Shown: positions 1-64,000, numbered from the stretch's first letter. The stretch: 64,000 nucleotides of DNA from a virus (IMGVR_UViG_3300029288_000152:10475-74474); one strand, 5' to 3'. Numbers and translations are program-made. The notes: generated by a model from the sequence alone, not told the origin.

Positions 1-22
1 TCCATCCTACCGGACATGACCT

Positions 23-259
23 ATGCCAGCCCCAGCACGGCTTAGAACCTTCAGGGTCAAGGATGATCTTCCCCAAGATGCCCGAGTGTGGCAGTTTGGG
101 CCAGGAGCGCGGAACCATCCTCGGGGAGATTTCTATCTAGGGGGCGCGTATAGCGGGATCTCGTACTTCCGCTCGATTCATGCCTTGAAGGAGACGTGGA
201 AGGATGGCGTGGAGGAAGTCATGCCGGATCCTGATCTGGAATTGGATGAGGGCATATGA
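23..259 (+). CDS. Small early protein with C-terminal tag (..PDPDLELDEGI)
   Basis: 78 aa; stop overlaps next ATG; paralog of 456..668. Confidence 0.85.
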   Translation: MPAPARLRTFRVKDDLPQDARVWQFGPGARNHPRGDFYLGGAYSGISYFRSIHALKETWKDGVEEVMPDPDLELDEGI

Positions 260-459
260 TAGAACAAGGACATCCACGAGTCTTTCACTGGGAGGATGAG
301 GAGTGGCAGGTCTGGCCTGATCATATCATCTGGTCCAAGATCGGATTGAATCCTCGCCCATCTCGATTTAAGTCATTTGATGCGTTCTGGTACGAGATGG
401 GACACTTGGTTCGAGAAGTGACTGTAGATCCGGATCTTGAACTCGACGAGGGTATATGA
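256..459 (+). CDS. Small early protein with C-terminal tag (..VDPDLELDEGI)
   Basis: 67 aa; ATGA coupling on both sides. Confidence 0.85.
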   Translation: MIEQGHPRVFHWEDEEWQVWPDHIIWSKIGLNPRPSRFKSFDAFWYEMGHLVREVTVDPDLELDEGI

Positions 460-668
460 TACCACGCACCTTCGAGGATCGGCACGGTGGGCGATGGATG
501 TATGGGGATGGGACTCGGAATCCTCAGGGGGACTACTACTATATGGGGGTGTACCGAGAAGCCGCTGGCCCATCTTTAGCGTACATGCTAGATCACATCC
601 AACGTCCTACTACAGGATTCAGGGAAGTCACCATCGATCCCGACCTGATGTTAGATGAGGGCGTATGA
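456..668 (+). CDS. Small early protein with C-terminal tag (..IDPDLMLDEGV)
   Basis: 70 aa; shares W-x-[FY]-G-x-G-x-RN..GD[FY]Y with 23..259. Confidence 0.85.
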   Translation: MIPRTFEDRHGGRWMYGDGTRNPQGDYYYMGVYREAAGPSLAYMLDHIQRPTTGFREVTIDPDLMLDEGV

Positions 669-922
669 CCAAATACGATGAGGACACGCTCGCTCGTCTC
701 CAGCATCGGGCCATCGAGCTGACGCAGGCCCGAGGCCATCTCCTGGGGCGATGGGAATCGGCCAAGAAGAAGCATGGGGTGGGGGCCAAGCGGGTCATTT
801 GTACCATCTGTGGGTTGGGCCTGACCATCATGCCCAAACATCAGTTTAAGAAGGGACATGTCCCGGCGATGAAGGGGGATGCCTTGTTTGCAGATTGCAC
901 AGAGATGACACAGAGGCATTGA
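665..922 (+). CDS. Hypothetical protein, untagged, CxxC
   Basis: 85 aa; coupled to upstream stop. Confidence 0.7.
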   Translation: MTKYDEDTLARLQHRAIELTQARGHLLGRWESAKKKHGVGAKRVICTICGLGLTIMPKHQFKKGHVPAMKGDALFADCTEMTQRH

Positions 923-923
923 A

Positions 924-1151
924 ATGATTCGATGGTATGTCCGGGGCATCAGTTCGGGATGGGCTGGGGTGGTGGAGTGGCATCCTGACCTCCTGGAGAA
1001 GAACTGCTACTACTTCCCTCGCTGGCCTGATCAGCGGGGTGTGACACGATTCTCGAAATCGGCCAGTGGGGTCCGGGATGCCGTGGAGTGTGGGGCATGG
1101 CGAGAGGCTCCAGAAATGTGTCCGGACCTGATGTTGGATGCGGGCATATGA
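924..1151 (+). CDS. Small early protein with C-terminal tag (..MCPDLMLDAGI)
   Basis: 75 aa; MIRWY..W.GV N-terminus like 1683..1919 and 1916..2128. Confidence 0.85.
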   Translation: MIRWYVRGISSGWAGVVEWHPDLLEKNCYYFPRWPDQRGVTRFSKSASGVRDAVECGAWREAPEMCPDLMLDAGI

Positions 1152-1360
1152 TTGCCAATCCTCGACTGGGATGGCGGTATTTTCAGTGTCCCTTCCCTGG
1201 TCCCTTTAGCCACTGGGCGTGGGATCCCGTTGATCAGAAGGGCTACTGGCTCAAGACCAGCACGGGCGAGTACTGTCATTCTTATCTCAGCGTAGATAGT
1301 TGGCAAAATGATGTCGAGGAGATCATCGATCAGGATCTCATGTTGGACGCAGGCATCTAG
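1148..1360 (+). CDS. Small early protein with C-terminal tag (..IDQDLMLDAGI)
   Basis: Start moved to ATG 1148 overlapping previous stop; 70 aa. Confidence 0.85.
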   Translation: MIANPRLGWRYFQCPFPGPFSHWAWDPVDQKGYWLKTSTGEYCHSYLSVDSWQNDVEEIIDQDLMLDAGI

Positions 1361-1369
1361 GAGGCGATT

Positions 1370-1681
1370 GTGCTACAGACATTCATTCGATCCGAGTGGA
1401 AGGAATCCCCCAAGGATGAGGTGGACATCAAGATGCTCACCCAAGCCATGGGTGAGGCCCATATCCGGCGCTACTTCCCCTACAAGGGCACCATGCTGGA
1501 GAATTGTCTCGCCTATGGCCTGAAGAAGGGGGATGCGGTGCCCTATGCCAGAACCCGGCATGAAGTCAATACCTTCCCGATTCAGATCCTCTCCATTGGC
1601 TTGCCGAAGGGGGCGAAGTGTGATAGCACCCCTCATGTCTTTGCCATGAAGAGCAGTGAGATTCAGGTCATGGAAGTGTGA
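1370..1681 (+). CDS. Hypothetical protein
   Basis: 103 aa; GTG start with GGAGG. Confidence 0.7.
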   Translation: MLQTFIRSEWKESPKDEVDIKMLTQAMGEAHIRRYFPYKGTMLENCLAYGLKKGDAVPYARTRHEVNTFPIQILSIGLPKGAKCDSTPHVFAMKSSEIQVMEV

Positions 1682-1682
1682 G

Positions 1683-1919
1683 ATGCCGAACATCCGCTAC
1701 TTTAAGGCTGGACAGGATGCCTTGTGGGACGGGGTGATTGAAGCGATCCCGCAACCAGATGGAGAGTATCGTTGCATCCAGTATGGGCACTGGCCGGATC
1801 GCTCTCCGGCGTATCTCCCATTTCCGGCCACAGCATACGAACTAGATGAGGCCGTCAGATCACGGAATTGGCAGGAAGCCATCGTTGATCCGGACTTACT
1901 CTTGGATGAGGGCATATGA
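1683..1919 (+). CDS. Small early protein with C-terminal tag (..VDPDLLLDEGI)
   Basis: Start moved to ATG 1683; 78 aa. Confidence 0.85.
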   Translation: MPNIRYFKAGQDALWDGVIEAIPQPDGEYRCIQYGHWPDRSPAYLPFPATAYELDEAVRSRNWQEAIVDPDLLLDEGI

Positions 1920-2128
1920 TCCGCACCTTCAGACCGGGACCGGATGCCTACTGGCGTGGGGTACTCACCGTGGATGATGATCCTCATGCTTCACGGTCAT
2001 ACCTACTCGATGGTGAGGTTATTCGCCATAGCCATAAGTCTCAGACTGAACTCATCCATCACAATGTCAGCACGAACTGGTGGATTGAAATCATTGACAA
2101 GGATCTCGAACTGGATGCAGGCATCTAG
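1916..2128 (+). CDS. Small early protein with C-terminal tag (..IDKDLELDAGI)
   Basis: 70 aa; ATGA coupling. Confidence 0.85.
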   Translation: MIRTFRPGPDAYWRGVLTVDDDPHASRSYLLDGEVIRHSHKSQTELIHHNVSTNWWIEIIDKDLELDAGI

Positions 2129-2145
2129 GCACTAGAGGAGTCATC

Positions 2146-2382
2146 ATGCGCTATGACTTTGAAGTCTACGCCGATTACGATGTGGTCTGGCACGGTGGGG
2201 AACTGCTCCCCCCTCGGGACAGCGCTCCCGATCACACCTGGGATACGATTGAGGTACTCCTCCCCCATGACCAAGAAGTCTACATCGTCACGCACCCGAA
2301 GCGGCGCTACCGGAAAGTCAACCATCTCTACTGGGCGAAACGCGCCGACCTCCCCATCCACCCCCACGATGAACCCAACTGA
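2146..2382 (+). CDS. Hypothetical protein; paralog of partial ORF at 63904
   Basis: 78 aa; GAGGAG SD; YDVVW..ELLPPRD motif. Confidence 0.75.
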   Translation: MRYDFEVYADYDVVWHGGELLPPRDSAPDHTWDTIEVLLPHDQEVYIVTHPKRRYRKVNHLYWAKRADLPIHPHDEPN

Positions 2383-2528
2383 GGCACCAATGGGCATGCC
2401 CTACGATATCGACGCGCTCACCTGCGCCGCACGGCAGAAGCTGCGGGCGCTGGGGGTGAACGATTCCTCCTTGAATGTCTACAAGATGTTATCCACGGTC
2501 AGAAAGGATCAACTAAGGAGAGCCTGGT

Positions 2529-2804
2529 ATGAGCAACGACACCCCGACGCCCAATCTGCTGGAATCGCCACCCCCGTTGAAGGAGTTGAGCGTGCTCGAC
2601 GTGCTGGACCGCATCCAGCGGGCGCTGGAACTCCTCGCCCACGATCAGGATCGCGTGCATGCCAAGCTGGACAAGATCCTCATGAAGGTGGATGATCTCG
2701 ATGAGACAGTCGATGACATCCTGCCCAAGATTGAGGAGATCCAGCAGGGGCTGGAAGACATGGTGTTTGATGATGCCTATCCGGGGAGTGGGGAGGAGGA
2801 TTGA
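2529..2804 (+). CDS. Coiled-coil acidic hypothetical protein
   Basis: 91 aa; heptad L/I/V pattern. Confidence 0.7.
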   Translation: MSNDTPTPNLLESPPPLKELSVLDVLDRIQRALELLAHDQDRVHAKLDKILMKVDDLDETVDDILPKIEEIQQGLEDMVFDDAYPGSGEED

Positions 2805-2805
2805 G

Positions 2806-3081
2806 ATGAAATGGTTTCCAACACACGAACCAGCAAAGCCGGTGGAGCCCCTAACTGCTGAGGAGGTTGCTGCCTGCCATCAATGCGGGCACATAGTTGT
2901 GAAGAACCGCATGCAGACCATTCCCCTCAATCGGAACTATTGGGGGCATCCTACCTACATCTACTTCTGTAACAACTGTCCAGTACATTTCCATGAAATG
3001 ACCAATGACTATTGCGGTCTTCGGTACTGGAAACGGGTAGAGGTGGATAAGTACGGCAAACCGCTTCACCTTGAGGAATGA
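2806..3081 (+). CDS. Zn-finger-like hypothetical protein
   Basis: Two CxxC pairs; GGAGGA SD. Confidence 0.7.
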   Translation: MKWFPTHEPAKPVEPLTAEEVAACHQCGHIVVKNRMQTIPLNRNYWGHPTYIYFCNNCPVHFHEMTNDYCGLRYWKRVEVDKYGKPLHLEE

Positions 3082-3148
3082 TGTGCGCGTGTCATCGCGC
3101 CTCACATGCCTGCCAGCAGTTCACGCCCGCAGAGGCGTGAACTGCGGT

Positions 3149-3181
3149 GTGTCACGGGTCCCTTTCTTATAGGGGTGACAC
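3149..3181. repeat. Inverted GTGTCAC..GTGACAC pair at a convergent gene junction
   Basis: GTGTCAC 3149-3155, GTGACAC 3175-3181; third copy at 3232-3238; same heptamer as the 54.7-55.4 kb field. Confidence 0.6.
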
Positions 3182-3190
3182 GACATGGCC

Positions 3191-4144
3191 TCATTTCACC
3201 CGAACCGCTTGAGCCGGTTGAGGTTCCGGCTGTGTCACCTTGATTTTGGGTTCAACGGTAGAAATGGCGCGGCGAATCGCGGACATGCAGGCCTCCTCCG
3301 ACTTATGCACAAGGGGAGCCAGCGCTCGCGCCTTAGCCCGCATGGAGACCAAGGCAGGATTCGTGAGGATGGTGTGGAGATGCTGTCCCATATCCTCAGG
3401 ATCCGGCTCCCAGAGGAGCACCCCGTCAACATCTTGACGGAGGAGTTTGATGTCGCCTTCTTCGATGGATCGCCCCCCATAGTAGAGGCGATTCTTGGTG
3501 AGGCGCATAATGGCATCCATGCGATCCGTGACATAGGATGCGCCCCGGTGGTCGGCCATCAAATTCTTGTCTGTATCCGGCACTGGTTTGCGGCTGTGCG
3601 AAATGATGATCAACGCCGCTGGATGGGTGGCCCCCACGAGATTGACGATGACGTTCTTCATGATCGTGTTGGAATTCTCATCTCCTGAATGGGATTCTCG
3701 CAAGGTATCCACAATGACGGCTAGGGCATGATGGTCGTGGACAAGGCTGTAGAGATGTGACATGTGGGTGGGATCGAGGATATCGAAGGGATACTTCTCT
3801 AGGCACTCCCGATCAGCCACTCGGAAGTGCTCATCTACGAACGGGTAGCCGTGTGCGATGATCTTCTCAAAGCGTGTAGCAAATGTGGATCTGGGGGTGT
3901 CGAGTTGTAGATACAGCACAACTCCATGTTGGATGACGCCAAATCCCATCCACTCATCCCGTCCACCCGACAGCGCTGCGGCGAGTTGGAGGGCGAGACT
4001 CGTCTTGCCCAGCTTGGCGGCACCATGAAGGATGGCGACCCCAGATACCGGGAGGAGGGGTTTTACCAGCCAAACTTCTTTGTCTCTAGGGAGTTGCAGG
4101 TATTGGGATATGGGTAAGAAGCCTGGGTGTTGAGATGAGGGCAT
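3191..4144 (-). CDS. RepA/AAA_25-family SF4-like helicase with C-terminal HTH-like segment
   Basis: Walker A GAAKLGKT, Walker B VIVDTLRE, IIISHSRK and RGASY motifs. Confidence 0.85.
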   Translation of the reverse strand: MPSSQHPGFLPISQYLQLPRDKEVWLVKPLLPVSGVAILHGAAKLGKTSLALQLAAALSGGRDEWMGFGVIQHGVVLYLQLDTPRSTFATRFEKIIAHGYPFVDEHFRVADRECLEKYPFDILDPTHMSHLYSLVHDHHALAVIVDTLRESHSGDENSNTIMKNVIVNLVGATHPAALIIISHSRKPVPDTDKNLMADHRGASYVTDRMDAIMRLTKNRLYYGGRSIEEGDIKLLRQDVDGVLLWEPDPEDMGQHLHTILTNPALVSMRAKARALAPLVHKSEEACMSAIRRAISTVEPKIKVTQPEPQPAQAVRVK

Positions 4145-4213
4145 GCGTCACCACTGAAAACCTCGTGAGCATTCGGAGTTCGCACAGAGTTTAAGCAAGG
4201 TGTGGTTGCGGGC

Positions 4214-4242
4214 ATCATACGCGACCCGGGCGAGATTGTCAA
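4214..4242 (-). promoter_or_regulatory. Sigma70-type promoter for the helicase
   Basis: TTGACA-17-TATGAT on - strand. Confidence 0.8.
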
Positions 4243-4281
4243 GTCCTGCGTGTGGGGGCCGGATTCGGTTGGAGGCACGGG

Positions 4282-4572
4282 ATGGCATCGAACGTGGTCT
4301 ACATGGTGCGGGAGCGTGGGGGGCGGCATGGCCGCAAGGTGTGGCATGAGTATGTTGAGGTGGATCCCACCGCTCGCACGACGTATCGGGTGCAGGCCAA
4401 GTTGAAGCCGCGCAAGGTGATGCATCGGATCTACTGGCGGGGAAGTGCGTCATACGAAGCCCCACATGGGGAGACCAGCGATCAATGGCTGGTGCGGGCG
4501 ATGGAGAGCATGGCGGACTCGGGCTATCAGCCATGGTATCCCAAGTGGATGCAGATAGATGAGGGGATTTGA
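4282..4572 (+). CDS. Small protein with short tag (..MQIDEGI)
   Basis: ATG 4282 with GGAGG; 96 aa. Confidence 0.8.
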   Translation: MASNVVYMVRERGGRHGRKVWHEYVEVDPTARTTYRVQAKLKPRKVMHRIYWRGSASYEAPHGETSDQWLVRAMESMADSGYQPWYPKWMQIDEGI

Positions 4573-4573
4573 G

Positions 4574-4780
4574 ATGACTGGCAACTTTGGGCTAGAGACC
4601 GAGAACAGATGGTGGGTGGCACGGCAGGAACTTGGCGATGAGTACCATCGATCACTAGAAGCCTTTCTAGCCGAGTTGAGGAACTTGAGGTTCCCCGTCT
4701 ATACTGTCACAACAGGCATCCATGATAGCGTATGTGTAACGCTGGTGGATCCAGACCTGTATCTCGATGAGGGCATTTAG
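4574..4780 (+). CDS. Small protein with C-terminal tag (..VDPDLYLDEGI)
   Basis: ATG 4574; 68 aa. Confidence 0.85.
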   Translation: MTGNFGLETENRWWVARQELGDEYHRSLEAFLAELRNLRFPVYTVTTGIHDSVCVTLVDPDLYLDEGI

Positions 4781-4789
4781 GAGGATCAG

Positions 4790-4993
4790 ATGAAGACGTA
4801 CTTCCGCATCTACCACCGAGATGGTACGTATCGGATCGCCGCACAGCCATGGTTTTGGCCCTTCTACACATGGATCTCAACCCGTGACTACTCCTCGCTT
4901 GAGCGAGCAATTGTGGAGCGTGATGGCTACCAACGCCGATGCGTGCCTTGGAAGCCGGTGATCGAAGCCGAACCTTTGGATTCAGGCATTTGA
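4790..4993 (+). CDS. Small protein with short tag (..EPLDSGI)
   Basis: 67 aa; GGAGGA SD. Confidence 0.8.
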   Translation: MKTYFRIYHRDGTYRIAAQPWFWPFYTWISTRDYSSLERAIVERDGYQRRCVPWKPVIEAEPLDSGI

Positions 4994-5025
4994 CCTAAAC
5001 CCGCCCGACCGCGCCCGACCGGGGC

Positions 5026-5054
5026 TTGACAAAGTGCGGCCAAGCGCGTATGAT
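5026..5054 (+). promoter_or_regulatory. Sigma70-type promoter
   Basis: TTGACA-17-TATGAT. Confidence 0.8.
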
Positions 5055-5093
5055 GGCCACATTCGCGCCAAAACCCGGTTTCGCGGAGGGGGC

Positions 5094-5174
5094 ATGGATT
5101 TACCAGCTATTGTCGGCTTTGTCTTTCTAACATGGCTTGTGATGGGGTGGAGGAGGAAAGATGACCTTCGATGA
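5094..5174 (+). CDS. 26-aa hydrophobic microprotein MDLPAIVGFVFLTWLVMGWRRKDDLR
   Basis: First ORF after promoter; GGAGGGG SD; single TM-like stretch followed by RRK. Confidence 0.55.
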   Translation: MDLPAIVGFVFLTWLVMGWRRKDDLR

Positions 5175-5394
5175 ACTGCGGACATTGGAGAAGAACTGGG
5201 ACAGCTACGGTGCCGAACCCATTAATCCAGCCTGCATCAAGAGTGCCAAGCTATTCCTTGATCGGATCAACATCGTGCCGTGCTGCGATGGCGGAGTGTC
5301 GCTAGAGTGGCATACCCATGGATACGATCTGGAACTGTCATTTGTGCCTGATGGCACCACGGCGATGCTGCTAGCTGTTGAGGGGGTGAAGTGA
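5161..5394 (+). CDS. Hypothetical protein
   Basis: 77 aa; NWDSYGAEPI..GGVSLEW pattern typical of small phage proteins. Confidence 0.75.
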   Translation: MTFDELRTLEKNWDSYGAEPINPACIKSAKLFLDRINIVPCCDGGVSLEWHTHGYDLELSFVPDGTTAMLLAVEGVK

Positions 5395-5582
5395 GCGCAC
5401 CAAAAGTTGTCAACACACCAGACGATCAATTACTGGCTGACATGTGGAATCGTCTGCAGGATTGCCGAACGAGTTGTGATGCCTGCTATCCAGATGATCC
5501 ACCTTGGAACTGTATTGAAAGATGCCTGGATGATCTAGAAGTCTTGCTGCGCAGATGTGGTGTGGGGAGGGACAGTGAGTAA
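5391..5582 (+). CDS. Cys-rich hypothetical protein
   Basis: 63 aa; GTGA overlap with upstream gene. Confidence 0.6.
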   Translation: MSAPKVVNTPDDQLLADMWNRLQDCRTSCDACYPDDPPWNCIERCLDDLEVLLRRCGVGRDSE

Positions 5583-7545
5583 ACACATCTTGCATGATCG
5601 ATCCCGCTGTGTGGCGGATTGGAAGTGTGGCCGGTTGCGCTACCTCGGGTACGAGTATGATGGCAAGGGCCTGACATCCGGCACGATGGCGCTGGAGTTG
5701 TATCTGGGACAAGCCATCCATGATGGGTTGGCGGCGATTGCCACTGGAACATACAATAGGCGGGATCGATTTGACATGGATCTCATCGCCACCACTGCTG
5801 CTCAACAAGTCCGTGAAGCACTGATGGCGCAGAGTGCGGGTGAGGATGAAGTCATCGCTGGGGCATTTGCCCAAGAACAGGCTGCTCTCGTTGAAGGATT
5901 GCTGAGAGGATTCTACATCCATGTCTGGCCGAGACTGATGGCACAGTATCCGGAGATCGTGCTCATTGAGCAGGAATGCACTTATGAACATGATAACATG
6001 ATCTTCATGGCGAGGCCAGATGTGGTGCTGGCCAATACTGATGGTGAGTTGACCTACGTTGAATATAAGTCAACAAGTAGCAAGAAGGAAGAATGGATCA
6101 ACAGTTGGAGTACAGCAGTACAACTCCATTCATCTATTCGAGCCATTGAAGCGACACTGGGCAGGAAGGTGGAGAGTGTGATTGTGCAGGGGCTGTACAA
6201 GGGGTACTGCCTCGCTCCAGATACCCCAGTGCTAACAGCCGATCTACGTTGGGTGCCTGTAGAGGCCTTAGAGGTAGGAGACAGACTGGCTGCATTTGAA
6301 GAGTACCCCGCAATGCGTAAGACTCGTCATAGTAAATCCGGGGAGTGCTCACGCCGAAGGCAGTGGAAATCTGCCGTGGTTACAAAAACAGGTGGAGCAA
6401 TCCTACCATGTTACCGGCTATCTTTTGATGATGGCTCTACTATTGTTTGCTCTGAGCATCATAAGTGGTTGGCAGGATGGCGAACGGATGGCTCTGGTGC
6501 AGCTAAGTGGGTAGAAACTAAGGACTTGGTACCGTGGGAAAATGACTTTACCAAGGGGCACAGAATCCTAAAGATTATTGAGCCTAAGAAGACGGCTCTC
6601 GGGCTAGACTTTAGAGATAATTCTGATTTGGGATACCTTTCAGCAGCATTTGATGGAGAAGGCCATCTATCCCAAACAAAAGGGAAATCAGGTTACTGGC
6701 AAACTTGGGTTGCCTTTTCCCAGAACCCCAATGTCATGCTTACTAAAGTAACCGGGCTTCTGGATGGTTACAGCATACGTTACTCCGAACGACTAAAGCG
6801 GAGCGGGGCAGTCAACCGGCAGGTGCAAGTATCTGATAGGTTAGATGTCATGCGACTTTTATCATTAACTAGACCAGTTAGACTGCTGGAAAAGTTTAAT
6901 GTGGACCATCTTGGGGGAGTGATGCCCTGCAGGCCACTGCCCAAACTTGTGGGTAAAGAGTACGTTGGACTTGGGGCAGTGATTACTTTGGAAACGTCTA
7001 CTGGGACGCTCATTGCAAATGGGTTTGCTTCCCACAACTCAAGTTATGGCAAGCAGGGCAGTCCCATGTGCTATGGCTACTTCCGTGGGGGCAATCCACC
7101 GTTCACGCAGGACAGCATGCTCTATGAGTACAAGGCAGGCTACAAACGGTATCCCACTTGGGAGATGGAAGGGGGTGTCAAGAAGTGGGTAGAGTCCATG
7201 CCCGAGAACATCCTCGCGGACCAGTTCCCCTGCACGCCTCCCATCTTCATCAATGACGATCTGATCGATGCCTTCTTCACCCAGCGGGCTGACAGGGAGA
7301 AGCAGATTGACCTCGCCATGCAGATGTTGAGCATGGAAGAGGATGAGGATGTGAAGCGGCAGATCCTGGATTGTGCCTTCTCCCAGACATTTGACCAATG
7401 CTCCCCGGCGTGGGGTAGAGGATGTCCCTTCCGGCGCATCTGTCATGGACACATCCAGAATCCTTTGGAAGAGGGATGGGTGTACCGGACTCCGCATCAT
7501 GCTGGAGAGTTGGAAGCGTGGGAAGCTGAATCGGCAAACAGTTAA
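5575..7545 (+). CDS. PD-(D/E)XK (Cas4/RecB-like) exonuclease interrupted by an intein
   Basis: IEQE..ARPDVV..VEYKS nuclease motifs; N-terminal C and GQAIH; C-terminal CxxxxxxxCPxxxxC; GTG start with GGGAGGG. Confidence 0.85.
   Translation: MSKHILHDRSRCVADWKCGRLRYLGYEYDGKGLTSGTMALELYLGQAIHDGLAAIATGTYNRRDRFDMDLIATTAAQQVREALMAQSAGEDEVIAGAFAQEQAALVEGLLRGFYIHVWPRLMAQYPEIVLIEQECTYEHDNMIFMARPDVVLANTDGELTYVEYKSTSSKKEEWINSWSTAVQLHSSIRAIEATLGRKVESVIVQGLYKGYCLAPDTPVLTADLRWVPVEALEVGDRLAAFEEYPAMRKTRHSKSGECSRRRQWKSAVVTKTGGAILPCYRLSFDDGSTIVCSEHHKWLAGWRTDGSGAAKWVETKDLVPWENDFTKGHRILKIIEPKKTALGLDFRDNSDLGYLSAAFDGEGHLSQTKGKSGYWQTWVAFSQNPNVMLTKVTGLLDGYSIRYSERLKRSGAVNRQVQVSDRLDVMRLLSLTRPVRLLEKFNVDHLGGVMPCRPLPKLVGKEYVGLGAVITLETSTGTLIANGFASHNSSYGKQGSPMCYGYFRGGNPPFTQDSMLYEYKAGYKRYPTWEMEGGVKKWVESMPENILADQFPCTPPIFINDDLIDAFFTQRADREKQIDLAMQMLSMEEDEDVKRQILDCAFSQTFDQCSPAWGRGCPFRRICHGHIQNPLEEGWVYRTPHHAGELEAWEAESANS
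6208..7038 (+). mobile_element. Intein (277 aa) with LAGLIDADG endonuclease domain
   Basis: Block A CLAPDTPVLTADLRWV, block B CSEHHKW, YLSAAFDGEGHL, terminal HN followed by +1 Ser. Confidence 0.92.
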
Positions 7546-7568
7546 CAACTCATCACAAGGAGATCAGA

Positions 7569-7754
7569 ATGGCCAAGCAGACACTCTACATCTCGCAGGA
7601 ACGGGACGGCTGGTTGACCGCACACCAGAGCAAGAAGGCGCTGAAGGATTTCTACTTGGGGGTGGATCCCACAGAAATCAGTGGGCTCAAGCTCTACAAG
7701 TATGTCAAGGAGGAACAGATCCCGACCAAGAGCGTGTTTCCTGAAGTGGGATAG
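7569..7754 (+). CDS. Hypothetical protein
   Basis: 61 aa; AAGGAG SD. Confidence 0.75.
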   Translation: MAKQTLYISQERDGWLTAHQSKKALKDFYLGVDPTEISGLKLYKYVKEEQIPTKSVFPEVG

Positions 7755-7766
7755 TTGAGGTGCGAT

Positions 7767-8003
7767 GTGTATAAGATCATCATCGACAGACTGGCTGAGA
7801 ATCCCAACTATGCTGAAGAGCGAACGCGCTGGCTTAACAGTCAAGCACAGCAGCCGTATGGGATCACTGGGTATAACCCTGAACCGTTACGTATGGTTCC
7901 TGTCAGAGCACTAGAAATGGATCTCACAGAGGGCGAATTCAATGCGGTGAGACAAGCCGTACTGCAATTCATGGACACGGAACGGTTGGATGGAGGAATT
8001 TGA
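7767..8003 (+). CDS. Small protein with short tag (..ERLDGGI)
   Basis: GTG start after GAGGT; 78 aa. Confidence 0.7.
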   Translation: MYKIIIDRLAENPNYAEERTRWLNSQAQQPYGITGYNPEPLRMVPVRALEMDLTEGEFNAVRQAVLQFMDTERLDGGI

Positions 8004-8190
8004 GCTTGCCGATTATAGGGCTGACAAAACAGCAGGAGCTGCACAAGTACTGCTGACAAATCAGCCGCCCGTGCAGGGGAAACCGGGGAGTTACATGAAC
8101 CCTCGGCGGCATCTTTTTGAGGTTGTGGTGGCTGTGACTCCGACAGGAGTTCCAAATGGTGGCGCTGCTGAGGGTTACTGTGGGGTTTGA
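7990..8190 (+). CDS. Hypothetical protein
   Basis: 66 aa; low support. Confidence 0.4.
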   Translation: MEEFELADYRADKTAGAAQVLLTNQPPVQGKPGSYMNPRRHLFEVVVAVTPTGVPNGGAAEGYCGV

Positions 8191-8224
8191 GTCCCGCACA
8201 CTGTCAGCAGGATAGCGGAGATGG

Positions 8225-8560
8225 ATGGGGCTGCGACCACGGCTGAAGGCCCCACCAGCCACCACATTGAGTTGTGGGAGATCGAGAGCATAAAGGTTCC
8301 AAGGGTACTTCCGGGATGGCTAATGTGACTTCCTGGACAAAACCCTGCAGGTTAACCTTGGTCGCCAGTCCCGATGAGGGCCGGTCTCCCATCAGAGTTG
8401 AGAGGTCCAGACATGGGTGCGGGTAGTAAGCTGATTAGAGTCCCTGAACCGTCATCAGGCTTCCAGCGTGCTGGAAGAACCTGCACGTGTCATTACTCGA
8501 AAGGCTGAACGCCAAGATCGCCAGCCCCATGACTAATCACACCCGGCTACGGCTGGGTGC
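8225..8560 (+). ncRNA. Candidate structured ncRNA, unclassified
   Basis: ORF-poor gap; 9-bp closing stem ATGGGGCTG/CAGCCCCAT; internal hairpins; UACG tetraloop hairpin just downstream. Confidence 0.35.
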
Positions 8561-8609
8561 GTGGGGTTAACGGCTCCCTGTTGGGCCTCTCTTTGGATTG
8601 TGAAATGAC

Positions 8610-8846
8610 ATGAAGTGCGATAAGTGCGGCGAGGATATGTGGCTGCTCAGTGAGGGCCGGACCCTCGTTGGCTACTATTCTCCTCCCGGCCATGATCATG
8701 ACGACAACTGTGTGACGCGCTACTATGCTTGTCCCAACAATCACAGGCAGTCGACATCCAAGCGCAACACCTGTCCAGTGTGTGACTGGAGGGGGAAGGC
8801 TGAGTGCTTCTGTTGCGGACCAAAGGTGGATGCATGGCCGGATTGA
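8610..8846 (+). CDS. Cys-rich Zn-binding hypothetical protein
   Basis: 78 aa; several CxxC. Confidence 0.7.
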   Translation: MKCDKCGEDMWLLSEGRTLVGYYSPPGHDHDDNCVTRYYACPNNHRQSTSKRNTCPVCDWRGKAECFCCGPKVDAWPD

Positions 8847-8854
8847 GGTGCGGG

Positions 8855-9037
8855 ATGGATCCTAAGCCTAAGCGTAAGCACTGGTACAAGATCGATAAGT
8901 ACGAGTGTCCTGTCTGTGGGCGTGGTGAGGAGTTCCGCACACGGATGTACACTGACCGGCCTGAGAAGCCTGAGGATCGCGTCACATGGCATGAGCAGTA
9001 TGACTGGTGTACGGAGTGGGGAGGGCTGAGCTGTTAA
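8855..9037 (+). CDS. Zn-ribbon hypothetical protein
   Basis: ATG 8855 after GAGGT; CPVC. Confidence 0.7.
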   Translation: MDPKPKRKHWYKIDKYECPVCGRGEEFRTRMYTDRPEKPEDRVTWHEQYDWCTEWGGLSC

Positions 9038-9044
9038 CTGTGAT

Positions 9045-9224
9045 TGTGCTGGGGGCGAGGCCTTGATGTTGGTAAGGCGCTCTCTATGTGAGAGCACAAC
9101 CGAGCCCAACTAAGTCCCTCCATAGGTGCCAAGACGATCCATGCCTGTCCAGGCCTCCATCAAAGAGCATGGCCACGTGAATCATGGAGCCTCCACCCTC
9201 TTGGCAGGAGTGGAGACCAGCACA
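9045..9224 (+). ncRNA. Candidate structured RNA or leader
   Basis: Closing stem TGTGCTGG/CCAGCACA enclosing at least 3 hairpins. Confidence 0.3.
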
Positions 9225-9243
9225 TTTTTGACTGAGGTGCAAC

Positions 9244-9453
9244 ATGATGGAACTCATCAATCACATCCCGTGCAACAATGCCGAGGACATCGAAGTCTAC
9301 ATCTCGGACTGTGAGGTGGATGAGGAGCATCCCGACGTGGAATATGAGGTGTGGGTGGGCTATCCCAACGGTGAGTGGGAGACGATTGATTACTTCCCAT
9401 CCTATGACGACGCGTTGGCCTGTGCCCAGACGTGGCAACCTACCGTGCGGTAA
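9244..9453 (+). CDS. Acidic hypothetical protein
   Basis: 69 aa; GAGGT SD. Confidence 0.75.
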   Translation: MMELINHIPCNNAEDIEVYISDCEVDEEHPDVEYEVWVGYPNGEWETIDYFPSYDDALACAQTWQPTVR

Positions 9454-9468
9454 CTTGTAAAGGAGTAA

Positions 9469-9843
9469 GTGATGAACAGACGAGACATGCTCAAGACCTT
9501 GGTTGGTGTGGCGGCGGTAGGAGCTGTAGCTCCAACGGTCGTGCAGGCAGCGCCTAGTGAACCGACATATTTCCCGGTTCCAAGCCCTCCTACACCGGGA
9601 CCGCTTCCTCCCAAGGACATGCGAACTCCCGAGGAGGTGTGGAAGGAAGAGATGGAGCGGCAGGCACAGGCCATATTTACTTCGGACAGCCCTTATTATC
9701 ACTACGTCAACTACGTGACACCTGAGGTGTACACTAGGCTTATGGAACTTCTTGTTGAGCGGGACCATGCCATCAACACAGTCGCCATGTATGGGCGAAC
9801 CGGCCTGATCATCAACGGAAATGTGATTTTGGCGTTTGCCTAA
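9469..9843 (+). CDS. Protein with twin-arginine (Tat) signal peptide
   Basis: NRRDMLK + hydrophobic region + VQA cleavage site; AAGGAG SD. Confidence 0.75.
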   Translation: MMNRRDMLKTLVGVAAVGAVAPTVVQAAPSEPTYFPVPSPPTPGPLPPKDMRTPEEVWKEEMERQAQAIFTSDSPYYHYVNYVTPEVYTRLMELLVERDHAINTVAMYGRTGLIINGNVILAFA

Positions 9844-9846
9844 GGC

Positions 9847-9875
9847 TTGACAATCTCGTCACGAGGGTGTAAGAT
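9847..9875 (+). promoter_or_regulatory. Sigma70-type promoter
   Basis: TTGACA-ATCTC..-TAAGAT, 17-nt spacer. Confidence 0.65.
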
Positions 9876-10053
9876 GACCACATTTCCCACACCAATCCAG
9901 CGCGTCTTTCGCGTCGTCATTGACTTCGACGATACCAGCCAGTTGGAACTGGTGAAACTACGCTTGGCAGATGCGGCGAGGTTCGTGGATGGGGTGGTGA
10001 GGATCGTCGATGTGCAGGATGTGACGGAAGGAGAAAGAAGGGTAGATGGCTGA
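9874..10053 (+). CDS. Hypothetical protein
   Basis: 59 aa from ATG 9874, which overlaps the -10 box. Confidence 0.5.
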   Translation: MTTFPTPIQRVFRVVIDFDDTSQLELVKLRLADAARFVDGVVRIVDVQDVTEGERRVDG

Positions 10054-10948
10054 ATCAAAGCGAACGATCTTATTGTACGGCAGAAGTCGGGCGGGCAAGT
10101 CCACCATGATAGGTGAGTTAGCTGAGCACATCAAAGTCACGAAGGGCAAACTCACCCGCCTCTACACGGCTGACCGTGGTGGGGTTGATCCCATCAGGCC
10201 CTACATTGACTTGGGCATCATCCAAGCTGTGGAGATGGGCGATACAGATCCATGGATCTTCCTTCACAATGCGGTGCGTGGGAGGGTGCGGGATGGATCA
10301 GGCAAGTGGATACCCGGAAAGAATGATGACATTGGCTTCTGGGCATTTGAGAGTTACACGTCATTTGCTGATGCCCTCATGCTATCTATGGCGATCAAGG
10401 CTGGACAGGGGATCAACATTGGTGGGGGCGCGAATGTGGCGTTCACCGCCACTGGAGATGGGGAGACGGTCAAGATCAGCGGCTCCAACATGGCCCATTA
10501 TGGGGTCTGTCAGTCAAGGCTGACTGAGGAATCATGGGAGAGTCAGAAACTCCCCGGCTTGTTCATCTTGTGGACGGCAAGTGTCACGAAGGAGGATGAC
10601 CCCACCGCTACGGGGAAGGTCTTGGGAGCAGCCGTGGCAGGCAAGGCACTAGCAACGGAACTGTTCAGATGGTTTGGACTGTCCTTCCGCATTGATGCCC
10701 TACCAGCCCAGCAGGGGAAGCCTGAACGTCACATCCTCTACATGGGGAACAGTGTGGACATTGGTGCCGGGAATGCCGTAGGGCTGGGAAATACCAGGAT
10801 TCCCATGGATGCGACACCGTTGCCGAGTAGCATTGAACCCGCATCACTCGTCAAAGCCCTGCAGATGATTGATGCCAGTGCGGTGACAGCCATGGATGTC
10901 ATCAAGAAGAGACTCGCAGAAGCTAAACCCGTCACCGTAACTCGTTAA
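10046..10948 (+). CDS. AAA_24/Sak4-like P-loop ATPase (recombination/replication)
   Basis: ILLYGRSRAGKST Walker A; position next to nuclease and SSB-like gene. Confidence 0.8.
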   Translation: MAESKRTILLYGRSRAGKSTMIGELAEHIKVTKGKLTRLYTADRGGVDPIRPYIDLGIIQAVEMGDTDPWIFLHNAVRGRVRDGSGKWIPGKNDDIGFWAFESYTSFADALMLSMAIKAGQGINIGGGANVAFTATGDGETVKISGSNMAHYGVCQSRLTEESWESQKLPGLFILWTASVTKEDDPTATGKVLGAAVAGKALATELFRWFGLSFRIDALPAQQGKPERHILYMGNSVDIGAGNAVGLGNTRIPMDATPLPSSIEPASLVKALQMIDASAVTAMDVIKKRLAEAKPVTVTR

Positions 10949-10964
10949 CTGACAAGGAGTAGGT

Positions 10965-11564
10965 ATGATTGACATCTCGGAGCTTGGGAATCTCAAGGAC
11001 GCAGAGCCGCTTGACCTCGATATATATCGAGACTCGCAAGAGGCTCAACCCCTCCCGCACAAGGGGCGGTACACCGTGCAGGCCCCGGACAGCTTTCCAG
11101 CGACTGCGTTCAAGGCCGCTAAGTCTGGCTATCTGTCCGCCCAGATTGATCCGAAGATTATCGGCCCCACCAATGAGGGCTACACGATCCGCTTCGTGCG
11201 GGTCAGTGCCAAGCCGTTCAAGCGTGGGGGTGTCACCGTCAGCCAGCTGGGGGATTACCTCCGGGCCACTGGCAGGCGTGGACAGGTCGGCAGTGATCCT
11301 CAGGCTCAGGCCGACGCCGTGGAGCAGACCGCCAATCAGGTCTATCAGATCGATGCCGATTGGCGGGCCTATTGCACCAACTGTGGATTCTCCATAGAGG
11401 GTGAGGGACGCTTCCCGGCCAATGGCACTGGCGAGCACACCCCGTGGACGGTGTGCCCGAACTGCAAGGATCCCGAGGATGTGACCTTCAAGGATGAAGG
11501 ACGTGATCAGCGTCAGTTGGCCCTGAGGGCTAATCTCGTCGTGTCACGGTACGTCGCAGCGTAA
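10965..11564 (+). CDS. Putative SSB or annealing-partner protein with Zn ribbon
   Basis: Directly follows the AAA_24 gene; two CxxC; function inferred from synteny. Confidence 0.55.
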   Translation: MIDISELGNLKDAEPLDLDIYRDSQEAQPLPHKGRYTVQAPDSFPATAFKAAKSGYLSAQIDPKIIGPTNEGYTIRFVRVSAKPFKRGGVTVSQLGDYLRATGRRGQVGSDPQAQADAVEQTANQVYQIDADWRAYCTNCGFSIEGEGRFPANGTGEHTPWTVCPNCKDPEDVTFKDEGRDQRQLALRANLVVSRYVAA

Positions 11565-11594
11565 TCGTTCACGCGGCAGAAAGGGGGCGACAGG

Positions 11595-12266
11595 ATGGGA
11601 TGCGATATTCACATCGTCATTCAGGCGCAGGATCCGAATGGCGTATGGCAGGAGATCGTGTATCAGGACACTCCGTGGCAGAAGGACAAAGCGACCATCC
11701 CCGGCATTCCTGTCGCCCCCGATGGGTTCGATGGACGGAACTATGACCTGTTTGGCATCTTGGCGAATGTGCGGAATGGATCAGGGTTTGCAGGGATCGA
11801 GACGGGATCGGGCTGGCCGTCCATAGCCCCTGATCGGGGATGGCCGGATGAGTTTGACGCTGAGCAGGTGGCGCTAACGCCAGAGTATCCCGAGGATGGT
11901 CCCCGGTTCATGGGTGAGCATTCCTTCACATGGGTCAGCTTGGATGAACTCAAAGCCTTCCCATGGGATGCCACGAAATCGACGTTGTATGGTGTGGTGC
12001 CTGCCAATGAGTATGAGGTCTTGAAGAAGCACCATGCCAAACCACGCTGCTACAGTGGATCGGTTGGTGGCCCCGGCATTGAAACCGTGACGGCCAAGGT
12101 GTGGGATGAAGGCAATCCACCCATCTGTCAGCGGCCCTATGTCCAGATGTCATGGGAAGAGACGGCACGGGAGGCCACTAATGACTGGCCGGAGCAGGTG
12201 ATTCCATGGCTGGAGTCCCTCGCGGCAGGGAGACCGCTGCGATTGGTGCTGGGGTTTGATAGCTAA
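11595..12266 (+). CDS. Conserved phage hypothetical (MGCDIH..FDS family)
   Basis: MGCDIH start, RNYDLFGILANVR, terminal RLVLGFDS. Confidence 0.85.
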   Translation: MGCDIHIVIQAQDPNGVWQEIVYQDTPWQKDKATIPGIPVAPDGFDGRNYDLFGILANVRNGSGFAGIETGSGWPSIAPDRGWPDEFDAEQVALTPEYPEDGPRFMGEHSFTWVSLDELKAFPWDATKSTLYGVVPANEYEVLKKHHAKPRCYSGSVGGPGIETVTAKVWDEGNPPICQRPYVQMSWEETAREATNDWPEQVIPWLESLAAGRPLRLVLGFDS

Positions 12267-12268
12267 GG

Positions 12269-12721
12269 ATGGCCATGAAGCAGATCCACTACTCGAAGGG
12301 CTACAAGTATCAGCTGGATGAAGACTATGTACATGTACTACTCGTACCAGTCCCTCATCCCATCGATCACCCCTTCTTTCGGATCTGCGGAACGGAGCTG
12401 ATTGTCAAGGTCGGGTATGCTTGGGATGGACCCAGCGGCCCGACCATTGACACGGACACCTTCATGCGAGGGTCACTGGTGCATGATGTGTTGTACCAGT
12501 GCATCGTCCTGAAGTTGATTCCTATGGAGTATAAGGATGCAGCCGATGATGAACTCGTCCTCATCTGCTACGAGGATTACATGAGTGCGGCGCGGAGATG
12601 GTGGGTGGGCAAAGGATTGGACATTGGCGGGGATGAGGCACTGGCGCATGGTCCCAAGCCCGTGCTGGTATCCCCCAAGAAACAACGAGTACCACTTCAT
12701 GGATGGGCGGTAGCTACATGA
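12269..12721 (+). CDS. DUF1353-like phage protein
   Basis: GYAWDGPSGP..GSLVHDVLY..AD motif. Confidence 0.75.
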   Translation: MAMKQIHYSKGYKYQLDEDYVHVLLVPVPHPIDHPFFRICGTELIVKVGYAWDGPSGPTIDTDTFMRGSLVHDVLYQCIVLKLIPMEYKDAADDELVLICYEDYMSAARRWWVGKGLDIGGDEALAHGPKPVLVSPKKQRVPLHGWAVAT

Positions 12722-12966
12722 TACTCCAGCAGGCAGAACGCACACGATTAGAAGTGATTGAGTGCCCCATTTGTCAGCGATTGCATGCCCGCACAGGAGC
12801 CATCAATTTCACCTGTTGCGTCTTCCATCCCCCAGGATCGTGTTGTCACTATGGATGGACAGCCGTGACGCCTACTATGTTGGCTAGGATGCTTGCTGTG
12901 TTAGATGAGGAGGTGCTCCATGGCCCCAGCAGCCGAGATGGCGATGCTCTACCAGAAGATTGCTGA
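12718..12966 (+). CDS. Cys-rich hypothetical protein
   Basis: ATGA coupling; CPIC, CC motifs. Confidence 0.65.
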   Translation: MILQQAERTRLEVIECPICQRLHARTGAINFTCCVFHPPGSCCHYGWTAVTPTMLARMLAVLDEEVLHGPSSRDGDALPEDC

Positions 12967-13051
12967 GCTGGAAGCGCAAGTGCAGGCTCAGGCGGAGTAC
13001 ATCAAGCTGCTCCAGCAACGGATTCTGAAGATGAATGATCGGGAGGACTAG
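12920..13051 (+). CDS. Short coiled-coil protein
   Basis: 43 aa; GAGGAGG SD; heptad pattern. Confidence 0.6.
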   Translation: MAPAAEMAMLYQKIAELEAQVQAQAEYIKLLQQRILKMNDRED

Positions 13052-13255
13052 ATGGGCAACGTGTTCATCAACTCCATCGTAGCTGGCAGGAGGGCTGGGA
13101 AGTCGTGTATGTTGATGTTACTGGAAGCAGATAGACGATATACCGATCAATGCACTCCCCAAAAACTGGCGGACTGGGCATCCGATTGGTGTCGCTATAG
13201 CATCATGCAGCAGCACTGCACCGATCCTGAACTGTACTTAGATGAAGGGATATAA
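13052..13255 (+). CDS. Small protein with C-terminal tag (..TDPELYLDEGI)
   Basis: 67 aa; GGGAGG SD. Confidence 0.8.
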   Translation: MGNVFINSIVAGRRAGKSCMLMLLEADRRYTDQCTPQKLADWASDWCRYSIMQQHCTDPELYLDEGI

Positions 13256-13259
13256 TTAG

Positions 13260-14441
13260 ATGGCGCAGTACCCCTATCCCGACGAGCCAGAGTGGTGGTC
13301 GCGGGTCTACATGGAGACCATCAAAGCCGACTTCAAGGAAGCAGGCCGAGATGTCGAACAGCTTCCCTACCAGGAGTGGTCAGAACTCCTGCGCTGGTTT
13401 GCGCGAGGTGGCTATAGTTGTCATGAGATGCCCCAGGAAGCGGCACTGATCAAGCATCAGCGAGAATGGCGGGAGGAGCTGGGGCTGCCCGTGCCTGACC
13501 CCCCAACCCCAGCCCTCCAGCCCTTGCGGGTGAAGGATCACGTCTTCACCTTGGCCGATGGCACGCTCTGGACCATGGTGGAGTGTAGCGATTTCAACTT
13601 GCTCGGACGGTACCTGAATGGGGAGGACATTCGGCCCGTTCTAGAGCAGCGTAAAGCCTGTGGCTACAACACGTTACGGGTGTTTACGGCCTATGATGTG
13701 GTGGGGATTGGGACGCTCAAGCCCTCGGATGCGCTCTATGATGCCATCCCCAGTTTCCTCGACCTCTGTGCGTCCTATGGATTCTATGTAGAACTGGTCG
13801 CGTTCACCGGCCCCTACGACACCCTCTTCGTCAACGACGCGGCCAAGGTGCGGCACTGGGAACTGCTCATCTGGGCATGTTCCGGCCTGACCAATGTGCT
13901 GCTCGAACTGGTGAATGAGGGAGACCATCAAGCCAATAAAGACATTCCGTTTAGTCAGTTACGGCAACCGCCCAATGTCGTCTGCTCCCATGGGTCGGCC
14001 ATGGCTGACCACCCACCTATGCAGCCCGTGTGGGTCTACAGTTCGTACCACTCCAATGGCTTGAGTGAGTGGTGGAGGAAGACCGGACATAATAGCATGG
14101 AGATGGGGGACACCTATGGGGGTCCCTGCACGGGGAATGAGAACACCCGCTATACTGACAGTGACAGCAATCAGACGCATGCCTCGGAAGCAGCTAGAGC
14201 AGCAGCGCTCCTGTGTGCTGGATCCTGCTATCACTCGGTGAGGGGCAAGTCATCCCAGCTGTGGGATGGGCAGGAACTCGTCTGTGCGCAGGCGTGGGCC
14301 AGTGGGGCGAGGAGTGTGGACTTGACGTTTCAGGTGGGGCAGTACCATCATCGGAAGGACTTGGAGACGCCCGGAGTGCTGAGAGCGTATGATCGCACCC
14401 TCTCCAATGGCCAAGCCTTTATCGTCATCATTCATGAATGA
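13260..14441 (+). CDS. GH5/clan GH-A-like glycoside hydrolase (TIM barrel)
   Basis: GYNTLRVF, LELVNEGD (acid/base NE) and later GNE motif. Confidence 0.6.
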   Translation: MAQYPYPDEPEWWSRVYMETIKADFKEAGRDVEQLPYQEWSELLRWFARGGYSCHEMPQEAALIKHQREWREELGLPVPDPPTPALQPLRVKDHVFTLADGTLWTMVECSDFNLLGRYLNGEDIRPVLEQRKACGYNTLRVFTAYDVVGIGTLKPSDALYDAIPSFLDLCASYGFYVELVAFTGPYDTLFVNDAAKVRHWELLIWACSGLTNVLLELVNEGDHQANKDIPFSQLRQPPNVVCSHGSAMADHPPMQPVWVYSSYHSNGLSEWWRKTGHNSMEMGDTYGGPCTGNENTRYTDSDSNQTHASEAARAAALLCAGSCYHSVRGKSSQLWDGQELVCAQAWASGARSVDLTFQVGQYHHRKDLETPGVLRAYDRTLSNGQAFIVIIHE

Positions 14442-14707
14442 TAAGGATCATGATATCACCCAGACCTGAAGAATTCGATCATGATGACTGCCCATTCTGT
14501 GGTGAGCCATCTGAACCCTATGAAGGGGTACCAGATCAAACCCTGCGGGTCTGCCCAAGCTGTTTGGAGGTGTGGTGGGAAGACATGGGCCAGCCCGTAT
14601 ACCGTTCCAAGAAGGAATCGCATGGGATATGGACATATCGTGGAGACACACGTGCCAGGTGCGGAAATCACGCGGCTCATCAACACGAAGATTGGCCCGG
14701 CCATTGA
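14438..14707 (+). CDS. Zn-ribbon hypothetical protein
   Basis: CPFC..CPSC. Confidence 0.55.
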   Translation: MIRIMISPRPEEFDHDDCPFCGEPSEPYEGVPDQTLRVCPSCLEVWWEDMGQPVYRSKKESHGIWTYRGDTRARCGNHAAHQHEDWPGH

Positions 14708-14897
14708 GGGGGAGGATGAGCATACGGTGGCCATTGCCCTCCTGACCTGTGCCATCCTGATGATGAAGCCGGAGGTGTCTGTCGAGCAGTTGCAGGAAGG
14801 GATTACGTGGCTGAGTCAGGGGATGTGCCTGCTCTTGGCTGACATGGTTCCTGAGACGGAAGGGGTTGAGGACACGAAGCCTGTGGTGGCCAACTAG
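14622..14897 (+). CDS. Hypothetical protein
   Basis: ATG 14622 after AAGGA; 91 aa. Confidence 0.65.
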   Translation: MGYGHIVETHVPGAEITRLINTKIGPAIEGEDEHTVAIALLTCAILMMKPEVSVEQLQEGITWLSQGMCLLLADMVPETEGVEDTKPVVAN

Positions 14898-14899
14898 CC

Positions 14900-15433
14900 A
14901 TGTTTGAGACACTGCATCCGCCCTATAAGGTGATCTACGCCGATCCGCCATGGAACTATCGGGACAAGCATCGTGGGCATGGGGGAGCGGAGGATCATTA
15001 TGCCACGATGACCACCGATGAGACGTGCATGTTGGATGTAGAGGATCTGGTAGATCGGGATGCCCTGCTCTTCCTGTGGGCAACCTTTCCCAACCTGCCA
15101 GAAGCCCTACAGGTGATGCACTATTGGGGATTCACCTACAAGACCCAAGCCTTCACATGGATTAAAACCTATCCACGCAATGGCAAGCCCGTCATGGGAA
15201 TGGGATCCTACACTCGCAGCAATGCGGAGGTGTGCTTGCTCGGGTTGAAGGGCAGGAAATGGAATCTAGCGCGGAATGTGTCGAGCGTAATCATCGCCCC
15301 GAGGGGTCAGCATAGTGCCAAGCCACCTGAGGTCAGGGAAAGGATTGTGCAACTGTGTGGAGATGTGCCACGGGTGGAGCTGTTTGCGCGGGAGAGGGTG
15401 CCAGGATGGGATTGTTGGGGGCTTGAGGTGTAG
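14900..15433 (+). CDS. MT-A70 family adenine methyltransferase
   Basis: VIYADPPW, LFLWAT, HSAKP, ELFAR..GWDCWG. Confidence 0.92.
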   Translation: MFETLHPPYKVIYADPPWNYRDKHRGHGGAEDHYATMTTDETCMLDVEDLVDRDALLFLWATFPNLPEALQVMHYWGFTYKTQAFTWIKTYPRNGKPVMGMGSYTRSNAEVCLLGLKGRKWNLARNVSSVIIAPRGQHSAKPPEVRERIVQLCGDVPRVELFARERVPGWDCWGLEV

Positions 15434-15441
15434 GAGGTACT

Positions 15442-15753
15442 ATGGTACCATATGAGTACTACGGCACAACTGGATTCACCGCTCAACAGCAGTACCAGCA
15501 GGCCATGAATGCGCAACAGACCCAATGGTATGGGATACCAGAGTGGGACAACGGGGCGACTCATGGCACATGGGCAGGGATAACCCGTGCCACCAACCCA
15601 TACTGGCAAACTTCTATAGGCAACATCGCGACAGATCCTAACACAGCACTGAATACCATCTGGTTCGTGAACCCCAGTTCCTGTGCGATCATTGACGGCA
15701 TTGCTACTCCTAAACCCATCGACCCCGATCTCTACATCGATGAGGGGATATGA
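15442..15753 (+). CDS. Low-complexity protein with C-terminal tag (..IDPDLYIDEGI)
   Basis: 103 aa; GGAGGT SD. Confidence 0.8.
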   Translation: MVPYEYYGTTGFTAQQQYQQAMNAQQTQWYGIPEWDNGATHGTWAGITRATNPYWQTSIGNIATDPNTALNTIWFVNPSSCAIIDGIATPKPIDPDLYIDEGI

Positions 15754-16037
15754 GAGCCATTCTTCACACCGTCTGTGGATGTACCAAAACCGTCACTATC
15801 AGCAGATTCGCTGATAGCATCAGCATCCCTTACACGGCTGGTACTCGTGTGGTGTACGATCCCACTGAACAGGGACCCCCGCCACCCCAAACTAGGAAAC
15901 GCATCTTCGAGTATCGGTCAGATGGGGCAGATGGGGCGTACTACTATGAACGACTCGATCCGCCTCCTGCACCATGTCCTACCTGCAAGCGTGCTCAGCA
16001 GTTACTGGACACCTACGGTCTTGATGAGGGTATTTAG
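15750..16037 (+). CDS. Small protein with short tag (..YGLDEGI)
   Basis: 95 aa; ATGA coupling. Confidence 0.8.
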   Translation: MRAILHTVCGCTKTVTISRFADSISIPYTAGTRVVYDPTEQGPPPPQTRKRIFEYRSDGADGAYYYERLDPPPAPCPTCKRAQQLLDTYGLDEGI

Positions 16038-16244
16038 ATGACTCCCACACCTAGAAGGTGGACTAACCAAGAAGTAGCCGTCGCTATCCAGTCTGAGGGA
16101 GACCTTGGCTACGTGGTTCAGCACTACTTGCCGCTAGACCGTATTGCAGACACGAAGTTGCGAGACTTGTGCATCCGTGCCAAGACCTGCCTTGACCAGA
16201 TAGAGGAAATGTTGCAGGATGAACTTGATGACGAGGGCATATGA
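16038..16244 (+). CDS. Small protein with short tag (..ELDDEGI)
   Basis: 68 aa. Confidence 0.8.
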   Translation: MTPTPRRWTNQEVAVAIQSEGDLGYVVQHYLPLDRIADTKLRDLCIRAKTCLDQIEEMLQDELDDEGI

Positions 16245-16543
16245 ATCCCACACCTGAAATGTTCGCCCTTCTCCGCTCCAGAGCCCAGTCCTTCAGCCGC
16301 AAGGTGGCTCCGATCTACCACCAGATGGGCTGGAAGTGGGCACTGGATCGGGCCCGAGGCATGCAAGTGCCGTCTGAGCGGGACATCCACATTGCCGCCT
16401 TGGGACTCATTGATGAGCTAGAGGATGCCATCGGGACACACGTCTCCGAAGTCACCTCAGGGGGCATCGCGGTGAAAGCAGATGATCATGGCCTACATCT
16501 CATCTTTGAGCTGTCTACGTCAGTGTTGTATGGAGATGTGTGA
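16241..16543 (+). CDS. Hypothetical protein
   Basis: 100 aa; ATGA coupling. Confidence 0.75.
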   Translation: MNPTPEMFALLRSRAQSFSRKVAPIYHQMGWKWALDRARGMQVPSERDIHIAALGLIDELEDAIGTHVSEVTSGGIAVKADDHGLHLIFELSTSVLYGDV

Positions 16544-16812
16544 TGCTGATCCTTGACACACATATCCATCGGTGTCGAGCCTGTCAGGATGAGTGGATCT
16601 GCAGCATGCCTGATTGCACACAGGATGATATCTGTGATCAGTGTGATCATGCAGCTTTTGAAGATTGGATGATGGCCAATGATTACTTTACGGGAAGTAG
16701 ACGAACTGCTGGGGCTGTACTACGAACGCATCATGACCGACATGGCCTCGGAGGAGTGGAGCGGGAAGGATCTTCTAAGACAGGATCAACTCGACCAACA
16801 AGTGATCACTGA
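16540..16812 (+). CDS. Cys-rich hypothetical protein
   Basis: 3 prime half overlaps 16679..16843 in another frame. Confidence 0.5.
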   Translation: MMLILDTHIHRCRACQDEWICSMPDCTQDDICDQCDHAAFEDWMMANDYFTGSRRTAGAVLRTHHDRHGLGGVEREGSSKTGSTRPTSDH

Positions 16813-16843
16813 TCCTGAACTATTCCTAGATGAGGGGATCTAA
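16679..16843 (+). CDS. 54-aa protein with C-terminal tag (..TDPELFLDEGI), absent from ORF track
   Basis: MITLREVDELLGLYYERIMTDMASEEWSGKDLLRQDQLDQQVITDPELFLDEGI, read by hand. Confidence 0.75.
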   Translation: MITLREVDELLGLYYERIMTDMASEEWSGKDLLRQDQLDQQVITDPELFLDEGI

Positions 16844-17440
16844 TTGTCAAAACTTATAGACTTAACCGGACACAAATTTGGGACGCTGACTGTTCTAAAA
16901 CGTGCAACCAACAACAAGTGGCGACAAGTTAGGTGGAGGTGTCAGTGTAGCTGTGGCAGGCAGATTGTAACTGAGCGTGCTTCGCTAATGCGAGGTTACA
17001 CCAAGTCATGTGGTTGTCAGTTGCGAGCATCAATACGCAAAGCCCTTTCAACGCATGGACATAGCCATGCAGTTAATGGCAATCCTACCTCTGAGTACCG
17101 CTCATGGACTAGCATGCGAAATCGTTGTTCAAATCCCAAAGGAGACAAACACCTCCTTTACAAGGACCGAGGGATAAAAGTATGTGATCGTTGGCAGCAC
17201 AGCTTTGAAACGTTTCTAAAGGACATGGGACCAAGACCTTCAAAAGGATTTACACTGGATCGCATAGATAACGATGGAAACTATGAGCCATCCAATTGTA
17301 GATGGGCAACCAAAAAAGAGCAATCGGCTAACAGACGGTCACCCACTAAAATGCAGCAGGAGATGAACACCTTAAGGCATAAGCTAGAACAGTACGAAAC
17401 TAAGTTTGGGAAGCTAGAGGAGGAGCCTCTTGCTATCTAA
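16844..17440 (+). CDS. HNH-family homing endonuclease
   Basis: DLTG.KFG.LTV, CxCxCG, SCGC, RGIKVCDRW, TLDRIDNDGNYEPSNCRWAT. Confidence 0.9.
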   Translation: MSKLIDLTGHKFGTLTVLKRATNNKWRQVRWRCQCSCGRQIVTERASLMRGYTKSCGCQLRASIRKALSTHGHSHAVNGNPTSEYRSWTSMRNRCSNPKGDKHLLYKDRGIKVCDRWQHSFETFLKDMGPRPSKGFTLDRIDNDGNYEPSNCRWATKKEQSANRRSPTKMQQEMNTLRHKLEQYETKFGKLEEEPLAI

Positions 17441-20189
17441 ACCACCAACCTGCATGGGGTGCCCATTATTTGAACCGCCTCTAGGTAAGCATAGTGGATT
17501 CTCTTGTCCTGATGGAGAGGGCAAATCAGGTGTTCTGGTAGTTGCTGAGGCCCTAGGAGAAGTAGAGGAACAAACTGGGGTACCGCTCGTAGGCAAGAGT
17601 GGCTACTACTTTTTTAGCCAACTCAAACGCATTGACCTTGACCGAGACGACTTCAGACTATTTAATGCAGTCGCTTGTAGACCACCCAACAATAAGCTGA
17701 TCCCTCCCTATCGGGATGTAGCCATTGCTCACTGTGCTCCCAATCTGGATGCCACCATCCATGACATGCAGGAGCGGTGTCGGGCAACTGGCAAGCAACT
17801 GACGATCTTAACCTTGGGCGATACAGCGCTCAAGCGTGTGCTACGGATCACCGATCCTCGGCTGACCCTCACCCAACACTTGAGTTATGTGTTCTGGAGT
17901 GAGGAGTACCGGGCGTTTGTGATCCCTTCCTATCATCCCGCCTTCTTGATGCGGGGCTCGAACCACCTTGTACCAGTTTTACAATTTGCCGCCAAGCGAG
18001 CGGTGGAGATTGCCGCCAATGGGTTCACTTATCACACTCCCACATACTTACGAGATCCTGATCCGGCGACATTTTCCCAGTGGTGTCGAGACTACAGAGA
18101 ATCTGTACAGCATAGTGGTGCCACCTATCTCGCGTTCGACATCGAAACCCCTCGCAAGCAAGGGAAGGATGAGGAAGAAGTCGCACGGGAAGAGGACGAT
18201 GATTACACCATCCTCCGCTGCTCATTCGCGTACAAAGCGGGAGAAGCGGTCAGCGTCCCATGGCAGGCCCCATACCTTCCATATCTAGAGGAGTTGTTTG
18301 CGTCTCCGGGCACGAAACTGGTCTGGAACGCCAACTATGACGTACCGCGCATCACTGCCCAGATGCCGATCAATGGAGACATCTGGGATGGCATGCTCAT
18401 GTGGCATGTCCTCAACTCTGCTCTTCCCAAGGGATTGGGCTTCGTCGCGCCCTTCTACTGCCCTGACATGCCGATGTGGAAGCACACCTCGAAGGAGGAT
18501 CCAGCAGGGTATAACTGTCAAGATAGTGATGCCCTGTTGCGGTGTGTCTTAGGGATCAAACCCAGCTTGGAAAAGAATCGCCTCTGGCCTGTCTTTGATC
18601 GCCATGTTGTGCAGTTGAATCGCGTCCTCAGCTACATGTCAGCCAAGGGTGTTCTCCGGGATGAGGCGATGCGGCGGGATGCCGAGAGTCAGCTGAGTAG
18701 ACTGCTCAATGATGTCGAGGCCCAGATGGAAGCATCTGTGCCACAGGAGGCGAGGAGGCTTCATCCGAAGAATGGGTATAAGAAAGCGCCCAAAGACACA
18801 ACCGGCATGGTCCAAGCGGGTTTTCAAGTGCCCATCAAATCTTGCAGCCGATGTGGACTGGACAACCCCACAAAGAGGCATTTTGCTGGTGTCCGAGTGC
18901 CCAAACGGGGAGCAGCCAAACCCCCCAATCCATGTGAAGGTGCTGAAACGGTCACTGTTGTCAAGACAGACATCCGGTGGGCCAAGCCCCTTGAGTTCAA
19001 AGTCAGCAAGGTTGGGTTGCAAGGGTATCAGAAAGCGCTCAAGCACCAAGCGATCATCAACCGCAAGGAGAACAGGGTCACGTTCGATGAGACGGCGATC
19101 AGGCAGCTGATCAAACAGCACCCTAAAGATCCCCTCTATCCCCTCATCCTGACACACCGAGATTACCAGCGGCTGTTGAGTACCTATATTGGCGTGACCC
19201 AAGACGATGGCACCATCCGGGGAGGATTGCGGCTAAGTACTGGTGGACGCATTTCTCCCCAATTCACGCACAATCCTAGCACGTTGAGGTTGGCCTGCCA
19301 GAACCCCAACATGCAGAATCTACCGAGGGCCAGTGATGACGTTCTCACTAGCATGGTTCGGAATCTCATTGTTGCTGCTGATGGCTGCTGTCTTTTGGAG
19401 CGTGACTACAGCGGAATTGAAGCAGTGCTTGTGGGTTACTTCGCTGGCTCTGCTGATTACATGCGTCTTTCTCGGCTTGGGATACATGCTTACATGGCTT
19501 CTCATGTCCTTGGGCGTCCCGCTGACTTGAAGTGGTCGGATGCCGACTTGCGGGCGTACTTCAAGGAAATCAAGAACGCACCAGATCAGGCCACCAAGGA
19601 CATCTACACGGGCTGTAAGCGAGCCGTGCATCTCAGCGGCTATGGTGGCACCCCCAAGAAGATGCACATCGCGGAGCCGGACGTGTTCAAGACCATGAAG
19701 GATGCCGAACGGTTGCAGGGCATCTACTTCGATCTCTGCCCCTATGTCAAGAAGTGGCAGTGGAGCACCCAGTTACAGGCCGAACGGGATGGATTCCTGA
19801 GGAATCCCTTTGGGTATGTCCATCGCTTCTATCACATCTTCAGCTACAAGAAGGAGGCTGGAGAGTGGAAACGAAAGCAGGGTGAAGATGCTAACAAAGC
19901 GCTCGCGTTTCTGCCACAGTCCACAGCAGCGGGGATCATCAAGGAGGCGATGCTTAGGCTCTTTTTCACCCATTTCGAGGCAGCCGGACGGTACCTTCGC
20001 TTGCAAGTACATGATAGTTTGGTACTGGAAGTTCCGCAATCCGAAGCAGATCGGATTGATCAAGTGCTAAAGACTGAGATGGAGCGTCCTGTGCCGGAGT
20101 TGAGGTTGCCTACCAGCTACGGGATAGGTGACTACTTGAGTATCAAGACTGATCTGAAATCTGGCCCTCGCTGGGGCCAAATGTCATAG
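17430..20189 (+). CDS. polA: Family A DNA polymerase with N-terminal uracil-DNA-glycosylase-like domain (SPO1-like architecture)
   Basis: UDG: CxxC, AEALG.VE, CRPPNN, YHPA; exonuclease AFDIET, WNANYD; polymerase DYSGIE, KRAVHLSGYG, QVHDS. Confidence 0.92.
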   Translation: MLSKPPTCMGCPLFEPPLGKHSGFSCPDGEGKSGVLVVAEALGEVEEQTGVPLVGKSGYYFFSQLKRIDLDRDDFRLFNAVACRPPNNKLIPPYRDVAIAHCAPNLDATIHDMQERCRATGKQLTILTLGDTALKRVLRITDPRLTLTQHLSYVFWSEEYRAFVIPSYHPAFLMRGSNHLVPVLQFAAKRAVEIAANGFTYHTPTYLRDPDPATFSQWCRDYRESVQHSGATYLAFDIETPRKQGKDEEEVAREEDDDYTILRCSFAYKAGEAVSVPWQAPYLPYLEELFASPGTKLVWNANYDVPRITAQMPINGDIWDGMLMWHVLNSALPKGLGFVAPFYCPDMPMWKHTSKEDPAGYNCQDSDALLRCVLGIKPSLEKNRLWPVFDRHVVQLNRVLSYMSAKGVLRDEAMRRDAESQLSRLLNDVEAQMEASVPQEARRLHPKNGYKKAPKDTTGMVQAGFQVPIKSCSRCGLDNPTKRHFAGVRVPKRGAAKPPNPCEGAETVTVVKTDIRWAKPLEFKVSKVGLQGYQKALKHQAIINRKENRVTFDETAIRQLIKQHPKDPLYPLILTHRDYQRLLSTYIGVTQDDGTIRGGLRLSTGGRISPQFTHNPSTLRLACQNPNMQNLPRASDDVLTSMVRNLIVAADGCCLLERDYSGIEAVLVGYFAGSADYMRLSRLGIHAYMASHVLGRPADLKWSDADLRAYFKEIKNAPDQATKDIYTGCKRAVHLSGYGGTPKKMHIAEPDVFKTMKDAERLQGIYFDLCPYVKKWQWSTQLQAERDGFLRNPFGYVHRFYHIFSYKKEAGEWKRKQGEDANKALAFLPQSTAAGIIKEAMLRLFFTHFEAAGRYLRLQVHDSLVLEVPQSEADRIDQVLKTEMERPVPELRLPTSYGIGDYLSIKTDLKSGPRWGQMS

Positions 20190-20197
20190 GAGGAATC

Positions 20198-20398
20198 ATG
20201 ATCCAGCGCATTGAGGTGTTTCAGTGTACTAATACCAGATGTCATAAGAATGACGTGTGGGTAAAGATGAAAATCAGTCAGTTTGAGCCTGATAGACGGA
20301 TCTGCTTGTACTGTCCTGAATGTGGTAGCTCAATCGCCATTGACTATAGCGTCCTGCAAGGGTATATCCTAACATCAGTAGACAAGCAGGAGGAGTGA
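20198..20398 (+). CDS. Zn-finger hypothetical protein
   Basis: CxxxxC..CPEC; GGAGGA SD. Confidence 0.7.
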   Translation: MIQRIEVFQCTNTRCHKNDVWVKMKISQFEPDRRICLYCPECGSSIAIDYSVLQGYILTSVDKQEE

Positions 20399-20637
20399 TG
20401 CCATACATCCGTCAAGAAGATCGCATCCGAGCGGCTCATCTGCCCGAGACGCCTGGGGAGTTGAATTATGCGATTACCGAGATGCTCCTAGACTATCTGA
20501 ATGCAGCTCTCAACCCTGGTTACAACAGGATGAATGAGATCCTGGGCGTACTAACGTGCGTGCAGCAGGAGTTTTATAGGCGTGTCTTGGTAGAGTTGGA
20601 GGATCGGAAGCGTGCGGAGAATGGAGATGTGTACTGA
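20395..20637 (+). CDS. Conserved phage hypothetical (MPYI..GELNY..EFYRR family)
   Basis: Recognisable small helical phage family, usually near nucleotide-metabolism genes. Confidence 0.8.
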   Translation: MMPYIRQEDRIRAAHLPETPGELNYAITEMLLDYLNAALNPGYNRMNEILGVLTCVQQEFYRRVLVELEDRKRAENGDVY

Positions 20638-21044
20638 TGAAACTTGTCTATACGGCAGGGGCGTTTAGGGCTCCAACAGCATGGGGCATCCATGAGAACA
20701 TCCGACGGGCAGAAGCATGGGCCTTAGAGATTTGGAAGCAGGGCGCAGTGGCCCTCTGTCCACATCTCAATACCGCGAACTTCCAAGGTGCTATGCCTGA
20801 CCATACGTGGCTAGAAGGGGACTTGGAGATGCTTAAGCGATGCGATGCGGTATTCATGATCCCTTACTGGGAACGGTCAGAAGGGGCACGAAAGGAGAGG
20901 GAAGTCGCCATCGCGGAAAAGATTCCTGTCTTCACAGACTTTGGGCATTTGTGTGCGTGGATTCAGACCAACCAGGAGGGTTCAGATGCCAGCACTCAGT
21001 CACGATACGTTGATGGAGAGAGAGACCACGATTCGTTTCGATGA
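20637..21044 (+). CDS. DUF4406/nucleoside 2-deoxyribosyltransferase-like protein
   Basis: VYTAGAFR..CDAVFMIPYWERSEGARKE. Confidence 0.8.
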   Translation: MKLVYTAGAFRAPTAWGIHENIRRAEAWALEIWKQGAVALCPHLNTANFQGAMPDHTWLEGDLEMLKRCDAVFMIPYWERSEGARKEREVAIAEKIPVFTDFGHLCAWIQTNQEGSDASTQSRYVDGERDHDSFR

Positions 21045-21234
21045 GACCGGGGAGGATGCCACGCTTTGGACGGCTTCCATTCCGGTCAAGCGGGAGTGGG
21101 AAAGTCTGGGGTATCCGATCAGACAACCGGTTACAGGCCAGCGAGGGTGGTGGGTAGAGGTGCCTGTTGACAGGATTAACTTCAAACCTCTCCGAAAACG
21201 CCCTTCTACAGCAGGACCAGCAAAAGTGGCATGA
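20986..21234 (+). CDS. Hypothetical protein
   Basis: 82 aa; GGAGGG SD. Confidence 0.7.
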   Translation: MPALSHDTLMERETTIRFDETGEDATLWTASIPVKREWESLGYPIRQPVTGQRGWWVEVPVDRINFKPLRKRPSTAGPAKVA

Positions 21235-21294
21235 AATGTCTAAGGAATCTGGCAGGTAAACTGGCTTATCAAAATCGGATGGAAAGGGGGCCAC

Positions 21295-21540
21295 TTGGCT
21301 ACTAAGACAGGGATGCCGAACAAGGCAGCATTCAAGCTGGTATGCGAACAACTCGAACAGGGAGAAGTACTTACACTAGAACACGTAGGCATGGTATTCG
21401 GGCAGCCGTTCTGGGTCATGCTCGTCTATTGCTTCATGGACAGCGCGGATGCTGCCCGCGCCATCGCTGGCGCAATCAACCGGTTGAGGGAAGGTGGGAA
21501 GGAGGACTTGGATGAGGATGTTTCAGACCGGAGCAACTAG
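21295..21540 (+). CDS. Hypothetical protein
   Basis: 81 aa. Confidence 0.55.
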   Translation: MATKTGMPNKAAFKLVCEQLEQGEVLTLEHVGMVFGQPFWVMLVYCFMDSADAARAIAGAINRLREGGKEDLDEDVSDRSN

Positions 21541-22114
21541 GGACAGTGCAGAGGAGAAGCCAATCTACAACCGCTTCAACTCTGCTCTAGTGGAGAAGCG
21601 CTTCGGAGAATACATGCTCGTCCATCAAGTCCAAGCTGATGGACAGCATAGAGATGGAGATAACTGGAAGAAGGGGATCCCAGTGGATGCGTACTGGGAC
21701 TCCCTCCATCGACACTACTTGGACTTGTGTTTGATTCTGGAAGGCTATCCAGAAGAGGCCAGAGAGCCTGACATCGAGAAGGTACTCTGTGCCATGCGGT
21801 TCAATATCAATGGGATGCTGCTAGAGGTACTCAAGGAACGTACTGTACGTACGAATCCTACTCATGATGCTCATGAGCAGCATTCGCAGCCCGACTTCGA
21901 CCGCATTGCAGCACAGTGGCGGGAACGGATCAAGGAGGATCGGCGGTTGGAGTTGGAGCAGGCTGCTAAATCCCATCCCGGCTTTGAGCGGTCAGCGGTG
22001 GAGTGGGTGAAGGAGGAGCAGCGGTTGGATGAGGCATTTCGAACGTTGATGACGTTTGAGCCGGAACCTGAGGAGCCTTCTTTCCCCGATGACCATTCGC
22101 CTTCGGGATCTTGA
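21512..22114 (+). CDS. DUF5664-like dATP/dGTP diphosphohydrolase domain protein
   Basis: FQTGATRD..K, DNWKKGIP..YWDSLHRH, CAMRFNINGML. Confidence 0.75.
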   Translation: MRMFQTGATRDSAEEKPIYNRFNSALVEKRFGEYMLVHQVQADGQHRDGDNWKKGIPVDAYWDSLHRHYLDLCLILEGYPEEAREPDIEKVLCAMRFNINGMLLEVLKERTVRTNPTHDAHEQHSQPDFDRIAAQWRERIKEDRRLELEQAAKSHPGFERSAVEWVKEEQRLDEAFRTLMTFEPEPEEPSFPDDHSPSGS

Positions 22115-22355
22115 TCTCCTTGACTTCCTCGATCAACTCAGTCGGGACGAATGTGTAATCACGCATCGTCCCGTCTGAGATCACCTCCCCTACCAGCGAC
22201 ACGCCCTTGTCATCCTGCCGAGCCAGCCAGCCATAGGTAGTCACGACCACGGGCGCGTGGGGCAACTCGTGGTCGTAGAGACAGTTCTCCTTGCCTGAGC
22301 CATGAGGGTCGCGCCAAGTGCATGCCACGAATTTCTTGCCTTCTACGCGTTGCAT
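21966..22355 (-). CDS. Conserved phage hypothetical (W.D..GWL family)
   Basis: Start moved to ATG 22355 next to upstream stop; CTWRD..TYGWL. Confidence 0.7.
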   Translation of the reverse strand: MQRVEGKKFVACTWRDPHGSGKENCLYDHELPHAPVVVTTYGWLARQDDKGVSLVGEVISDGTMRDYTFVPTELIEEVKEIKIPKANGHRGKKAPQVPAQTSSTFEMPHPTAAPPSPTPPLTAQSRDGI

Positions 22356-22357
22356 AG

Positions 22358-23071
22358 CTACATCCCCACTACGCCAGTCTTGTTCTTCTGGATGCACTGA
22401 ACGGACTTGCTCCATGAGCCACACGCCATACACTGGAAGCGCTGATACACCCTAGATTGGGTAAGGTGCGTACCGCGCTTCTGAAGGCGCATGGAAGCAC
22501 AAGCCGGGCACTTGCCGTCCTCAGCCACCCCTCGATGGGGATGGTTGGTGATGAGGGGCAGCAATCGGAGATACGCCTCCTCCAAGACGAGGACATCCTT
22601 CTTGCAGTGTGTCCTGATGTAGCGTAAGGCGTTCTCATCACCTGCAATGGCCTTCACCCAGATTGGTCCCCTCACTGCATCCTTGGCCGTGGGGAGGTTG
22701 AGGAAGTCCTGCACCGTATTCAGCCGATTGTTCCGCAGCTTGAGCTTCCACTTGGCGGTCTTCCAGCCATCAATGTGCGGGATGTTGGCGGGGAGGGTGG
22801 GGAGGTTGTGGTAGAGGAGGCGGGTGTTGATGAAGGGGAGGTCGAAGTAGGTGCCATACCATGTCAGGATGACATCGGCTTGGACGAGTTCATCATAGAT
22901 GGCCCTGACCAAGGGTTTGTCATTGGTGGGATTCTTGGCATACTCTGGGAAATCGGCTATGGATACTACCCACGGCTTCCCCTTGCCCACTACCTTGAAG
23001 CCGGAACACAGGATCACGCCGTAATCGCCGTTGAGCGAGCTGGTTTCGAGGTCCCACGCTACGATTCGCAT
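22358..23071 (-). CDS. RNase H-fold (DnaQ/RNase_H_2) 3'-5' exonuclease with C-terminal Zn ribbon
   Basis: WDLET, WYGTYFDLPF, HIDGW, HCKKDV; CPAC..CMAC. Confidence 0.88.
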   Translation of the reverse strand: MRIVAWDLETSSLNGDYGVILCSGFKVVGKGKPWVVSIADFPEYAKNPTNDKPLVRAIYDELVQADVILTWYGTYFDLPFINTRLLYHNLPTLPANIPHIDGWKTAKWKLKLRNNRLNTVQDFLNLPTAKDAVRGPIWVKAIAGDENALRYIRTHCKKDVLVLEEAYLRLLPLITNHPHRGVAEDGKCPACASMRLQKRGTHLTQSRVYQRFQCMACGSWSKSVQCIQKNKTGVVGM

Positions 23072-23149
23072 CGGATTCTCCTAAAGATGCCAAACCCCGC
23101 TACCCCTCAGATGAGGGACGACGCAGCGGGGTGTGGGGTGGACGGGGCC

Positions 23150-23178
23150 AGTATACGCGGATGGCGCGAGATTGTCAA
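23150..23178 (-). promoter_or_regulatory. Sigma70-type promoter
   Basis: TTGACA-ATCTC..-TATACT, 17-nt spacer. Confidence 0.8.
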
Positions 23179-23194
23179 GGGGTCATTTTTCAAT

Positions 23195-24103
23195 CTAGAA
23201 ACGTGTCTTGATGTAATCCACAATGCGCTGGCCATAACCTTTGGGAGGTTCGGCTGGGACTTGGTACCCCAGATTGCGGAGAGCATCCACACTGGCACTG
23301 TGCAACTTTTCGTGCCCCCTTAGTGTACCCCACTCATAATATTTTCGTGGATCTTGTGCCTGCTCCAAAGCCGATGCACGCAACACTCTCGTAGGCACAC
23401 TTGGATCCTGTAGTTGCGTACGCATGGCATTTATTGTACCTGCTGTCCTAGCCCCAACCTCATCTGGATGGTAAAAGTAGGTAACCTTTTCCATGGGTAC
23501 CTCTTTTGGCCAAGCCTGCAACATGGATTCAACCGGCGACCCTGGCATGGACAGCGGAGATGCAGATAATTCTGCCATTCTGTTGAGAGGTCGTCTATAC
23601 GTGCGGAGGTGGGCTTGAGCACTGTGAGCTAGCTCATGAGCAGCAGTGTTAGCAGCGTTTTCAGGCAGTACTCCACTGGCCCTTCGCACAGTCTCAGGGC
23701 TTATCTCAATAGTACGCTGTCCTGTTTGTGGGGCGAATCCAAATGTTCCAGAGAATCTGCTGTTGGCTGGCGTTGACTTCATGATGGCAACTTCAGATAG
23801 TTGCCGTGGATAACGGGCAGCGAGTATTGCGGCACCCTTTTCATACTCAGGGCCTAAGGCTCTAAGCGCTTGAACTGCCTCATCGGTCGCTGCCTGTCTA
23901 GCTAGTTTGTTTCCTATAAACTTGGTAGGAAGCATTCCCAACGCTACAGGGGCCGATAACGGATTCATAGGACCTAGCAACTCAGATTTTGGATCACTGT
24001 ACCCTGTCAAGTCCAAGGCAGTTTTTAGCCCACGCTGCCAAGCGGGATCCATAACACTAGGGGACGTTACCCAATTTGGGCGAGGATCTGAGTAAACTGG
24101 CAT
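23195..24103 (-). CDS. Late protein with HExxH zinc-metallopeptidase motif
   Basis: AAHELAHSAQ..DEVGAR; last gene of the late operon; visibly more AT-rich. Confidence 0.7.
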   Translation of the reverse strand: MPVYSDPRPNWVTSPSVMDPAWQRGLKTALDLTGYSDPKSELLGPMNPLSAPVALGMLPTKFIGNKLARQAATDEAVQALRALGPEYEKGAAILAARYPRQLSEVAIMKSTPANSRFSGTFGFAPQTGQRTIEISPETVRRASGVLPENAANTAAHELAHSAQAHLRTYRRPLNRMAELSASPLSMPGSPVESMLQAWPKEVPMEKVTYFYHPDEVGARTAGTINAMRTQLQDPSVPTRVLRASALEQAQDPRKYYEWGTLRGHEKLHSASVDALRNLGYQVPAEPPKGYGQRIVDYIKTRF

Positions 24104-24409
24104 CTACTTCCTCGCAAACTTCTGGAACACGCCCCAGCCCATGTCGGGGAGGCGTTTGAGGATTTCACCGGCTTTGATCGCCATGGGGGAGAGTTGGCGT
24201 CGAGCGGCATTATAGAGTTGTTCACCACCTACTGGAGTATATTCAGGTAGCACCTCACCAAGGGTCTGCATGGCTGGTCTGACCTTCTGGAGTCCTGCTA
24301 TGGCAGGCCCAACCACAGACATGGGAGTGGGCGCGAAGTCTGAGACATCAGGGGTGTAGGGAGATTCCTTGCCAGTGAAGGGGTTGAGAGGACGGCGCAT
24401 GGTAGGCAT
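24104..24409 (-). CDS. Small late protein carrying AIAGLQ motif
   Basis: 101 aa; abuts flanking genes. Confidence 0.75.
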   Translation of the reverse strand: MPTMRRPLNPFTGKESPYTPDVSDFAPTPMSVVGPAIAGLQKVRPAMQTLGEVLPEYTPVGGEQLYNAARRQLSPMAIKAGEILKRLPDMGWGVFQKFARK

Positions 24410-24412
24410 GTC

Positions 24413-24898
24413 TTATCTCATGAACTGCAATGCGCGATCAATCCAGCCATTCAGGAATCTGACTTGGTTCACCGTGCGGCTCACAATCCTCCCAATCAGC
24501 CTGACTCTTGCCGCGACCAACTGATTGTTAACTTTGATGGCATCCTGCTTGGATAGGGCATCCAACGTGATAGGCCCCAGTATGCCATCTACCTTCACCT
24601 TCAGGATCTCTTGGAGCTTCTGAATGGCGATCAAGGGGCCGCTGGTTACTGACATGTCTAGCAGTTGGTTGCGTAGATGATCATCAAGAACCTGATCTAG
24701 ATGCGTCCCACGCAAGTACTTCCGCTCATAAATCTCCCGCGCCTCCGCCTCCGTGACCTTCCCATCCTTCCATGCCTCGGGATTGGCCTTCTCGCTAATC
24801 CCATACTGAGTGCGCTTCCCAGCATCGACAGGATCATTGCTGGGTGGCCCTTCCCGCTTGATTACGTCACCAATCGTGTCCGATACGCTGAACGCCAT
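24413..24898 (-). CDS. Endolysin, glycosyl hydrolase 108 + PG_binding_3
   Basis: KREG..NDPVDAGKRTQYGI, VDGILGP.T, FLNGW..RA. Confidence 0.92.
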   Translation of the reverse strand: MAFSVSDTIGDVIKREGPPSNDPVDAGKRTQYGISEKANPEAWKDGKVTEAEAREIYERKYLRGTHLDQVLDDHLRNQLLDMSVTSGPLIAIQKLQEILKVKVDGILGPITLDALSKQDAIKVNNQLVAARVRLIGRIVSRTVNQVRFLNGWIDRALQFMR

Positions 24899-24906
24899 GT
24901 AACCTC

Positions 24907-25224
24907 CTACGGTGTAGAGTGCCCATTCGTCTTCGCCTGCAACCAAGTGAGTGCCATCTGAATGTCCGATTGCTGCTTCACGATTTCATGTCGGGTCTGA
25001 TTGATGTTGAGTTCGATGCCTTGCACGCCCTTTTCAATCCGCTCCAAGCAGCCTTGGATCTCATGGAGATGATTAGCAGCCAGGATCTCCTGATCCTTCT
25101 TGATCTTGCCCAGTCCCCCACCGCGCCAGACGAGGACGTAGATGATCACACCCAAGAGCGCAATGACCGCAATCGGGGTAGCCGCATTGAGGATCGTGAA
25201 GAGTTCTGCAATGAAGTTAAGCAT
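24907..25224 (-). CDS. Putative holin
   Basis: N-terminal TM segments + coiled coil; directly upstream of endolysin. Confidence 0.6.
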   Translation of the reverse strand: MLNFIAELFTILNAATPIAVIALLGVIIYVLVWRGGGLGKIKKDQEILAANHLHEIQGCLERIEKGVQGIELNINQTRHEIVKQQSDIQMALTWLQAKTNGHSTP

Positions 25225-28200
25225 CACTTGACCTTTGGAAAGAGACGGTTGAATTCGGATGGCTGTTGCCCCTTCAGCCACTTCAGGAACGGACCTATCG
25301 ACTCTCTAAGCACAGCCGGATAGGCCCCACGTGGCACCTCAGCCGTGCGTGGAGCTTGCAGGAACCTGCCCCACTCCAGCAAAGGGTCTCCTGATGGGAG
25401 GGGCAGTGCATTCATGGCTCCCCTAACCAAGCCTTGCGTCATGGGCCGTCCAGCCCGTCTTGCCTGTCCGACTGTGAAGCCGACCGCCACGGGCGCACTG
25501 TACTGCCCCCCAAGATTGGTCAGATAACGGCGGTAGGTTCGAGCCTGTTCCGGTGTGAGATGTTCCCCAATCTGCTCTGCCCCTAGCGCACTTCCTACAC
25601 CCATACCTTGTCTAACCAGTTGCGTCCGCACTGATGCAGGCGGCGCTCCCGGCAAAGCTTGAAGCAGCGATCCCAATCCCGGCGTCCGCAACCCACCCTG
25701 CTCAGCGATGTTGATAGGCGTCCGCTTGAATGGGAAGAGCATGTTCCAGAGCCAACTTTTGAGACTCGCTCCGCCATGCCCCCAGCGGGTAAAAGGTTCG
25801 CTGGTGAGCGTGATACGTCGAGCCTCATCACCACTAAATCCTGCTCGCTCCAAGAAGCGCCGCGCCGTCACGTCTCCAGCCGTCATCGCTACACCGGGAA
25901 GGGCGAGATAGCCTTCAGCTTGTCTACCCAGCTTTCCGCCTATGACCTCCGCACGGCCTACGGCTGCCCCTTCCTGCGCATGCGCGATAAGGGATGCTGC
26001 TTCATCAAAGGCTTTGGGGTACTCTTTGGCAAACGCCATCGGAGTCATTTCACGCAAGACTTGCCAACCTCTGGAATCTCCTGACAAGACATGTTCGATG
26101 GCAGACATGTAAGCCGAGCCATAAGGACCAAAGAGGGCGTTAGCAGGCAACCCAATAGGACTAGCCAAGTAGTTGAACCGCTGGATGGCAGGCATGGATT
26201 CCGCGATGCGTTTGGCAGCCTCCTTGATACCTCCAGATGTCTGAACTTGCGTCTCCAAGTTGGCGAGTGCTTCAGGCTTGGCTCCTAGCTGGGTGAGACC
26301 CTTCACAATGCCGGGAAGGGATGGGAGCGCCGCACCTGCCACACCCCCCATGACCGCCCCAGCAAGGGGATCCTCAGGAGTCATCGTGCCACCAGCGAGG
26401 GCCCCGGCTGTGCCTAACCCCAATCGTGCCAACAGTTTAGGGCTGATAGCACCCTTCTGACCTTCCTTTAGACTCTGGAATAATGCACGCCCTGGATTGA
26501 TGGCAGGGGGAGTAGGAGCCACATTCGCACCCTGCGCTGCAACCTTGGCCTCCTGAGCGGCTTGGATTTCAGCCTCTACTTGTTTCATCCAGTCATCGGA
26601 TGCCGCTGCAACAGGGGCCACTTCAGGAACCGCTGCTTCCACTGCACGTGCAGCAGTAGGCGCTCCTGGAGCGTACTCAGCAGGAGGCACATACGGCTTC
26701 CCTGCTAATCTCTCATCAATGTGTGACCGCTGACGAATGGCCTTCTCCAGTTCTCCCTTTCCCTCAGGCATGAGGAGTTTCTTGATTTGCGTGATTCTCG
26801 CACCAGGAGCGTACTGTTGTGCCTTCTCCGTAGCGAGATCAACTGTACTGACTCCTGGACGGAGTAGGTGAGCACTGGGATTAGGAGGAATGGCATAGTT
26901 CCCCATCTGAGTGGGGAGGTTCTCCTCAGGGAGGACATTGAGCAGCTTGGCAAGAGGAGTGGTGATGGCTGGTTCCGTGGCCGCTTGCTGTGCCGCAATC
27001 TGCGCCTGTTGGTCAGCGAGGAAGGCTTCACGCGCCATAGGAGTGGACTCAGGAACTTTCCTCCCAAACATCTCACCAATGCGATCCGCTTTAGCCGCAA
27101 CCGCACCAGCCGCTTCCTCAGGATTGAATGGAGGATATTGAGGAACTTGGAGTCCCTTGCTGATGACTGCTTCCTCACCAATAGTTGTGCTGCCTCCGGG
27201 AAGGGTGAAGTAGGGTTGAGGTGCAACACCTGCCTCAGCAGGAGTCCAACCAGCAAACTTGACTTCAGCCGCTTCGGGGGCTTTAGCCGCCGTGCCAAAC
27301 ATCCGGCCTAGTGGTGTAGTCGGGTCCGTGCGATGAGCTAGACGTGCCGCTAGAAGCGCTCTAGACTCTTCTAGAGTAACGCGAGGAGCCTGAGGTGTAG
27401 CTAGTGTTGGATCGAGATCGTTGACAATAGGTGCCTTTGTCGTCTTCTTGGGAGGTTTCAAAGGTGTCCGCATACTGAGGGTTCCAACGCCCTCAACGTC
27501 AGGCGCACTCACGCTCTCCGAAACAGCCGGTCTACCTCTAGTCAGCCTGCCTTCTTCAATGGCGGTAGTGATCGCCGCTTGGCGGTCAGCTATAAGGTCA
27601 GCCTTCTCTTGGGCCGCAGCCGCTTTTGCTGCAGCAGTTTCCTCCTTCGCCACAATCCTCTGGACGCGAGGGGATTCTAACGCAGTGGCCTGTCTAGTGT
27701 AAGGAATCCTAGCCGCCCCCTCCACCGTAGGCGTGCCGTACTTCTCCCCAAACATCTCCGCACCACGGAGGATGGTCGGTGGAGCCGGACCCACCTTGGC
27801 TCCAAGTCGCCCCATCAATGCCGTCAATCCCCCAGCCGTGCCAGCGCCAAGTCCAGCTGACAGTGCTATCTCACTAGGGTCTGGGAGTTCCTGCTGTTCC
27901 ACCACACTCCGAACGACTGGGGCGGCTCCTGAGAGCATTGCACCCTCAATAGCCGCTCTCAATGGTTTCCCAGCCAATCGCCCAATGCGAGACACCAACC
28001 CCCCACCCAGCAAGCCCACACCGGCTTCACCCGCGATCCGCGCCGGACTGAGTGGAGTCTCTTCGAGCAGTTCCCCAGCGGTCTCCCCGAGCGCACCCCC
28101 AATGGCTCCCGTGACAGGGGTGAGGCCCATGAGGGCTCCAGCACCTCTCGCCCCCATCGCCAAGTAGCGACGGAGATCACTCACCTGAGGTTGGGCTGGA

Positions 28201-28268
28201 GCAGCGTCGGCTGCCCTCTGGGCTTCGAGGTAGAGTGCGAGATTACTCTTTCGCCGTTGTGGAGGCAT
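25224..28268 (-). CDS. Large Ala/Gly/Pro-rich internal virion (ejection-type) protein
   Basis: 1014 aa; GxxxG-rich segments; position after tail genes as in podoviruses. Confidence 0.65.
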   Translation of the reverse strand: MPPQRRKSNLALYLEAQRAADAAPAQPQVSDLRRYLAMGARGAGALMGLTPVTGAIGGALGETAGELLEETPLSPARIAGEAGVGLLGGGLVSRIGRLAGKPLRAAIEGAMLSGAAPVVRSVVEQQELPDPSEIALSAGLGAGTAGGLTALMGRLGAKVGPAPPTILRGAEMFGEKYGTPTVEGAARIPYTRQATALESPRVQRIVAKEETAAAKAAAAQEKADLIADRQAAITTAIEEGRLTRGRPAVSESVSAPDVEGVGTLSMRTPLKPPKKTTKAPIVNDLDPTLATPQAPRVTLEESRALLAARLAHRTDPTTPLGRMFGTAAKAPEAAEVKFAGWTPAEAGVAPQPYFTLPGGSTTIGEEAVISKGLQVPQYPPFNPEEAAGAVAAKADRIGEMFGRKVPESTPMAREAFLADQQAQIAAQQAATEPAITTPLAKLLNVLPEENLPTQMGNYAIPPNPSAHLLRPGVSTVDLATEKAQQYAPGARITQIKKLLMPEGKGELEKAIRQRSHIDERLAGKPYVPPAEYAPGAPTAARAVEAAVPEVAPVAAASDDWMKQVEAEIQAAQEAKVAAQGANVAPTPPAINPGRALFQSLKEGQKGAISPKLLARLGLGTAGALAGGTMTPEDPLAGAVMGGVAGAALPSLPGIVKGLTQLGAKPEALANLETQVQTSGGIKEAAKRIAESMPAIQRFNYLASPIGLPANALFGPYGSAYMSAIEHVLSGDSRGWQVLREMTPMAFAKEYPKAFDEAASLIAHAQEGAAVGRAEVIGGKLGRQAEGYLALPGVAMTAGDVTARRFLERAGFSGDEARRITLTSEPFTRWGHGGASLKSWLWNMLFPFKRTPINIAEQGGLRTPGLGSLLQALPGAPPASVRTQLVRQGMGVGSALGAEQIGEHLTPEQARTYRRYLTNLGGQYSAPVAVGFTVGQARRAGRPMTQGLVRGAMNALPLPSGDPLLEWGRFLQAPRTAEVPRGAYPAVLRESIGPFLKWLKGQQPSEFNRLFPKVK

Positions 28269-29344
28269 TACTGCTCCTCTTCAAACTCACTCATATCCAC
28301 GTCTTCGAGGTCGCCCAGCGTGGCCAGCAACAGGCCCTGCAGTTGGGCAGCCACTGCCTGCCCTTCATCTGTGGCACCCTGCGCACTGCTCATGAGTCGA
28401 GAGAGCGCGGTTGCTAGTTGCCCAGCATAGGCAATCTTGCTCGATTTCTCGGCTTGTGCAGCGCGACTGCCTTCCACTCCGAGCCGACTCTTGGCACCAG
28501 CCACTTGCCCTTGGAACTGAGCCTCGCCATACGCTGCTTGAGGCATGGCTGCTCGACGGGCCTTGGCTTCCAACGCACCAAAGACCGCAGGATGTGCAGC
28601 GGTCAATCCGGCCATGATCTCTTCCTGCTGCTTCCGGGCTTGGAGACGATTGTAGTCCTCAGGTTCCAAGCGTTCCTTCAACTCATCCTGCCAATACTGA
28701 GTCACGCCGGGAGCTGTGGTGCCCGGTTCAGCATTGGCGAGGCGCATCAACTCTTCAAGATTTCCCATACTCCCACCCACATCGGCTATGGTAGTGGGTA
28801 CACCGTATCCTCCACTTGGCCCTGCACTGGCACGTTGAGTCCCAGATGTTATGCCCCCACCAGGGATATAAGGTTTATCTTGGTACTCAGTCGATTCCAA
28901 ACCTTGTAGGGCACCCATAGAACCCATCTCAGCTCGCTTGTTCGCTGCGGCTTTCTGGGATTCAGGAGTGGATAGAGTCATCCCTGTTCCGCCTGCCATA
29001 ACTGTCGGATTGTAGGCGGAAGGTACTCCGCTACCCTTCTCAGGAGGGAGAAGCTCACTGACCTCTCCCATCGCAGGATACGATGTCGCGCTTGGCCAAT
29101 CAGCGGTAGGTGGCTCAGTCAAGGATGGCTTTGGGGGGGCCGTAGTAGCCCACTGACCCGCTTTCTGCAACGCATCGAGCGCAGCATCCATGGTGCGCGT
29201 CGGCAAGCTGAAAACTCGGCCAATAGGAGACTCTGGAGGGAACATAGGGGCAGGCGGAACCGTAGCCACTTCAGGCTCTATGCCTGCTTGTGTGGCTAAT
29301 TGCCACTCACGAGCGGTTCGAGGAGGTCTCTGTGGATCTGCCAT
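28268..29344 (-). CDS. Putative internal virion/ejection protein
   Basis: 358 aa, low complexity. Confidence 0.6.
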   Translation of the reverse strand: MADPQRPPRTAREWQLATQAGIEPEVATVPPAPMFPPESPIGRVFSLPTRTMDAALDALQKAGQWATTAPPKPSLTEPPTADWPSATSYPAMGEVSELLPPEKGSGVPSAYNPTVMAGGTGMTLSTPESQKAAANKRAEMGSMGALQGLESTEYQDKPYIPGGGITSGTQRASAGPSGGYGVPTTIADVGGSMGNLEELMRLANAEPGTTAPGVTQYWQDELKERLEPEDYNRLQARKQQEEIMAGLTAAHPAVFGALEAKARRAAMPQAAYGEAQFQGQVAGAKSRLGVEGSRAAQAEKSSKIAYAGQLATALSRLMSSAQGATDEGQAVAAQLQGLLLATLGDLEDVDMSEFEEEQ

Positions 29345-29349
29345 AATAG

Positions 29350-29751
29350 TTACCTTCCGGCTCGCTTCAAGCCTGCCAGAGCTAGTTCATACATGCTCAT
29401 GCGTGGAGAAACCCCCGGCATAAGCCCTGCCGTGGTGAGCGTGTCCGCTCCCGGCTGGAAAGAGTCCTGCTGAGGATTGAGCTTAACCTTACCCGATGGC
29501 GCTGCCCCACTCTGCCGTTGTGTGGCATCAATGTAGCGTGCCCAGAGGGGCTGGCTGGCACTCAAGTCTCGTCCAAAGGGGCCTTGCGTGGTATCTTCAG
29601 GCCCGAAGTATCCCGGCACATACTGCTTCGGGGCTTGGGTCTGGGGCACATCAAGACTGGGATCGGACCAGATGGTGGGCGGATTGTCTCCTGCCACAGC
29701 CCCACCGACACCCGTGATCGGCATGTAGGGTTTATTGAGTCGGATCGCCAT
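29350..29751 (-). CDS. Low-complexity late protein ending ALAGLKRAGR
   Basis: 133 aa. Confidence 0.7.
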   Translation of the reverse strand: MAIRLNKPYMPITGVGGAVAGDNPPTIWSDPSLDVPQTQAPKQYVPGYFGPEDTTQGPFGRDLSASQPLWARYIDATQRQSGAAPSGKVKLNPQQDSFQPGADTLTTAGLMPGVSPRMSMYELALAGLKRAGR

Positions 29752-29912
29752 TACTTCTTCTCCTTCAAGAGCGTCTCAATCGCGGCGAGGCGGTCGAGCA
29801 GTCCCGATCCCTTAGCCTTGGGCTGCCGAATGGTCTTGAGGGCATCAGCGGCTTCCTGCCAGTTACACGGGGCTGGAGATGTGCCATAGGTCCAAGGTTT
29901 GATCGGTTTCAT
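29751..29912 (-). CDS. 53-aa late protein, absent from ORF track
   Basis: MKPIKPWTYG..LDRLAAIETLLKEKK; fills the gap exactly with TAATG overlap. Confidence 0.65.
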   Translation of the reverse strand: MKPIKPWTYGTSPAPCNWQEAADALKTIRQPKAKGSGLLDRLAAIETLLKEKK

Positions 29913-30437
29913 CTAGTAGATCCTTCTCAACTGGGCGAGGATGTTGTCATACTGGGGGGGAATGCGCTGTCCAATGCCCAAGCCGAGTTCATCAGCCATG
30001 GGGATGGACGTAATGGGTGTGGACTCTACAGCGGCTTGTAGGCCCGCCAACGCCGCCGAGTCAACGGGTGCATTGGTCCCAGCCGCTGCTGGCAGACCCC
30101 CTCCCCCCGCTATGGGTTCAGCGACAGGTGCCGGGGTGGGTTCAGGCGCTGGCGCTGGAGTAGGAGTGGTTGGAGCCGTCGGTGCAGCTGGAAGAGGCGC
30201 AGCCGCCTTGCGCGTCTGGTACTCATCGTACATCGCCTTGTTCTTCCAGACCGTGCCATCAGGCGCATGATAGTTCGAGGCCCCGCCGCCATCTGCCGCA
30301 TGCTGCAACCCCGCGACTGGCTGTGATGCGCCTGCCTGTGTAGATGAAGCCGGTTGTTCCGGCGTGGCTTGCGGCCTGCCTTGCCGAGGAAACTGGCTGG
30401 ACGGCGTTTGCCGCCGAGGGAGAACAAGTCCACCCAT
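29913..30437 (-). CDS. Pro/Ala-rich late protein (AALAGLQA; ends LRRIY)
   Basis: 174 aa. Confidence 0.7.
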   Translation of the reverse strand: MGGLVLPRRQTPSSQFPRQGRPQATPEQPASSTQAGASQPVAGLQHAADGGGASNYHAPDGTVWKNKAMYDEYQTRKAAAPLPAAPTAPTTPTPAPAPEPTPAPVAEPIAGGGGLPAAAGTNAPVDSAALAGLQAAVESTPITSIPMADELGLGIGQRIPPQYDNILAQLRRIY

Positions 30438-30438
30438 C

Positions 30439-31053
30439 TTAGTACCTACCCGTCATCAAACCCTTTTTGGCCTGTTCGGCCAAGTAATCTTGCTGCTGAA
30501 CTTGATCCTGCATCGAGGTGCGCTTCTGGGCTTCCTGCATGGCCGCAGGATTGGCCCCACCAAGCGTCTCATTCACCCGTGTTTCTGGAGTAGGAGCCGC
30601 TGCCTGCAGTCCAGTCAAGGCTGGGGCAGGAGGATTGCTGGCACCCGGAGGTGTAATGCCCCATGCCGCAGACATGTCGAAGGAGGGAGGCGGCGCAGTA
30701 GGAGACATGACGGCAGATTTCTGCACATCATATGGTCTCGCTAACGCAGGCTCTTCTTGAGTAGTAGCACCACCAGCCACGTTGATGTATGGTCTCGATT
30801 GAGCGATCTGAGGAACCGCAGGAAGCGCAGCGGGTGGCACTCGCGTCCCAGCATCAATCGGTAGCGGTGTCGGTCCCGGACTGCCCATCCGTGGCCCCAT
30901 CTGAGGGGGAAGGGCTGGCAAGGGCTTGGGCTTCGCGACAGGTGGGCGGGTCGTGACGACACCGGGACTAGGCGTGGTTGGAGATCCTCCCCCCGCCCAC
31001 TGCCAGTCATTCTGCTCCTTGCCCGATTCCCCTTGCTTCTTTGTCCACGCCAT
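30439..31053 (-). CDS. Pro-rich late protein (PALTGLQA; ends TGRY)
   Basis: 204 aa. Confidence 0.7.
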   Translation of the reverse strand: MAWTKKQGESGKEQNDWQWAGGGSPTTPSPGVVTTRPPVAKPKPLPALPPQMGPRMGSPGPTPLPIDAGTRVPPAALPAVPQIAQSRPYINVAGGATTQEEPALARPYDVQKSAVMSPTAPPPSFDMSAAWGITPPGASNPPAPALTGLQAAAPTPETRVNETLGGANPAAMQEAQKRTSMQDQVQQQDYLAEQAKKGLMTGRY

Positions 31054-31054
31054 C

Positions 31055-31924
31055 TTAGTACCTCGCTGAGAACAAGCCTAGTAGGGATGGGGCGAGACTG
31101 ATATTCTGTCCCCGTTGCGTGATGCCCCCCTGATACTTCGTCTTGGCGATGTCGAGTTGGCTTGCCACATCCTGAATGGCCTGTTCCCGTGCCACATCGC
31201 TCAACTCACCGGCTCCCGCACCCATCAAGCCACGCGTGTTGGCAGCTTCAATGCCTGAGCCTTCAATCCCTCTCCCGACCATCTGGTTCTGGAGGGCATC
31301 GAGTGCCCCTCGATACGTGTTGGCCGTGCGATCCTTGGCCCGGAGCCAAGCGGCATTTGACGCCGCAGAGGTGTCAGGGAATTCGACGCCCCCTCCACCA
31401 GTGGTCGTTGTGTCACTGCTACTCCCCATCCCAATGGCATCCATGATCTTGGGCAGTTGCCCTAAACGCCGAGACTCAGCTTGGGCTTGTAGAGCGGCTT
31501 CCGCATTTTCCTGCTGCTCAGCCAACTGTTGGGCCTGCGTCCGCCCAGCCATCTCGATCTCGCCCTGCTGAGTCCGAGCACCAGTATCAATCTCCCCCTG
31601 CTGGGTGCGAGCCGCTGTGCCAAACCCCGCAGCCTGTGCTGCCGCTGTCGCATCCAGAGCAGCCTGCTGCTCAGCTAAGGCTCGCTGGGCATCTGTCTGC
31701 ACACCCGTGGATGCCTTCAATCCCGTCAAGGCTGGAGACTCCTGCCCCGGAGAGATGGGCGCATACTGGGCAGGCCCTCCGGCATAGTTCCCTGCCGTCG
31801 CAGGGCTGGTCGTTTGAGTGACCTGTGCCTGCTCCTTGGCCTTCGCCGCTGCTTGGGCTGCTGCATAGGATTCTACATCCCTGTAGTACTTGCCCCCCAC
31901 CGACCCACCAGTAAACATGCCCAT
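31055..31924 (-). CDS. Ala/Gln-rich ejection/pilot-like protein (PALTGLKA; ends SARY)
   Basis: 289 aa; QQGEI repeats. Confidence 0.7.
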   Translation of the reverse strand: MGMFTGGSVGGKYYRDVESYAAAQAAAKAKEQAQVTQTTSPATAGNYAGGPAQYAPISPGQESPALTGLKASTGVQTDAQRALAEQQAALDATAAAQAAGFGTAARTQQGEIDTGARTQQGEIEMAGRTQAQQLAEQQENAEAALQAQAESRRLGQLPKIMDAIGMGSSSDTTTTGGGGVEFPDTSAASNAAWLRAKDRTANTYRGALDALQNQMVGRGIEGSGIEAANTRGLMGAGAGELSDVAREQAIQDVASQLDIAKTKYQGGITQRGQNISLAPSLLGLFSARY

Positions 31925-32023
31925 AATCTTTTCCTTTACTCAAAGGTCCAAGTGCCATCCAAGCTAGGTTCCGCGAAGGTCAACGCGTCGAGGGTGATGG
32001 TTAGAACCATATAGATACCCCTC

Positions 32024-34897
32024 CTAACGAGCACGAGCCGACGAGATGATCCCGGTCTCATCCAAGATGGTCACTATCGTCCGATCCCACATCGGAAACT
32101 TCGCGCACGCTCGAAGTTCATCGATCTCACCCTGAAGTGTCTTGATCGCGTTCACGACTGCCGCCAGCACTGGACGATCATTGAAGGTGTACCAGCCCCT
32201 TAAGTCTTTCCCCACCGCTTGGGGAATGTACCGCATCACATTCTGGGCTGAGAACCCTGCGTACGTGTTGATCGTATCCAATCCCGACTCCTTCGTGTGT
32301 TTGTAGAGAATAGGCACCACACATAGAAGTTCGGCCAACCCTGCACCGAACGGCCCTTGAATGTCCTTCAGCCGTTCGTCAGACACGGCAGTAATCAGGC
32401 CAGCCGCGTCGGTTGTGAGGGTACCTGCCCCGTACTGGGTGAACTTGATCAACGAGGTCGCGCCCACAAGCCGGAGTTGCTCTGTAAGGGCATCTCCCGT
32501 GTTGTTGTAGTAGATGAGATCGGATTTGAGCGTGCCCACGGCTGTCGCTTGAGCACGATAGAGACCGAGACCGTTCGCGTTCGCGGGGGCACCCGTCCCC
32601 ACCAAGAAGTAGAACGTGGCACCAGCCCCACTCGTGGCGTCCGTGTTCCGCATGATGAGGTCGGTCACGGCTCCGCCCACGCTGGTCTGAGACAAGTCCA
32701 GCAGGGCTTGCGGAGCCACGATGTTCATCCCCACAAACCCTGCGCTATCAATCGTCACCCGCACCGCGCCGTTGGTCGCCAGTTGTGTCGGGTACGCGCC
32801 TGAATGTCCAAACACGGCAGCGTATGCCGATGATCCGGTGAAGTACCCCGCTCCGACACTTCGCTCCGCTCCAACGTAGACGTTCCCTCCGGTGTTGTTG
32901 TAGAGCGTTCCAACCTTGTTCGTCCCTGTGGAACTCACGAGATAGAGTTGGGCGGTGGCCGCTTCGAGGTGCAGCAAGATCAGGGGATTTACCGTGCCAA
33001 TCCCTACCAAGCCGCCCTTGAAGTAGATCCCCGCCGTGCTGGACGGTCCTACCCATGATTCAGCGGCAGTGGTATGTGCAGCAACCGCAGTAGTAGTCAG
33101 CCCTGTAATAGTTGGGGTCACTGACCATGCTACGTCTGTCCCATTACTGGTTAGTACCGAATTGGCGGCCCCAACCACCAGTTCCGCCCACTTGGGCGTC
33201 GAGTTCCCATAGATGAGTGAGCCACGGGAAACGTCATCAGCTACTGAATCACTGTGGACCGATCCGTCCAGCAGGGCGTGAGCAGTAGCAGGCCATGTCG
33301 CAGGATTTGCGTGTTGATGATCTCGCCGCGCTGCTACAACAGCCGTTCCTACACCAGCCGCATCACTAGGCGCATTGGTGGTTGGAACGGTGGCATCGAA
33401 GAGGGCCTTCCAAGATGGACGGGTCTCACCATTCGCCACAGCCAGATGATTGATCAGTCCAGCCGCAGGAACGGAAATGGCCAAGCGACTCCATTTAGGA
33501 GTCACATTCCCAATGAGGACATCGCCATCAAGCACTGAATCTACTAAAGTGTCCCCATGCGTGGCGCTCAGGACATCATGGGCCACCCATGCTCCCAATG
33601 CAGCCCATGCAGGCAGCGCAGCAGCCCCAGCACTGGTCAGCACCTCTCCTACGTTACCAACCCCCACCACATTCTGGAACGCTCCAGTCGCGGTCGTGCC
33701 TGCACAGATGACACTATAGGCAGTGAATGTGCTCGCTCCAGTCCCCCCATCAGCCACAGGGACATCCGTGCCACTGGCCCGATAGACATAGGCCCCACCA
33801 ATGGTCACAGCAGTGGGAATGTCTGTCAGCCAGAGGACATCAGTAGCATTTGAGCCTAGCAGTGAGTTGGCAGCAAAGGCAAGTCGTGCCCATTTGGGAG
33901 TCGCATTGCCATACAAGACATCGCCACGAATCACGGTGTCTGCAAGCGTGTCAGTATGGGTATCTGAAAGCACCACATGAGCTACAGCAGGCACGGCTTG
34001 GAAACTGGCGGCAAGTGTGGCCCCATTGCTAGTCAGAACATGACCAGCAGTGCTCGGAGCAATCACCCCAAGGACATTGGCAGCGGTTGCAGTGGGAATA
34101 TCTCCTTTGGCAAAGGTGTCAGGAATGGTGAATGTAGAGTAGGCTGGTACTGTACTGGTACCTGCTGATCTCAGCAGCTTCCCTGCTGCTACTGCAGTAA
34201 TGGATCCACCAGTATTGGTGGTGGTCGCTACAAAGAGGTCGCCAGTGGTCATCACGTTGGGGAGAACTAAGGTAGACCATTCAGGAGCAGTGGCTGCACC
34301 CGCCCCTCTTAGATAGCGCCCAGCCAACCCTGCAGAAAGGCGGGACCAGGCGTTGAGGGCTGATCCATACAAGAGATCGCCTACAGCTACCGCAGTCTGT
34401 TCTGTGCCTCCCTGAGTCGCATCCAAGGCTCCCGTGCAGTCTGTCGCCAGATCCACGAGGCTCCACGCAGGAATCGCTCCCACTCCCCCTGAATGGAGCG
34501 TTCGATACACGGCCACATCTACCACACTCCCAATGGTATTGGTATCGGTCGCAATGAGGATGTCACCCTTGACGGCTGCATTAGGCAGGGTGAGGGTGGA
34601 CCAGAGGGGAGCAGTGGCTAATCCCCCGCTTCTCAGGTACTTCCCAGCCGTGACATCAGCGAGTTTGGAGAGGGTAGTAGCGCCACTAGCATAGATCAAG
34701 TCCCCCACCGTGTAGCTCGTGATGTAGGTTCCACCGTTGGCCACGGTCAGGGGGAAGATCCCACTCGTCATGTCAAAGGTGACGACCAGCGCCCCAGAGG
34801 CCAGATCCGCGAACAACCGTTGAAAGTTGTCGTTGATGGCCTCGATCATCTCTTGGGTGATCGGCCACGTGATCTTATCTAGCGCTCGACATGTCAC
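32024..34897 (-). CDS. Tail fibre with C-terminal intramolecular chaperone (peptidase S74)
   Basis: GD[LIV] repeats; SDERLKDI..GFSAQNV..LAAVVNAIKTL. Confidence 0.9.
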   Translation of the reverse strand: MTCRALDKITWPITQEMIEAINDNFQRLFADLASGALVVTFDMTSGIFPLTVANGGTYITSYTVGDLIYASGATTLSKLADVTAGKYLRSGGLATAPLWSTLTLPNAAVKGDILIATDTNTIGSVVDVAVYRTLHSGGVGAIPAWSLVDLATDCTGALDATQGGTEQTAVAVGDLLYGSALNAWSRLSAGLAGRYLRGAGAATAPEWSTLVLPNVMTTGDLFVATTTNTGGSITAVAAGKLLRSAGTSTVPAYSTFTIPDTFAKGDIPTATAANVLGVIAPSTAGHVLTSNGATLAASFQAVPAVAHVVLSDTHTDTLADTVIRGDVLYGNATPKWARLAFAANSLLGSNATDVLWLTDIPTAVTIGGAYVYRASGTDVPVADGGTGASTFTAYSVICAGTTATGAFQNVVGVGNVGEVLTSAGAAALPAWAALGAWVAHDVLSATHGDTLVDSVLDGDVLIGNVTPKWSRLAISVPAAGLINHLAVANGETRPSWKALFDATVPTTNAPSDAAGVGTAVVAARRDHQHANPATWPATAHALLDGSVHSDSVADDVSRGSLIYGNSTPKWAELVVGAANSVLTSNGTDVAWSVTPTITGLTTTAVAAHTTAAESWVGPSSTAGIYFKGGLVGIGTVNPLILLHLEAATAQLYLVSSTGTNKVGTLYNNTGGNVYVGAERSVGAGYFTGSSAYAAVFGHSGAYPTQLATNGAVRVTIDSAGFVGMNIVAPQALLDLSQTSVGGAVTDLIMRNTDATSGAGATFYFLVGTGAPANANGLGLYRAQATAVGTLKSDLIYYNNTGDALTEQLRLVGATSLIKFTQYGAGTLTTDAAGLITAVSDERLKDIQGPFGAGLAELLCVVPILYKHTKESGLDTINTYAGFSAQNVMRYIPQAVGKDLRGWYTFNDRPVLAAVVNAIKTLQGEIDELRACAKFPMWDRTIVTILDETGIISSARAR

Positions 34898-36465
34898 CGG
34901 CGTCCCACCTCAAAGAAGGGTAGTTCAATGCCGTAGATTTCGCACCCGACCCCAGTAGCTTGGCTGAGATTGAGTTGCACAAATCGGCCCTGCCCCAGAC
35001 GGCGGAGGCGCTCCCGGCCCAGTGTGAGGGTGTGCGAGATGGCCGTTCCCGCTGATGCCGCCAGAGAGCCCACCTTGGGCGTGATGGTCAAGGTACCAGA
35101 GCCCTGAATCTTGGAGATGATGGTCGGTTCAAGCCACACCTTCTCAATGTCTGGAGTATTGGCAGACCAGAATGGCGTATCCACCAGCATCGCCACGGCG
35201 GTCGATGCCCCATCCACGTAGGACCCGGCATTGTCCTTCCAGAGGAAGCCATTGCTGCTCCCAATGACAGGAAGCAGGACATCATTGCTGTCATTGAGTT
35301 GACTGCCACAGGTGGGCGTAAACTCACTCGTCAAGTGTGGCCCCCACCACGTATCGTCATCGATGTTCCACTCGATCCAGCGGTTGATCGTGGTTCCACC
35401 CGTAGCGGCTAGGAACAGTTGATACGTGTTCCCCACCGGATCGTAGCGGCTGAAGGCATTGACAAACTGCCCACGATTGAAGTAGGTGTCCGTCGAGAAC
35501 CACGACTTGACCTTGGCATCGGAGACACAGGCCAACCCCCCGGAGCCATAGGTATAGATACCGGGAGGGTTGCCGAGGAAGATCAGTTGATCGCGGATCA
35601 CTTGCACAGACTCATGGGAGAGGATGCCGTAACCCTCGGCCACGCCAGAGCGTGTAAAGTTGGCTTCCTCCGTCCCGGTGATCTTGTGCAGGGAATCCAA
35701 CCGCGAGACCACTAACTCATCCCGGCGGGGGACAATGGCCGTGATCCCGACCTGATCCTTCCCCTTGGGGGGAATGGGAATGGAGTTGTCCGCAGGCCAC
35801 GCGTAGAACTTGCCATTGGATGACCAGCGGAGGTCATCGAGTTCCACGCTCGTCCGCCCCCAGAGGCGGTTCTTCCACGGTTGAATGATTTCCAAGTAGT
35901 TGGGAGCCACACCCAAGTCTGTCGGAGCCGCGACGAGGCTCAGGGAATCATCCGCTAATCCATCCGTGACGCTATCGGAGGAATTGTCATCAATGTCAAT
36001 CCAAGGGTAGAAGGTGGATCCCCCCGCCGTCGTGCGATAGAGCCCTCGGGCGTTAACACAGCTATCCGCGCTCAGGGGCACGCCATTGGCGACCAAGAGT
36101 TGGGCTGCTAGGGCTGCACTGGCTGCCGAGGTCGGGCCAAAGTCAGACTCGTAGAGCGTGGCCTTGGTAATCGGATCCTTGACCTTGAACGTGCAGGTGA
36201 CGAGATACACCCCTGTCAAGCTGCCACTTCCTGTCGCCGTCAGGACAGGGGCTGCCGCAGGCGGGCGAATCGTCAATGGGTAGACATTGCGATTGGTGTC
36301 AATCCACAATGGGCGAGACGGGGAATTGACGACAAACGTGTTCTTGCCCAGCACGCACATGCGCGGAAACTCGGCACTGTTGATGGTCACACCAGTCGGG
36401 AGTGCTAGCGTAGCCGCCGTGCCATCCGTCTGCACGGCGAGGAGCGTTGCTCCGGCCTGGACCAC
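34894..36465 (-). CDS. Tail stabilisation/nozzle protein (P22 gp10-like beta-propeller)
   Basis: WKNRLWG, LRWS and GI..HESV blades; start uncertain (GTG 36465 or ATC 36480). Confidence 0.75.
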   Translation of the reverse strand: MVQAGATLLAVQTDGTAATLALPTGVTINSAEFPRMCVLGKNTFVVNSPSRPLWIDTNRNVYPLTIRPPAAAPVLTATGSGSLTGVYLVTCTFKVKDPITKATLYESDFGPTSAASAALAAQLLVANGVPLSADSCVNARGLYRTTAGGSTFYPWIDIDDNSSDSVTDGLADDSLSLVAAPTDLGVAPNYLEIIQPWKNRLWGRTSVELDDLRWSSNGKFYAWPADNSIPIPPKGKDQVGITAIVPRRDELVVSRLDSLHKITGTEEANFTRSGVAEGYGILSHESVQVIRDQLIFLGNPPGIYTYGSGGLACVSDAKVKSWFSTDTYFNRGQFVNAFSRYDPVGNTYQLFLAATGGTTINRWIEWNIDDDTWWGPHLTSEFTPTCGSQLNDSNDVLLPVIGSSNGFLWKDNAGSYVDGASTAVAMLVDTPFWSANTPDIEKVWLEPTIISKIQGSGTLTITPKVGSLAASAGTAISHTLTLGRERLRRLGQGRFVQLNLSQATGVGCEIYGIELPFFEVGRR

Positions 36466-36472
36466 CCAATAG

Positions 36473-36955
36473 CTAGAGATTTTGGTCCTCCCTTCCTAGT
36501 TTACCCCCATTGCATTGTTTCAGTTGAGACACCAAGACTGCTATTTTGCTAAACCGATCCGTACTGTCTTCCCGCTTAAACCTGCTCCAGCCTCCACGGA
36601 GTACCTTCCTAGCATGTACTTGTTCCCTAATCGCTAGCGCAAGATCGATCTGCGGACGCTTTACTACAGCATAAGGACGGATAGCTCTGTAAAAATCTTC
36701 CGCTTTCTGACAAGTAACAGACCACACATGCAATGGCTTATTGCGGCCTGGGCGAACGAAGTGGCGTTCCAACAGGCTTCCACCAAATGCTGCTTGGAGG
36801 ATGTCCAACGACTCTTTGTTTGTATTCCCTACAATAGCTTTCACTTGGTTGGACCTAGATCGGCTATAACTTGTTGGCGGAGCCTGTACACACCCTTCAC
36901 CATCGAAGAATCCAGCAGCCCAAGCTAGAAACGTAGGTGACAAATCGCTTTGCAT
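36473..36955 (-). CDS. Free-standing LAGLIDADG homing endonuclease
   Basis: WAAGFFDGEGCV; IRPYAVVKRPQIDLAL. Confidence 0.9.
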   Translation of the reverse strand: MQSDLSPTFLAWAAGFFDGEGCVQAPPTSYSRSRSNQVKAIVGNTNKESLDILQAAFGGSLLERHFVRPGRNKPLHVWSVTCQKAEDFYRAIRPYAVVKRPQIDLALAIREQVHARKVLRGGWSRFKREDSTDRFSKIAVLVSQLKQCNGGKLGREDQNL

Positions 36956-36959
36956 AATA

Positions 36960-38324
36960 TCACGTGATCACATAACCGATAAAGCCTCGAAGGTTGGTAA
37001 AGGTATCGACCTCCGTGAAGGTCGTGCCATCCGTTGAACGCAGGATAATGCCATCGCTGTCTGGATCGGTGGCTCCGGCTCCATCCGTCTCGGCAATGAC
37101 CAAGTAGACTGCTGAACTGTCAGGCGCAAGGATTCCCTGTCCCAGTAAGTGCTGTGTGCGACTAGCTCCCAGTGTAGCCAATGTATAGACAGTGCTCCAC
37201 GCCGAACCAGTGAATTTCCTCACTGTGATTCGGCTGGCCGTAGCCGCTGAGTCATCATAGCGCAGGGCAAAGAGGTTGGCCCCAAACACCGTCAAGCCTG
37301 AGTAGTGCGAGTAGCCCGCACCCGTGTTCCCCCCGTTGTCACTGACGGTATAGGCTCCTGCCGAGGATCGCACGTAACAGCGGACAGGACTCCCAATCGT
37401 GTCCACCCGGCATCCCACATAGAGCAAGCCCTTATAGCTCGCCATGCTGGAGACCACTTGATTGGCCGTCAAGGTCTCATCATCGGTCCATGAGGTATCC
37501 ACCCCCGGACGGATGTAGTAGACATGGCCAGATTGCGATCCGGCATTGAGATAGGATGTCCCTGCCCAGAGCGAACCGGCATGAGAGGTCAGTGCCCAGA
37601 CCACGCCTCCACTAAACTCCGTGGCCGCCACCGCTGCCGTGTAGCCAATCTGCTTGATGGCTCCCGTGACCGGATCGAACTCAAAGACCCGGCTATTGAG
37701 CAGGGGAGCCGCTCCCCCATCGAGCGTGGAGAAGTAGAGCTTGTTATCGTGCAAGCACATGGCGATGATGGCTTGCGCCGTCGTGGTGGCTCCCACGGCA
37801 ATGTTCTTAGGGGCATAGCCTACAACGGAATCAGTCGTCCCATCCCAGCAATGGATAGTGGGATCTGAGTAGCTCGCCGTGGGGTAGACAACGTAATCAC
37901 TGCCCGCATAGTAGAGCTTGTTCTTGAAGCTCACCATCGCAGCGTTGCTGATCACGCCCGTGGTCTGGTTGCTGGATGCGAACTGCGACTTGACAGGAGC
38001 CGTCGTGTTGCTGGCCCATGTCGTACCATTGGTCGATGTGCGCCACAGGGTGGACTTACCCGTGTCAATGCCAGCATAGAGCGTGACGGTCGGCGTATAG
38101 GCAAAGGGGAGATTGATCGCGCCCTTGACTGTCCCTCCACTCGCAAAGGCGGTCGAGTTCAGCTTGGCTAGTCCATCGCGCTTCCGCAGCGTTCCGGCCT
38201 CACCCAGATCGTCTGCGACGGCATTCTGGGCCTTGGTCAGTTCCTGAGGACTCAGATGGACGGCGCTCTTGACGACGTTGACACCCTTCGTGCCCAAGCC
38301 GTAGAGATCGATTTTCCCGCCCAT
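36960..38324 (-). CDS. Beta-propeller tail protein
   Basis: GVN..ELTKAQNA..G.LRKRDG N-terminus; repeated S/H-x-x-x-L-Y blades. Confidence 0.7.
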   Translation of the reverse strand: MGGKIDLYGLGTKGVNVVKSAVHLSPQELTKAQNAVADDLGEAGTLRKRDGLAKLNSTAFASGGTVKGAINLPFAYTPTVTLYAGIDTGKSTLWRTSTNGTTWASNTTAPVKSQFASSNQTTGVISNAAMVSFKNKLYYAGSDYVVYPTASYSDPTIHCWDGTTDSVVGYAPKNIAVGATTTAQAIIAMCLHDNKLYFSTLDGGAAPLLNSRVFEFDPVTGAIKQIGYTAAVAATEFSGGVVWALTSHAGSLWAGTSYLNAGSQSGHVYYIRPGVDTSWTDDETLTANQVVSSMASYKGLLYVGCRVDTIGSPVRCYVRSSAGAYTVSDNGGNTGAGYSHYSGLTVFGANLFALRYDDSAATASRITVRKFTGSAWSTVYTLATLGASRTQHLLGQGILAPDSSAVYLVIAETDGAGATDPDSDGIILRSTDGTTFTEVDTFTNLRGFIGYVIT

Positions 38325-38325
38325 A

Positions 38326-38604
38326 TCAATGGACCTTGGTGCCAAACTCCATGAGCAGATCCGTCAGGGCCTTCCCCACCTGCTCGCGATTGAAGTCCCG
38401 ATCCTCCGCGTTTTCCATGCTGTACATGACCATGAGGGTATGGCGTAGCAGCGTAAAGAGGGCTGATAGAACCTCCGCAGGCGTCGTCACATCCGGGATG
38501 GCCGCATGCTCCAATGCGGAGTGCATGGCCTTGACCAGAGACGTGATCATGAATGGATCGGCGGACATCCGCACATCGTCAAGGGGCTGCTGATTGACTT
38601 GCAT
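38326..38604 (-). CDS. Hypothetical protein
   Basis: 92 aa; coupled to upstream stop. Confidence 0.65.
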   Translation of the reverse strand: MQVNQQPLDDVRMSADPFMITSLVKAMHSALEHAAIPDVTTPAEVLSALFTLLRHTLMVMYSMENAEDRDFNREQVGKALTDLLMEFGTKVH

Positions 38605-39311
38605 CACCAATACCTCTGAAAGAAGGCATCGACCACAGCGGGTTCCTGATACTGCCTCAGTCCCAGCGATTGCAGGAGATGGGTCTTCTCCGTAGCGTAG
38701 ATCGATAACCACGATGGATCGGGCGCACGATCCTCCCGCTCCTTGGCCCGCGCAAACGCGACCGTCCACGCGACCAGCGCATTGTCCGCTTCGCCAGGGA
38801 TAGGCACAGTGCTGGTACTCTCCAGATCACCCAAAGACGGCACGTAGTAGAACGTGACATTCACATTACTGGTCGTTGCCGGAGCGGTGTAGATGATGGG
38901 AGCCGAGACGGGAGCGCCTTGTGATGCTACGGCGTAGTAGATGACTTCGTTGGACGGATCAATGGCATCCCGCGAGCGGGCCATCTGGAACGTCTCATGG
39001 TTGAATTCCAGCGGGGTGAAGATGAGTCCCACGTTGGCACTGGTGGAGGATGTGTCACGCGCCTCTAGGAGATAGACCTTGTGGACATCCGCAGGCACCC
39101 CAGACAACTGGTAGGCTCCCGCCACGAGGAAGACATCCGTATCGTTGACCTTCAGGTAGTGTTCTCCCTTCAAGTCCGCGATATCCCGCCAGAGATCCCG
39201 GATGCCTGCCGTGATGATCCCGACCAGCTCGGCAGAGGTCCAGAAACTGGCAGTCGTCTCCCCTAAGCGGAGGCGAGAAAGGGTTTCAATCGTTGAAACT
39301 AGCGTTGACAT
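38604..39311 (-). CDS. Head-tail adaptor (P22 gp4-like)
   Basis: RLRLGE..FWT..EL; position between capsid and tail genes. Confidence 0.6.
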   Translation of the reverse strand: MSTLVSTIETLSRLRLGETTASFWTSAELVGIITAGIRDLWRDIADLKGEHYLKVNDTDVFLVAGAYQLSGVPADVHKVYLLEARDTSSTSANVGLIFTPLEFNHETFQMARSRDAIDPSNEVIYYAVASQGAPVSAPIIYTAPATTSNVNVTFYYVPSLGDLESTSTVPIPGEADNALVAWTVAFARAKEREDRAPDPSWLSIYATEKTHLLQSLGLRQYQEPAVVDAFFQRYW

Positions 39312-39321
39312 GTATCCACCA

Positions 39322-39465
39322 CTATTCTGTGGTATAGATCAGGGTATAAGTACAGTTCTCCACCACCGCAATCCACGCCAACGTGCCCTTGTTCTCGACC
39401 ATGGCGTTCAAGGCCGTTTCCAAGTCAGCAGGAGAATTGATGAGCGGGATCACATGATATTTCAT
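39322..39465 (-). CDS. 47-aa hypothetical protein
   Basis: AGGAG SD; fills the intergenic gap. Confidence 0.55.
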   Translation of the reverse strand: MKYHVIPLINSPADLETALNAMVENKGTLAWIAVVENCTYTLIYTTE

Positions 39466-39474
39466 GATTGACTC

Positions 39475-39909
39475 CTAACCCAGGTACTCGCCCCCAATGG
39501 AAAAGTCCATGGTGGCCGTCGCGACCGTGGCAATGACTCGCCACATCGCAGCCAGCGGTGCCGCTACATCCACGTTAGCCGTTTCCGTAATGCTAGGATA
39601 GATGGTCAGAGTTGTCGTGCCAGTGGCTGCAATGGCTGCAGTCGTGGCATTCGGAATATCTACCCAGTTGAGCGATGCAGGATCTTGGGCTTGCACTTTG
39701 ACAGTCAAGGTGCCATTGGTGTGCCTATCCGTGACATCAATGAAGAGCCGAACACCGCTGGCAGCAGAGTTCGCATAGGCGACACCCGTAAACACCCCGC
39801 TATCCGTTGTGTTCAAACGCGAGGCTGCCGGAAAGATGATCCCGGCCCGTTGAGCGCCTGTCGTCGCCGTAAGAGGCCCCGCTTGAGGAACAGGCCAGGC
39901 TTGTGCCAT
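39475..39909 (-). CDS. Beta-rich virion structural protein
   Basis: 144 aa, T/A/V-rich. Confidence 0.65.
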   Translation of the reverse strand: MAQAWPVPQAGPLTATTGAQRAGIIFPAASRLNTTDSGVFTGVAYANSAASGVRLFIDVTDRHTNGTLTVKVQAQDPASLNWVDIPNATTAAIAATGTTTLTIYPSITETANVDVAAPLAAMWRVIATVATATMDFSIGGEYLG

Positions 39910-39981
39910 GAGTCAGTCCTTTTGAAAGTAGTCAGAACAGAGAGGTCCCCTCTAGGAGAGGACCCCTACTTAGATGCCCGG

Positions 39982-40611
39982 TTAGCCTTCGAGGAAGTCG
40001 AACTGGAACTCGAACTGATAACCAGCCGACTGCGAAGCCGCCCACTGGTAGATGGCGAACTGCTCGCCAGGGTTGATCACAATCGCCGGGTAGTTGATGC
40101 CAACACTCGACACGCCCGTTGAGAGGGTCGTCAGGTTCGTGATGGGACCAGATGCCGGAGCGCCCCACGAGAAGAGATAGGTGTCCTCAACCACACCGAT
40201 GACGTTCCGATAGCGGGCGTGGCCAACATAGCGCATAGCTGTCGTGGCCGCCGTCAGGGTCGCTGCGCCGAAATGAATCGTCGCACCCGATGTCCCAACT
40301 GACAGATTCGTGGCCACGGCGGTAATTTCCGATCCACCTGAAGCATACCGCGTCGGGCCTTTGTCCAGTTCCTGGGTAAAGGCGACCGTCACCGCTGCCG
40401 TGCCTGCATTCTCCAGCTTGAGCCGCAGACCAATAGGTGCAATCACTTTCGATCCCCCATTATAGAGATGGAGGAGGGCCTTCGTCTTGTCCAGGGTCGT
40501 GGCTGCCGCATGGCCCACAATCGCGGTGCCTGGAGTCGTGTTGATACAGGTATAGACATTGCCCGCGACGGCAAGGCCATATTCCCGACCACCCACATTG
40601 ATAATTGCCAT
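39982..40611 (-). CDS. Beta-rich virion structural protein
   Basis: 209 aa. Confidence 0.65.
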   Translation of the reverse strand: MAIINVGGREYGLAVAGNVYTCINTTPGTAIVGHAAATTLDKTKALLHLYNGGSKVIAPIGLRLKLENAGTAAVTVAFTQELDKGPTRYASGGSEITAVATNLSVGTSGATIHFGAATLTAATTAMRYVGHARYRNVIGVVEDTYLFSWGAPASGPITNLTTLSTGVSSVGINYPAIVINPGEQFAIYQWAASQSAGYQFEFQFDFLEG

Positions 40612-40674
40612 TGTTTGGGGTACCTTTCAGAAAGGAGTGGGACAGCCCCAGCCGTCCCACCCATGTTAGAGTCT

Positions 40675-41040
40675 CTAGCCGACTTCGATGAATTTGTCAA
40701 GGGCCAAGAGGACGCTGGGTTCAATGGAGAACCCATCCCCCGGCAGCTTGATGATATCACTGTCTAGCTCAACTTCCTGTCCCATGAGTTCATTGAGGTC
40801 TGCGAGGAATGGTCCCATGTTCTTGGAGCCAGGTTGAATCTGGATGTTCTCACCCTTCTCGTCTGGTTCGCCATACTGTTTGACCAGTCCCTGTCGAACC
40901 TCCTCAATGATGGTCAGTTGGTCGTTGAGCTTCCGTGCCAATCGTGCCAACCAGTAGCTCACCTTGACGGGCAGGCGTTCCTTCATGAGCGTCTGGAGCG
41001 CCTCACGAGCGTTGAAGATGTCTCCGTTCGTCACTTTCAT
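40675..41040 (-). CDS. Conserved phage protein (DUF1617-like)
   Basis: LPVKVSYWLAR..L..LVKQYGE.DE.G. Confidence 0.7.
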   Translation of the reverse strand: MKVTNGDIFNAREALQTLMKERLPVKVSYWLARLARKLNDQLTIIEEVRQGLVKQYGEPDEKGENIQIQPGSKNMGPFLADLNELMGQEVELDSDIIKLPGDGFSIEPSVLLALDKFIEVG

Positions 41041-41059
41041 GCGAGTCTCCGATACGAGA

Positions 41060-41080
41060 GGGAGGGGCGGAACCCCTCCC
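41060..41080 (-). terminator. GC-rich intergenic hairpin
   Basis: GGGAGGGG-N5-CCCCTCCC; weak U tail. Confidence 0.4.
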
Positions 41081-41095
41081 CACAGTTACGCTAAA

Positions 41096-42184
41096 TTAGG
41101 TTCGGAACACGTCACCCGAATCACCCGTGGCATCCGATGCCGGTTCGCCGTAGTTTCCAGCCATTCGTACCGTGGTCGGAACAATACACGCATCCCCAGC
41201 CGCACCAAAGGTCTTGGCATTCGTGCCCTGACTGATACACGCAAAGACGTTGTTGGAGATCACCCCAGCCGTCCCTGCACCCAGTGAGATATACCGGGCC
41301 GCAGTGGGGGAGGTCGCATAGGCAGGCACATCAACGGTCCCAAACACGTTTCCGTCGATCACCAGTCCAAGAACCCCATCAGCCGCCACATAGATATCCG
41401 CATCTACGGTCGTGTTGACCGCCGAGTAGAACCGATTGCCCAGGATCTTCAGATCGCGGGGAACACTGATACTCGTCGAGAGCATCCCAATCCCACAGCG
41501 GCAATCGAAGAAGTCATTGTTGGCAATCGTGACATACCAACAAGATCCCGCAGACCAGTAGATCGCCCCACCGGTGTTGGCTGCCGCAGTACTCTTGCAG
41601 TTCTTGAAGTGACAACCGGAGATAATGGCTCCCCCAGCATCCTTCGCGGACCCATCAGCCAGCAACTTGATCCCACCACCAGTCGCCCCAGCCCCGTTGA
41701 TCGTAAAGTTATCAATCAACACGCCCGGCGCTTCAATGGTAATGAGTGGGTTGGTGGTTGTGGTGCCCTTACGAATGCAGGGCTGACCCATCTGCGACGT
41801 GCCATTCCCCACACCCACAAGCCGAAGACCGTCCAACCCGGCGGTAATCGTAATGTCGCCCAAGTAGCCGGGAGGATCATCCGCCGTGCCCGCCGCAACC
41901 CCAGCCGTATCAATGTCTCTGGCACGAACTAGGATGGTATCCCCATGAGCCGCTGCCGCTACCGCGAGCTGAATGGTTGAGTAGGGCAGACGGGTATCCG
42001 TCGCGCTGCCGTGGTCATAATCCACGAGCAGGGTATTCCCAAACGCAGGAGCATTCGAAATGGCGGACACATTTCCGCCAAGGTTCATATAGACCTTGCC
42101 CCCGTAAATGCCAATCCCACCAGCGGTCGGCAGATTCAACAGGTCTGCCAGTGCCGCTACTTTCTGGATATATCGTGTTGCCAT
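41096..42184 (-). CDS. Right-handed beta-helix (pectate-lyase-like) virion protein
   Basis: Repeated I.[DN]N.F / GCHF strands. Confidence 0.75.
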   Translation of the reverse strand: MATRYIQKVAALADLLNLPTAGGIGIYGGKVYMNLGGNVSAISNAPAFGNTLLVDYDHGSATDTRLPYSTIQLAVAAAAHGDTILVRARDIDTAGVAAGTADDPPGYLGDITITAGLDGLRLVGVGNGTSQMGQPCIRKGTTTTNPLITIEAPGVLIDNFTINGAGATGGGIKLLADGSAKDAGGAIISGCHFKNCKSTAAANTGGAIYWSAGSCWYVTIANNDFFDCRCGIGMLSTSISVPRDLKILGNRFYSAVNTTVDADIYVAADGVLGLVIDGNVFGTVDVPAYATSPTAARYISLGAGTAGVISNNVFACISQGTNAKTFGAAGDACIVPTTVRMAGNYGEPASDATGDSGDVFRT

Positions 42185-42241
42185 TGTTCGGGATTCCTTT
42201 CAAAAGAGAGGAGCGGAGTCCCGGCCCCGCCCCTCTTGAGG

Positions 42242-42604
42242 TTAACTAACCGTGATGCCGTACTGCCCAACCATGTACCATTTCCCCTGATAGGCTCGAA
42301 GGGTCACATTGGCAGCCACGACAGCGAGGAACGTCAAGGTCGTGTAGCCTGCCCCAGACCCACCCAGTCCATTGGTAATGGTAATGGTGTTCGCCTGCGC
42401 CTCACCGTTCTTGACCCAGATCACCCGACCGTCATCGGTGTTGGATGTCGGATCGGCAAGGGTCGCCGCATCTGCGGCACCAGATCGCGCCAAGACATGC
42501 ACATCGCCACGAGAGATGACAATGGCATCTGTCGCCCCTGTGTAGGTCTGGACAGGTGGAAGCGGCAGTTTCCGAGGTCGAACGTAACTATTGGTTGTGC
42601 TCAT
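42242..42604 (-). CDS. Head decoration/fibre-like protein
   Basis: 120 aa; follows capsid cluster. Confidence 0.6.
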   Translation of the reverse strand: MSTTNSYVRPRKLPLPPVQTYTGATDAIVISRGDVHVLARSGAADAATLADPTSNTDDGRVIWVKNGEAQANTITITNGLGGSGAGYTTLTFLAVVAANVTLRAYQGKWYMVGQYGITVS

Positions 42605-42616
42605 ACATCACCACCC

Positions 42617-43090
42617 TTACGTGGCGTGGATGACAAAGCCGCTGCAGCAGTCGATCAACAGGGAGTTCGTTGCACCAGTCGCGGCGGTGTTCTGCGAGAT
42701 GGTGAGACCCGCACTCAGGCTATGACCATTCGGGAACAGCCAGAGGTTTTCCTCCAGAGCCGTGCTGATCTTGTAGCCGAAGTCCTGCGTGCCATCCGTC
42801 GTGCCCGTGGTCGCATGGTTGGTCATCTTGAAGTAGTTGGCTGTCGAGCCAGTCCCCTTCTTGATGTAGACAGCATAGAGCGTGGTCGCCGCTGCCGCCA
42901 TGACCTGATTGTCCGAGTTCGTCCCGTCCGACGCGTTGGCGTACGGATCGATGTTAATGTAGGTCAGATCGGGATTGCCCTTGTTCGCCGCCAGATGCAG
43001 AAACAAGGCCTTGAGCGCATAGTAGACCCCAGGATTCCGTGTGGCCATCCGGGTCTTCTGTCGGACGAGATTCGCGTTTTCATTCGCCAT
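42617..43090 (-). CDS. Virion-associated hypothetical protein
   Basis: 157 aa. Confidence 0.65.
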   Translation of the reverse strand: MANENANLVRQKTRMATRNPGVYYALKALFLHLAANKGNPDLTYINIDPYANASDGTNSDNQVMAAAATTLYAVYIKKGTGSTANYFKMTNHATTGTTDGTQDFGYKISTALEENLWLFPNGHSLSAGLTISQNTAATGATNSLLIDCCSGFVIHAT

Positions 43091-43116
43091 GATACATGTC
43101 TCGATAGATAGGGATC

Positions 43117-43704
43117 CTAGTACGCCCCTACTATCAGTCCTGTCCTGCTTGTTGAGGAATCAGGAGGTTGTCGAAGTGTACGCCGGTCAACCATCGGCGG
43201 TGGCCCTGGTTTGGGCCGGATCCAAGCAGATTGCTTGGTCGAGTCGATGAATCGTCGCGCTCCCGTCTTGGACTGGTAGAGTTTCCACCCGTCCTTGGAG
43301 CGCTCCGTGAGTTGATCATCAATCGCGGCCTGCACCTGGGCATCCTGACGGATGTCCTGATCTTCAATGGCCTTGATGACTTTTTCAGCCCCTCCGAGCC
43401 GCCACGGAGCGCGATTCCCCAACTCATGGAACATCCAATCGCTCCACTGCGCCGTGGCCAAGATGGTCGTAACGGGCACCAGACTGTACCCCGCCAGCAT
43501 GCGCGTATCCGATTCCTTGAACAAGGCATCGTTGACGATATGCATCGGGAGATTCATCCTGCGCCGCTGGGCCAGCCGATAGTAGCAGCCCTGTCGAGAT
43601 GGCACGACCACCAAGGAGTGGTCAAAATCCCACAACATCCGCAGCCACCACGCCGGAGGTCCCGCGAGATGGAAGGGATTTTCGTCTGGGATATAATTGA
43701 TCAT
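43117..43704 (-). CDS. Hypothetical protein
   Basis: 195 aa. Confidence 0.75.
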   Translation of the reverse strand: MINYIPDENPFHLAGPPAWWLRMLWDFDHSLVVVPSRQGCYYRLAQRRRMNLPMHIVNDALFKESDTRMLAGYSLVPVTTILATAQWSDWMFHELGNRAPWRLGGAEKVIKAIEDQDIRQDAQVQAAIDDQLTERSKDGWKLYQSKTGARRFIDSTKQSAWIRPKPGPPPMVDRRTLRQPPDSSTSRTGLIVGAY

Positions 43705-43706
43705 GA

Positions 43707-44072
43707 TTACGCCTTGACAAACGATCCATCAAGCGGGAGGGATGCATGCTTTTCCTCCGCATACAACCCCGCCCGTCCGGGGACGACCTCTGTGGGGCGC
43801 TGATTTGGCAGGCTCCGCCGGTTCCAGCGTTCGATGCTGTCCGACTGCTCGATGGGCGAGCAATCGTCTCCCCACTCCTCCACGCCAATCAAGGAGACGA
43901 CACTGAGTGTGCGTGGATCTTCACTCCCCATCAGCACATTCTGGCGCTTGGCGGCTTCTGCCACCGTCGCAATCAAGGCGATAGGCTTGCCCACGGGAAT
44001 CGTGGTGCGCTTGCCATCCCAACACACTTCGAGGTCTTTCTGCGTCCGATTCCGAACGGTGACTAGCTCCAT
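43707..44072 (-). CDS. Hypothetical protein
   Basis: 121 aa; AAGGA SD. Confidence 0.75.
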   Translation of the reverse strand: MELVTVRNRTQKDLEVCWDGKRTTIPVGKPIALIATVAEAAKRQNVLMGSEDPRTLSVVSLIGVEEWGDDCSPIEQSDSIERWNRRSLPNQRPTEVVPGRAGLYAEEKHASLPLDGSFVKA

Positions 44073-44141
44073 ACCATTCCTTTGATGAAGTGGAGGATCA
44101 GCCTAGGACTGACCCTCCACAAGACTATCACGCTACTGGGT

Positions 44142-45446
44142 TTACGACCCCGCCGCTCTCTGGACCACGAGCGCCTGCCCGGTGATCCCGTCAAGTCTCG
44201 CACAGTAGGCCGGGTATTCGAGGAAGTACTGCTTCCTCACGCGATACCATGCCTCGAACGAGTCTCGGGCGGTCGTACTGGTTCCGATTCGCGTCAGGAT
44301 CGAGCCATCCTCATCCGCCCACTTGCCCGGCTCGGAGACGTACTCCTTGAACCCGGCATTGGTCAGATCGAGGAACATCATGACATCCAGCGGGAAGTCA
44401 CGAATGGCTCGAACAGGCACATCCCCGAATGGGACATCCCCCTGCTTGAACGCCGCCGTGCCCGCATCGGGCCGCAACAGCGATGCGCCCATATACCGAC
44501 GGTCAGCGTCCGTCAGCTGAACGACCAGCCGACGGGTGCTGTGATGGGCGAGGATCATGTTGATCTTCCCACCCAGCTTCTGATCCACCACGTCCGAGAC
44601 GCGCTGGATGAGGTCCGTCGAGAGGGCACCCGTGGAGGCGGTCACGTACGAACTATAAGCCGGGACAGCGGTTCTGTCCACGCCAAAGTAGTTCGTCCGA
44701 TAGGTCCCGTCATCCACAAGGGCCATCAGGCCCCACCACGCGTGTTCGTACGAGGTATCGAGAATATCCGTCACGCTGGAGTTCGCCGCCTGCACGATGT
44801 AGTCACTATTCGCCCACAGGGTCAGAGTGGACGAATCGAGGGTCATCGTGTTGCCTGCCGCTGCCACCGACATGATCTTGCGGATCGACGTGCGAAGGTT
44901 GCCCGTCGCCGGATCGACTGCCGCAATATACATGCCAGGGGAGAGGAAGCGGTTGCCGAAGTTGTCGTTGGTGATCCCGCCCGGCGCATCCACGTCTACC
45001 GTGGTGCCCGAGGGAGACTCATCCACAAGACAGAGGACGCCACGCCCATCGGAGCTGAGTGCGTACTCATCCCGGCGAGCGATGTCATCAATGAGGTACT
45101 GCATCTCGCTCTTGCGAGCTGAGACGAACGCACCCTCACTGGAAGTCGAATCGACCATGACTTCCCAGGTCAGCCGAAGACGCGCCATCAGCTTGCGCTG
45201 ATCGACGAAGAGCTTGGAATAGGTCTGATTGCCTGCATCGGCAAAGGCGCTATCCTCACCCACGAACATGGGAGATACGTTCCTCCCGGTATGTGAGACC
45301 TTCTGGATCTCGCGGCCCTTGAAGGGGGATGATTCCGTCTTGATCACATCCCGCAAGGGGTTCTTGTTATTGACTCCATCCGCGATGCCGTCTTCCATCA
45401 CATCTTTGAAGATGGCATCTAGAGCCTGTTTGTCTGCACCAGCCAT
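44142..45446 (-). CDS. Major capsid protein (HK97 fold, P22-like)
   Basis: 434 aa after scaffold gene; typical size and composition. Confidence 0.85.
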   Translation of the reverse strand: MAGADKQALDAIFKDVMEDGIADGVNNKNPLRDVIKTESSPFKGREIQKVSHTGRNVSPMFVGEDSAFADAGNQTYSKLFVDQRKLMARLRLTWEVMVDSTSSEGAFVSARKSEMQYLIDDIARRDEYALSSDGRGVLCLVDESPSGTTVDVDAPGGITNDNFGNRFLSPGMYIAAVDPATGNLRTSIRKIMSVAAAGNTMTLDSSTLTLWANSDYIVQAANSSVTDILDTSYEHAWWGLMALVDDGTYRTNYFGVDRTAVPAYSSYVTASTGALSTDLIQRVSDVVDQKLGGKINMILAHHSTRRLVVQLTDADRRYMGASLLRPDAGTAAFKQGDVPFGDVPVRAIRDFPLDVMMFLDLTNAGFKEYVSEPGKWADEDGSILTRIGTSTTARDSFEAWYRVRKQYFLEYPAYCARLDGITGQALVVQRAAGS

Positions 45447-45479
45447 ACTGCGTTACCTACGAAACCGCCAAGCCATCCC

Positions 45480-46310
45480 TTACCGCTTGGCAGTGGATTG
45501 ATACTGTGCCCAGCCTAGTTCGGCTCGGTCATCAAGGTTTGCCGGTTTGGGCGGAGCCGACATGCTCGGCAACCCACTGGATGTATCCCGTGGGAGGGCC
45601 TGCTGTGTTCGCGCATCCACCGTCGCTGACGCGGCTCGACGAGCCGGGTCGATAAAGCCGGACGTGAGACGCTGCCAGAATTCATCCACAATGGTCGGAT
45701 CATTGGCATACCGTGCCGTCCGCTCTGGCGAAGCCGAGACGTAACCCACAAAGGCCTGATGAAGCGTCTCCTTGCCTTCTTGGGTGAGGGGAGCCCCAAG
45801 AGACGTAGACGCATGTTCAAACAAGCGCGTCATGGCATTCCGTCCATACTCCTGCCAGTGATGGGTGGTGACGGATTCCAAATCTCCGGCCCGGTCGATG
45901 ATGCCCAAGAGGTCGTTGGCCCGTTCCTCCAGTCGAGACAGCCCTGGATAGAGCTGACTAAACTGGCCACGAACGGCATCGATCTCCGGGTTCTCCGGGG
46001 GCGTCACGCCAACGAGGCGCTGGATCTGTCCCTGTACCTGAGCGAGTCGAGCCTGATACTCCGCTTCCTTGGCCGCCCACTGCTGAGCCGCCTCACGAGC
46101 CGCTTGCTCGCGGGTTTCCCGGAGTCGGTACGGGGGAACCCAGGTAGACCGATCATCGCTGACCCCACTTGTCGGCTGGGTTGCCGGTTGTGCAGTTGCT
46201 ATCGCAGGCTGCGCTGCGGGTGCCGATGGTGTCGCAATCGGCGGTGCGCTGGATTGTGCGGCAGCTGTCGGGGCCGCTCCCGTGTCTTGCCCGATGCCGA
46301 TGTCTTCCAT
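45480..46310 (-). CDS. Capsid scaffolding protein
   Basis: Disordered N-terminus, VPxxRL motif + coiled coil; directly upstream of capsid gene. Confidence 0.75.
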   Translation of the reverse strand: MEDIGIGQDTGAAPTAAAQSSAPPIATPSAPAAQPAIATAQPATQPTSGVSDDRSTWVPPYRLRETREQAAREAAQQWAAKEAEYQARLAQVQGQIQRLVGVTPPENPEIDAVRGQFSQLYPGLSRLEERANDLLGIIDRAGDLESVTTHHWQEYGRNAMTRLFEHASTSLGAPLTQEGKETLHQAFVGYVSASPERTARYANDPTIVDEFWQRLTSGFIDPARRAASATVDARTQQALPRDTSSGLPSMSAPPKPANLDDRAELGWAQYQSTAKR

Positions 46311-46384
46311 ACTGTCCCTATCCTTTTTGTTGTCGGAGGTCTAGTTCCTCCGTGAGGGGATAACCTAAACGGAAGGTTATCAAG

Positions 46385-46825
46385 TTAATGGATGCCCTGA
46401 GTATCCATTCGTTTCAGGGATTTCAATTCCATAGCAACTTCTCGGCGACGCACCACAAAGTCCGCAGGAATCTTCATCCCTTGCCCGTATGGGATCGCTT
46501 GCTCGGCATCCAAATGTGAGAGCAAGAGATCAGCTTGATCCGCCTTTATAATCAGATAAGGACGAATCATCATGAGAAAAATTTTGGCATGCTTTTTGGA
46601 CCTAAGAGTCCACTCCCAAGCCATACGCCGTGTGCCATCATGCTTCGTACGAACTCGGCCAAATGGTATATGAGCTTGGATCCAAGTAAGTGCCCTAAAA
46701 TCAGTGTTCAACATGCCTACACAGACTGAGTAAGCTCCACAAGTACGACTCAAGTAATAGCCTATCCATCCCTCTCCGTCGAACAGTCCAGCCAAGTAAG
46801 CCTTCTCGACTTCTGTGAGATTCAT
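46385..46825 (-). CDS. Free-standing LAGLIDADG homing endonuclease
   Basis: EKAYLAGLFDGEGWI; IRPYLIIKADQADL. Confidence 0.92.
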   Translation of the reverse strand: MNLTEVEKAYLAGLFDGEGWIGYYLSRTCGAYSVCVGMLNTDFRALTWIQAHIPFGRVRTKHDGTRRMAWEWTLRSKKHAKIFLMMIRPYLIIKADQADLLLSHLDAEQAIPYGQGMKIPADFVVRRREVAMELKSLKRMDTQGIH

Positions 46826-46998
46826 AACCCACGCCACCTAATCTTCTTCCTACGCGAGAAGACTATTGACAAATATGTGGAGCACCCAATCAGGGCTCCA
46901 CACAGCGAAGGACTCGATGTGATGGCATGGTCCAAGGCTTCACAGATCGCGGCGCTGACCACACCCACAAACGCCAAGAGGATGATGATTTGCTGCAT
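46822..46998 (-). CDS. Small membrane protein
   Basis: Two hydrophobic segments, basic tail; ATGA coupling. Confidence 0.5.
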   Translation of the reverse strand: MQQIIILLAFVGVVSAAICEALDHAITSSPSLCGALIGCSTYLSIVFSRRKKIRWRGL

Positions 46999-47118
46999 TA
47001 CGTGGTCTTGCGCCACATGCCAATCAGGGCAAGGATGGCCTTGAGCTTATCCAGCCACGATTGGGCCTTCCCGACGTTCGCATTGATCTTCCCCAGAGGA
47101 TCGTTTGGCATGATCACC

Positions 47119-49398
47119 TCACAGAGGCCCGACGTTTGGGCCAACTTGTTGATTGCCCTGCGGCAACGACTGGGTAGCCGCTGAATTCTGGTTGCTCATC
47201 CCCATCGCTCCCGCGTTTCCGGTCGGTCCCAGTGGCTGTGCAGGCTTGGGTCCCCCCGGTGCAGGCGCTTGGGGCTGGGCAGGAGGGTTCAAAATGAGCT
47301 GCAACTGCTGCAAATGGGCCGTGATAATGGGCTCCAAACCAGGGTTTTTGGCCAACATTTCCCGCAGTTTGTCGGTATTGAGCCACTTGATCCGCTCGGT
47401 CCAATGCACTTTGGGGTCAAACCAGGGCTTGATGACCAGCGGAGAGGGTCCCTGAGGGTTCTCTGCCCAGCGTTCAAAGGCATCTTGGATCTCATTGGCG
47501 GCTTGGACATGGAAATTGAGCGATGGCACGAGATCCGCGAGGCCAAACTGGGTCAAGAGGGCGTATTTCTGGTCCGGATCGGCAGGATCCAGCAGTTTGA
47601 GGTTATTGGCCTGCTCAATCGCTGCCCGTTTGCCCAGTGCGGTCTTCGGGACGTTGCTGCCATCCTCTACCATGATGGCGACTTGGCCCTGAAGCTGCGC
47701 ATTCTCGAAATGACGGAAGGTATAACCACGATTTGGTCCCACCACCGCCCAGGTGCGCTGTTCTGGCCCGTATTTCCGCTCCAATTCGAGCGCAATCTTG
47801 AACCAGTCCCGATACATCTGGCCTCTGGCCTGAAACGCCGAGGTAAAGCGAGACTGTGAGCGCTCCACGAGGAGCTGGAGGGCTGAAAAGGCGTCCACGC
47901 CCGTGGGTTTCTGGCCTTTGATGATGTCAAACGCACCAGACAGCTCTTCCATGTCCTTGAGAATCTGCTGACGGAACTGGAAGAGCGATCCATCGATGGG
48001 TACACCTTGAACACGCTCGGGTTTGCCTTGTCCGCCCGCCGCGAGAGGGTTCCACTTGAGAATCAGGCCCGGTTCACCCGTCACCATGCTCTGATCAATG
48101 CCCGCACCCTCAGGAATGATCCATCCCGCGTTGGAATTGCGCTGCACATGGAGCTGGATGAGCGAATCCAACTGATTCAGCTGGTCCTGCTTCTGGATGA
48201 GCGGGGATAATGCCGATCTCCCATACAATCGGCCCCCCATATGCTCGTATTGGGCATGGACGAAGGGGAACAGGACGTTGTTTTCGATGTCCTTGTAGGG
48301 CAACGGGCCGGGAATCCCCTCTTCTGGTACCTCCAAGAGGATGGGTGACTGGTCCCCCGCGACACGCATGACGAATCCTTCGGGGAATTCAGGCGTCGGC
48401 TTCACCCACAGCTCGTATTCCGTGACGCCTTCGACCGTATGCGCACCCGCCGCCCCGAGATAGGCGAAGTTGGAGCCCGTCCCGACATCATTGGTCAGGG
48501 CGAGGGACTTGAAAATCTGCACGGAGCGGTCGGATGGGGATTTTTCCCACATGATCCGCCCCACATATTGGGGCAGATTGGCTTCAAAGTAGTGCTTATC
48601 CCGCCATCGCATGCGGATGATGTAGGGCAGTTCATCAAATCGCGTGATATTGGGGGGAAAGGCATACTCAAAGGGGGATAGGGCCGTCGTTTTGCCCCGG
48701 CCAAAGGCTTTGAATGTGCCTGCAGGGGTCCCATCGGGGTTCTTGGCAGGCTGAAACTGGGATGCGCCACACGCCGGACACCGCTGACCCGCCTGGGCAA
48801 TGAGCGGCGCGGGAATAACTTGCCCGCAGGCCATGCACTGCTCGCTGGGAATGAACACTTTGTTGAAGCGGACATCCTTATCCCAGCTAACTTGGAGACA
48901 GGCGTTGCCATTGGCGATGAACCAGAAGTCCGCCTCCCGCATGACCTGATTCATCGTGTGCTCCTCATGAATCATGGGAGCCATTTGGTCGGAGACTTCC
49001 GCCGCCGCAATGCTCTGCGTGTCATGGCCAATGGGACGGGCCACGACGGAGAGGTTAATCGCCGCCAGATTCGTCCGAATGGCCTGAAGCGTCTCGGCCA
49101 TCTTGTTCGTGACAGGGCGGGGAATCCACTTGCTCAGCCGCTTGTCCACCCACTCCCGACGCGTCGGATGGAAGAAGATCCACTGACGGTTGGCGACATA
49201 GAACAGGTCGCGCAACCACTCCCGCTCCCAGACCCAGCGATATTCCGTGCTCTCCTTCTTGAGTTTGTCGAACATGTCAAGCAGGGCAGCGGGGTTGTAT
49301 TGGGGCACGAGGATCTCGGGAGCCTGCCCACCCTGCGGGGCAGCCGCTTCCAAACCGGGAAGCGCCGCTGATGCTGGATTGAAGGGAAGTTCAGCCAC
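47119..49398 (-). CDS. Portal protein (P22-like)
   Basis: 759 aa after terminase; W..W.R...Y..NRQW, PVTNKM, LIQKQDQLN motifs. Confidence 0.88.
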   Translation of the reverse strand: MAELPFNPASAALPGLEAAAPQGGQAPEILVPQYNPAALLDMFDKLKKESTEYRWVWEREWLRDLFYVANRQWIFFHPTRREWVDKRLSKWIPRPVTNKMAETLQAIRTNLAAINLSVVARPIGHDTQSIAAAEVSDQMAPMIHEEHTMNQVMREADFWFIANGNACLQVSWDKDVRFNKVFIPSEQCMACGQVIPAPLIAQAGQRCPACGASQFQPAKNPDGTPAGTFKAFGRGKTTALSPFEYAFPPNITRFDELPYIIRMRWRDKHYFEANLPQYVGRIMWEKSPSDRSVQIFKSLALTNDVGTGSNFAYLGAAGAHTVEGVTEYELWVKPTPEFPEGFVMRVAGDQSPILLEVPEEGIPGPLPYKDIENNVLFPFVHAQYEHMGGRLYGRSALSPLIQKQDQLNQLDSLIQLHVQRNSNAGWIIPEGAGIDQSMVTGEPGLILKWNPLAAGGQGKPERVQGVPIDGSLFQFRQQILKDMEELSGAFDIIKGQKPTGVDAFSALQLLVERSQSRFTSAFQARGQMYRDWFKIALELERKYGPEQRTWAVVGPNRGYTFRHFENAQLQGQVAIMVEDGSNVPKTALGKRAAIEQANNLKLLDPADPDQKYALLTQFGLADLVPSLNFHVQAANEIQDAFERWAENPQGPSPLVIKPWFDPKVHWTERIKWLNTDKLREMLAKNPGLEPIITAHLQQLQLILNPPAQPQAPAPGGPKPAQPLGPTGNAGAMGMSNQNSAATQSLPQGNQQVGPNVGPL

Positions 49399-49400
49399 GG

Positions 49401-49778
49401 TTACTTCTTGTCATCATAGACCGGCAAGCCCAGTTCTCGGGCTCGCTGGTCGCCCACGTCATCGAAGGAGAAGGCTCGTGCGTCAAAGGGGAGCGTCGTG
49501 GTGATGGCTCGGGCTAGCTCAGGGACAGGCAGCTGGATGTTGTAGGCTTTCTCCATCAACTTCGCCCGTTCCATCTCCAACGCATTCACCCGCATCCGCA
49601 ACCATTCGGCATTGTTCTGCGCTGTCAGGATCTGGGCTTTGAGGGCATCCCGCTCTGCGATCACCGCCGCCAACTGTTCTCGATATTGCTGAATCGCTTC
49701 AATCGAGACCATGGCATTGGTCTCAGCCACGTTCCGCATGCTCGTGAACCAGCCTACGACTTCTTTTGAGATCCACAT
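49401..49778 (-). CDS. Coiled-coil hypothetical protein
   Basis: 125 aa. Confidence 0.75.
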   Translation of the reverse strand: MWISKEVVGWFTSMRNVAETNAMVSIEAIQQYREQLAAVIAERDALKAQILTAQNNAEWLRMRVNALEMERAKLMEKAYNIQLPVPELARAITTTLPFDARAFSFDDVGDQRARELGLPVYDDKK

Positions 49779-49805
49779 GACGCTATCCTCCCTCCCCGAT
49801 GCGGT

Positions 49806-50159
49806 TTACGACCAATATAATCTAAGACCCGTGACAGTCCCTCCGGCAGTGATGCAGAAGGTCGTAACAGCAGAAGCAAGAGCAATGGAGGTAGGATCAG
49901 TAAGATGCAGCCCAACACCTGTATCACCGGTCACCCCCTTGAGTGTCAAGGTTTGGGTATTGGCGGCGGGAGGCACAATGGTACACGCCGTTGGCGTCGT
50001 CCCCCCAGTTGGCACTGTGATCGTATTGGCACCGCTCGATAGCGTCTTGACTTCAACCGAACCGGCACTAGCTGCATTCGCGGCAGCCGCGAGCGCCGTG
50101 GTCCCAACCACATCCCCCGTAAAGGCAATCGTCACCGTCCGCGCAGCTGATACACTCAT
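49806..50159 (-). CDS. Beta-rich virion protein
   Basis: 117 aa, T/A/G-rich. Confidence 0.7.
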   Translation of the reverse strand: MSVSAARTVTIAFTGDVVGTTALAAAANAASAGSVEVKTLSSGANTITVPTGGTTPTACTIVPPAANTQTLTLKGVTGDTGVGLHLTDPTSIALASAVTTFCITAGGTVTGLRLYWS

Positions 50160-51613
50160 CCCCAGAAGTCTCCTGTGACTGTGGCTGGTTTATCGGTATG
50201 GTTGTCGTCAATCCGCCGCATGCGCTCAATCGCCATGCGCATCTCATCGGGCAGCTTCGAGATGTCCCGCTTCTGCTCCGTAGCCACCAGCGTCTTGGGC
50301 AACTCCGGCCATGTCATGACAGCATAGCGGAGGCAATCTGGGAGTTCATCGTCCTTCTTGTAGACGCGTTCCTTGATCTTGGTCTGCCCATCTCTGGTCA
50401 CATTATCGGCCCAGCGGTAGGCTTTCATCTGCTTGATCGTCTTGGGACAGAGGGACTCGACGAACCAGAGTTGTCGATTGTGCAGCCACGACTTCACCCG
50501 CTCGATGCCAGAAACCTGATCGTTCTCGGCCTTCTGGCAGTAAATGCCATGCTGAGCGAGTTCGAGCGAGGCCTGCTTCTCATTCTTGTTGATTGCCCAC
50601 TTGGGGCTCAGCGATCCCGACAGATATTTGAGGGCATTGGCATGTTCGATGAAGGAACGATTACGCTCCAGATATTCCCCCACAACCACCAACCCACGCT
50701 CACTGGAGATGAGCTTCACGGCTCCGAAGGGATGATCCGCGCCGGTATCAATCCCTAGCAAGCGCTGCCGCCAATCCGCGACCTCTGGCCATTCCGGGAT
50801 GATCGTCCTGACCTGATCAGGCGTCCGCAGGATCTGGGTATCGATTAGCCCCCCATAGACCGCCCCAGTGAAGATCACGAAGTCGGCTTCATACTCCTGT
50901 CGGAACATCGCGTCATCACCCATCCGCACGCGTTCTTGGGCGAGATAGGCGTCTGTGATGATGGGATTGTCGCGGGTCTTGGCATGACAGGCCCAGAAGC
51001 CCGGCACCTGATCCTCCGCAGGCTTGTAGAATTTCTCATAGACCCAATCATAGGAACGGGGAGAGGTTGTGAAGAAGGCCACGCCCTGCTTGTCCGTCAA
51101 GGACGGGCTGATGACCTTCCAGTGCATGTCGGTCAACTCACAGACCTCATCGATCCACAGCCAATCCAGTCCCTGCCCCCGGCCTTGATCGGGATCCTCC
51201 AGCGTCTGGAAGTGGATGAGCGAGCCATTTCGGAGACGGAGATCCTTGTATTCCTCCGACCAATCCAGCACCCACTCCTGGGGAATGAGTTGCTGGAAGG
51301 CTGGGATGACATAGCGATGCAGCTTTGGGTTGGTTGGGGCCGCTGCCCATCCTATCGTGTTAGGAATCGTGGCCTCTTCCACACCAGCAATAGATCCAAT
51401 ACGGCTTTTCCCCCATCGTCGGCCTGCAATAATACACAGGCGATCAAACTTTCGCATGCCACGCCCATTACAGGTTGGACAAGCTAGGGCTGGCGGGGTA
51501 CTAAACTCAGTCTTACAAGTTGGGCACTGCCTTGCACGTCGCGCAGCTAAGAAAGCTAGCTGATCAGGTTGACTATAGAGCGGATCTGCCGCCAACGGTA
51601 TCCACTTAGCCAC
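50156..51613 (-). CDS. terL: Terminase large subunit
   Basis: IIAGRRWGKS Walker A, LWIDE Walker B, GIDTG..HP and DDELPDCLRY nuclease motifs. Confidence 0.95.
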   Translation of the reverse strand: MAKWIPLAADPLYSQPDQLAFLAARRARQCPTCKTEFSTPPALACPTCNGRGMRKFDRLCIIAGRRWGKSRIGSIAGVEEATIPNTIGWAAAPTNPKLHRYVIPAFQQLIPQEWVLDWSEEYKDLRLRNGSLIHFQTLEDPDQGRGQGLDWLWIDEVCELTDMHWKVISPSLTDKQGVAFFTTSPRSYDWVYEKFYKPAEDQVPGFWACHAKTRDNPIITDAYLAQERVRMGDDAMFRQEYEADFVIFTGAVYGGLIDTQILRTPDQVRTIIPEWPEVADWRQRLLGIDTGADHPFGAVKLISSERGLVVVGEYLERNRSFIEHANALKYLSGSLSPKWAINKNEKQASLELAQHGIYCQKAENDQVSGIERVKSWLHNRQLWFVESLCPKTIKQMKAYRWADNVTRDGQTKIKERVYKKDDELPDCLRYAVMTWPELPKTLVATEQKRDISKLPDEMRMAIERMRRIDDNHTDKPATVTGDFWG

Positions 51614-51614
51614 G

Positions 51615-51956
51615 TTACTTGGATCCTTCCAAGTATTGGATCATGGCATGTGCTCGTTCACAAGAATCATCCAGCAGTCCCAACGCCGTATTACATCTTA
51701 CACAAAGGAGACCCCTAACCTGGTTCGTCTTGTGATCGTGGTCAACTGCTAACGGTTGCAGATGCCCTCGGGTCACAGTAGTCTCAGGCCTTAAGCAGAT
51801 GGCACACACTCCACGCTGCTTCGCCAGCATCCCAAGATATTCTTCCTGTGAGATTCCGTGAGTCTGCTGGATCTTGCGAGCCCGAATCTGGTCTCTATGG
51901 CGTTCAACATAATCCCGATGGTACTTAAGATGGACCTCCCGGTTCTTATGAGGCAT
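51615..51956 (-). CDS. Endonuclease VII-like (HNH) homing endonuclease
   Basis: CAIC..LAVDHDH..VRGLLCVRCN.ALG. Confidence 0.9.
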   Translation of the reverse strand: MPHKNREVHLKYHRDYVERHRDQIRARKIQQTHGISQEEYLGMLAKQRGVCAICLRPETTVTRGHLQPLAVDHDHKTNQVRGLLCVRCNTALGLLDDSCERAHAMIQYLEGSK

Positions 51957-51966
51957 AACCTGCCAT

Positions 51967-52155
51967 TTAGAATCGGCCAGCCTTCAGCCCCTTCAGGGCC
52001 GCTTCGTTCGCCTCCCGGAAGGCTTTGGCCTGTTCCTCAGGCGTGGGAGGGGGCAGGCGGGGATCCCGCTTGCCAGATTCCGCTGGGAGTTCAATGTCAG
52101 GACCCTTCCCATGTTTGCGAGGCCCAAACCAGCGTTCCCACAAGGTCAGCGGCAT
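51967..52155 (-). CDS. Small late protein ending AALKGLKAGRF
   Basis: 62 aa. Confidence 0.7.
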   Translation of the reverse strand: MPLTLWERWFGPRKHGKGPDIELPAESGKRDPRLPPPTPEEQAKAFREANEAALKGLKAGRF

Positions 52156-52157
52156 GA

Positions 52158-52324
52158 TTAGCTTCTCGCCTTCTTCAACCCTTCTAACGCGGCCCCATGC
52201 TTGGACTTCTTCCGCTTATTCTCTGTGGCGTAGAAAACCCGCTTCCCTTCTTCTTGCCATACCGTTCAACCATATCTTCCATGACTTGCCGACCATGGCC
52301 ACCGTAATACTTGTTTAGAGGAAT
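52158..52324 (-). pseudogene. Small basic ORF with ATT start and a 1-nt frameshift (PLNKYYGGHG..KG/KRVFYAT..AALEGLKKARS)
   Basis: Coherent protein only after a frame change at ..AAGAAGGGAAGCGG; span 167 nt. Confidence 0.55.
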
Positions 52325-52794
52325 GGGTTATCTCTCCAGTCGTGCGATGATTCGAGATAGGTAGAGACCTTCCTCAACCGTTCCAAGTCGTCTTGGAACC
52401 AACCTATGCCATAGTTACAACGGAAGCATAGCAAGCCTCGCACGCGGCCTGTCCTATGATCGTGATCTACCGACAAGCGGTTCTTCTTGGGAGGTCTGCC
52501 ACAGACAGCACATCTCCCACCTTGAGCAGCAAAGATGGCATCATACTGCTCTGGGCTAAGACCATACTTGGCAAACGGCCCACCCTTCCAACGCAAGCTG
52601 TTTCGGCCCGTATTCTGTCCGCGTTTGAATTGTGTCGAAGCCGATGCACCACTATTGAGTCGCTGTAAGTGTTGCAGCTGTTTTGGGGTCTTTAATTGTA
52701 GCCGTTGATGTTTGCAGCTCCGCAGTGTTTGCATATGAGCCAGCACTGAAGTAGCGCCCGTCAGTTCACTCACAACAGGAGCAGTAGACACCAC
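52315..52794 (-). CDS. Endonuclease VII-like (HNH) homing endonuclease
   Basis: CAVC..LSVDHDH..VRGLLCFRCN.GIG. Confidence 0.9.
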   Translation of the reverse strand: MVSTAPVVSELTGATSVLAHMQTLRSCKHQRLQLKTPKQLQHLQRLNSGASASTQFKRGQNTGRNSLRWKGGPFAKYGLSPEQYDAIFAAQGGRCAVCGRPPKKNRLSVDHDHRTGRVRGLLCFRCNYGIGWFQDDLERLRKVSTYLESSHDWRDNPFL

Positions 52795-53057
52795 TAGCCT
52801 CCACTGGTAGTCTGCCCGCTACCTACGGCACTCCCACAGTAAGTAATCCATGGAGTCCATGGATAGGTGGGATAGGTTGGATAGTAGGGTTGAGGATAGT
52901 AGGGATAGGGGTAATAGGGCAGCGGATAGTAAGGATAGGGACGCCCACAATGGGGACAATAGCCACAATGGGGACAGATCCCAGTCATAGGCATCACACT
53001 GGTCGTACTTGTCTGACAGCTGCACAGATCCGACACCGTTTCGGTGTTATTCTGCAT
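52794..53057 (-). CDS. Tyr/Pro-repeat protein with CPHC repeats
   Basis: CPHCGYCPHCG then YPYYP repeats. Confidence 0.65.
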   Translation of the reverse strand: MQNNTETVSDLCSCQTSTTSVMPMTGICPHCGYCPHCGRPYPYYPLPYYPYPYYPQPYYPTYPTYPWTPWITYCGSAVGSGQTTSGG

Positions 53058-53688
53058 CCACTACCTCCCCCTCCAACTCCTTCGCCTTCCCTACAATGTT
53101 CCCCGCCGAGATAACCTTCTGCCGATCCGGGCTGATGGTCTCAATCTTCAGCGCCAACACGGCCTGCGGCGCATTGGTTTCCATCTTGATGGCCTGATAG
53201 TTCTTGAAGATGCCCCCACCCTTGGCCGCTTCAATGGTCATCGTCTTGTCTTTCTTGTCGATGTAATACTCGATGTTGTCCACGACCTTGGGGACAATCT
53301 CCATGGCAAACCGCTCCATGGGGTCCGTGAACTTGAGCCAGCCATCCTTGGCCGCCCTGCAGATGTAGGTATTGAGCGTGTGGGGCGTGATGCCGAGGAT
53401 CTCCGCAATCTCCGTGTTGCGCAAGCCCTGTGCCCGCAGCTGGACGAAGCGCAGCACCCGCATGCGTTGGGTGTGCGGCTGCTCGCACATCACGACATCA
53501 GCCTGAATGACCTCAGGCTTGGGGACTAGCGCCTTTTCAGGACTAGCCGCCACGGTTTCCCCTCCAGCTCCTGCTGGCTGAGATCCGGCTTTCGCCTTCC
53601 CGCTGCATGCCCGGCAGCTACACCCTGCCTTGTGATAGGCAGAACCGCCGGGGCGGAGTTTAGTCTTTTCAGTTGGGACTCGCACCAC
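53047..53688 (-). CDS. terS: Putative terminase small subunit (HTH)
   Basis: GLRNTEIAEILGITPHTL HTH; position upstream of terL. Confidence 0.6.
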   Translation of the reverse strand: MVRVPTEKTKLRPGGSAYHKAGCSCRACSGKAKAGSQPAGAGGETVAASPEKALVPKPEVIQADVVMCEQPHTQRMRVLRFVQLRAQGLRNTEIAEILGITPHTLNTYICRAAKDGWLKFTDPMERFAMEIVPKVVDNIEYYIDKKDKTMTIEAAKGGGIFKNYQAIKMETNAPQAVLALKIETISPDRQKVISAGNIVGKAKELEGEVVDAE

Positions 53689-53886
53689 GCCTCAAAGGAT
53701 GTCACGATGGGTGAAGAATTGGGGGTCACAGGGGATGTGGAGGATGGTGTTCTTCAGCCTCATCGTAGAGAAAGTTGGAGGGGTCTGCCCCGTCATCCTA
53801 TTTGACCCCTGCCACAGTTTGCCGGGTTTGGGAGCGGAGGGAGGGTTAGCTCGACCAGTGCCGGGGGCAGACTGTGCCACGCTCAA

Positions 53887-53915
53887 ATCTTAGCACATCT
53901 AGAGAAGATTGTCAA
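53887..53915 (-). promoter_or_regulatory. Sigma70-type promoter for the late operon
   Basis: TTGACA-ATCTT..-TAAGAT, 17-nt spacer. Confidence 0.7.
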
Positions 53916-53921
53916 GCCCTA

Positions 53922-54005
53922 TCACTCCTTCCACGCTGTCGCGGTAGCTGCCATATACAGGATCCAGCAAAACGCCACTCCTGTTACCACCTCAAAGAGT
54001 CCCAT
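53922..54005 (-). CDS. 27-aa hydrophobic microprotein
   Basis: MGLFEVVTGVAFCWILYMAATATAWKE; GGAGGG SD. Confidence 0.5.
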   Translation of the reverse strand: MGLFEVVTGVAFCWILYMAATATAWKE

Positions 54006-54019
54006 CAGTCCCTCCAAGC

Positions 54020-54091
54020 CTAACGGTTGTCATAGGCGATCTTCAGCATCCAGATGAACCAACCCAGCGAGCACAATTCCAACAGCATCAT
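54020..54091 (-). CDS. 23-aa hydrophobic microprotein
   Basis: MMLLELCSLGWFIWMLKIAYDNR; GGGAGGGA SD; first ORF after promoter. Confidence 0.5.
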   Translation of the reverse strand: MMLLELCSLGWFIWMLKIAYDNR

Positions 54092-54118
54092 GTCTTCCCT
54101 CCCATTCCACCTGTGCGT

Positions 54119-54147
54119 AGTATACGCCGGTCTCGTGAGATTGTCAA
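54119..54147 (-). promoter_or_regulatory. Sigma70-type promoter
   Basis: TTGACA-ATCTC..-TATACT, 17-nt spacer. Confidence 0.8.
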
Positions 54148-54671
54148 GCCCGAATACTAGGGGTAGGGGACAGATCGGCAGATACCCCTACGAGCCCCTC
54201 GGTTTCTGCCCCCTTATGTCTTCTAATTCTGGACATGGCCGCATCCACCCCAATGTGCCACTTTTCGGCCAAAATCCTCGCCTTGGCCCGCAGTCCCATA
54301 TTGGGAATGGCTAGCGTCTCGACAATGAGCGGTGTGTAATCTTCCTTCCGGATTGGGCAAACTAGCCCGGTCGGGGTTGCCTTCAGATACTCTAATGCCG
54401 CCCTAAGTAGTTCTGGTGTTGGGAGATAGCCCAAACCCATGTTGCAGCGGGTGCAGAGGAACCCTCTAACCTGCCCATTGGTGTGATCATGATCCAAGGC
54501 CAAACTGCGGGACGTGGGAACCTTGCCACAAATCCGACAGCGGTTTCCCTGCGCCTCCAACAGGTCTTGGACTTTCTTTGGGTCCAAGCTAAACCGCGCC
54601 TTAATGGTCCCACACCGCTTGCACCATTTCCCTTGAGAGGGTTTCCGGCATGCCTTACAGTGTCTCGTCAT
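54144..54671 (-). CDS. Endonuclease VII-like protein with C-terminal HTH-like segment shared with the helicase
   Basis: CRIC..LALDHDH..VRGFLCTRCN; LRAKARILA..DAAMSRIRR. Confidence 0.88.
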   Translation of the reverse strand: MTRHCKACRKPSQGKWCKRCGTIKARFSLDPKKVQDLLEAQGNRCRICGKVPTSRSLALDHDHTNGQVRGFLCTRCNMGLGYLPTPELLRAALEYLKATPTGLVCPIRKEDYTPLIVETLAIPNMGLRAKARILAEKWHIGVDAAMSRIRRHKGAETEGLVGVSADLSPTPSIRA

Positions 54672-54680
54672 AATATGGCC

Positions 54681-54709
54681 ATTATACGCTCATTGGCCGA
54701 GATTGTCAA
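54681..54709 (-). promoter_or_regulatory. Perfect consensus sigma70 promoter
   Basis: TTGACA-17-TATAAT. Confidence 0.85.
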
Positions 54710-54746
54710 TGTTTTTCTGTGTCTTTTTCCCGTGTCGCTTTTCAAA

Positions 54747-55360
54747 AAGACACAACCCCCGTGACACGCTCATAAGTTCCGCGCATGCAACCACTTATCC
54801 CTCCTTCGTGTCGCCGTGTCATGACCCCTATATAAGAAGAGTGACACAGACACAACCCCTTAAGGGGGTTTGTGTCCCTGTCTGTCTGGGAAGACACAAG
54901 AAAGTGACACACCTATTAAGTCTATACATATCAATGAGTTACAACCAAAAACATGCCCGCTGTGTCACATGCTAAAATGGTGACACGACACACCTTTAAG
55001 TCCTTATCTATCATACACTTATCTCACATTCCGTAAGTGCCCGTGTCAAACTGGGTAACACACCCTTTCCACCCTCCAACACACGGTTTCCGTCAAAAAT
55101 TTGACAGCCCAAAACATCCCTAGGCGAAGCTAAAGCGAAAGGTATGAGTTTGGTGATAATTTCGCGCATTGGGACCCCCCGGGGACTCGAACGCACTCTT
55201 TGGACAGGGGGGGACCGGCATGGGTGGGACTTGGTGGTGCTCGAAGGGACAGGGTGGACGTTAGTATGACACGGACGACACGGCCATGCCTGTCCAAGCT
55301 GACAGCTCGTGTCACTCTGTGTCATGTCGATTCCCATCGAGTGACACAGTGACACACGCC
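54747..55360. repeat. Non-coding field of GTGACAC/GTGTCAC repeats (candidate origin or packaging site)
   Basis: 8 exact heptamers plus near-copies; palindrome around 54848-54876; IHF-like TATCAATGAGTTA at 54929-54941. Confidence 0.75.
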
Positions 55361-55610
55361 AGCGTCAGGCTGACCCATCCTGGCAGCCCAAGTGCCATCG
55401 TGTCTGTCCAAGCTGGCAGGTGACAATCCATGTCAAACACCGCGCAAAACGCGGCAAGTCCAATGCGCTCAACGACTTACGGCGAGATGGCAGCGGGCGC
55501 GATGACAAAAAGTGGCGAAGATTTGGCGCAAGTGTCATTTATTTGACCACAATGTCTGCTCGTGTCCTATGGCAAGCGGGTTGCAAGGGTTCGCGTCGGA
55601 GGTTGCCGAC

Positions 55611-55805
55611 ATGCCGCAATTGACACGGGGCGTCTATGAGACAGAGTACGGCAATGCCGCGTACGTGTCCGGGCCGAAGGCAAAAACGGCGTATGATCTT
55701 GACATGGCCGAGCGTATCCCGATCACGCTGGTAACAGCGCGATTCATTCGCAAGGCCGAGCCGAGCGACAGCGGCGCGGCGTCGCTTGCCCGTCGTGAGT
55801 GGTAG
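55611..55805 (+). CDS. First early gene, hypothetical
   Basis: ATG 55611 after GGAGGT; 64 aa. Confidence 0.7.
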   Translation: MPQLTRGVYETEYGNAAYVSGPKAKTAYDLDMAERIPITLVTARFIRKAEPSDSGAASLARREW

Positions 55806-56035
55806 GCGAACGGAACGCGAATCCAAACCGTTGGCTAACTTCGGCGTTTTGGATTCGGGTTTTTGGATTCCGCCCGCGAAAGGCAAGCGAAACGGCGCGA
55901 AACATGGCGCAAACCGGCACGGCGGAAATTGGCAACCGGTTTGCACGGTAAACGGCGTCGAACCGCGCCAAACGGCAACCGGCCCGCAATTCCGCAGGCC
56001 AATCGCCAAACGGCGCACCTAGCAGGGAGTCGAAC

Positions 56036-56290
56036 ATGGCCGAACCCACAATCGCAGAACTTCGCGCACAACTGGACGCCGCAAACCGCAAGCTCGCGCA
56101 GATGGAGCAGCTTGGAACGAACGTCACCCATCAGCTTGACGGGAAGACGTTGACGCTGATCGTCGATCTGTCGCAGCAGGGCCGGAAGACGGAGAATGGC
56201 AATTTCACGGTTGCCACGACGCACGGCAACCGGCTGATTGCCGGGACCGATTGCAAGATCGGTCTGACCGTGTTTCGCGTCGGGGCGTAG
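56036..56290 (+). CDS. Early hypothetical protein (coiled coil + small beta domain)
   Basis: 84 aa; AGGGAG SD. Confidence 0.8.
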   Translation: MAEPTIAELRAQLDAANRKLAQMEQLGTNVTHQLDGKTLTLIVDLSQQGRKTENGNFTVATTHGNRLIAGTDCKIGLTVFRVGA

Positions 56291-56305
56291 TCTCGCGCAT
56301 GCTGA

Positions 56306-56342
56306 GAATGGCCGAGATCCTATCGTAGGGTTTCGGCCATTC
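56306..56342 (+). terminator. Long hairpin after 56036..56290
   Basis: GAATGGCCGAGATCCTA-TCG-TAGGGTTTCGGCCATTC. Confidence 0.55.
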
Positions 56343-56589
56343 GATTGCCTGCACGATACGCTATGCGCCTACCTGACGCCGCAAAACCCGCAATTGACAA
56401 TTCCACGCGATTCGTGTCGTTCGTGCCTGCCGAGACGCCGCGCCAGTCGCGCCGGTCGCGCCGTTTCGACGGTTCGACCGTCTCGCAGCATGGCCGAATT
56501 CCGCGCCACGTTGCCGCAGGACGAACGAACGCCGCGCCGATCATAGCGCGGCATGGCGCGGTCGTTTTTGCCGGTGCTCTATCTGTAGG

Positions 56590-59500
56590 GTGTCACTACG
56601 GAGATGGGAGGATCTGACCGTGCCGAGCGAACAGGCTAGACTCATCCGGCAGTTGGCTATACTACAGGCCAAGATTGCCGGTCTGGAGTATGCTACGAGT
56701 CCTGCCGTAGTGTGGCGGATTAAATGCGTGTTCCCGTGTACCAGTCTGGTACTGAAGATCAAGGCGAAATCGACTGAGGATGCGGTACACGCTGCACGGC
56801 GATCACGCTATGGGAAACATGCGGTGGAGTATGTGATTCTGGGTTCTGCCTGAGGAGCCGATCATGCCTATCCAGATCCTGCTAGAGAAGCGACACGTTG
56901 ACGAAATGCGGGATGGGTGTATCTACCGGACGCACTCACTAGGTGAGGAGTGGGTGCCGATTGGTACTCCGTGCTATGTGCTCCAGCCGGACGGAACGAT
57001 GTACTGTTCACTATCCTGCACGCGATTGGCTGAAGTACAGCATCAGACCATGAGGAGCATCTAGACCATGCTGAAGCGTATCCCCAAGATAGGTCAGAGA
57101 GTCAAGTGCGATGGCATTCGTGGCACGATTACCGCGTATGTTCCTGCTGATGTGCGGTTCAGACGGGCGTACGTGGTGAGGTTGGATATTGGGTGTGAGG
57201 TGATTGGCTCGAAGTATCAGTTTGAGCCGGTCTACAGGATGAGGGGCGGATCGGGATTGGGGAGATGAGGGGAGGAGATCATGTTCATGGCATACCGCCA
57301 TCCTGATGGAAGGATTGACAACACATGGTTCTTCGGGCCTGTGGAGTTAGTTAGGTGGCTGAAAGTGTATGCTGGCCCACTGAACGTAGTGGGGAGGATC
57401 GTAGTCATTCGAGAAGGTTGAGGAAGGTGTGAGATGGATGACGAGACAAGAGCCAAGATCATCGCCATCATGAATCAGTACGCGGAGGGAGCTATCATGG
57501 CTGATGAGGCCGTGAATGCTATCCTGATGAGGATGATTGAGGCGGGCTATCTCCAAGAGGAAGTCCAGAACAGCTAGGAGGTCAATCATGGCAGTCCCCA
57601 AAGCTGAAATGAGTTCAGGCGTCAAGTGGGAGTGTGAGCAGATCCTCCAGCAGATCCGGGAGCGGATCGAGGAGTATCAGGCTGGAGAGAAGCGGGAGGA
57701 GGATCTGAGGAGCCTGAGCGACTGGCTCTCGGATACCCTGCCCGATCTGGACATCCTGCTGGAGGAGGATGAGGACTGAGGGGCGGATTCGTGGGGAGAG
57801 GATGAGGGAGGAGATCATGACAAGGAGAATGACAGTCACCCTGGACGATGAGCAGTATCGCTGGATGCTAGGGTGCATCCTGATGCTGCAATCCGTTCAG
57901 GGACGGATCATCCCGACGGTGACGGAGGAGATGGGTGAGGTGCAGGTTGCGTCTCAGGCTGAGACACCAGTTCAGGCTGCCCGGTCAGTGGGTGGGGATG
58001 CGCCAGAGGCGATTCTGATTCAGTCGGATCGCTCCAGGGTGCAGCATCGGGCCGTGGCCGAGCAGAAGCCTGAGATCATGGCCGAGTTGGGAGAGAAGAC
58101 GATCATCGGGCTGATCTTCTCCCATCTCGTCAGCAAGGGGCCAAAGACGGCGAGACAGATTCGGTTGGAACTGCCGATCAAGGTGAGCACCATCGATTCC
58201 AGCCTTCAGAAGTTGGGGGTGTTGGGATTGGTGCAGAGTGAGCCGATCCCCTCAGTGACAGCGTAAGGGAGGATGAGATGGCCTTCTACCTATCCGATGA
58301 TGGCACGCTGGATACGGTGGTGGTGTGTGAGGCGTGTGGAGATGAGGTGCGATATACCTATCAGCCTGATGGGGATGAGGATGAGGTTGATGGGTATCTG
58401 GACTTTGTGGAGTGGTGTCTCAAGGATGCGGATGAGGATCATCAGTGCGCTCAGTCAGGAGAACGCAGCCGTTGTGAGGGATGTGGTATGCCGATTCCGC
58501 TACTACGAGAAGACGCTGATCCCGATGAGTTCTGGTGCGATACCTGCTTGCGCACGGTCGTAGATGAGATGAGGTAATCCATGGACGCCAACTCAGTGAT
58601 GAAGCAAGTCGCAGGGAAGCGTCAGAGCAAGAAGGGCAGGAAGGGACTCCCCAAGCGGACAGGCAATCCCACTCGCAAGATGCGGATGAAGCGTTCTCAG
58701 GAGCGAATGGTGGAGAAGAAGTTGAGGCATGTGATTCGCAGGAATGGGATTCCCGCAGCCAAAGTCTACTGTGATGTCAAGGGGATTGGCATCAGTGTGC
58801 TCAGGAGGCTGTGCATCCAGATGGATGAGGAGTGCCCGGCCTAACCGGTGTAGTCATGGTGAGATCAGAGTTTGATTGGGTTGGGCATTACAAGTGCGGC
58901 AGGCACTCAGGATTTCCCATCTGTTGTGTCATCTGGTGGATGACGGTGTGGCAGGGTCTCATTCGATGGGGATACCACTCTAACAAGGGCATTCGGCATC
59001 CTGACAAGTGGAGCCGGATAGGTCAATGGTACTGGCGGTACGATGAATGGGCGGGACATACCAACTACATTCGGTGCCCCATCTGTGTGATGAGAGGAAA
59101 GATTGTGAGCATCCGCAGATGTGGCTCACGCTGTAGACCACACAATATCCTAGAGTTACATCCGGATGTCTAGGAGGAGCCATGAGAAATATCCTCGAAA
59201 TGAGCGTGAGTGATGGCGCGGTCTGGGCAGAGGAGCATCCCAAGGAGATGCAGATCATCGCTCAGAGCTATGGGATTTGTGCAGACATCTCGGAGACTGG
59301 GATGTACTGCACCCTGAGTGTCGGGCATGTGAGCCAGCATCAGGCGATGCGAGCGGATGGGAGTCTCATCCAATCGTGGGGACAGGGACAGGTTAGTGGA
59401 TGGATGGAGATGAAGGAGAGTTGAGATGAGTCTCTGGCTTGGCTTGGGCGTCTCACTCATCGCGGGATGGATGGCTGCTGGGCAGGGCTATAAGTCCTTG

Positions 59501-60343
59501 CTCATCATGGTGTTAGCACAGTTGGGATTTGCACTCATGGTGTCAGGAGTCATCCAGTAATGGCATCCTTCAGGGAAGCAGTGCAGGTGATTGATCAGGT
59601 CAAGCAGTTCCACATGCTGATCCTGTTCAGTCATAGTGGGGATGCAATGACACGCCATGTGGCCTTGTGGCGATTGCATCATGCTCAACAAGCCTGGTCG
59701 AGCTTGACTCATCTCATGGAGGCATCGCGTGGCGCAACCGTCAAGCGGATTGAGGGTGCGGATTCCAAGCTACGGGATGTGGCGAGAGTTCATCAAGAGC
59801 AGACGGGGAGGGATGCTACCGGTCACGTCTGAGCATGGCAACATCCAGACGCGCTGTATCTGCTGTCGCATTCCCGTGGACATCAGTGCAGCGTTGCCGA
59901 TCAGGATTGGGAGTCTGGTCAAGTTTGATGAGGATGAGGATGTGATCGATCCCAAAGGGGATGTGATCACCGTGACGAGGACAAGAGTGTTTCCTGCCAG
60001 TGTCAAGGGGATGGGTTGTGAGTTCTGTGCAGGATTGCAGATGAAGGCGGATGGATTAGAAGGCGTCAGGCGTGAGAAGTATCAACCACAACACCAGGAT
60101 GTCAGTGAAACGATCATCCAAGTGAATCATGAGGGCAAGACCTACGAGCAGAGGGGAGAGAAGTGGTATGATGTGCAGACGCATATCTCCGTCCCTGTGC
60201 TGGTCGGTCATGTCTTGAGGAAGATTGAGGAGCGGGTGGAGCATCAGGAATCCCGTAAAGTGTTGATAGGCAAGGGGCTAGACAAGAGGACAGCGTTCGT
60301 GGATGTGCGGGAGCAGGTGTTGGGGATGAGGAGTCATCAGTGA
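56590..60343 (+). other. Run of about 15 small early ORFs of unknown function (e.g. 56590..56853, 56864..57064, 57068..57268, 57588..57779, 57769..58266 with C-terminal HTH-like region, 58278..58577, 58581..58844, 58832..59173, 59182..59424, 59426..59560, 59560..59832, 59729..60343)
   Basis: Co-oriented, closely packed, mostly with GGAG SD; several Cys-rich or hydrophobic. Confidence 0.7.
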
Positions 60344-60567
60344 CTGTAACGTACTGCTACATCTGCAATAGAGAGATGGAGCATCGATGGGCCTGTGATG
60401 CCTGTGTCCTACAGTTTCACATGAATCATACGGACTGGCAGCGGTTCCTCAGCGAGCATTGGGAGGAACGCTATAGTCCATCGGCTCCTGTTCCATCCTG
60501 GGTGCAGCAGAAATACCCGCACTGTCACTGCACTGATCCTGATCTGATGTTGGATGAGGGCATCTGA
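60340..60567 (+). CDS. Zn-finger small protein with C-terminal tag (..TDPDLMLDEGI)
   Basis: CYIC..CDAC; 75 aa. Confidence 0.85.
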   Translation: MTVTYCYICNREMEHRWACDACVLQFHMNHTDWQRFLSEHWEERYSPSAPVPSWVQQKYPHCHCTDPDLMLDEGI

Positions 60568-60815
60568 TGTCACGACTCTATGATGATCCTGCGGCTGAGG
60601 GAGAAGTGCGATACTGCTATGGGTGTAATCAACCTACTACCCGTACATGGATCTGTCCCACATGTGATGATGGTCCTGGGGCACTCCTGAGCCGATTGCT
60701 GCACGTCATCCGCGACCAGGGAGAGCCGGTGAGGACGAGTCCTACTGATTCCTACTTTGGGTATAAGCCTGATCCCATCTGTGATCCGGCGCTGGTCTTG
60801 GATGCGGGGATTTGA
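60567..60815 (+). CDS. Zn-finger small protein with C-terminal tag (..CDPALVLDAGI)
   Basis: CYGC..CPTC; paralog of previous ORF. Confidence 0.85.
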   Translation: MSRLYDDPAAEGEVRYCYGCNQPTTRTWICPTCDDGPGALLSRLLHVIRDQGEPVRTSPTDSYFGYKPDPICDPALVLDAGI

Positions 60816-60824
60816 GAGGAGATC

Positions 60825-61007
60825 ATGATGAAGACCGTACTAGTGGCTTTCACGTTTTTCTGCGTAGTCATGTTTGCTGTGAGTTGTGGAGCGGCTATCT
60901 ACTTTGCAATATATGAACGAGCCACACTGACAGCTCTTTCTGTGGCTGGTGCCGTTTTGTGGGGAGTGAGTGTAGGGATAAACAGCATCACGCTCACACG
61001 GTTCTGA
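60825..61007 (+). CDS. Small 2-TM membrane protein
   Basis: 60 aa, hydrophobic. Confidence 0.65.
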   Translation: MMKTVLVAFTFFCVVMFAVSCGAAIYFAIYERATLTALSVAGAVLWGVSVGINSITLTRF

Positions 61008-61019
61008 GAGGAGTCCAAC

Positions 61020-61184
61020 ATGTTTATGGAGCTGGGCAAGCAGGATCGCAAGTGTGATGAGTGTCATACTGAGGATGGCATCGTCAACTTGGGTGGCGTA
61101 GTGCTCTGCAAGGCGTGCGCTGACAAGTACAAGGATCATCTCTTTACACAAGCCGTGAGGAACCAGTTTGACAAGACCAAGTGA
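61020..61184 (+). CDS. 54-aa Zn-finger protein
   Basis: CDEC..CKAC; GAGGAG SD. Confidence 0.65.
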   Translation: MFMELGKQDRKCDECHTEDGIVNLGGVVLCKACADKYKDHLFTQAVRNQFDKTK

Positions 61185-61196
61185 GAGGAGGCTATC

Positions 61197-61424
61197 ATGG
61201 CGTGGGGATCATTCCTGATGGGATTCATGCTGGGATTGGTGTTCAACGTATTCGCTGTCTACCTCTGTCGAGGATTGGTCGTCCTTGCTCTCCAGCGCAA
61301 GGAAACCAAGCAAGTCGAGGAGTTCAACAAGCTCATCAAAGAGGGTGAGGCGGCGATGGAGAAGATGCTGCTGGACAAGAGGAGTCAGCGGGCGGCAACG
61401 ATAAGTAGGGCGAGTGTGAACTGA
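61197..61424 (+). CDS. Single-TM + coiled-coil protein
   Basis: 75 aa; GAGGAGG SD. Confidence 0.7.
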   Translation: MAWGSFLMGFMLGLVFNVFAVYLCRGLVVLALQRKETKQVEEFNKLIKEGEAAMEKMLLDKRSQRAATISRASVN

Positions 61425-61436
61425 CTGAGGTGTGAG

Positions 61437-61625
61437 ATGCCACGGTTTATTATCACAGTTCGAACTCAGCGGCTAGTGGAAGAGGAGTATGCCATCGACG
61501 CGGACACCAAGGAAGATGCCATCGAAGCCTTCCATGAGGGAGATGGCTATTTGCAGGATGAGTGCATCATCGACTGCACCGATGGCCCTACCATTATCAA
61601 GGTTGAGGATTGCGGGGGAGCATGA
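61437..61625 (+). CDS. Untagged paralog of 63049..63267
   Basis: YAIDADTKEDAIEAFHEGDG. Confidence 0.8.
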   Translation: MPRFIITVRTQRLVEEEYAIDADTKEDAIEAFHEGDGYLQDECIIDCTDGPTIIKVEDCGGA

Positions 61626-61786
61626 AAGCCATTCCCCAGTGTCATCGGATTGAGTTCAGTGAGATGGAGAGGGAGGATCTGGTGGATGAGTTGGAGGATG
61701 TTTTGATCCACTCAGATCAGCCTGACACGCATCTGCTAGAGATGTGGAAACTGCTGAATACCTTGAGAGAGTGTGACAACTCATGA
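61622..61786 (+). CDS. 54-aa acidic protein
   Basis: ATGA coupling on both sides. Confidence 0.6.
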   Translation: MKAIPQCHRIEFSEMEREDLVDELEDVLIHSDQPDTHLLEMWKLLNTLRECDNS

Positions 61787-61980
61787 TCCAACCTTACCTC
61801 TTCAGAGATGCCCTCAGGATTGAGTGCTCGCTCTGTGACGACATCATCCAACAGGGTGATGGAGAGCATGCGCCCCTTGCTGGGGGCATCTGTGAGGAGT
61901 GTGAGAGGATTGAACAGGAGTTGAGGGAGGCGATCCATGACTCCAAGAGTGATGATGGGTCACATTCGTCAGCTGTGTAA
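61783..61980 (+). CDS. Zn-finger small protein
   Basis: CSLC..CEEC. Confidence 0.65.
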   Translation: MIQPYLFRDALRIECSLCDDIIQQGDGEHAPLAGGICEECERIEQELREAIHDSKSDDGSHSSAV

Positions 61981-62335
61981 GTATGCGGGGGGACACGTGG
62001 AGATCGGGAGTGAGTTGGCAATGGAACTGGGAGAGCGCAGCAATGCCTGCTGCGATCATGACACCCGCACCATCCATCTCCGGAATGCCTGTCAATCCGA
62101 GGCGATGTATGCATCAGCCTTGCATGAGGTGGGGCATCTCTATGGACGGCCTCCAGATCCGATGGACTTCATGATGGCTGACATACTTGGCTTCTGTTCC
62201 CAGCGCCTGATCGCGGAAGAACGGAAGGCTTGGGTCTGGGCACAGGATCATGCCTTGATGTGGACAGACGAGATGGAAGCCCGGAAGCGGATGTGCCTGA
62301 AAACCTACGAGCAGGGACAACTTGGAGATGAGTGA
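61937..62335 (+). CDS. HExxH zinc-metallopeptidase-like protein (ImmA/IrrE-like)
   Basis: SALHEVGHL..EERKAW. Confidence 0.75.
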   Translation: MTPRVMMGHIRQLCKYAGGHVEIGSELAMELGERSNACCDHDTRTIHLRNACQSEAMYASALHEVGHLYGRPPDPMDFMMADILGFCSQRLIAEERKAWVWAQDHALMWTDEMEARKRMCLKTYEQGQLGDE

Positions 62336-63039
62336 TGAGTATCCGCGATAAAGCTATCATCGCAGCCTGTGTGGGAGTGTTCACCATCTGCTTCTACTTG
62401 GGATTCAGGCTGGGATGGCTGATAGGGACGGTGCTGTGGTCACGTTAGCCTTAGAGCATCTCCGGCAGCATCTAGGTGTGGGAGATGTGCCTCCGACCAC
62501 CTTCTCCTATGCGGATCTGGAGATGCGGACGCTCAAGCCTAAAGTCATCTATGCTGAGAAGGCGGCACCCATGAGTAATCCCCCATCCCTTGGAGCCTGT
62601 ACCAGGTGGGAATGGGCACATCCGTTCAATCGGTGGGCAGTGATGGGTAGGCATAAGGTGCGGATCAAGCCTCCAGGATTCTGGGAGTATGTGTGGGAAA
62701 GGTATTGAGATGTCTACTCATACCACAACCTGTGTCATCTGTGGCGCAAAGTGTTACTGTTGCAATGATGCACATGCCTTAGGATGTGGTGGGGATCATG
62801 GCGAGGGTGGGTGCAATAACCCACCTTACATTGAGTTCTGCTCCCTTGCACATGCGCTTGAACTCCAACGCCGGTTAGTTGAGGCTATTGCTAACTACCA
62901 TCAAGTCGTTGTTGAGGGATGAGCGATGGCCTGGATTCTCCTCCTCATCGGCTCCATCTGGTGGTTCTTGGGCAGGATTGAGCCTGAGACATGGAAGGGA
63001 TTGAAGCATGTACGGACGTACGAATCCGTACCATCGTAA
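62335..63039 (+). other. Small early ORFs: TM peptide 62335..62448, 62415..62708 (start uncertain), Cys-rich 62710..62922, TM peptide 62926..63039
   Basis: Co-oriented short ORFs read by hand. Confidence 0.55.
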
Positions 63040-63048
63040 GGATTCCCT

Positions 63049-63267
63049 ATGAAACGCTGGAACATTGAGACATCCTCCCGGCAGTACGTGTATCGCACGT
63101 ACAGTGTTGATGCGGAGACGAAGGAGGAAGCCCTGCGGCTGTTTCATGCTGGAGAGGGCGACTGTGGAGAGGCCGACTATGGCGATGAGGATGATGAAAC
63201 GGTAGATACCATCACGATGGAGTGCGATCTCCTTCCCGAGGATCAACAGCTCGATGAAGGGATCTGA
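63049..63267 (+). CDS. Acidic small protein with short tag (..EDQQLDEGI)
   Basis: 72 aa. Confidence 0.8.
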   Translation: MKRWNIETSSRQYVYRTYSVDAETKEEALRLFHAGEGDCGEADYGDEDDETVDTITMECDLLPEDQQLDEGI

Positions 63268-63269
63268 TC

Positions 63270-63467
63270 ATGTTCCGACATCGCCAGATCATCCATGCCG
63301 CGACTCAGGCGATCAAACAGTTGGAGGCCATCTCCACAGCTGATCCCGAGCAGGCCCATGGGGAGGCGGATGAGATCCTCCTGGTCTTTTGTGATGCCGT
63401 CGAGCCGAAGGTAAGCAAGGCGTATGTGGAGCTGATTGCCCGGTGCAAGTGGTGGACGACAGCCTGA
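63270..63467 (+). CDS. Hypothetical protein
   Basis: 65 aa; ADPEQAHGEADEILL. Confidence 0.75.
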   Translation: MFRHRQIIHAATQAIKQLEAISTADPEQAHGEADEILLVFCDAVEPKVSKAYVELIARCKWWTTA

Positions 63468-63485
63468 GAGGATGAGACATCTAGT

Positions 63486-63707
63486 ATGATAACCATTCTT
63501 GGAGAAGGCACTCACGATGGAGAAGTTCGACACGTAGATGGCCGTGAGTGGGAGTGGAGCGGTGGCTGTTGGGGGGCTGAGGATCAGAAACAGGCCCCCG
63601 CCATCCTGTGCGCCTGTGGTGGCACCACCTTTAGTATCTCCTATGGCAACTACGAGTGCTTTGCCCACTGTGCTTGTGGACGGAAGTTTCTCATCTATGA
63701 TGGGTAG
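63486..63707 (+). CDS. Zn-ribbon hypothetical protein
   Basis: CACG..CACG. Confidence 0.7.
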   Translation: MITILGEGTHDGEVRHVDGREWEWSGGCWGAEDQKQAPAILCACGGTTFSISYGNYECFAHCACGRKFLIYDG

Positions 63708-63715
63708 GAGGTTGT

Positions 63716-63907
63716 ATGAGTGACCTCGATTATATGGCGTTCCAAGAGGAGATCAGGGCGCTCAAGTCCGAGAATGCCCATCTCAGTGAGGTGATTGAAC
63801 GCCTCCATGCCTATATTGAGCGGTTGGAGGCTCTCAACAGTCATCAGCACCGGCAGGATGATGATGATTATGCTCCCATACCTCCTCTTGCCCATTGGAG
63901 GCGATGA
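63716..63907 (+). CDS. Coiled-coil hypothetical protein
   Basis: 63 aa; GGAGGT SD. Confidence 0.7.
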   Translation: MSDLDYMAFQEEIRALKSENAHLSEVIERLHAYIERLEALNSHQHRQDDDDYAPIPPLAHWRR

Positions 63908-64000
63908 TGCTCCACTACCCCCAAGACTATGACGTGCTCTGGACGGGCTATGATGAGCTGCTCCCGCCACGGGATGAGCGCAGCATCGGAGAGCAATTCA
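63904..64000 (+). CDS. Partial ORF, paralog of 2146..2382
   Basis: YDVLWTGYDELLPPRD; runs off the window end. Confidence 0.65.
   Translation, partial: MMLHYPQDYDVLWTGYDELLPPRDERSIGEQF

Follow-up and report, generated by a model that had tools for sequence, protein, structure and literature searches.

A genome-specific C-terminal peptide shared by unrelated small early proteins across a phage clade: a candidate docking signal

The window analysed here is a stretch of 64,000 nt from the 74-kb genome of an uncultured phage. It opens with the 3' end of a ThiF/E1-like gene (1..45, plus strand; genome 9680-10519; Pfam ThiF 49.3 bits, cut-off 28.1), and genes for E2-like, JAB, and Ubl-like proteins are located directly upstream of the window. 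The E2-like protein matched Prok-E2_D with 29.8 bits (cut-off 25) and contains Cys152. The JAB protein scored 19.1 bits with Prok-JAB, under the cut-off of 25, but the residues H283-S-H...S294..D297 are present, and the catalytic motif is intact at all loci. The 69-aa Ubl-like protein has a conserved R-x-T-G-G-x-K-G end and a predicted beta-beta-alpha-beta-beta structure (pLDDT 83.5), for which Foldseek returned MoaD, ubiquitin-like, and Raf-RBD domains at E values of only 0.2-1.2. The cassette resembles the PRTRC-type, or class 6, Ubl-E2-JAB-E1 operons known from mobile elements (PMC1779556; NCBIfam PRTRC_A, PRTRC_B, PRTRC_ThiF), being likewise a compact mobile-element operon with these components, but its NCBIfam scores were all far under the cut-offs.

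About 20 small early proteins encoded in the window and the upstream part of the genome share one ten-residue C-terminal peptide, referred to here as the tag. The pattern D-x-G-[IV]-stop closes 19 plus-strand ORFs of the window and one ORF upstream of it (genome 1583-1810, end QLDEGI), 20 in total. The 19 ORFs and their ends, as listed in the initial annotation, were all confirmed. The first tagged ORF (23..259, family B, end DPDLELDEGI) overlaps the E1 stop with its start and is followed, on the plus strand like all genes listed here, by ORFs at 256..459 (DPDLELDEGI) and 456..668 (family B, DPDLMLDEGV). Two untagged genes lie within this array. p85 (665..922) encodes a small, basic, Cys/His-containing protein, and p103 (1370..1681) a small conserved one; both occur only in tag-bearing relatives and are candidate readers of the tag. 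Between them are tagged ORFs at 924..1151 (family A, CPDLMLDAGI) and 1148..1360 (DQDLMLDAGI, with an own Shine-Dalgarno (SD) sequence on the next gene). Two further family A members follow p103, at 1683..1919 (DPDLLLDEGI) and 1916..2128 (DKDLELDAGI), the latter predicted by AF2 as a small beta/alpha domain that ends in a disordered tail of 10 residues. A second group consists of ORFs at 4282..4572 (short form, MQIDEGI), 4574..4780 (DPDLYLDEGI, Glu being retained despite an own SD on the next gene), and 4790..4993 (short form, PLDSGI, with 160 nt downstream free of genes). Single tagged ORFs are found at 7767..8003 (short form, RLDGGI) and 13052..13255 (DPELYLDEGI). Others occur at 15442..15753 (Q/N-rich body, DPDLYIDEGI), 15750..16037 (short form, GLDEGI), 16038..16244 (short form, LDDEGI), and 16679..16843 (DPELFLDEGI). 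Near the far end of the window are two members of the Cys-rich family D at 60340..60567 (DPDLMLDEGI) and 60567..60815 (DPALVLDAGI), and an ORF at 63049..63267 (short form, QQLDEGI) with an untagged paralog at 61437..61625 (BLASTP 41% over 37 aa, E 2e-10). No array of tagged small proteins has been described for any PRTRC or class 6 operon.

From the composition of the plus-strand proteome, 0.06 of 105 genes would be expected to end in D-x-G-[IV] by chance, compared with the 20 seen. Across the three plus frames, the string LD[EA]GI was found 13 times, with a stop directly after it in 13/13 cases, and a scan of the minus strand of the window gave no occurrence. The complete list of other D-x-G-[IV]-stop matches comprises a shadow ORF in antisense orientation (37524-37868, MDSGI) and two frames between stops that are shorter than 30 aa. 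The tag was found at the very C-terminus only. Tagged genes are scattered across the whole early region, in early and replication operons, and 12 of the 20 are far from the Ubl-E2-JAB-E1 cassette. The structural module is on the opposite strand, and a scan of the window and genome found no tag on structural genes, as had been noted before. Lysine is scarce in the carriers, at 2.5%, whereas small proteins without the tag have 5.1% (p = 1e-4); stretches poor in lysine have been described for proteins working beside Lys-directed conjugation (PMC10169902, PMC10665810).

Thirteen tags have the long form, and the tags together use every codon for Leu (six), Gly (four), and Ile (three) and each of the three stops, as the initial annotation had reported. 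Its claim of scrambled codons stands for positions -9 to -4 (position 0 being the last residue), where codon identity equals the expectation from genome usage; the tag is therefore not explained by gene conversion or by a DNA repeat, and selection acts on the peptide, as had been proposed. The claim does not extend to positions -3, -2, and -1, where identity exceeds expectation (139 vs. 102, 69 vs. 51, and 71 vs. 51, respectively), or to the rare Ile codon ATA, which is over-used in tags and forms ATATGA overlaps, so that the last four codons are not freely scrambled. These codons double as the SD and start overlap of the next gene, an influence that the annotation had underrated. This role does not account for the tag. 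The idea that the letters are just an SD (GAGG) and a start overlap, the peptide being a by-product, is largely refuted and very improbable. The codon excess at -3 to -1 and the ATA usage would fit it, as would the share of GAG among the Glu codons of tags (82% vs. 65% genome-wide), the preference for GGR in relatives, the GAGG still held by VDEVF tags (GAT GAG GTN), and the position of most non-Glu tags of this genome upstream of genes with their own SD. However, E-G is anchored to the stop and not to the next start, to which the spacing is not fixed (4 nt, 7 nt, or >10 nt). Glu is present in 21/28 uncoupled and 49/55 coupled tags (p = 0.12), the ends of untagged coupled genes are ordinary, and conservation at -9 to -4 and at 0 is that of the residues, with no nucleotide-level conservation at -9 to -4. 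Relatives likewise keep the peptide pattern and not GAGG alone, contrary to the outcome that the annotation had named as refuting.

Without the tail, carrier families A, B, C, and D show no homology to each other (hhalign probability ≤3.5%), and each of them bears the tag version of the phage genome that encodes it. Family C ends with LPEGF in L002, L047, and L048 and with VDEGL in L051. BLASTP among the carriers of this genome revealed three paralog pairs only. The earlier description of the bodies as mostly unrelated is thus right in that several families are unrelated by hhalign, but several carriers are distant paralogs. Common descent of all carriers from one fast-evolving paralogous family, with the tail as its slowest part, would find its best material in these pairs and in family A, which is represented three times in this genome and by many members in relatives. 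It is scarcely credible, given that profile-profile similarity among the four families is absent, that the tail varies by genome within one family, and that one paralog pair consists of a tagged and an untagged member. This last pair (63049-63267 and 61437-61625) shows the tag to be a detachable module.

A search of 1.84 billion proteins gave 136 representatives of family A, all of them tagged at the end (136/136), with Gly(-1) in 131/136, a hydrophobic last residue in 133/136, and none stopping at ..EG. The AF2 model of this family (pLDDT 78) has a folded body with the order b-b-b-b-a-b and disordered residues 60-70. Foldseek against the PDB yielded nothing at E ≤ 0.001, and in a VIA-wide search the best Z was 4.8, with no Ubl in the top rows. 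As modelled, family A does not appear to be beta-grasp-like.

The tag is a property of the whole phage clade. Tagged small ORFs were present in 17/17 distinct relatives with E1 at least 36% identical and room downstream, and no tags were found at loci with E1 identity ≤34%. The tagged ORFs begin on or shortly behind the E1 stop in most relatives and downstream of p85 and p103 in L002, L047, and L048. The cassette, p85, and p103 are kept in every tag-bearing locus extending that far, and p85 and p103 are confined to tag-bearing loci (70 loci compared). More distant E1 cassettes lack tags, so tags are not a requirement of the cassette. Each relative has its own version of the tag: VDEGL, LDEGI, MDEGL, VAEGL, VGEGL, VDEVF, LPEGF, or VPEGL. 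Asp(-3) and Gly(-1), previously given as invariant, are so in this genome but not in the clade: Asp(-3) is its most variable tag position (D/P/A), and Gly(-1), present in 78/81 tags of the loci examined, is Val in 3/3 tags of L040, the closest E1 relative. Among approximately 215 tags, the last residue was never missing and none ended at Gly. The tag type is homoplastic on the E1 tree. In the E1 and JAB alignments, the split between terminal Ile and terminal Leu was matched by no column more closely than were random splits, and the E1 signal for Asp vs. Pro at -3 was weak (5 columns for L051 vs. 1 per comparable taxon). Genome-specific tags on unrelated families, together with scrambled codons at -9 to -4, point to selection at the peptide level and to a co-evolving reader. 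We found no described family or paper matching the tag, in accordance with the initial annotation.

Several known systems offer alternatives. The tail could address the host, docking the carriers on one host hub or acting as a C-terminal degron by which a host protease times their turnover. An acidic tail with a hydrophobic end and a required free carboxylate resembles SSB tails, T7 gp2.5/gp4, class III PDZ ligands, and C-degrons, and the spread of tagged genes over the whole early region is consistent with such a signal. The presence of one narrow variant per genome, with close relatives differing at the end (I/L/F), at -3 (D/P/A), and at -1 (G/V), makes it unlikely, because conserved host hub pockets would more likely permit mixed tags within one genome. 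A pro-modifier has a somewhat smaller chance of being the answer: JAB would trim the last residue, E1 adenylate the exposed Gly, and E2 receive it, so that the small proteins would be conjugated via the tail to targets and would amount to some 20 different 'ubiquitins' that lack a beta-grasp fold. The E1, E2, and JAB genes are indeed adjacent, with the JAB motif intact everywhere and arrays beginning at the E1 stop; Gly(-1) is frequent in both tag sets, and lysine-poor bodies would escape self-conjugation. Without its last residue, the tail L-x-L-x-E-G has the spacing of L-R-L-R-G-G in ubiquitin. Ubiquitin and Ubl precursors show the same hydrophobic-x-hydrophobic-x-x-Gly spacing and one residue past Gly, whereas the modelled tag family appears to be without a beta-grasp body and the tag has a bulky Glu at -2 in place of Gly75. 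Ubiquitin precursors have arbitrary caps, whereas that of the tag is never absent, is hydrophobic, and varies with the genome. A precedent is type II CBASS (Cap2 E1-E2, Cap3 JAB), where cGAS, having no beta-grasp fold, is conjugated by Cap2 via a conserved C-terminal Gly or Ala, this conservation being limited to operons with Cap2 and Cap3 (PMC10097602). Here too, an apparently non-beta-grasp protein lies beside E1/E2/JAB homologs, with only its C-terminus conserved and tied to the enzymes. However, CBASS has a single substrate with Gly or Ala last, and Gly-to-Val abolishes conjugation (PMC10097602), whereas here approximately 20 carriers have a penultimate Gly and an obligatory hydrophobic end. 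A Gly that is last or exposable is not found in all members, as L040 has Val in 3/3 tags, and the cassette owns a separate GG-tailed Ubl-like protein. The earlier suggestion of something akin to a ubiquitin-like pro-form, in which a Gly becomes exposed once the terminal Ile is removed, is weakened by the same three observations: the Val of L040, the ever-present cap, and the cassette's own Ubl.

In another, improbable reading, the tail would be a cargo signal comparable to the capsid targeting sequence of T4 or to the C-terminal peptides by which encapsulins load their cargo, and the small proteins would be packed into the procapsid and co-injected. Homologs of internal virion proteins are encoded by the phage, and [LVM]-x-E is similar to the site cut by the T4 prohead protease. 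T4 internal proteins provide a parallel, since they too are small, diverse, and rapidly evolving; they act against host restriction endonucleases in defence, share one destination, and have only a targeting sequence of about 10 residues in common (PMC3012670). The T4 signal, however, is N-terminal, removed by the prohead protease, and late, whereas the tag is genome-specific and at the extreme C-terminus of early and replication genes that start beside the Ubl cassette, on the strand opposite to the structural module. The structural genes are all tagless, and a scan of structural proteins did not reveal a prohead protease.

The reading that we favour, with a probability of roughly 0.4, is that the tag is a docking peptide whose partner most likely is phage-encoded and belongs to the adjacent cassette or is p85 or p103. 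The proposal of a strictly C-terminal, docking-type signal in the initial annotation is supported. The end of the tag fits the PDZ class III pattern (E-G-hydrophobic). It shares with the tails of bacterial SSB and T7 gp2.5/gp4 and with class III PDZ ligands ([DE]-x-hydrophobic-COOH) an acidic, flexible character and the kind of ending in which a pocket reads the last hydrophobic residue and the free carboxylate. Those tails are limited to one or two proteins and remain conserved over wide host ranges, whereas the tag is on about 20 proteins and differs between related phages. A PDZ or OB reader was not found, and a Pfam scan of about 35 phage proteins detected no PDZ domain. The co-occurrence with the cassette is perhaps plain phylogeny, because the tag-bearing phages all belong to one clade. 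F-box and other cullin-RING substrate receptors similarly combine a shared docking element with variable target-binding bodies and are lysine-poor (PMC10665810), but their docking elements are folded 40-residue domains of eukaryotes, and the likeness is an analogy only.

As a docking peptide, the tag would be a short linear element, (D-P-[DE]-[LM]-x)-[LVM]-x-E-G-[ILF]-COOH, on a flexible tail, carried by small early proteins that contain few lysines and come from at least four families unrelated to each other. The free C-terminus of the tag would be read by one partner with a specificity differing from phage to phage, probably a product of the operon preceding the arrays (Ubl-like, E2-like, JAB, E1-like) or the untagged p85 or p103. 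The variable bodies may in this way be brought to the partner machinery as adaptors, substrates, or cargo.

The virus record is a single sequence of 74,474 bp, and the window corresponds to its bases 10475–74474. Translation of the 19 plus-strand ORFs that the initial annotation had described as sharing a C-terminal peptide of about ten residues, (DPDLx)LD[EA]GI-stop, reproduced every reported ending, and a 20th tagged ORF was found upstream of the window (genome 1583–1810). The motif LD[EA]GI occurred 13 times in plus-strand frames, always (13/13) immediately 5′ of a stop codon, and was not found on the minus strand. Twenty genes ended in D-x-G-[IV] vs. 0.06 expected from the composition of the 105 plus-strand genes; the pattern otherwise matched only two very short frames and a shadow ORF. 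The latter, a 114-aa plus-strand frame (window 37524–37868) ending in MDSGI, is antisense to a structural gene and was rejected as a chance look-alike. The tagged carriers were 54–103 aa long and were located in the early/replication half of the genome, which also encodes a PolA-UDG fusion, an MT-A70 methylase, a PD-(D/E)XK protein, and RtcB. The fusion is a 919-aa family A DNA polymerase with an N-terminal uracil-DNA-glycosylase-superfamily domain (window 17430–20189), and the MT-A70 family methyltransferase gene (window 14900–15433) lies directly 5′ of three consecutive tagged ORFs (15442–16244). The structural module (terminase, portal, major head protein, and internal virion proteins) is encoded on the strand opposite to the tagged genes.

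The phage has no close relative among GenBank phages: megablast of 20 kb gave no match, and the major capsid protein had one match, at 37% identity. No match in IMG/VR was obtained with the exact DNA pattern for DPDLxLDEGI or with a single-protein scan for the ThiF/E1-like protein (E1) encoded just upstream of the window, and a scan of GTDB genomes yielded just two loci, both distant, from Oscillospiraceae and without tags. Metagenomes contained 178 E1 homologs, 45 of which were aligned (alignment A1) and used to recover 36 loci from IMG/VR and 32 from metagenomes, with contigs named "Hain" accounting for many of the metagenome loci. Every locus with an E1 at least 36% identical and with room downstream carried small co-oriented ORFs sharing one end. 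They mostly began at or just past the E1 stop codon; in L002, L047, and L048 they were positioned after the genes for p85 and p103, two untagged small proteins. The tag was thus confirmed beyond one genome, across a clade. Its end varied by lineage: LDEGI in the studied genome, L042, and L043; VDEGL in L038, L039, L051, and L054; MDEGL in L044; VAEGL in L045/L046; VGEGL in L041; VDEVF in L040; LPEGF in L002, L047, L048, and L050; and VPEGL in L052 and L053. L002 contained 16 exact LPEGF-stop sites and none of the reversed pattern. Loci with an E1 at most 34% identical had nothing comparable, and a search for other tag types near more distant E1 genes found none. Two jumbo-phage contigs with a distant E1 carry four tandem minus-strand frames of 56–66 aa ending in ..S[LF]VSA (L035:15003–15525 and L036:14907–15429); these, which look like either tandem paralogs or a repeat's shadow, have no relation to the LDEGI-type tag.

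Pure translational coupling would attribute the shared ending to the Shine-Dalgarno (SD) sequence and start codon of the next gene. Codon usage in the 20 tags was partly consistent with such a role. At positions −9 to −4 (0 being the last residue), same-residue pairs shared codons 174 times vs. 157 expected from genome usage, close to the scrambling of codons claimed initially; at −3, −2, and −1 codon sharing exceeded this expectation, and the claim did not hold there or at the last position, where ATA, a rare codon genome-wide (4% of Ile codons), was frequent, as it creates ATATGA overlaps. The final four codons thus have a second role, in the SD and start of the following gene. This dual coding leaves the tag itself unexplained. 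Overlaps in relatives read TGATG or TAATG, so that GAGG lies 7 nt, not 4 nt, from the start, and in many cases the next gene is more than 10 nt off and has its own SD. Glu(−2) was retained in 21 of 28 uncoupled tags vs. 49 of 55 coupled ones (p = 0.12), and the position of the E-G pair was anchored to the stop codon and not to the following start. SD and overlap are thus insufficient as the cause, and pure coupling is essentially excluded; the core reading of the initial annotation, a docking tag acting at the peptide level, was supported.

Approximately 85 tagged proteins grouped into recurring families. Without their last 10 residues, families A, B, C, and D showed no profile–profile similarity (probability ≤3.5%), in agreement with the earlier description of the bodies as mostly unrelated, and pure common descent of all carriers is essentially excluded. 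Within each family the tail was of the type of the genome carrying the gene: family A proteins ended in LDEGI/LDAGI, VDEGL, MDEGL, VAEGL, or LPEGF depending on the genome, and family C proteins in LPEGF in L002, L047, and L048 and in VDEGL in L051. Since L051 is nested within the LPEGF/VPEGL clade of the E1 tree, tag type is homoplastic. Given the scrambled codons, gene conversion is not the source of this concerted pattern, which implies that the genes, each on its own, tracked a tag reader specific to their genome. A word-index search with the family A profile recovered 9 proteins only, and an exhaustive profile search recovered 136 representatives (65–92 aa), all of them tagged at the extreme end. 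Gly(−1) was present in 131/136, Glu(−2) in 112/136, and a hydrophobic last residue in 133/136; position −3 was variable (D 67, P 38, then A, E, S, and Q), and no representative ended at ..EG. One pair of paralogs in the window comprises an untagged (61437–61625) and a tagged (63049–63267) member, which indicates that the tail is a detachable module. AF2 modelled family A (pLDDT 78) as a small domain of four strands, a helix, and a strand, followed by about ten disordered residues; fold searches with this model found no clear structural relative. Tagged carriers contained less Lys than untagged small plus-strand proteins (2.5% vs. 5.1%, p = 1e-4) and were Trp- and Tyr-rich, nearly twofold over untagged small proteins. 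The tagged proteins of relatives followed the same trend.

That the tag is narrow and specific to each genome speaks for a reader that evolves fast. The window is adjoined on its upstream side by E2-like (Prok-E2_D), JAB, and E1 genes, with the E1 stop lying inside the first tagged ORF. These three genes are preceded by the gene for a 69-aa ubiquitin-like (Ubl-like) protein with a beta-beta-alpha-beta-beta model and an R-x-T-G-G-x-K-G end in 4/4 orthologs. Together with an acidic Cys-containing protein, these genes form a cassette that is conserved in all loci extending far enough to include it. Likewise conserved are p85 (window 665–922) and p103 (1370–1681), which are untagged, embedded in the arrays, and restricted to tag-bearing loci. 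The cassette proteins, p85, and p103 are the obvious candidate readers. Complex prediction for two E1 copies with ATP and the tagged protein 1683–1919 gave a score of 0.00, which is evidence neither way. No E1 or JAB alignment column followed terminal Ile vs. Leu above random splits. Asp vs. Pro at −3 was followed by 5 E1 columns for L051 vs. 0–1 for others, a signal made uninformative by the same pattern for L050 in p85 and p103; overall, none of the covariation tests, whether on E1, JAB, p85, or p103, outperformed null splits. L040 is the sole lineage with Val at −1 (3/3 tags, VDEVF; L040:1900–2617), and its JAB (L040:1–1026) is the only one to lack one residue in the H-x-H...S-x-x-D loop; this may be reader–tag co-variation, but it is a single case.

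Several features of these loci were recorded separately. The cassette begins 50 nt downstream of an early-region gene for an RtcB-family RNA ligase (L001:4846–5976; Pfam E 2.5e-108). The Cys-containing protein heading it in the studied phage (L001:6024–6770) has a long Asp/Glu tail ending in ..GAEEG; the tail of the L002 ortholog (L002:5402–5971) ends in ..EDPGF, close to the LPEGF tag of L002, and the L050 and L043 orthologs have no Asp/Glu tail. The p103 orthologs (L038, L039, L042, L043, L047, L048, and L002) have a conserved C-terminus of their own, E-[AV]-[QE]-[VLI]-[MIVL]-E-V or ..EILPVE, distinct from the tag.

A more speculative reading (probability about 0.3) is that a ubiquitin-like conjugation machine encoded by the phage is served by the tagged proteins as a library of interchangeable members, either modifiers or substrate adaptors. 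The tail, specific to each genome, would be the handle gripped by E1, E2, or JAB (or by p85/p103), the roughly 20 fast-evolving bodies would be host-binding modules, and one enzyme set could covalently mark many host targets or neutralise them. Recognition of the tag by a host hub or as a degron would match the acidic-hydrophobic C-terminal chemistry but is a poor match to the genome-specific uniformity of the tag, and we regard it as unlikely. Still less probable is one particular version of a cassette-linked tag, in which removal of the last residue would expose Gly as in pro-ubiquitin. Ubiquitin ends in L-R-L-R-G-G; the tail L-x-L-x-E-G is spaced alike, and its Gly is nearly invariant. There is also a precedent in CBASS, where an E1-E2 enzyme conjugates a non-beta-grasp protein via its conserved C-terminus and a Gly-to-Val change abolishes conjugation (PMC10097602). 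However, L040 has precisely Val at −1, the residue capping Gly is obligatory, hydrophobic, and lineage-specific, and the cassette already contains a GG-tailed Ubl-like protein. A capsid-cargo signal like the T4 CTS (PMC3012670) would fit poorly with the early-operon location of the tagged genes and is very improbable.

Pfam, PHROGs, NCBIfam, and the ESM Atlas contained no family for the tagged proteins, p85, p103, or the Ubl-like or acidic protein. Literature searches on the motif, on PRTRC with phage, and on phage-encoded Ubl systems found no description of tag arrays, and the parts seen of the classic survey of prokaryotic Ubl-E1-E2-JAB operons do not mention them. Arrays of unrelated small phage proteins with a co-evolving C-terminal peptide are thus undescribed in the family libraries, structure libraries, and literature searched. 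The genome-specific co-variation of the peptide is a natural specificity code open to tag-swap experiments, and the portable 10-residue tag could become a tool. If one short peptide routes a fifth of the phage's early genes to a single partner, it would provide a sequence rule for an effector arsenal among orphan genes, a rule already obeyed by 136 clusters of family A, and a direct biochemical handle, since pull-down should reveal the partner. The literature searched gave no answer as to the targets of phage-borne ubiquitin-like cassettes, and a partner within the adjacent Ubl-E2-JAB-E1 set would be the first clue to them. If the tagged proteins are indeed a library served by this machine, they would represent a functional viral analogue, in bacteria, of F-box-type receptor families or multi-ubiquitin systems.
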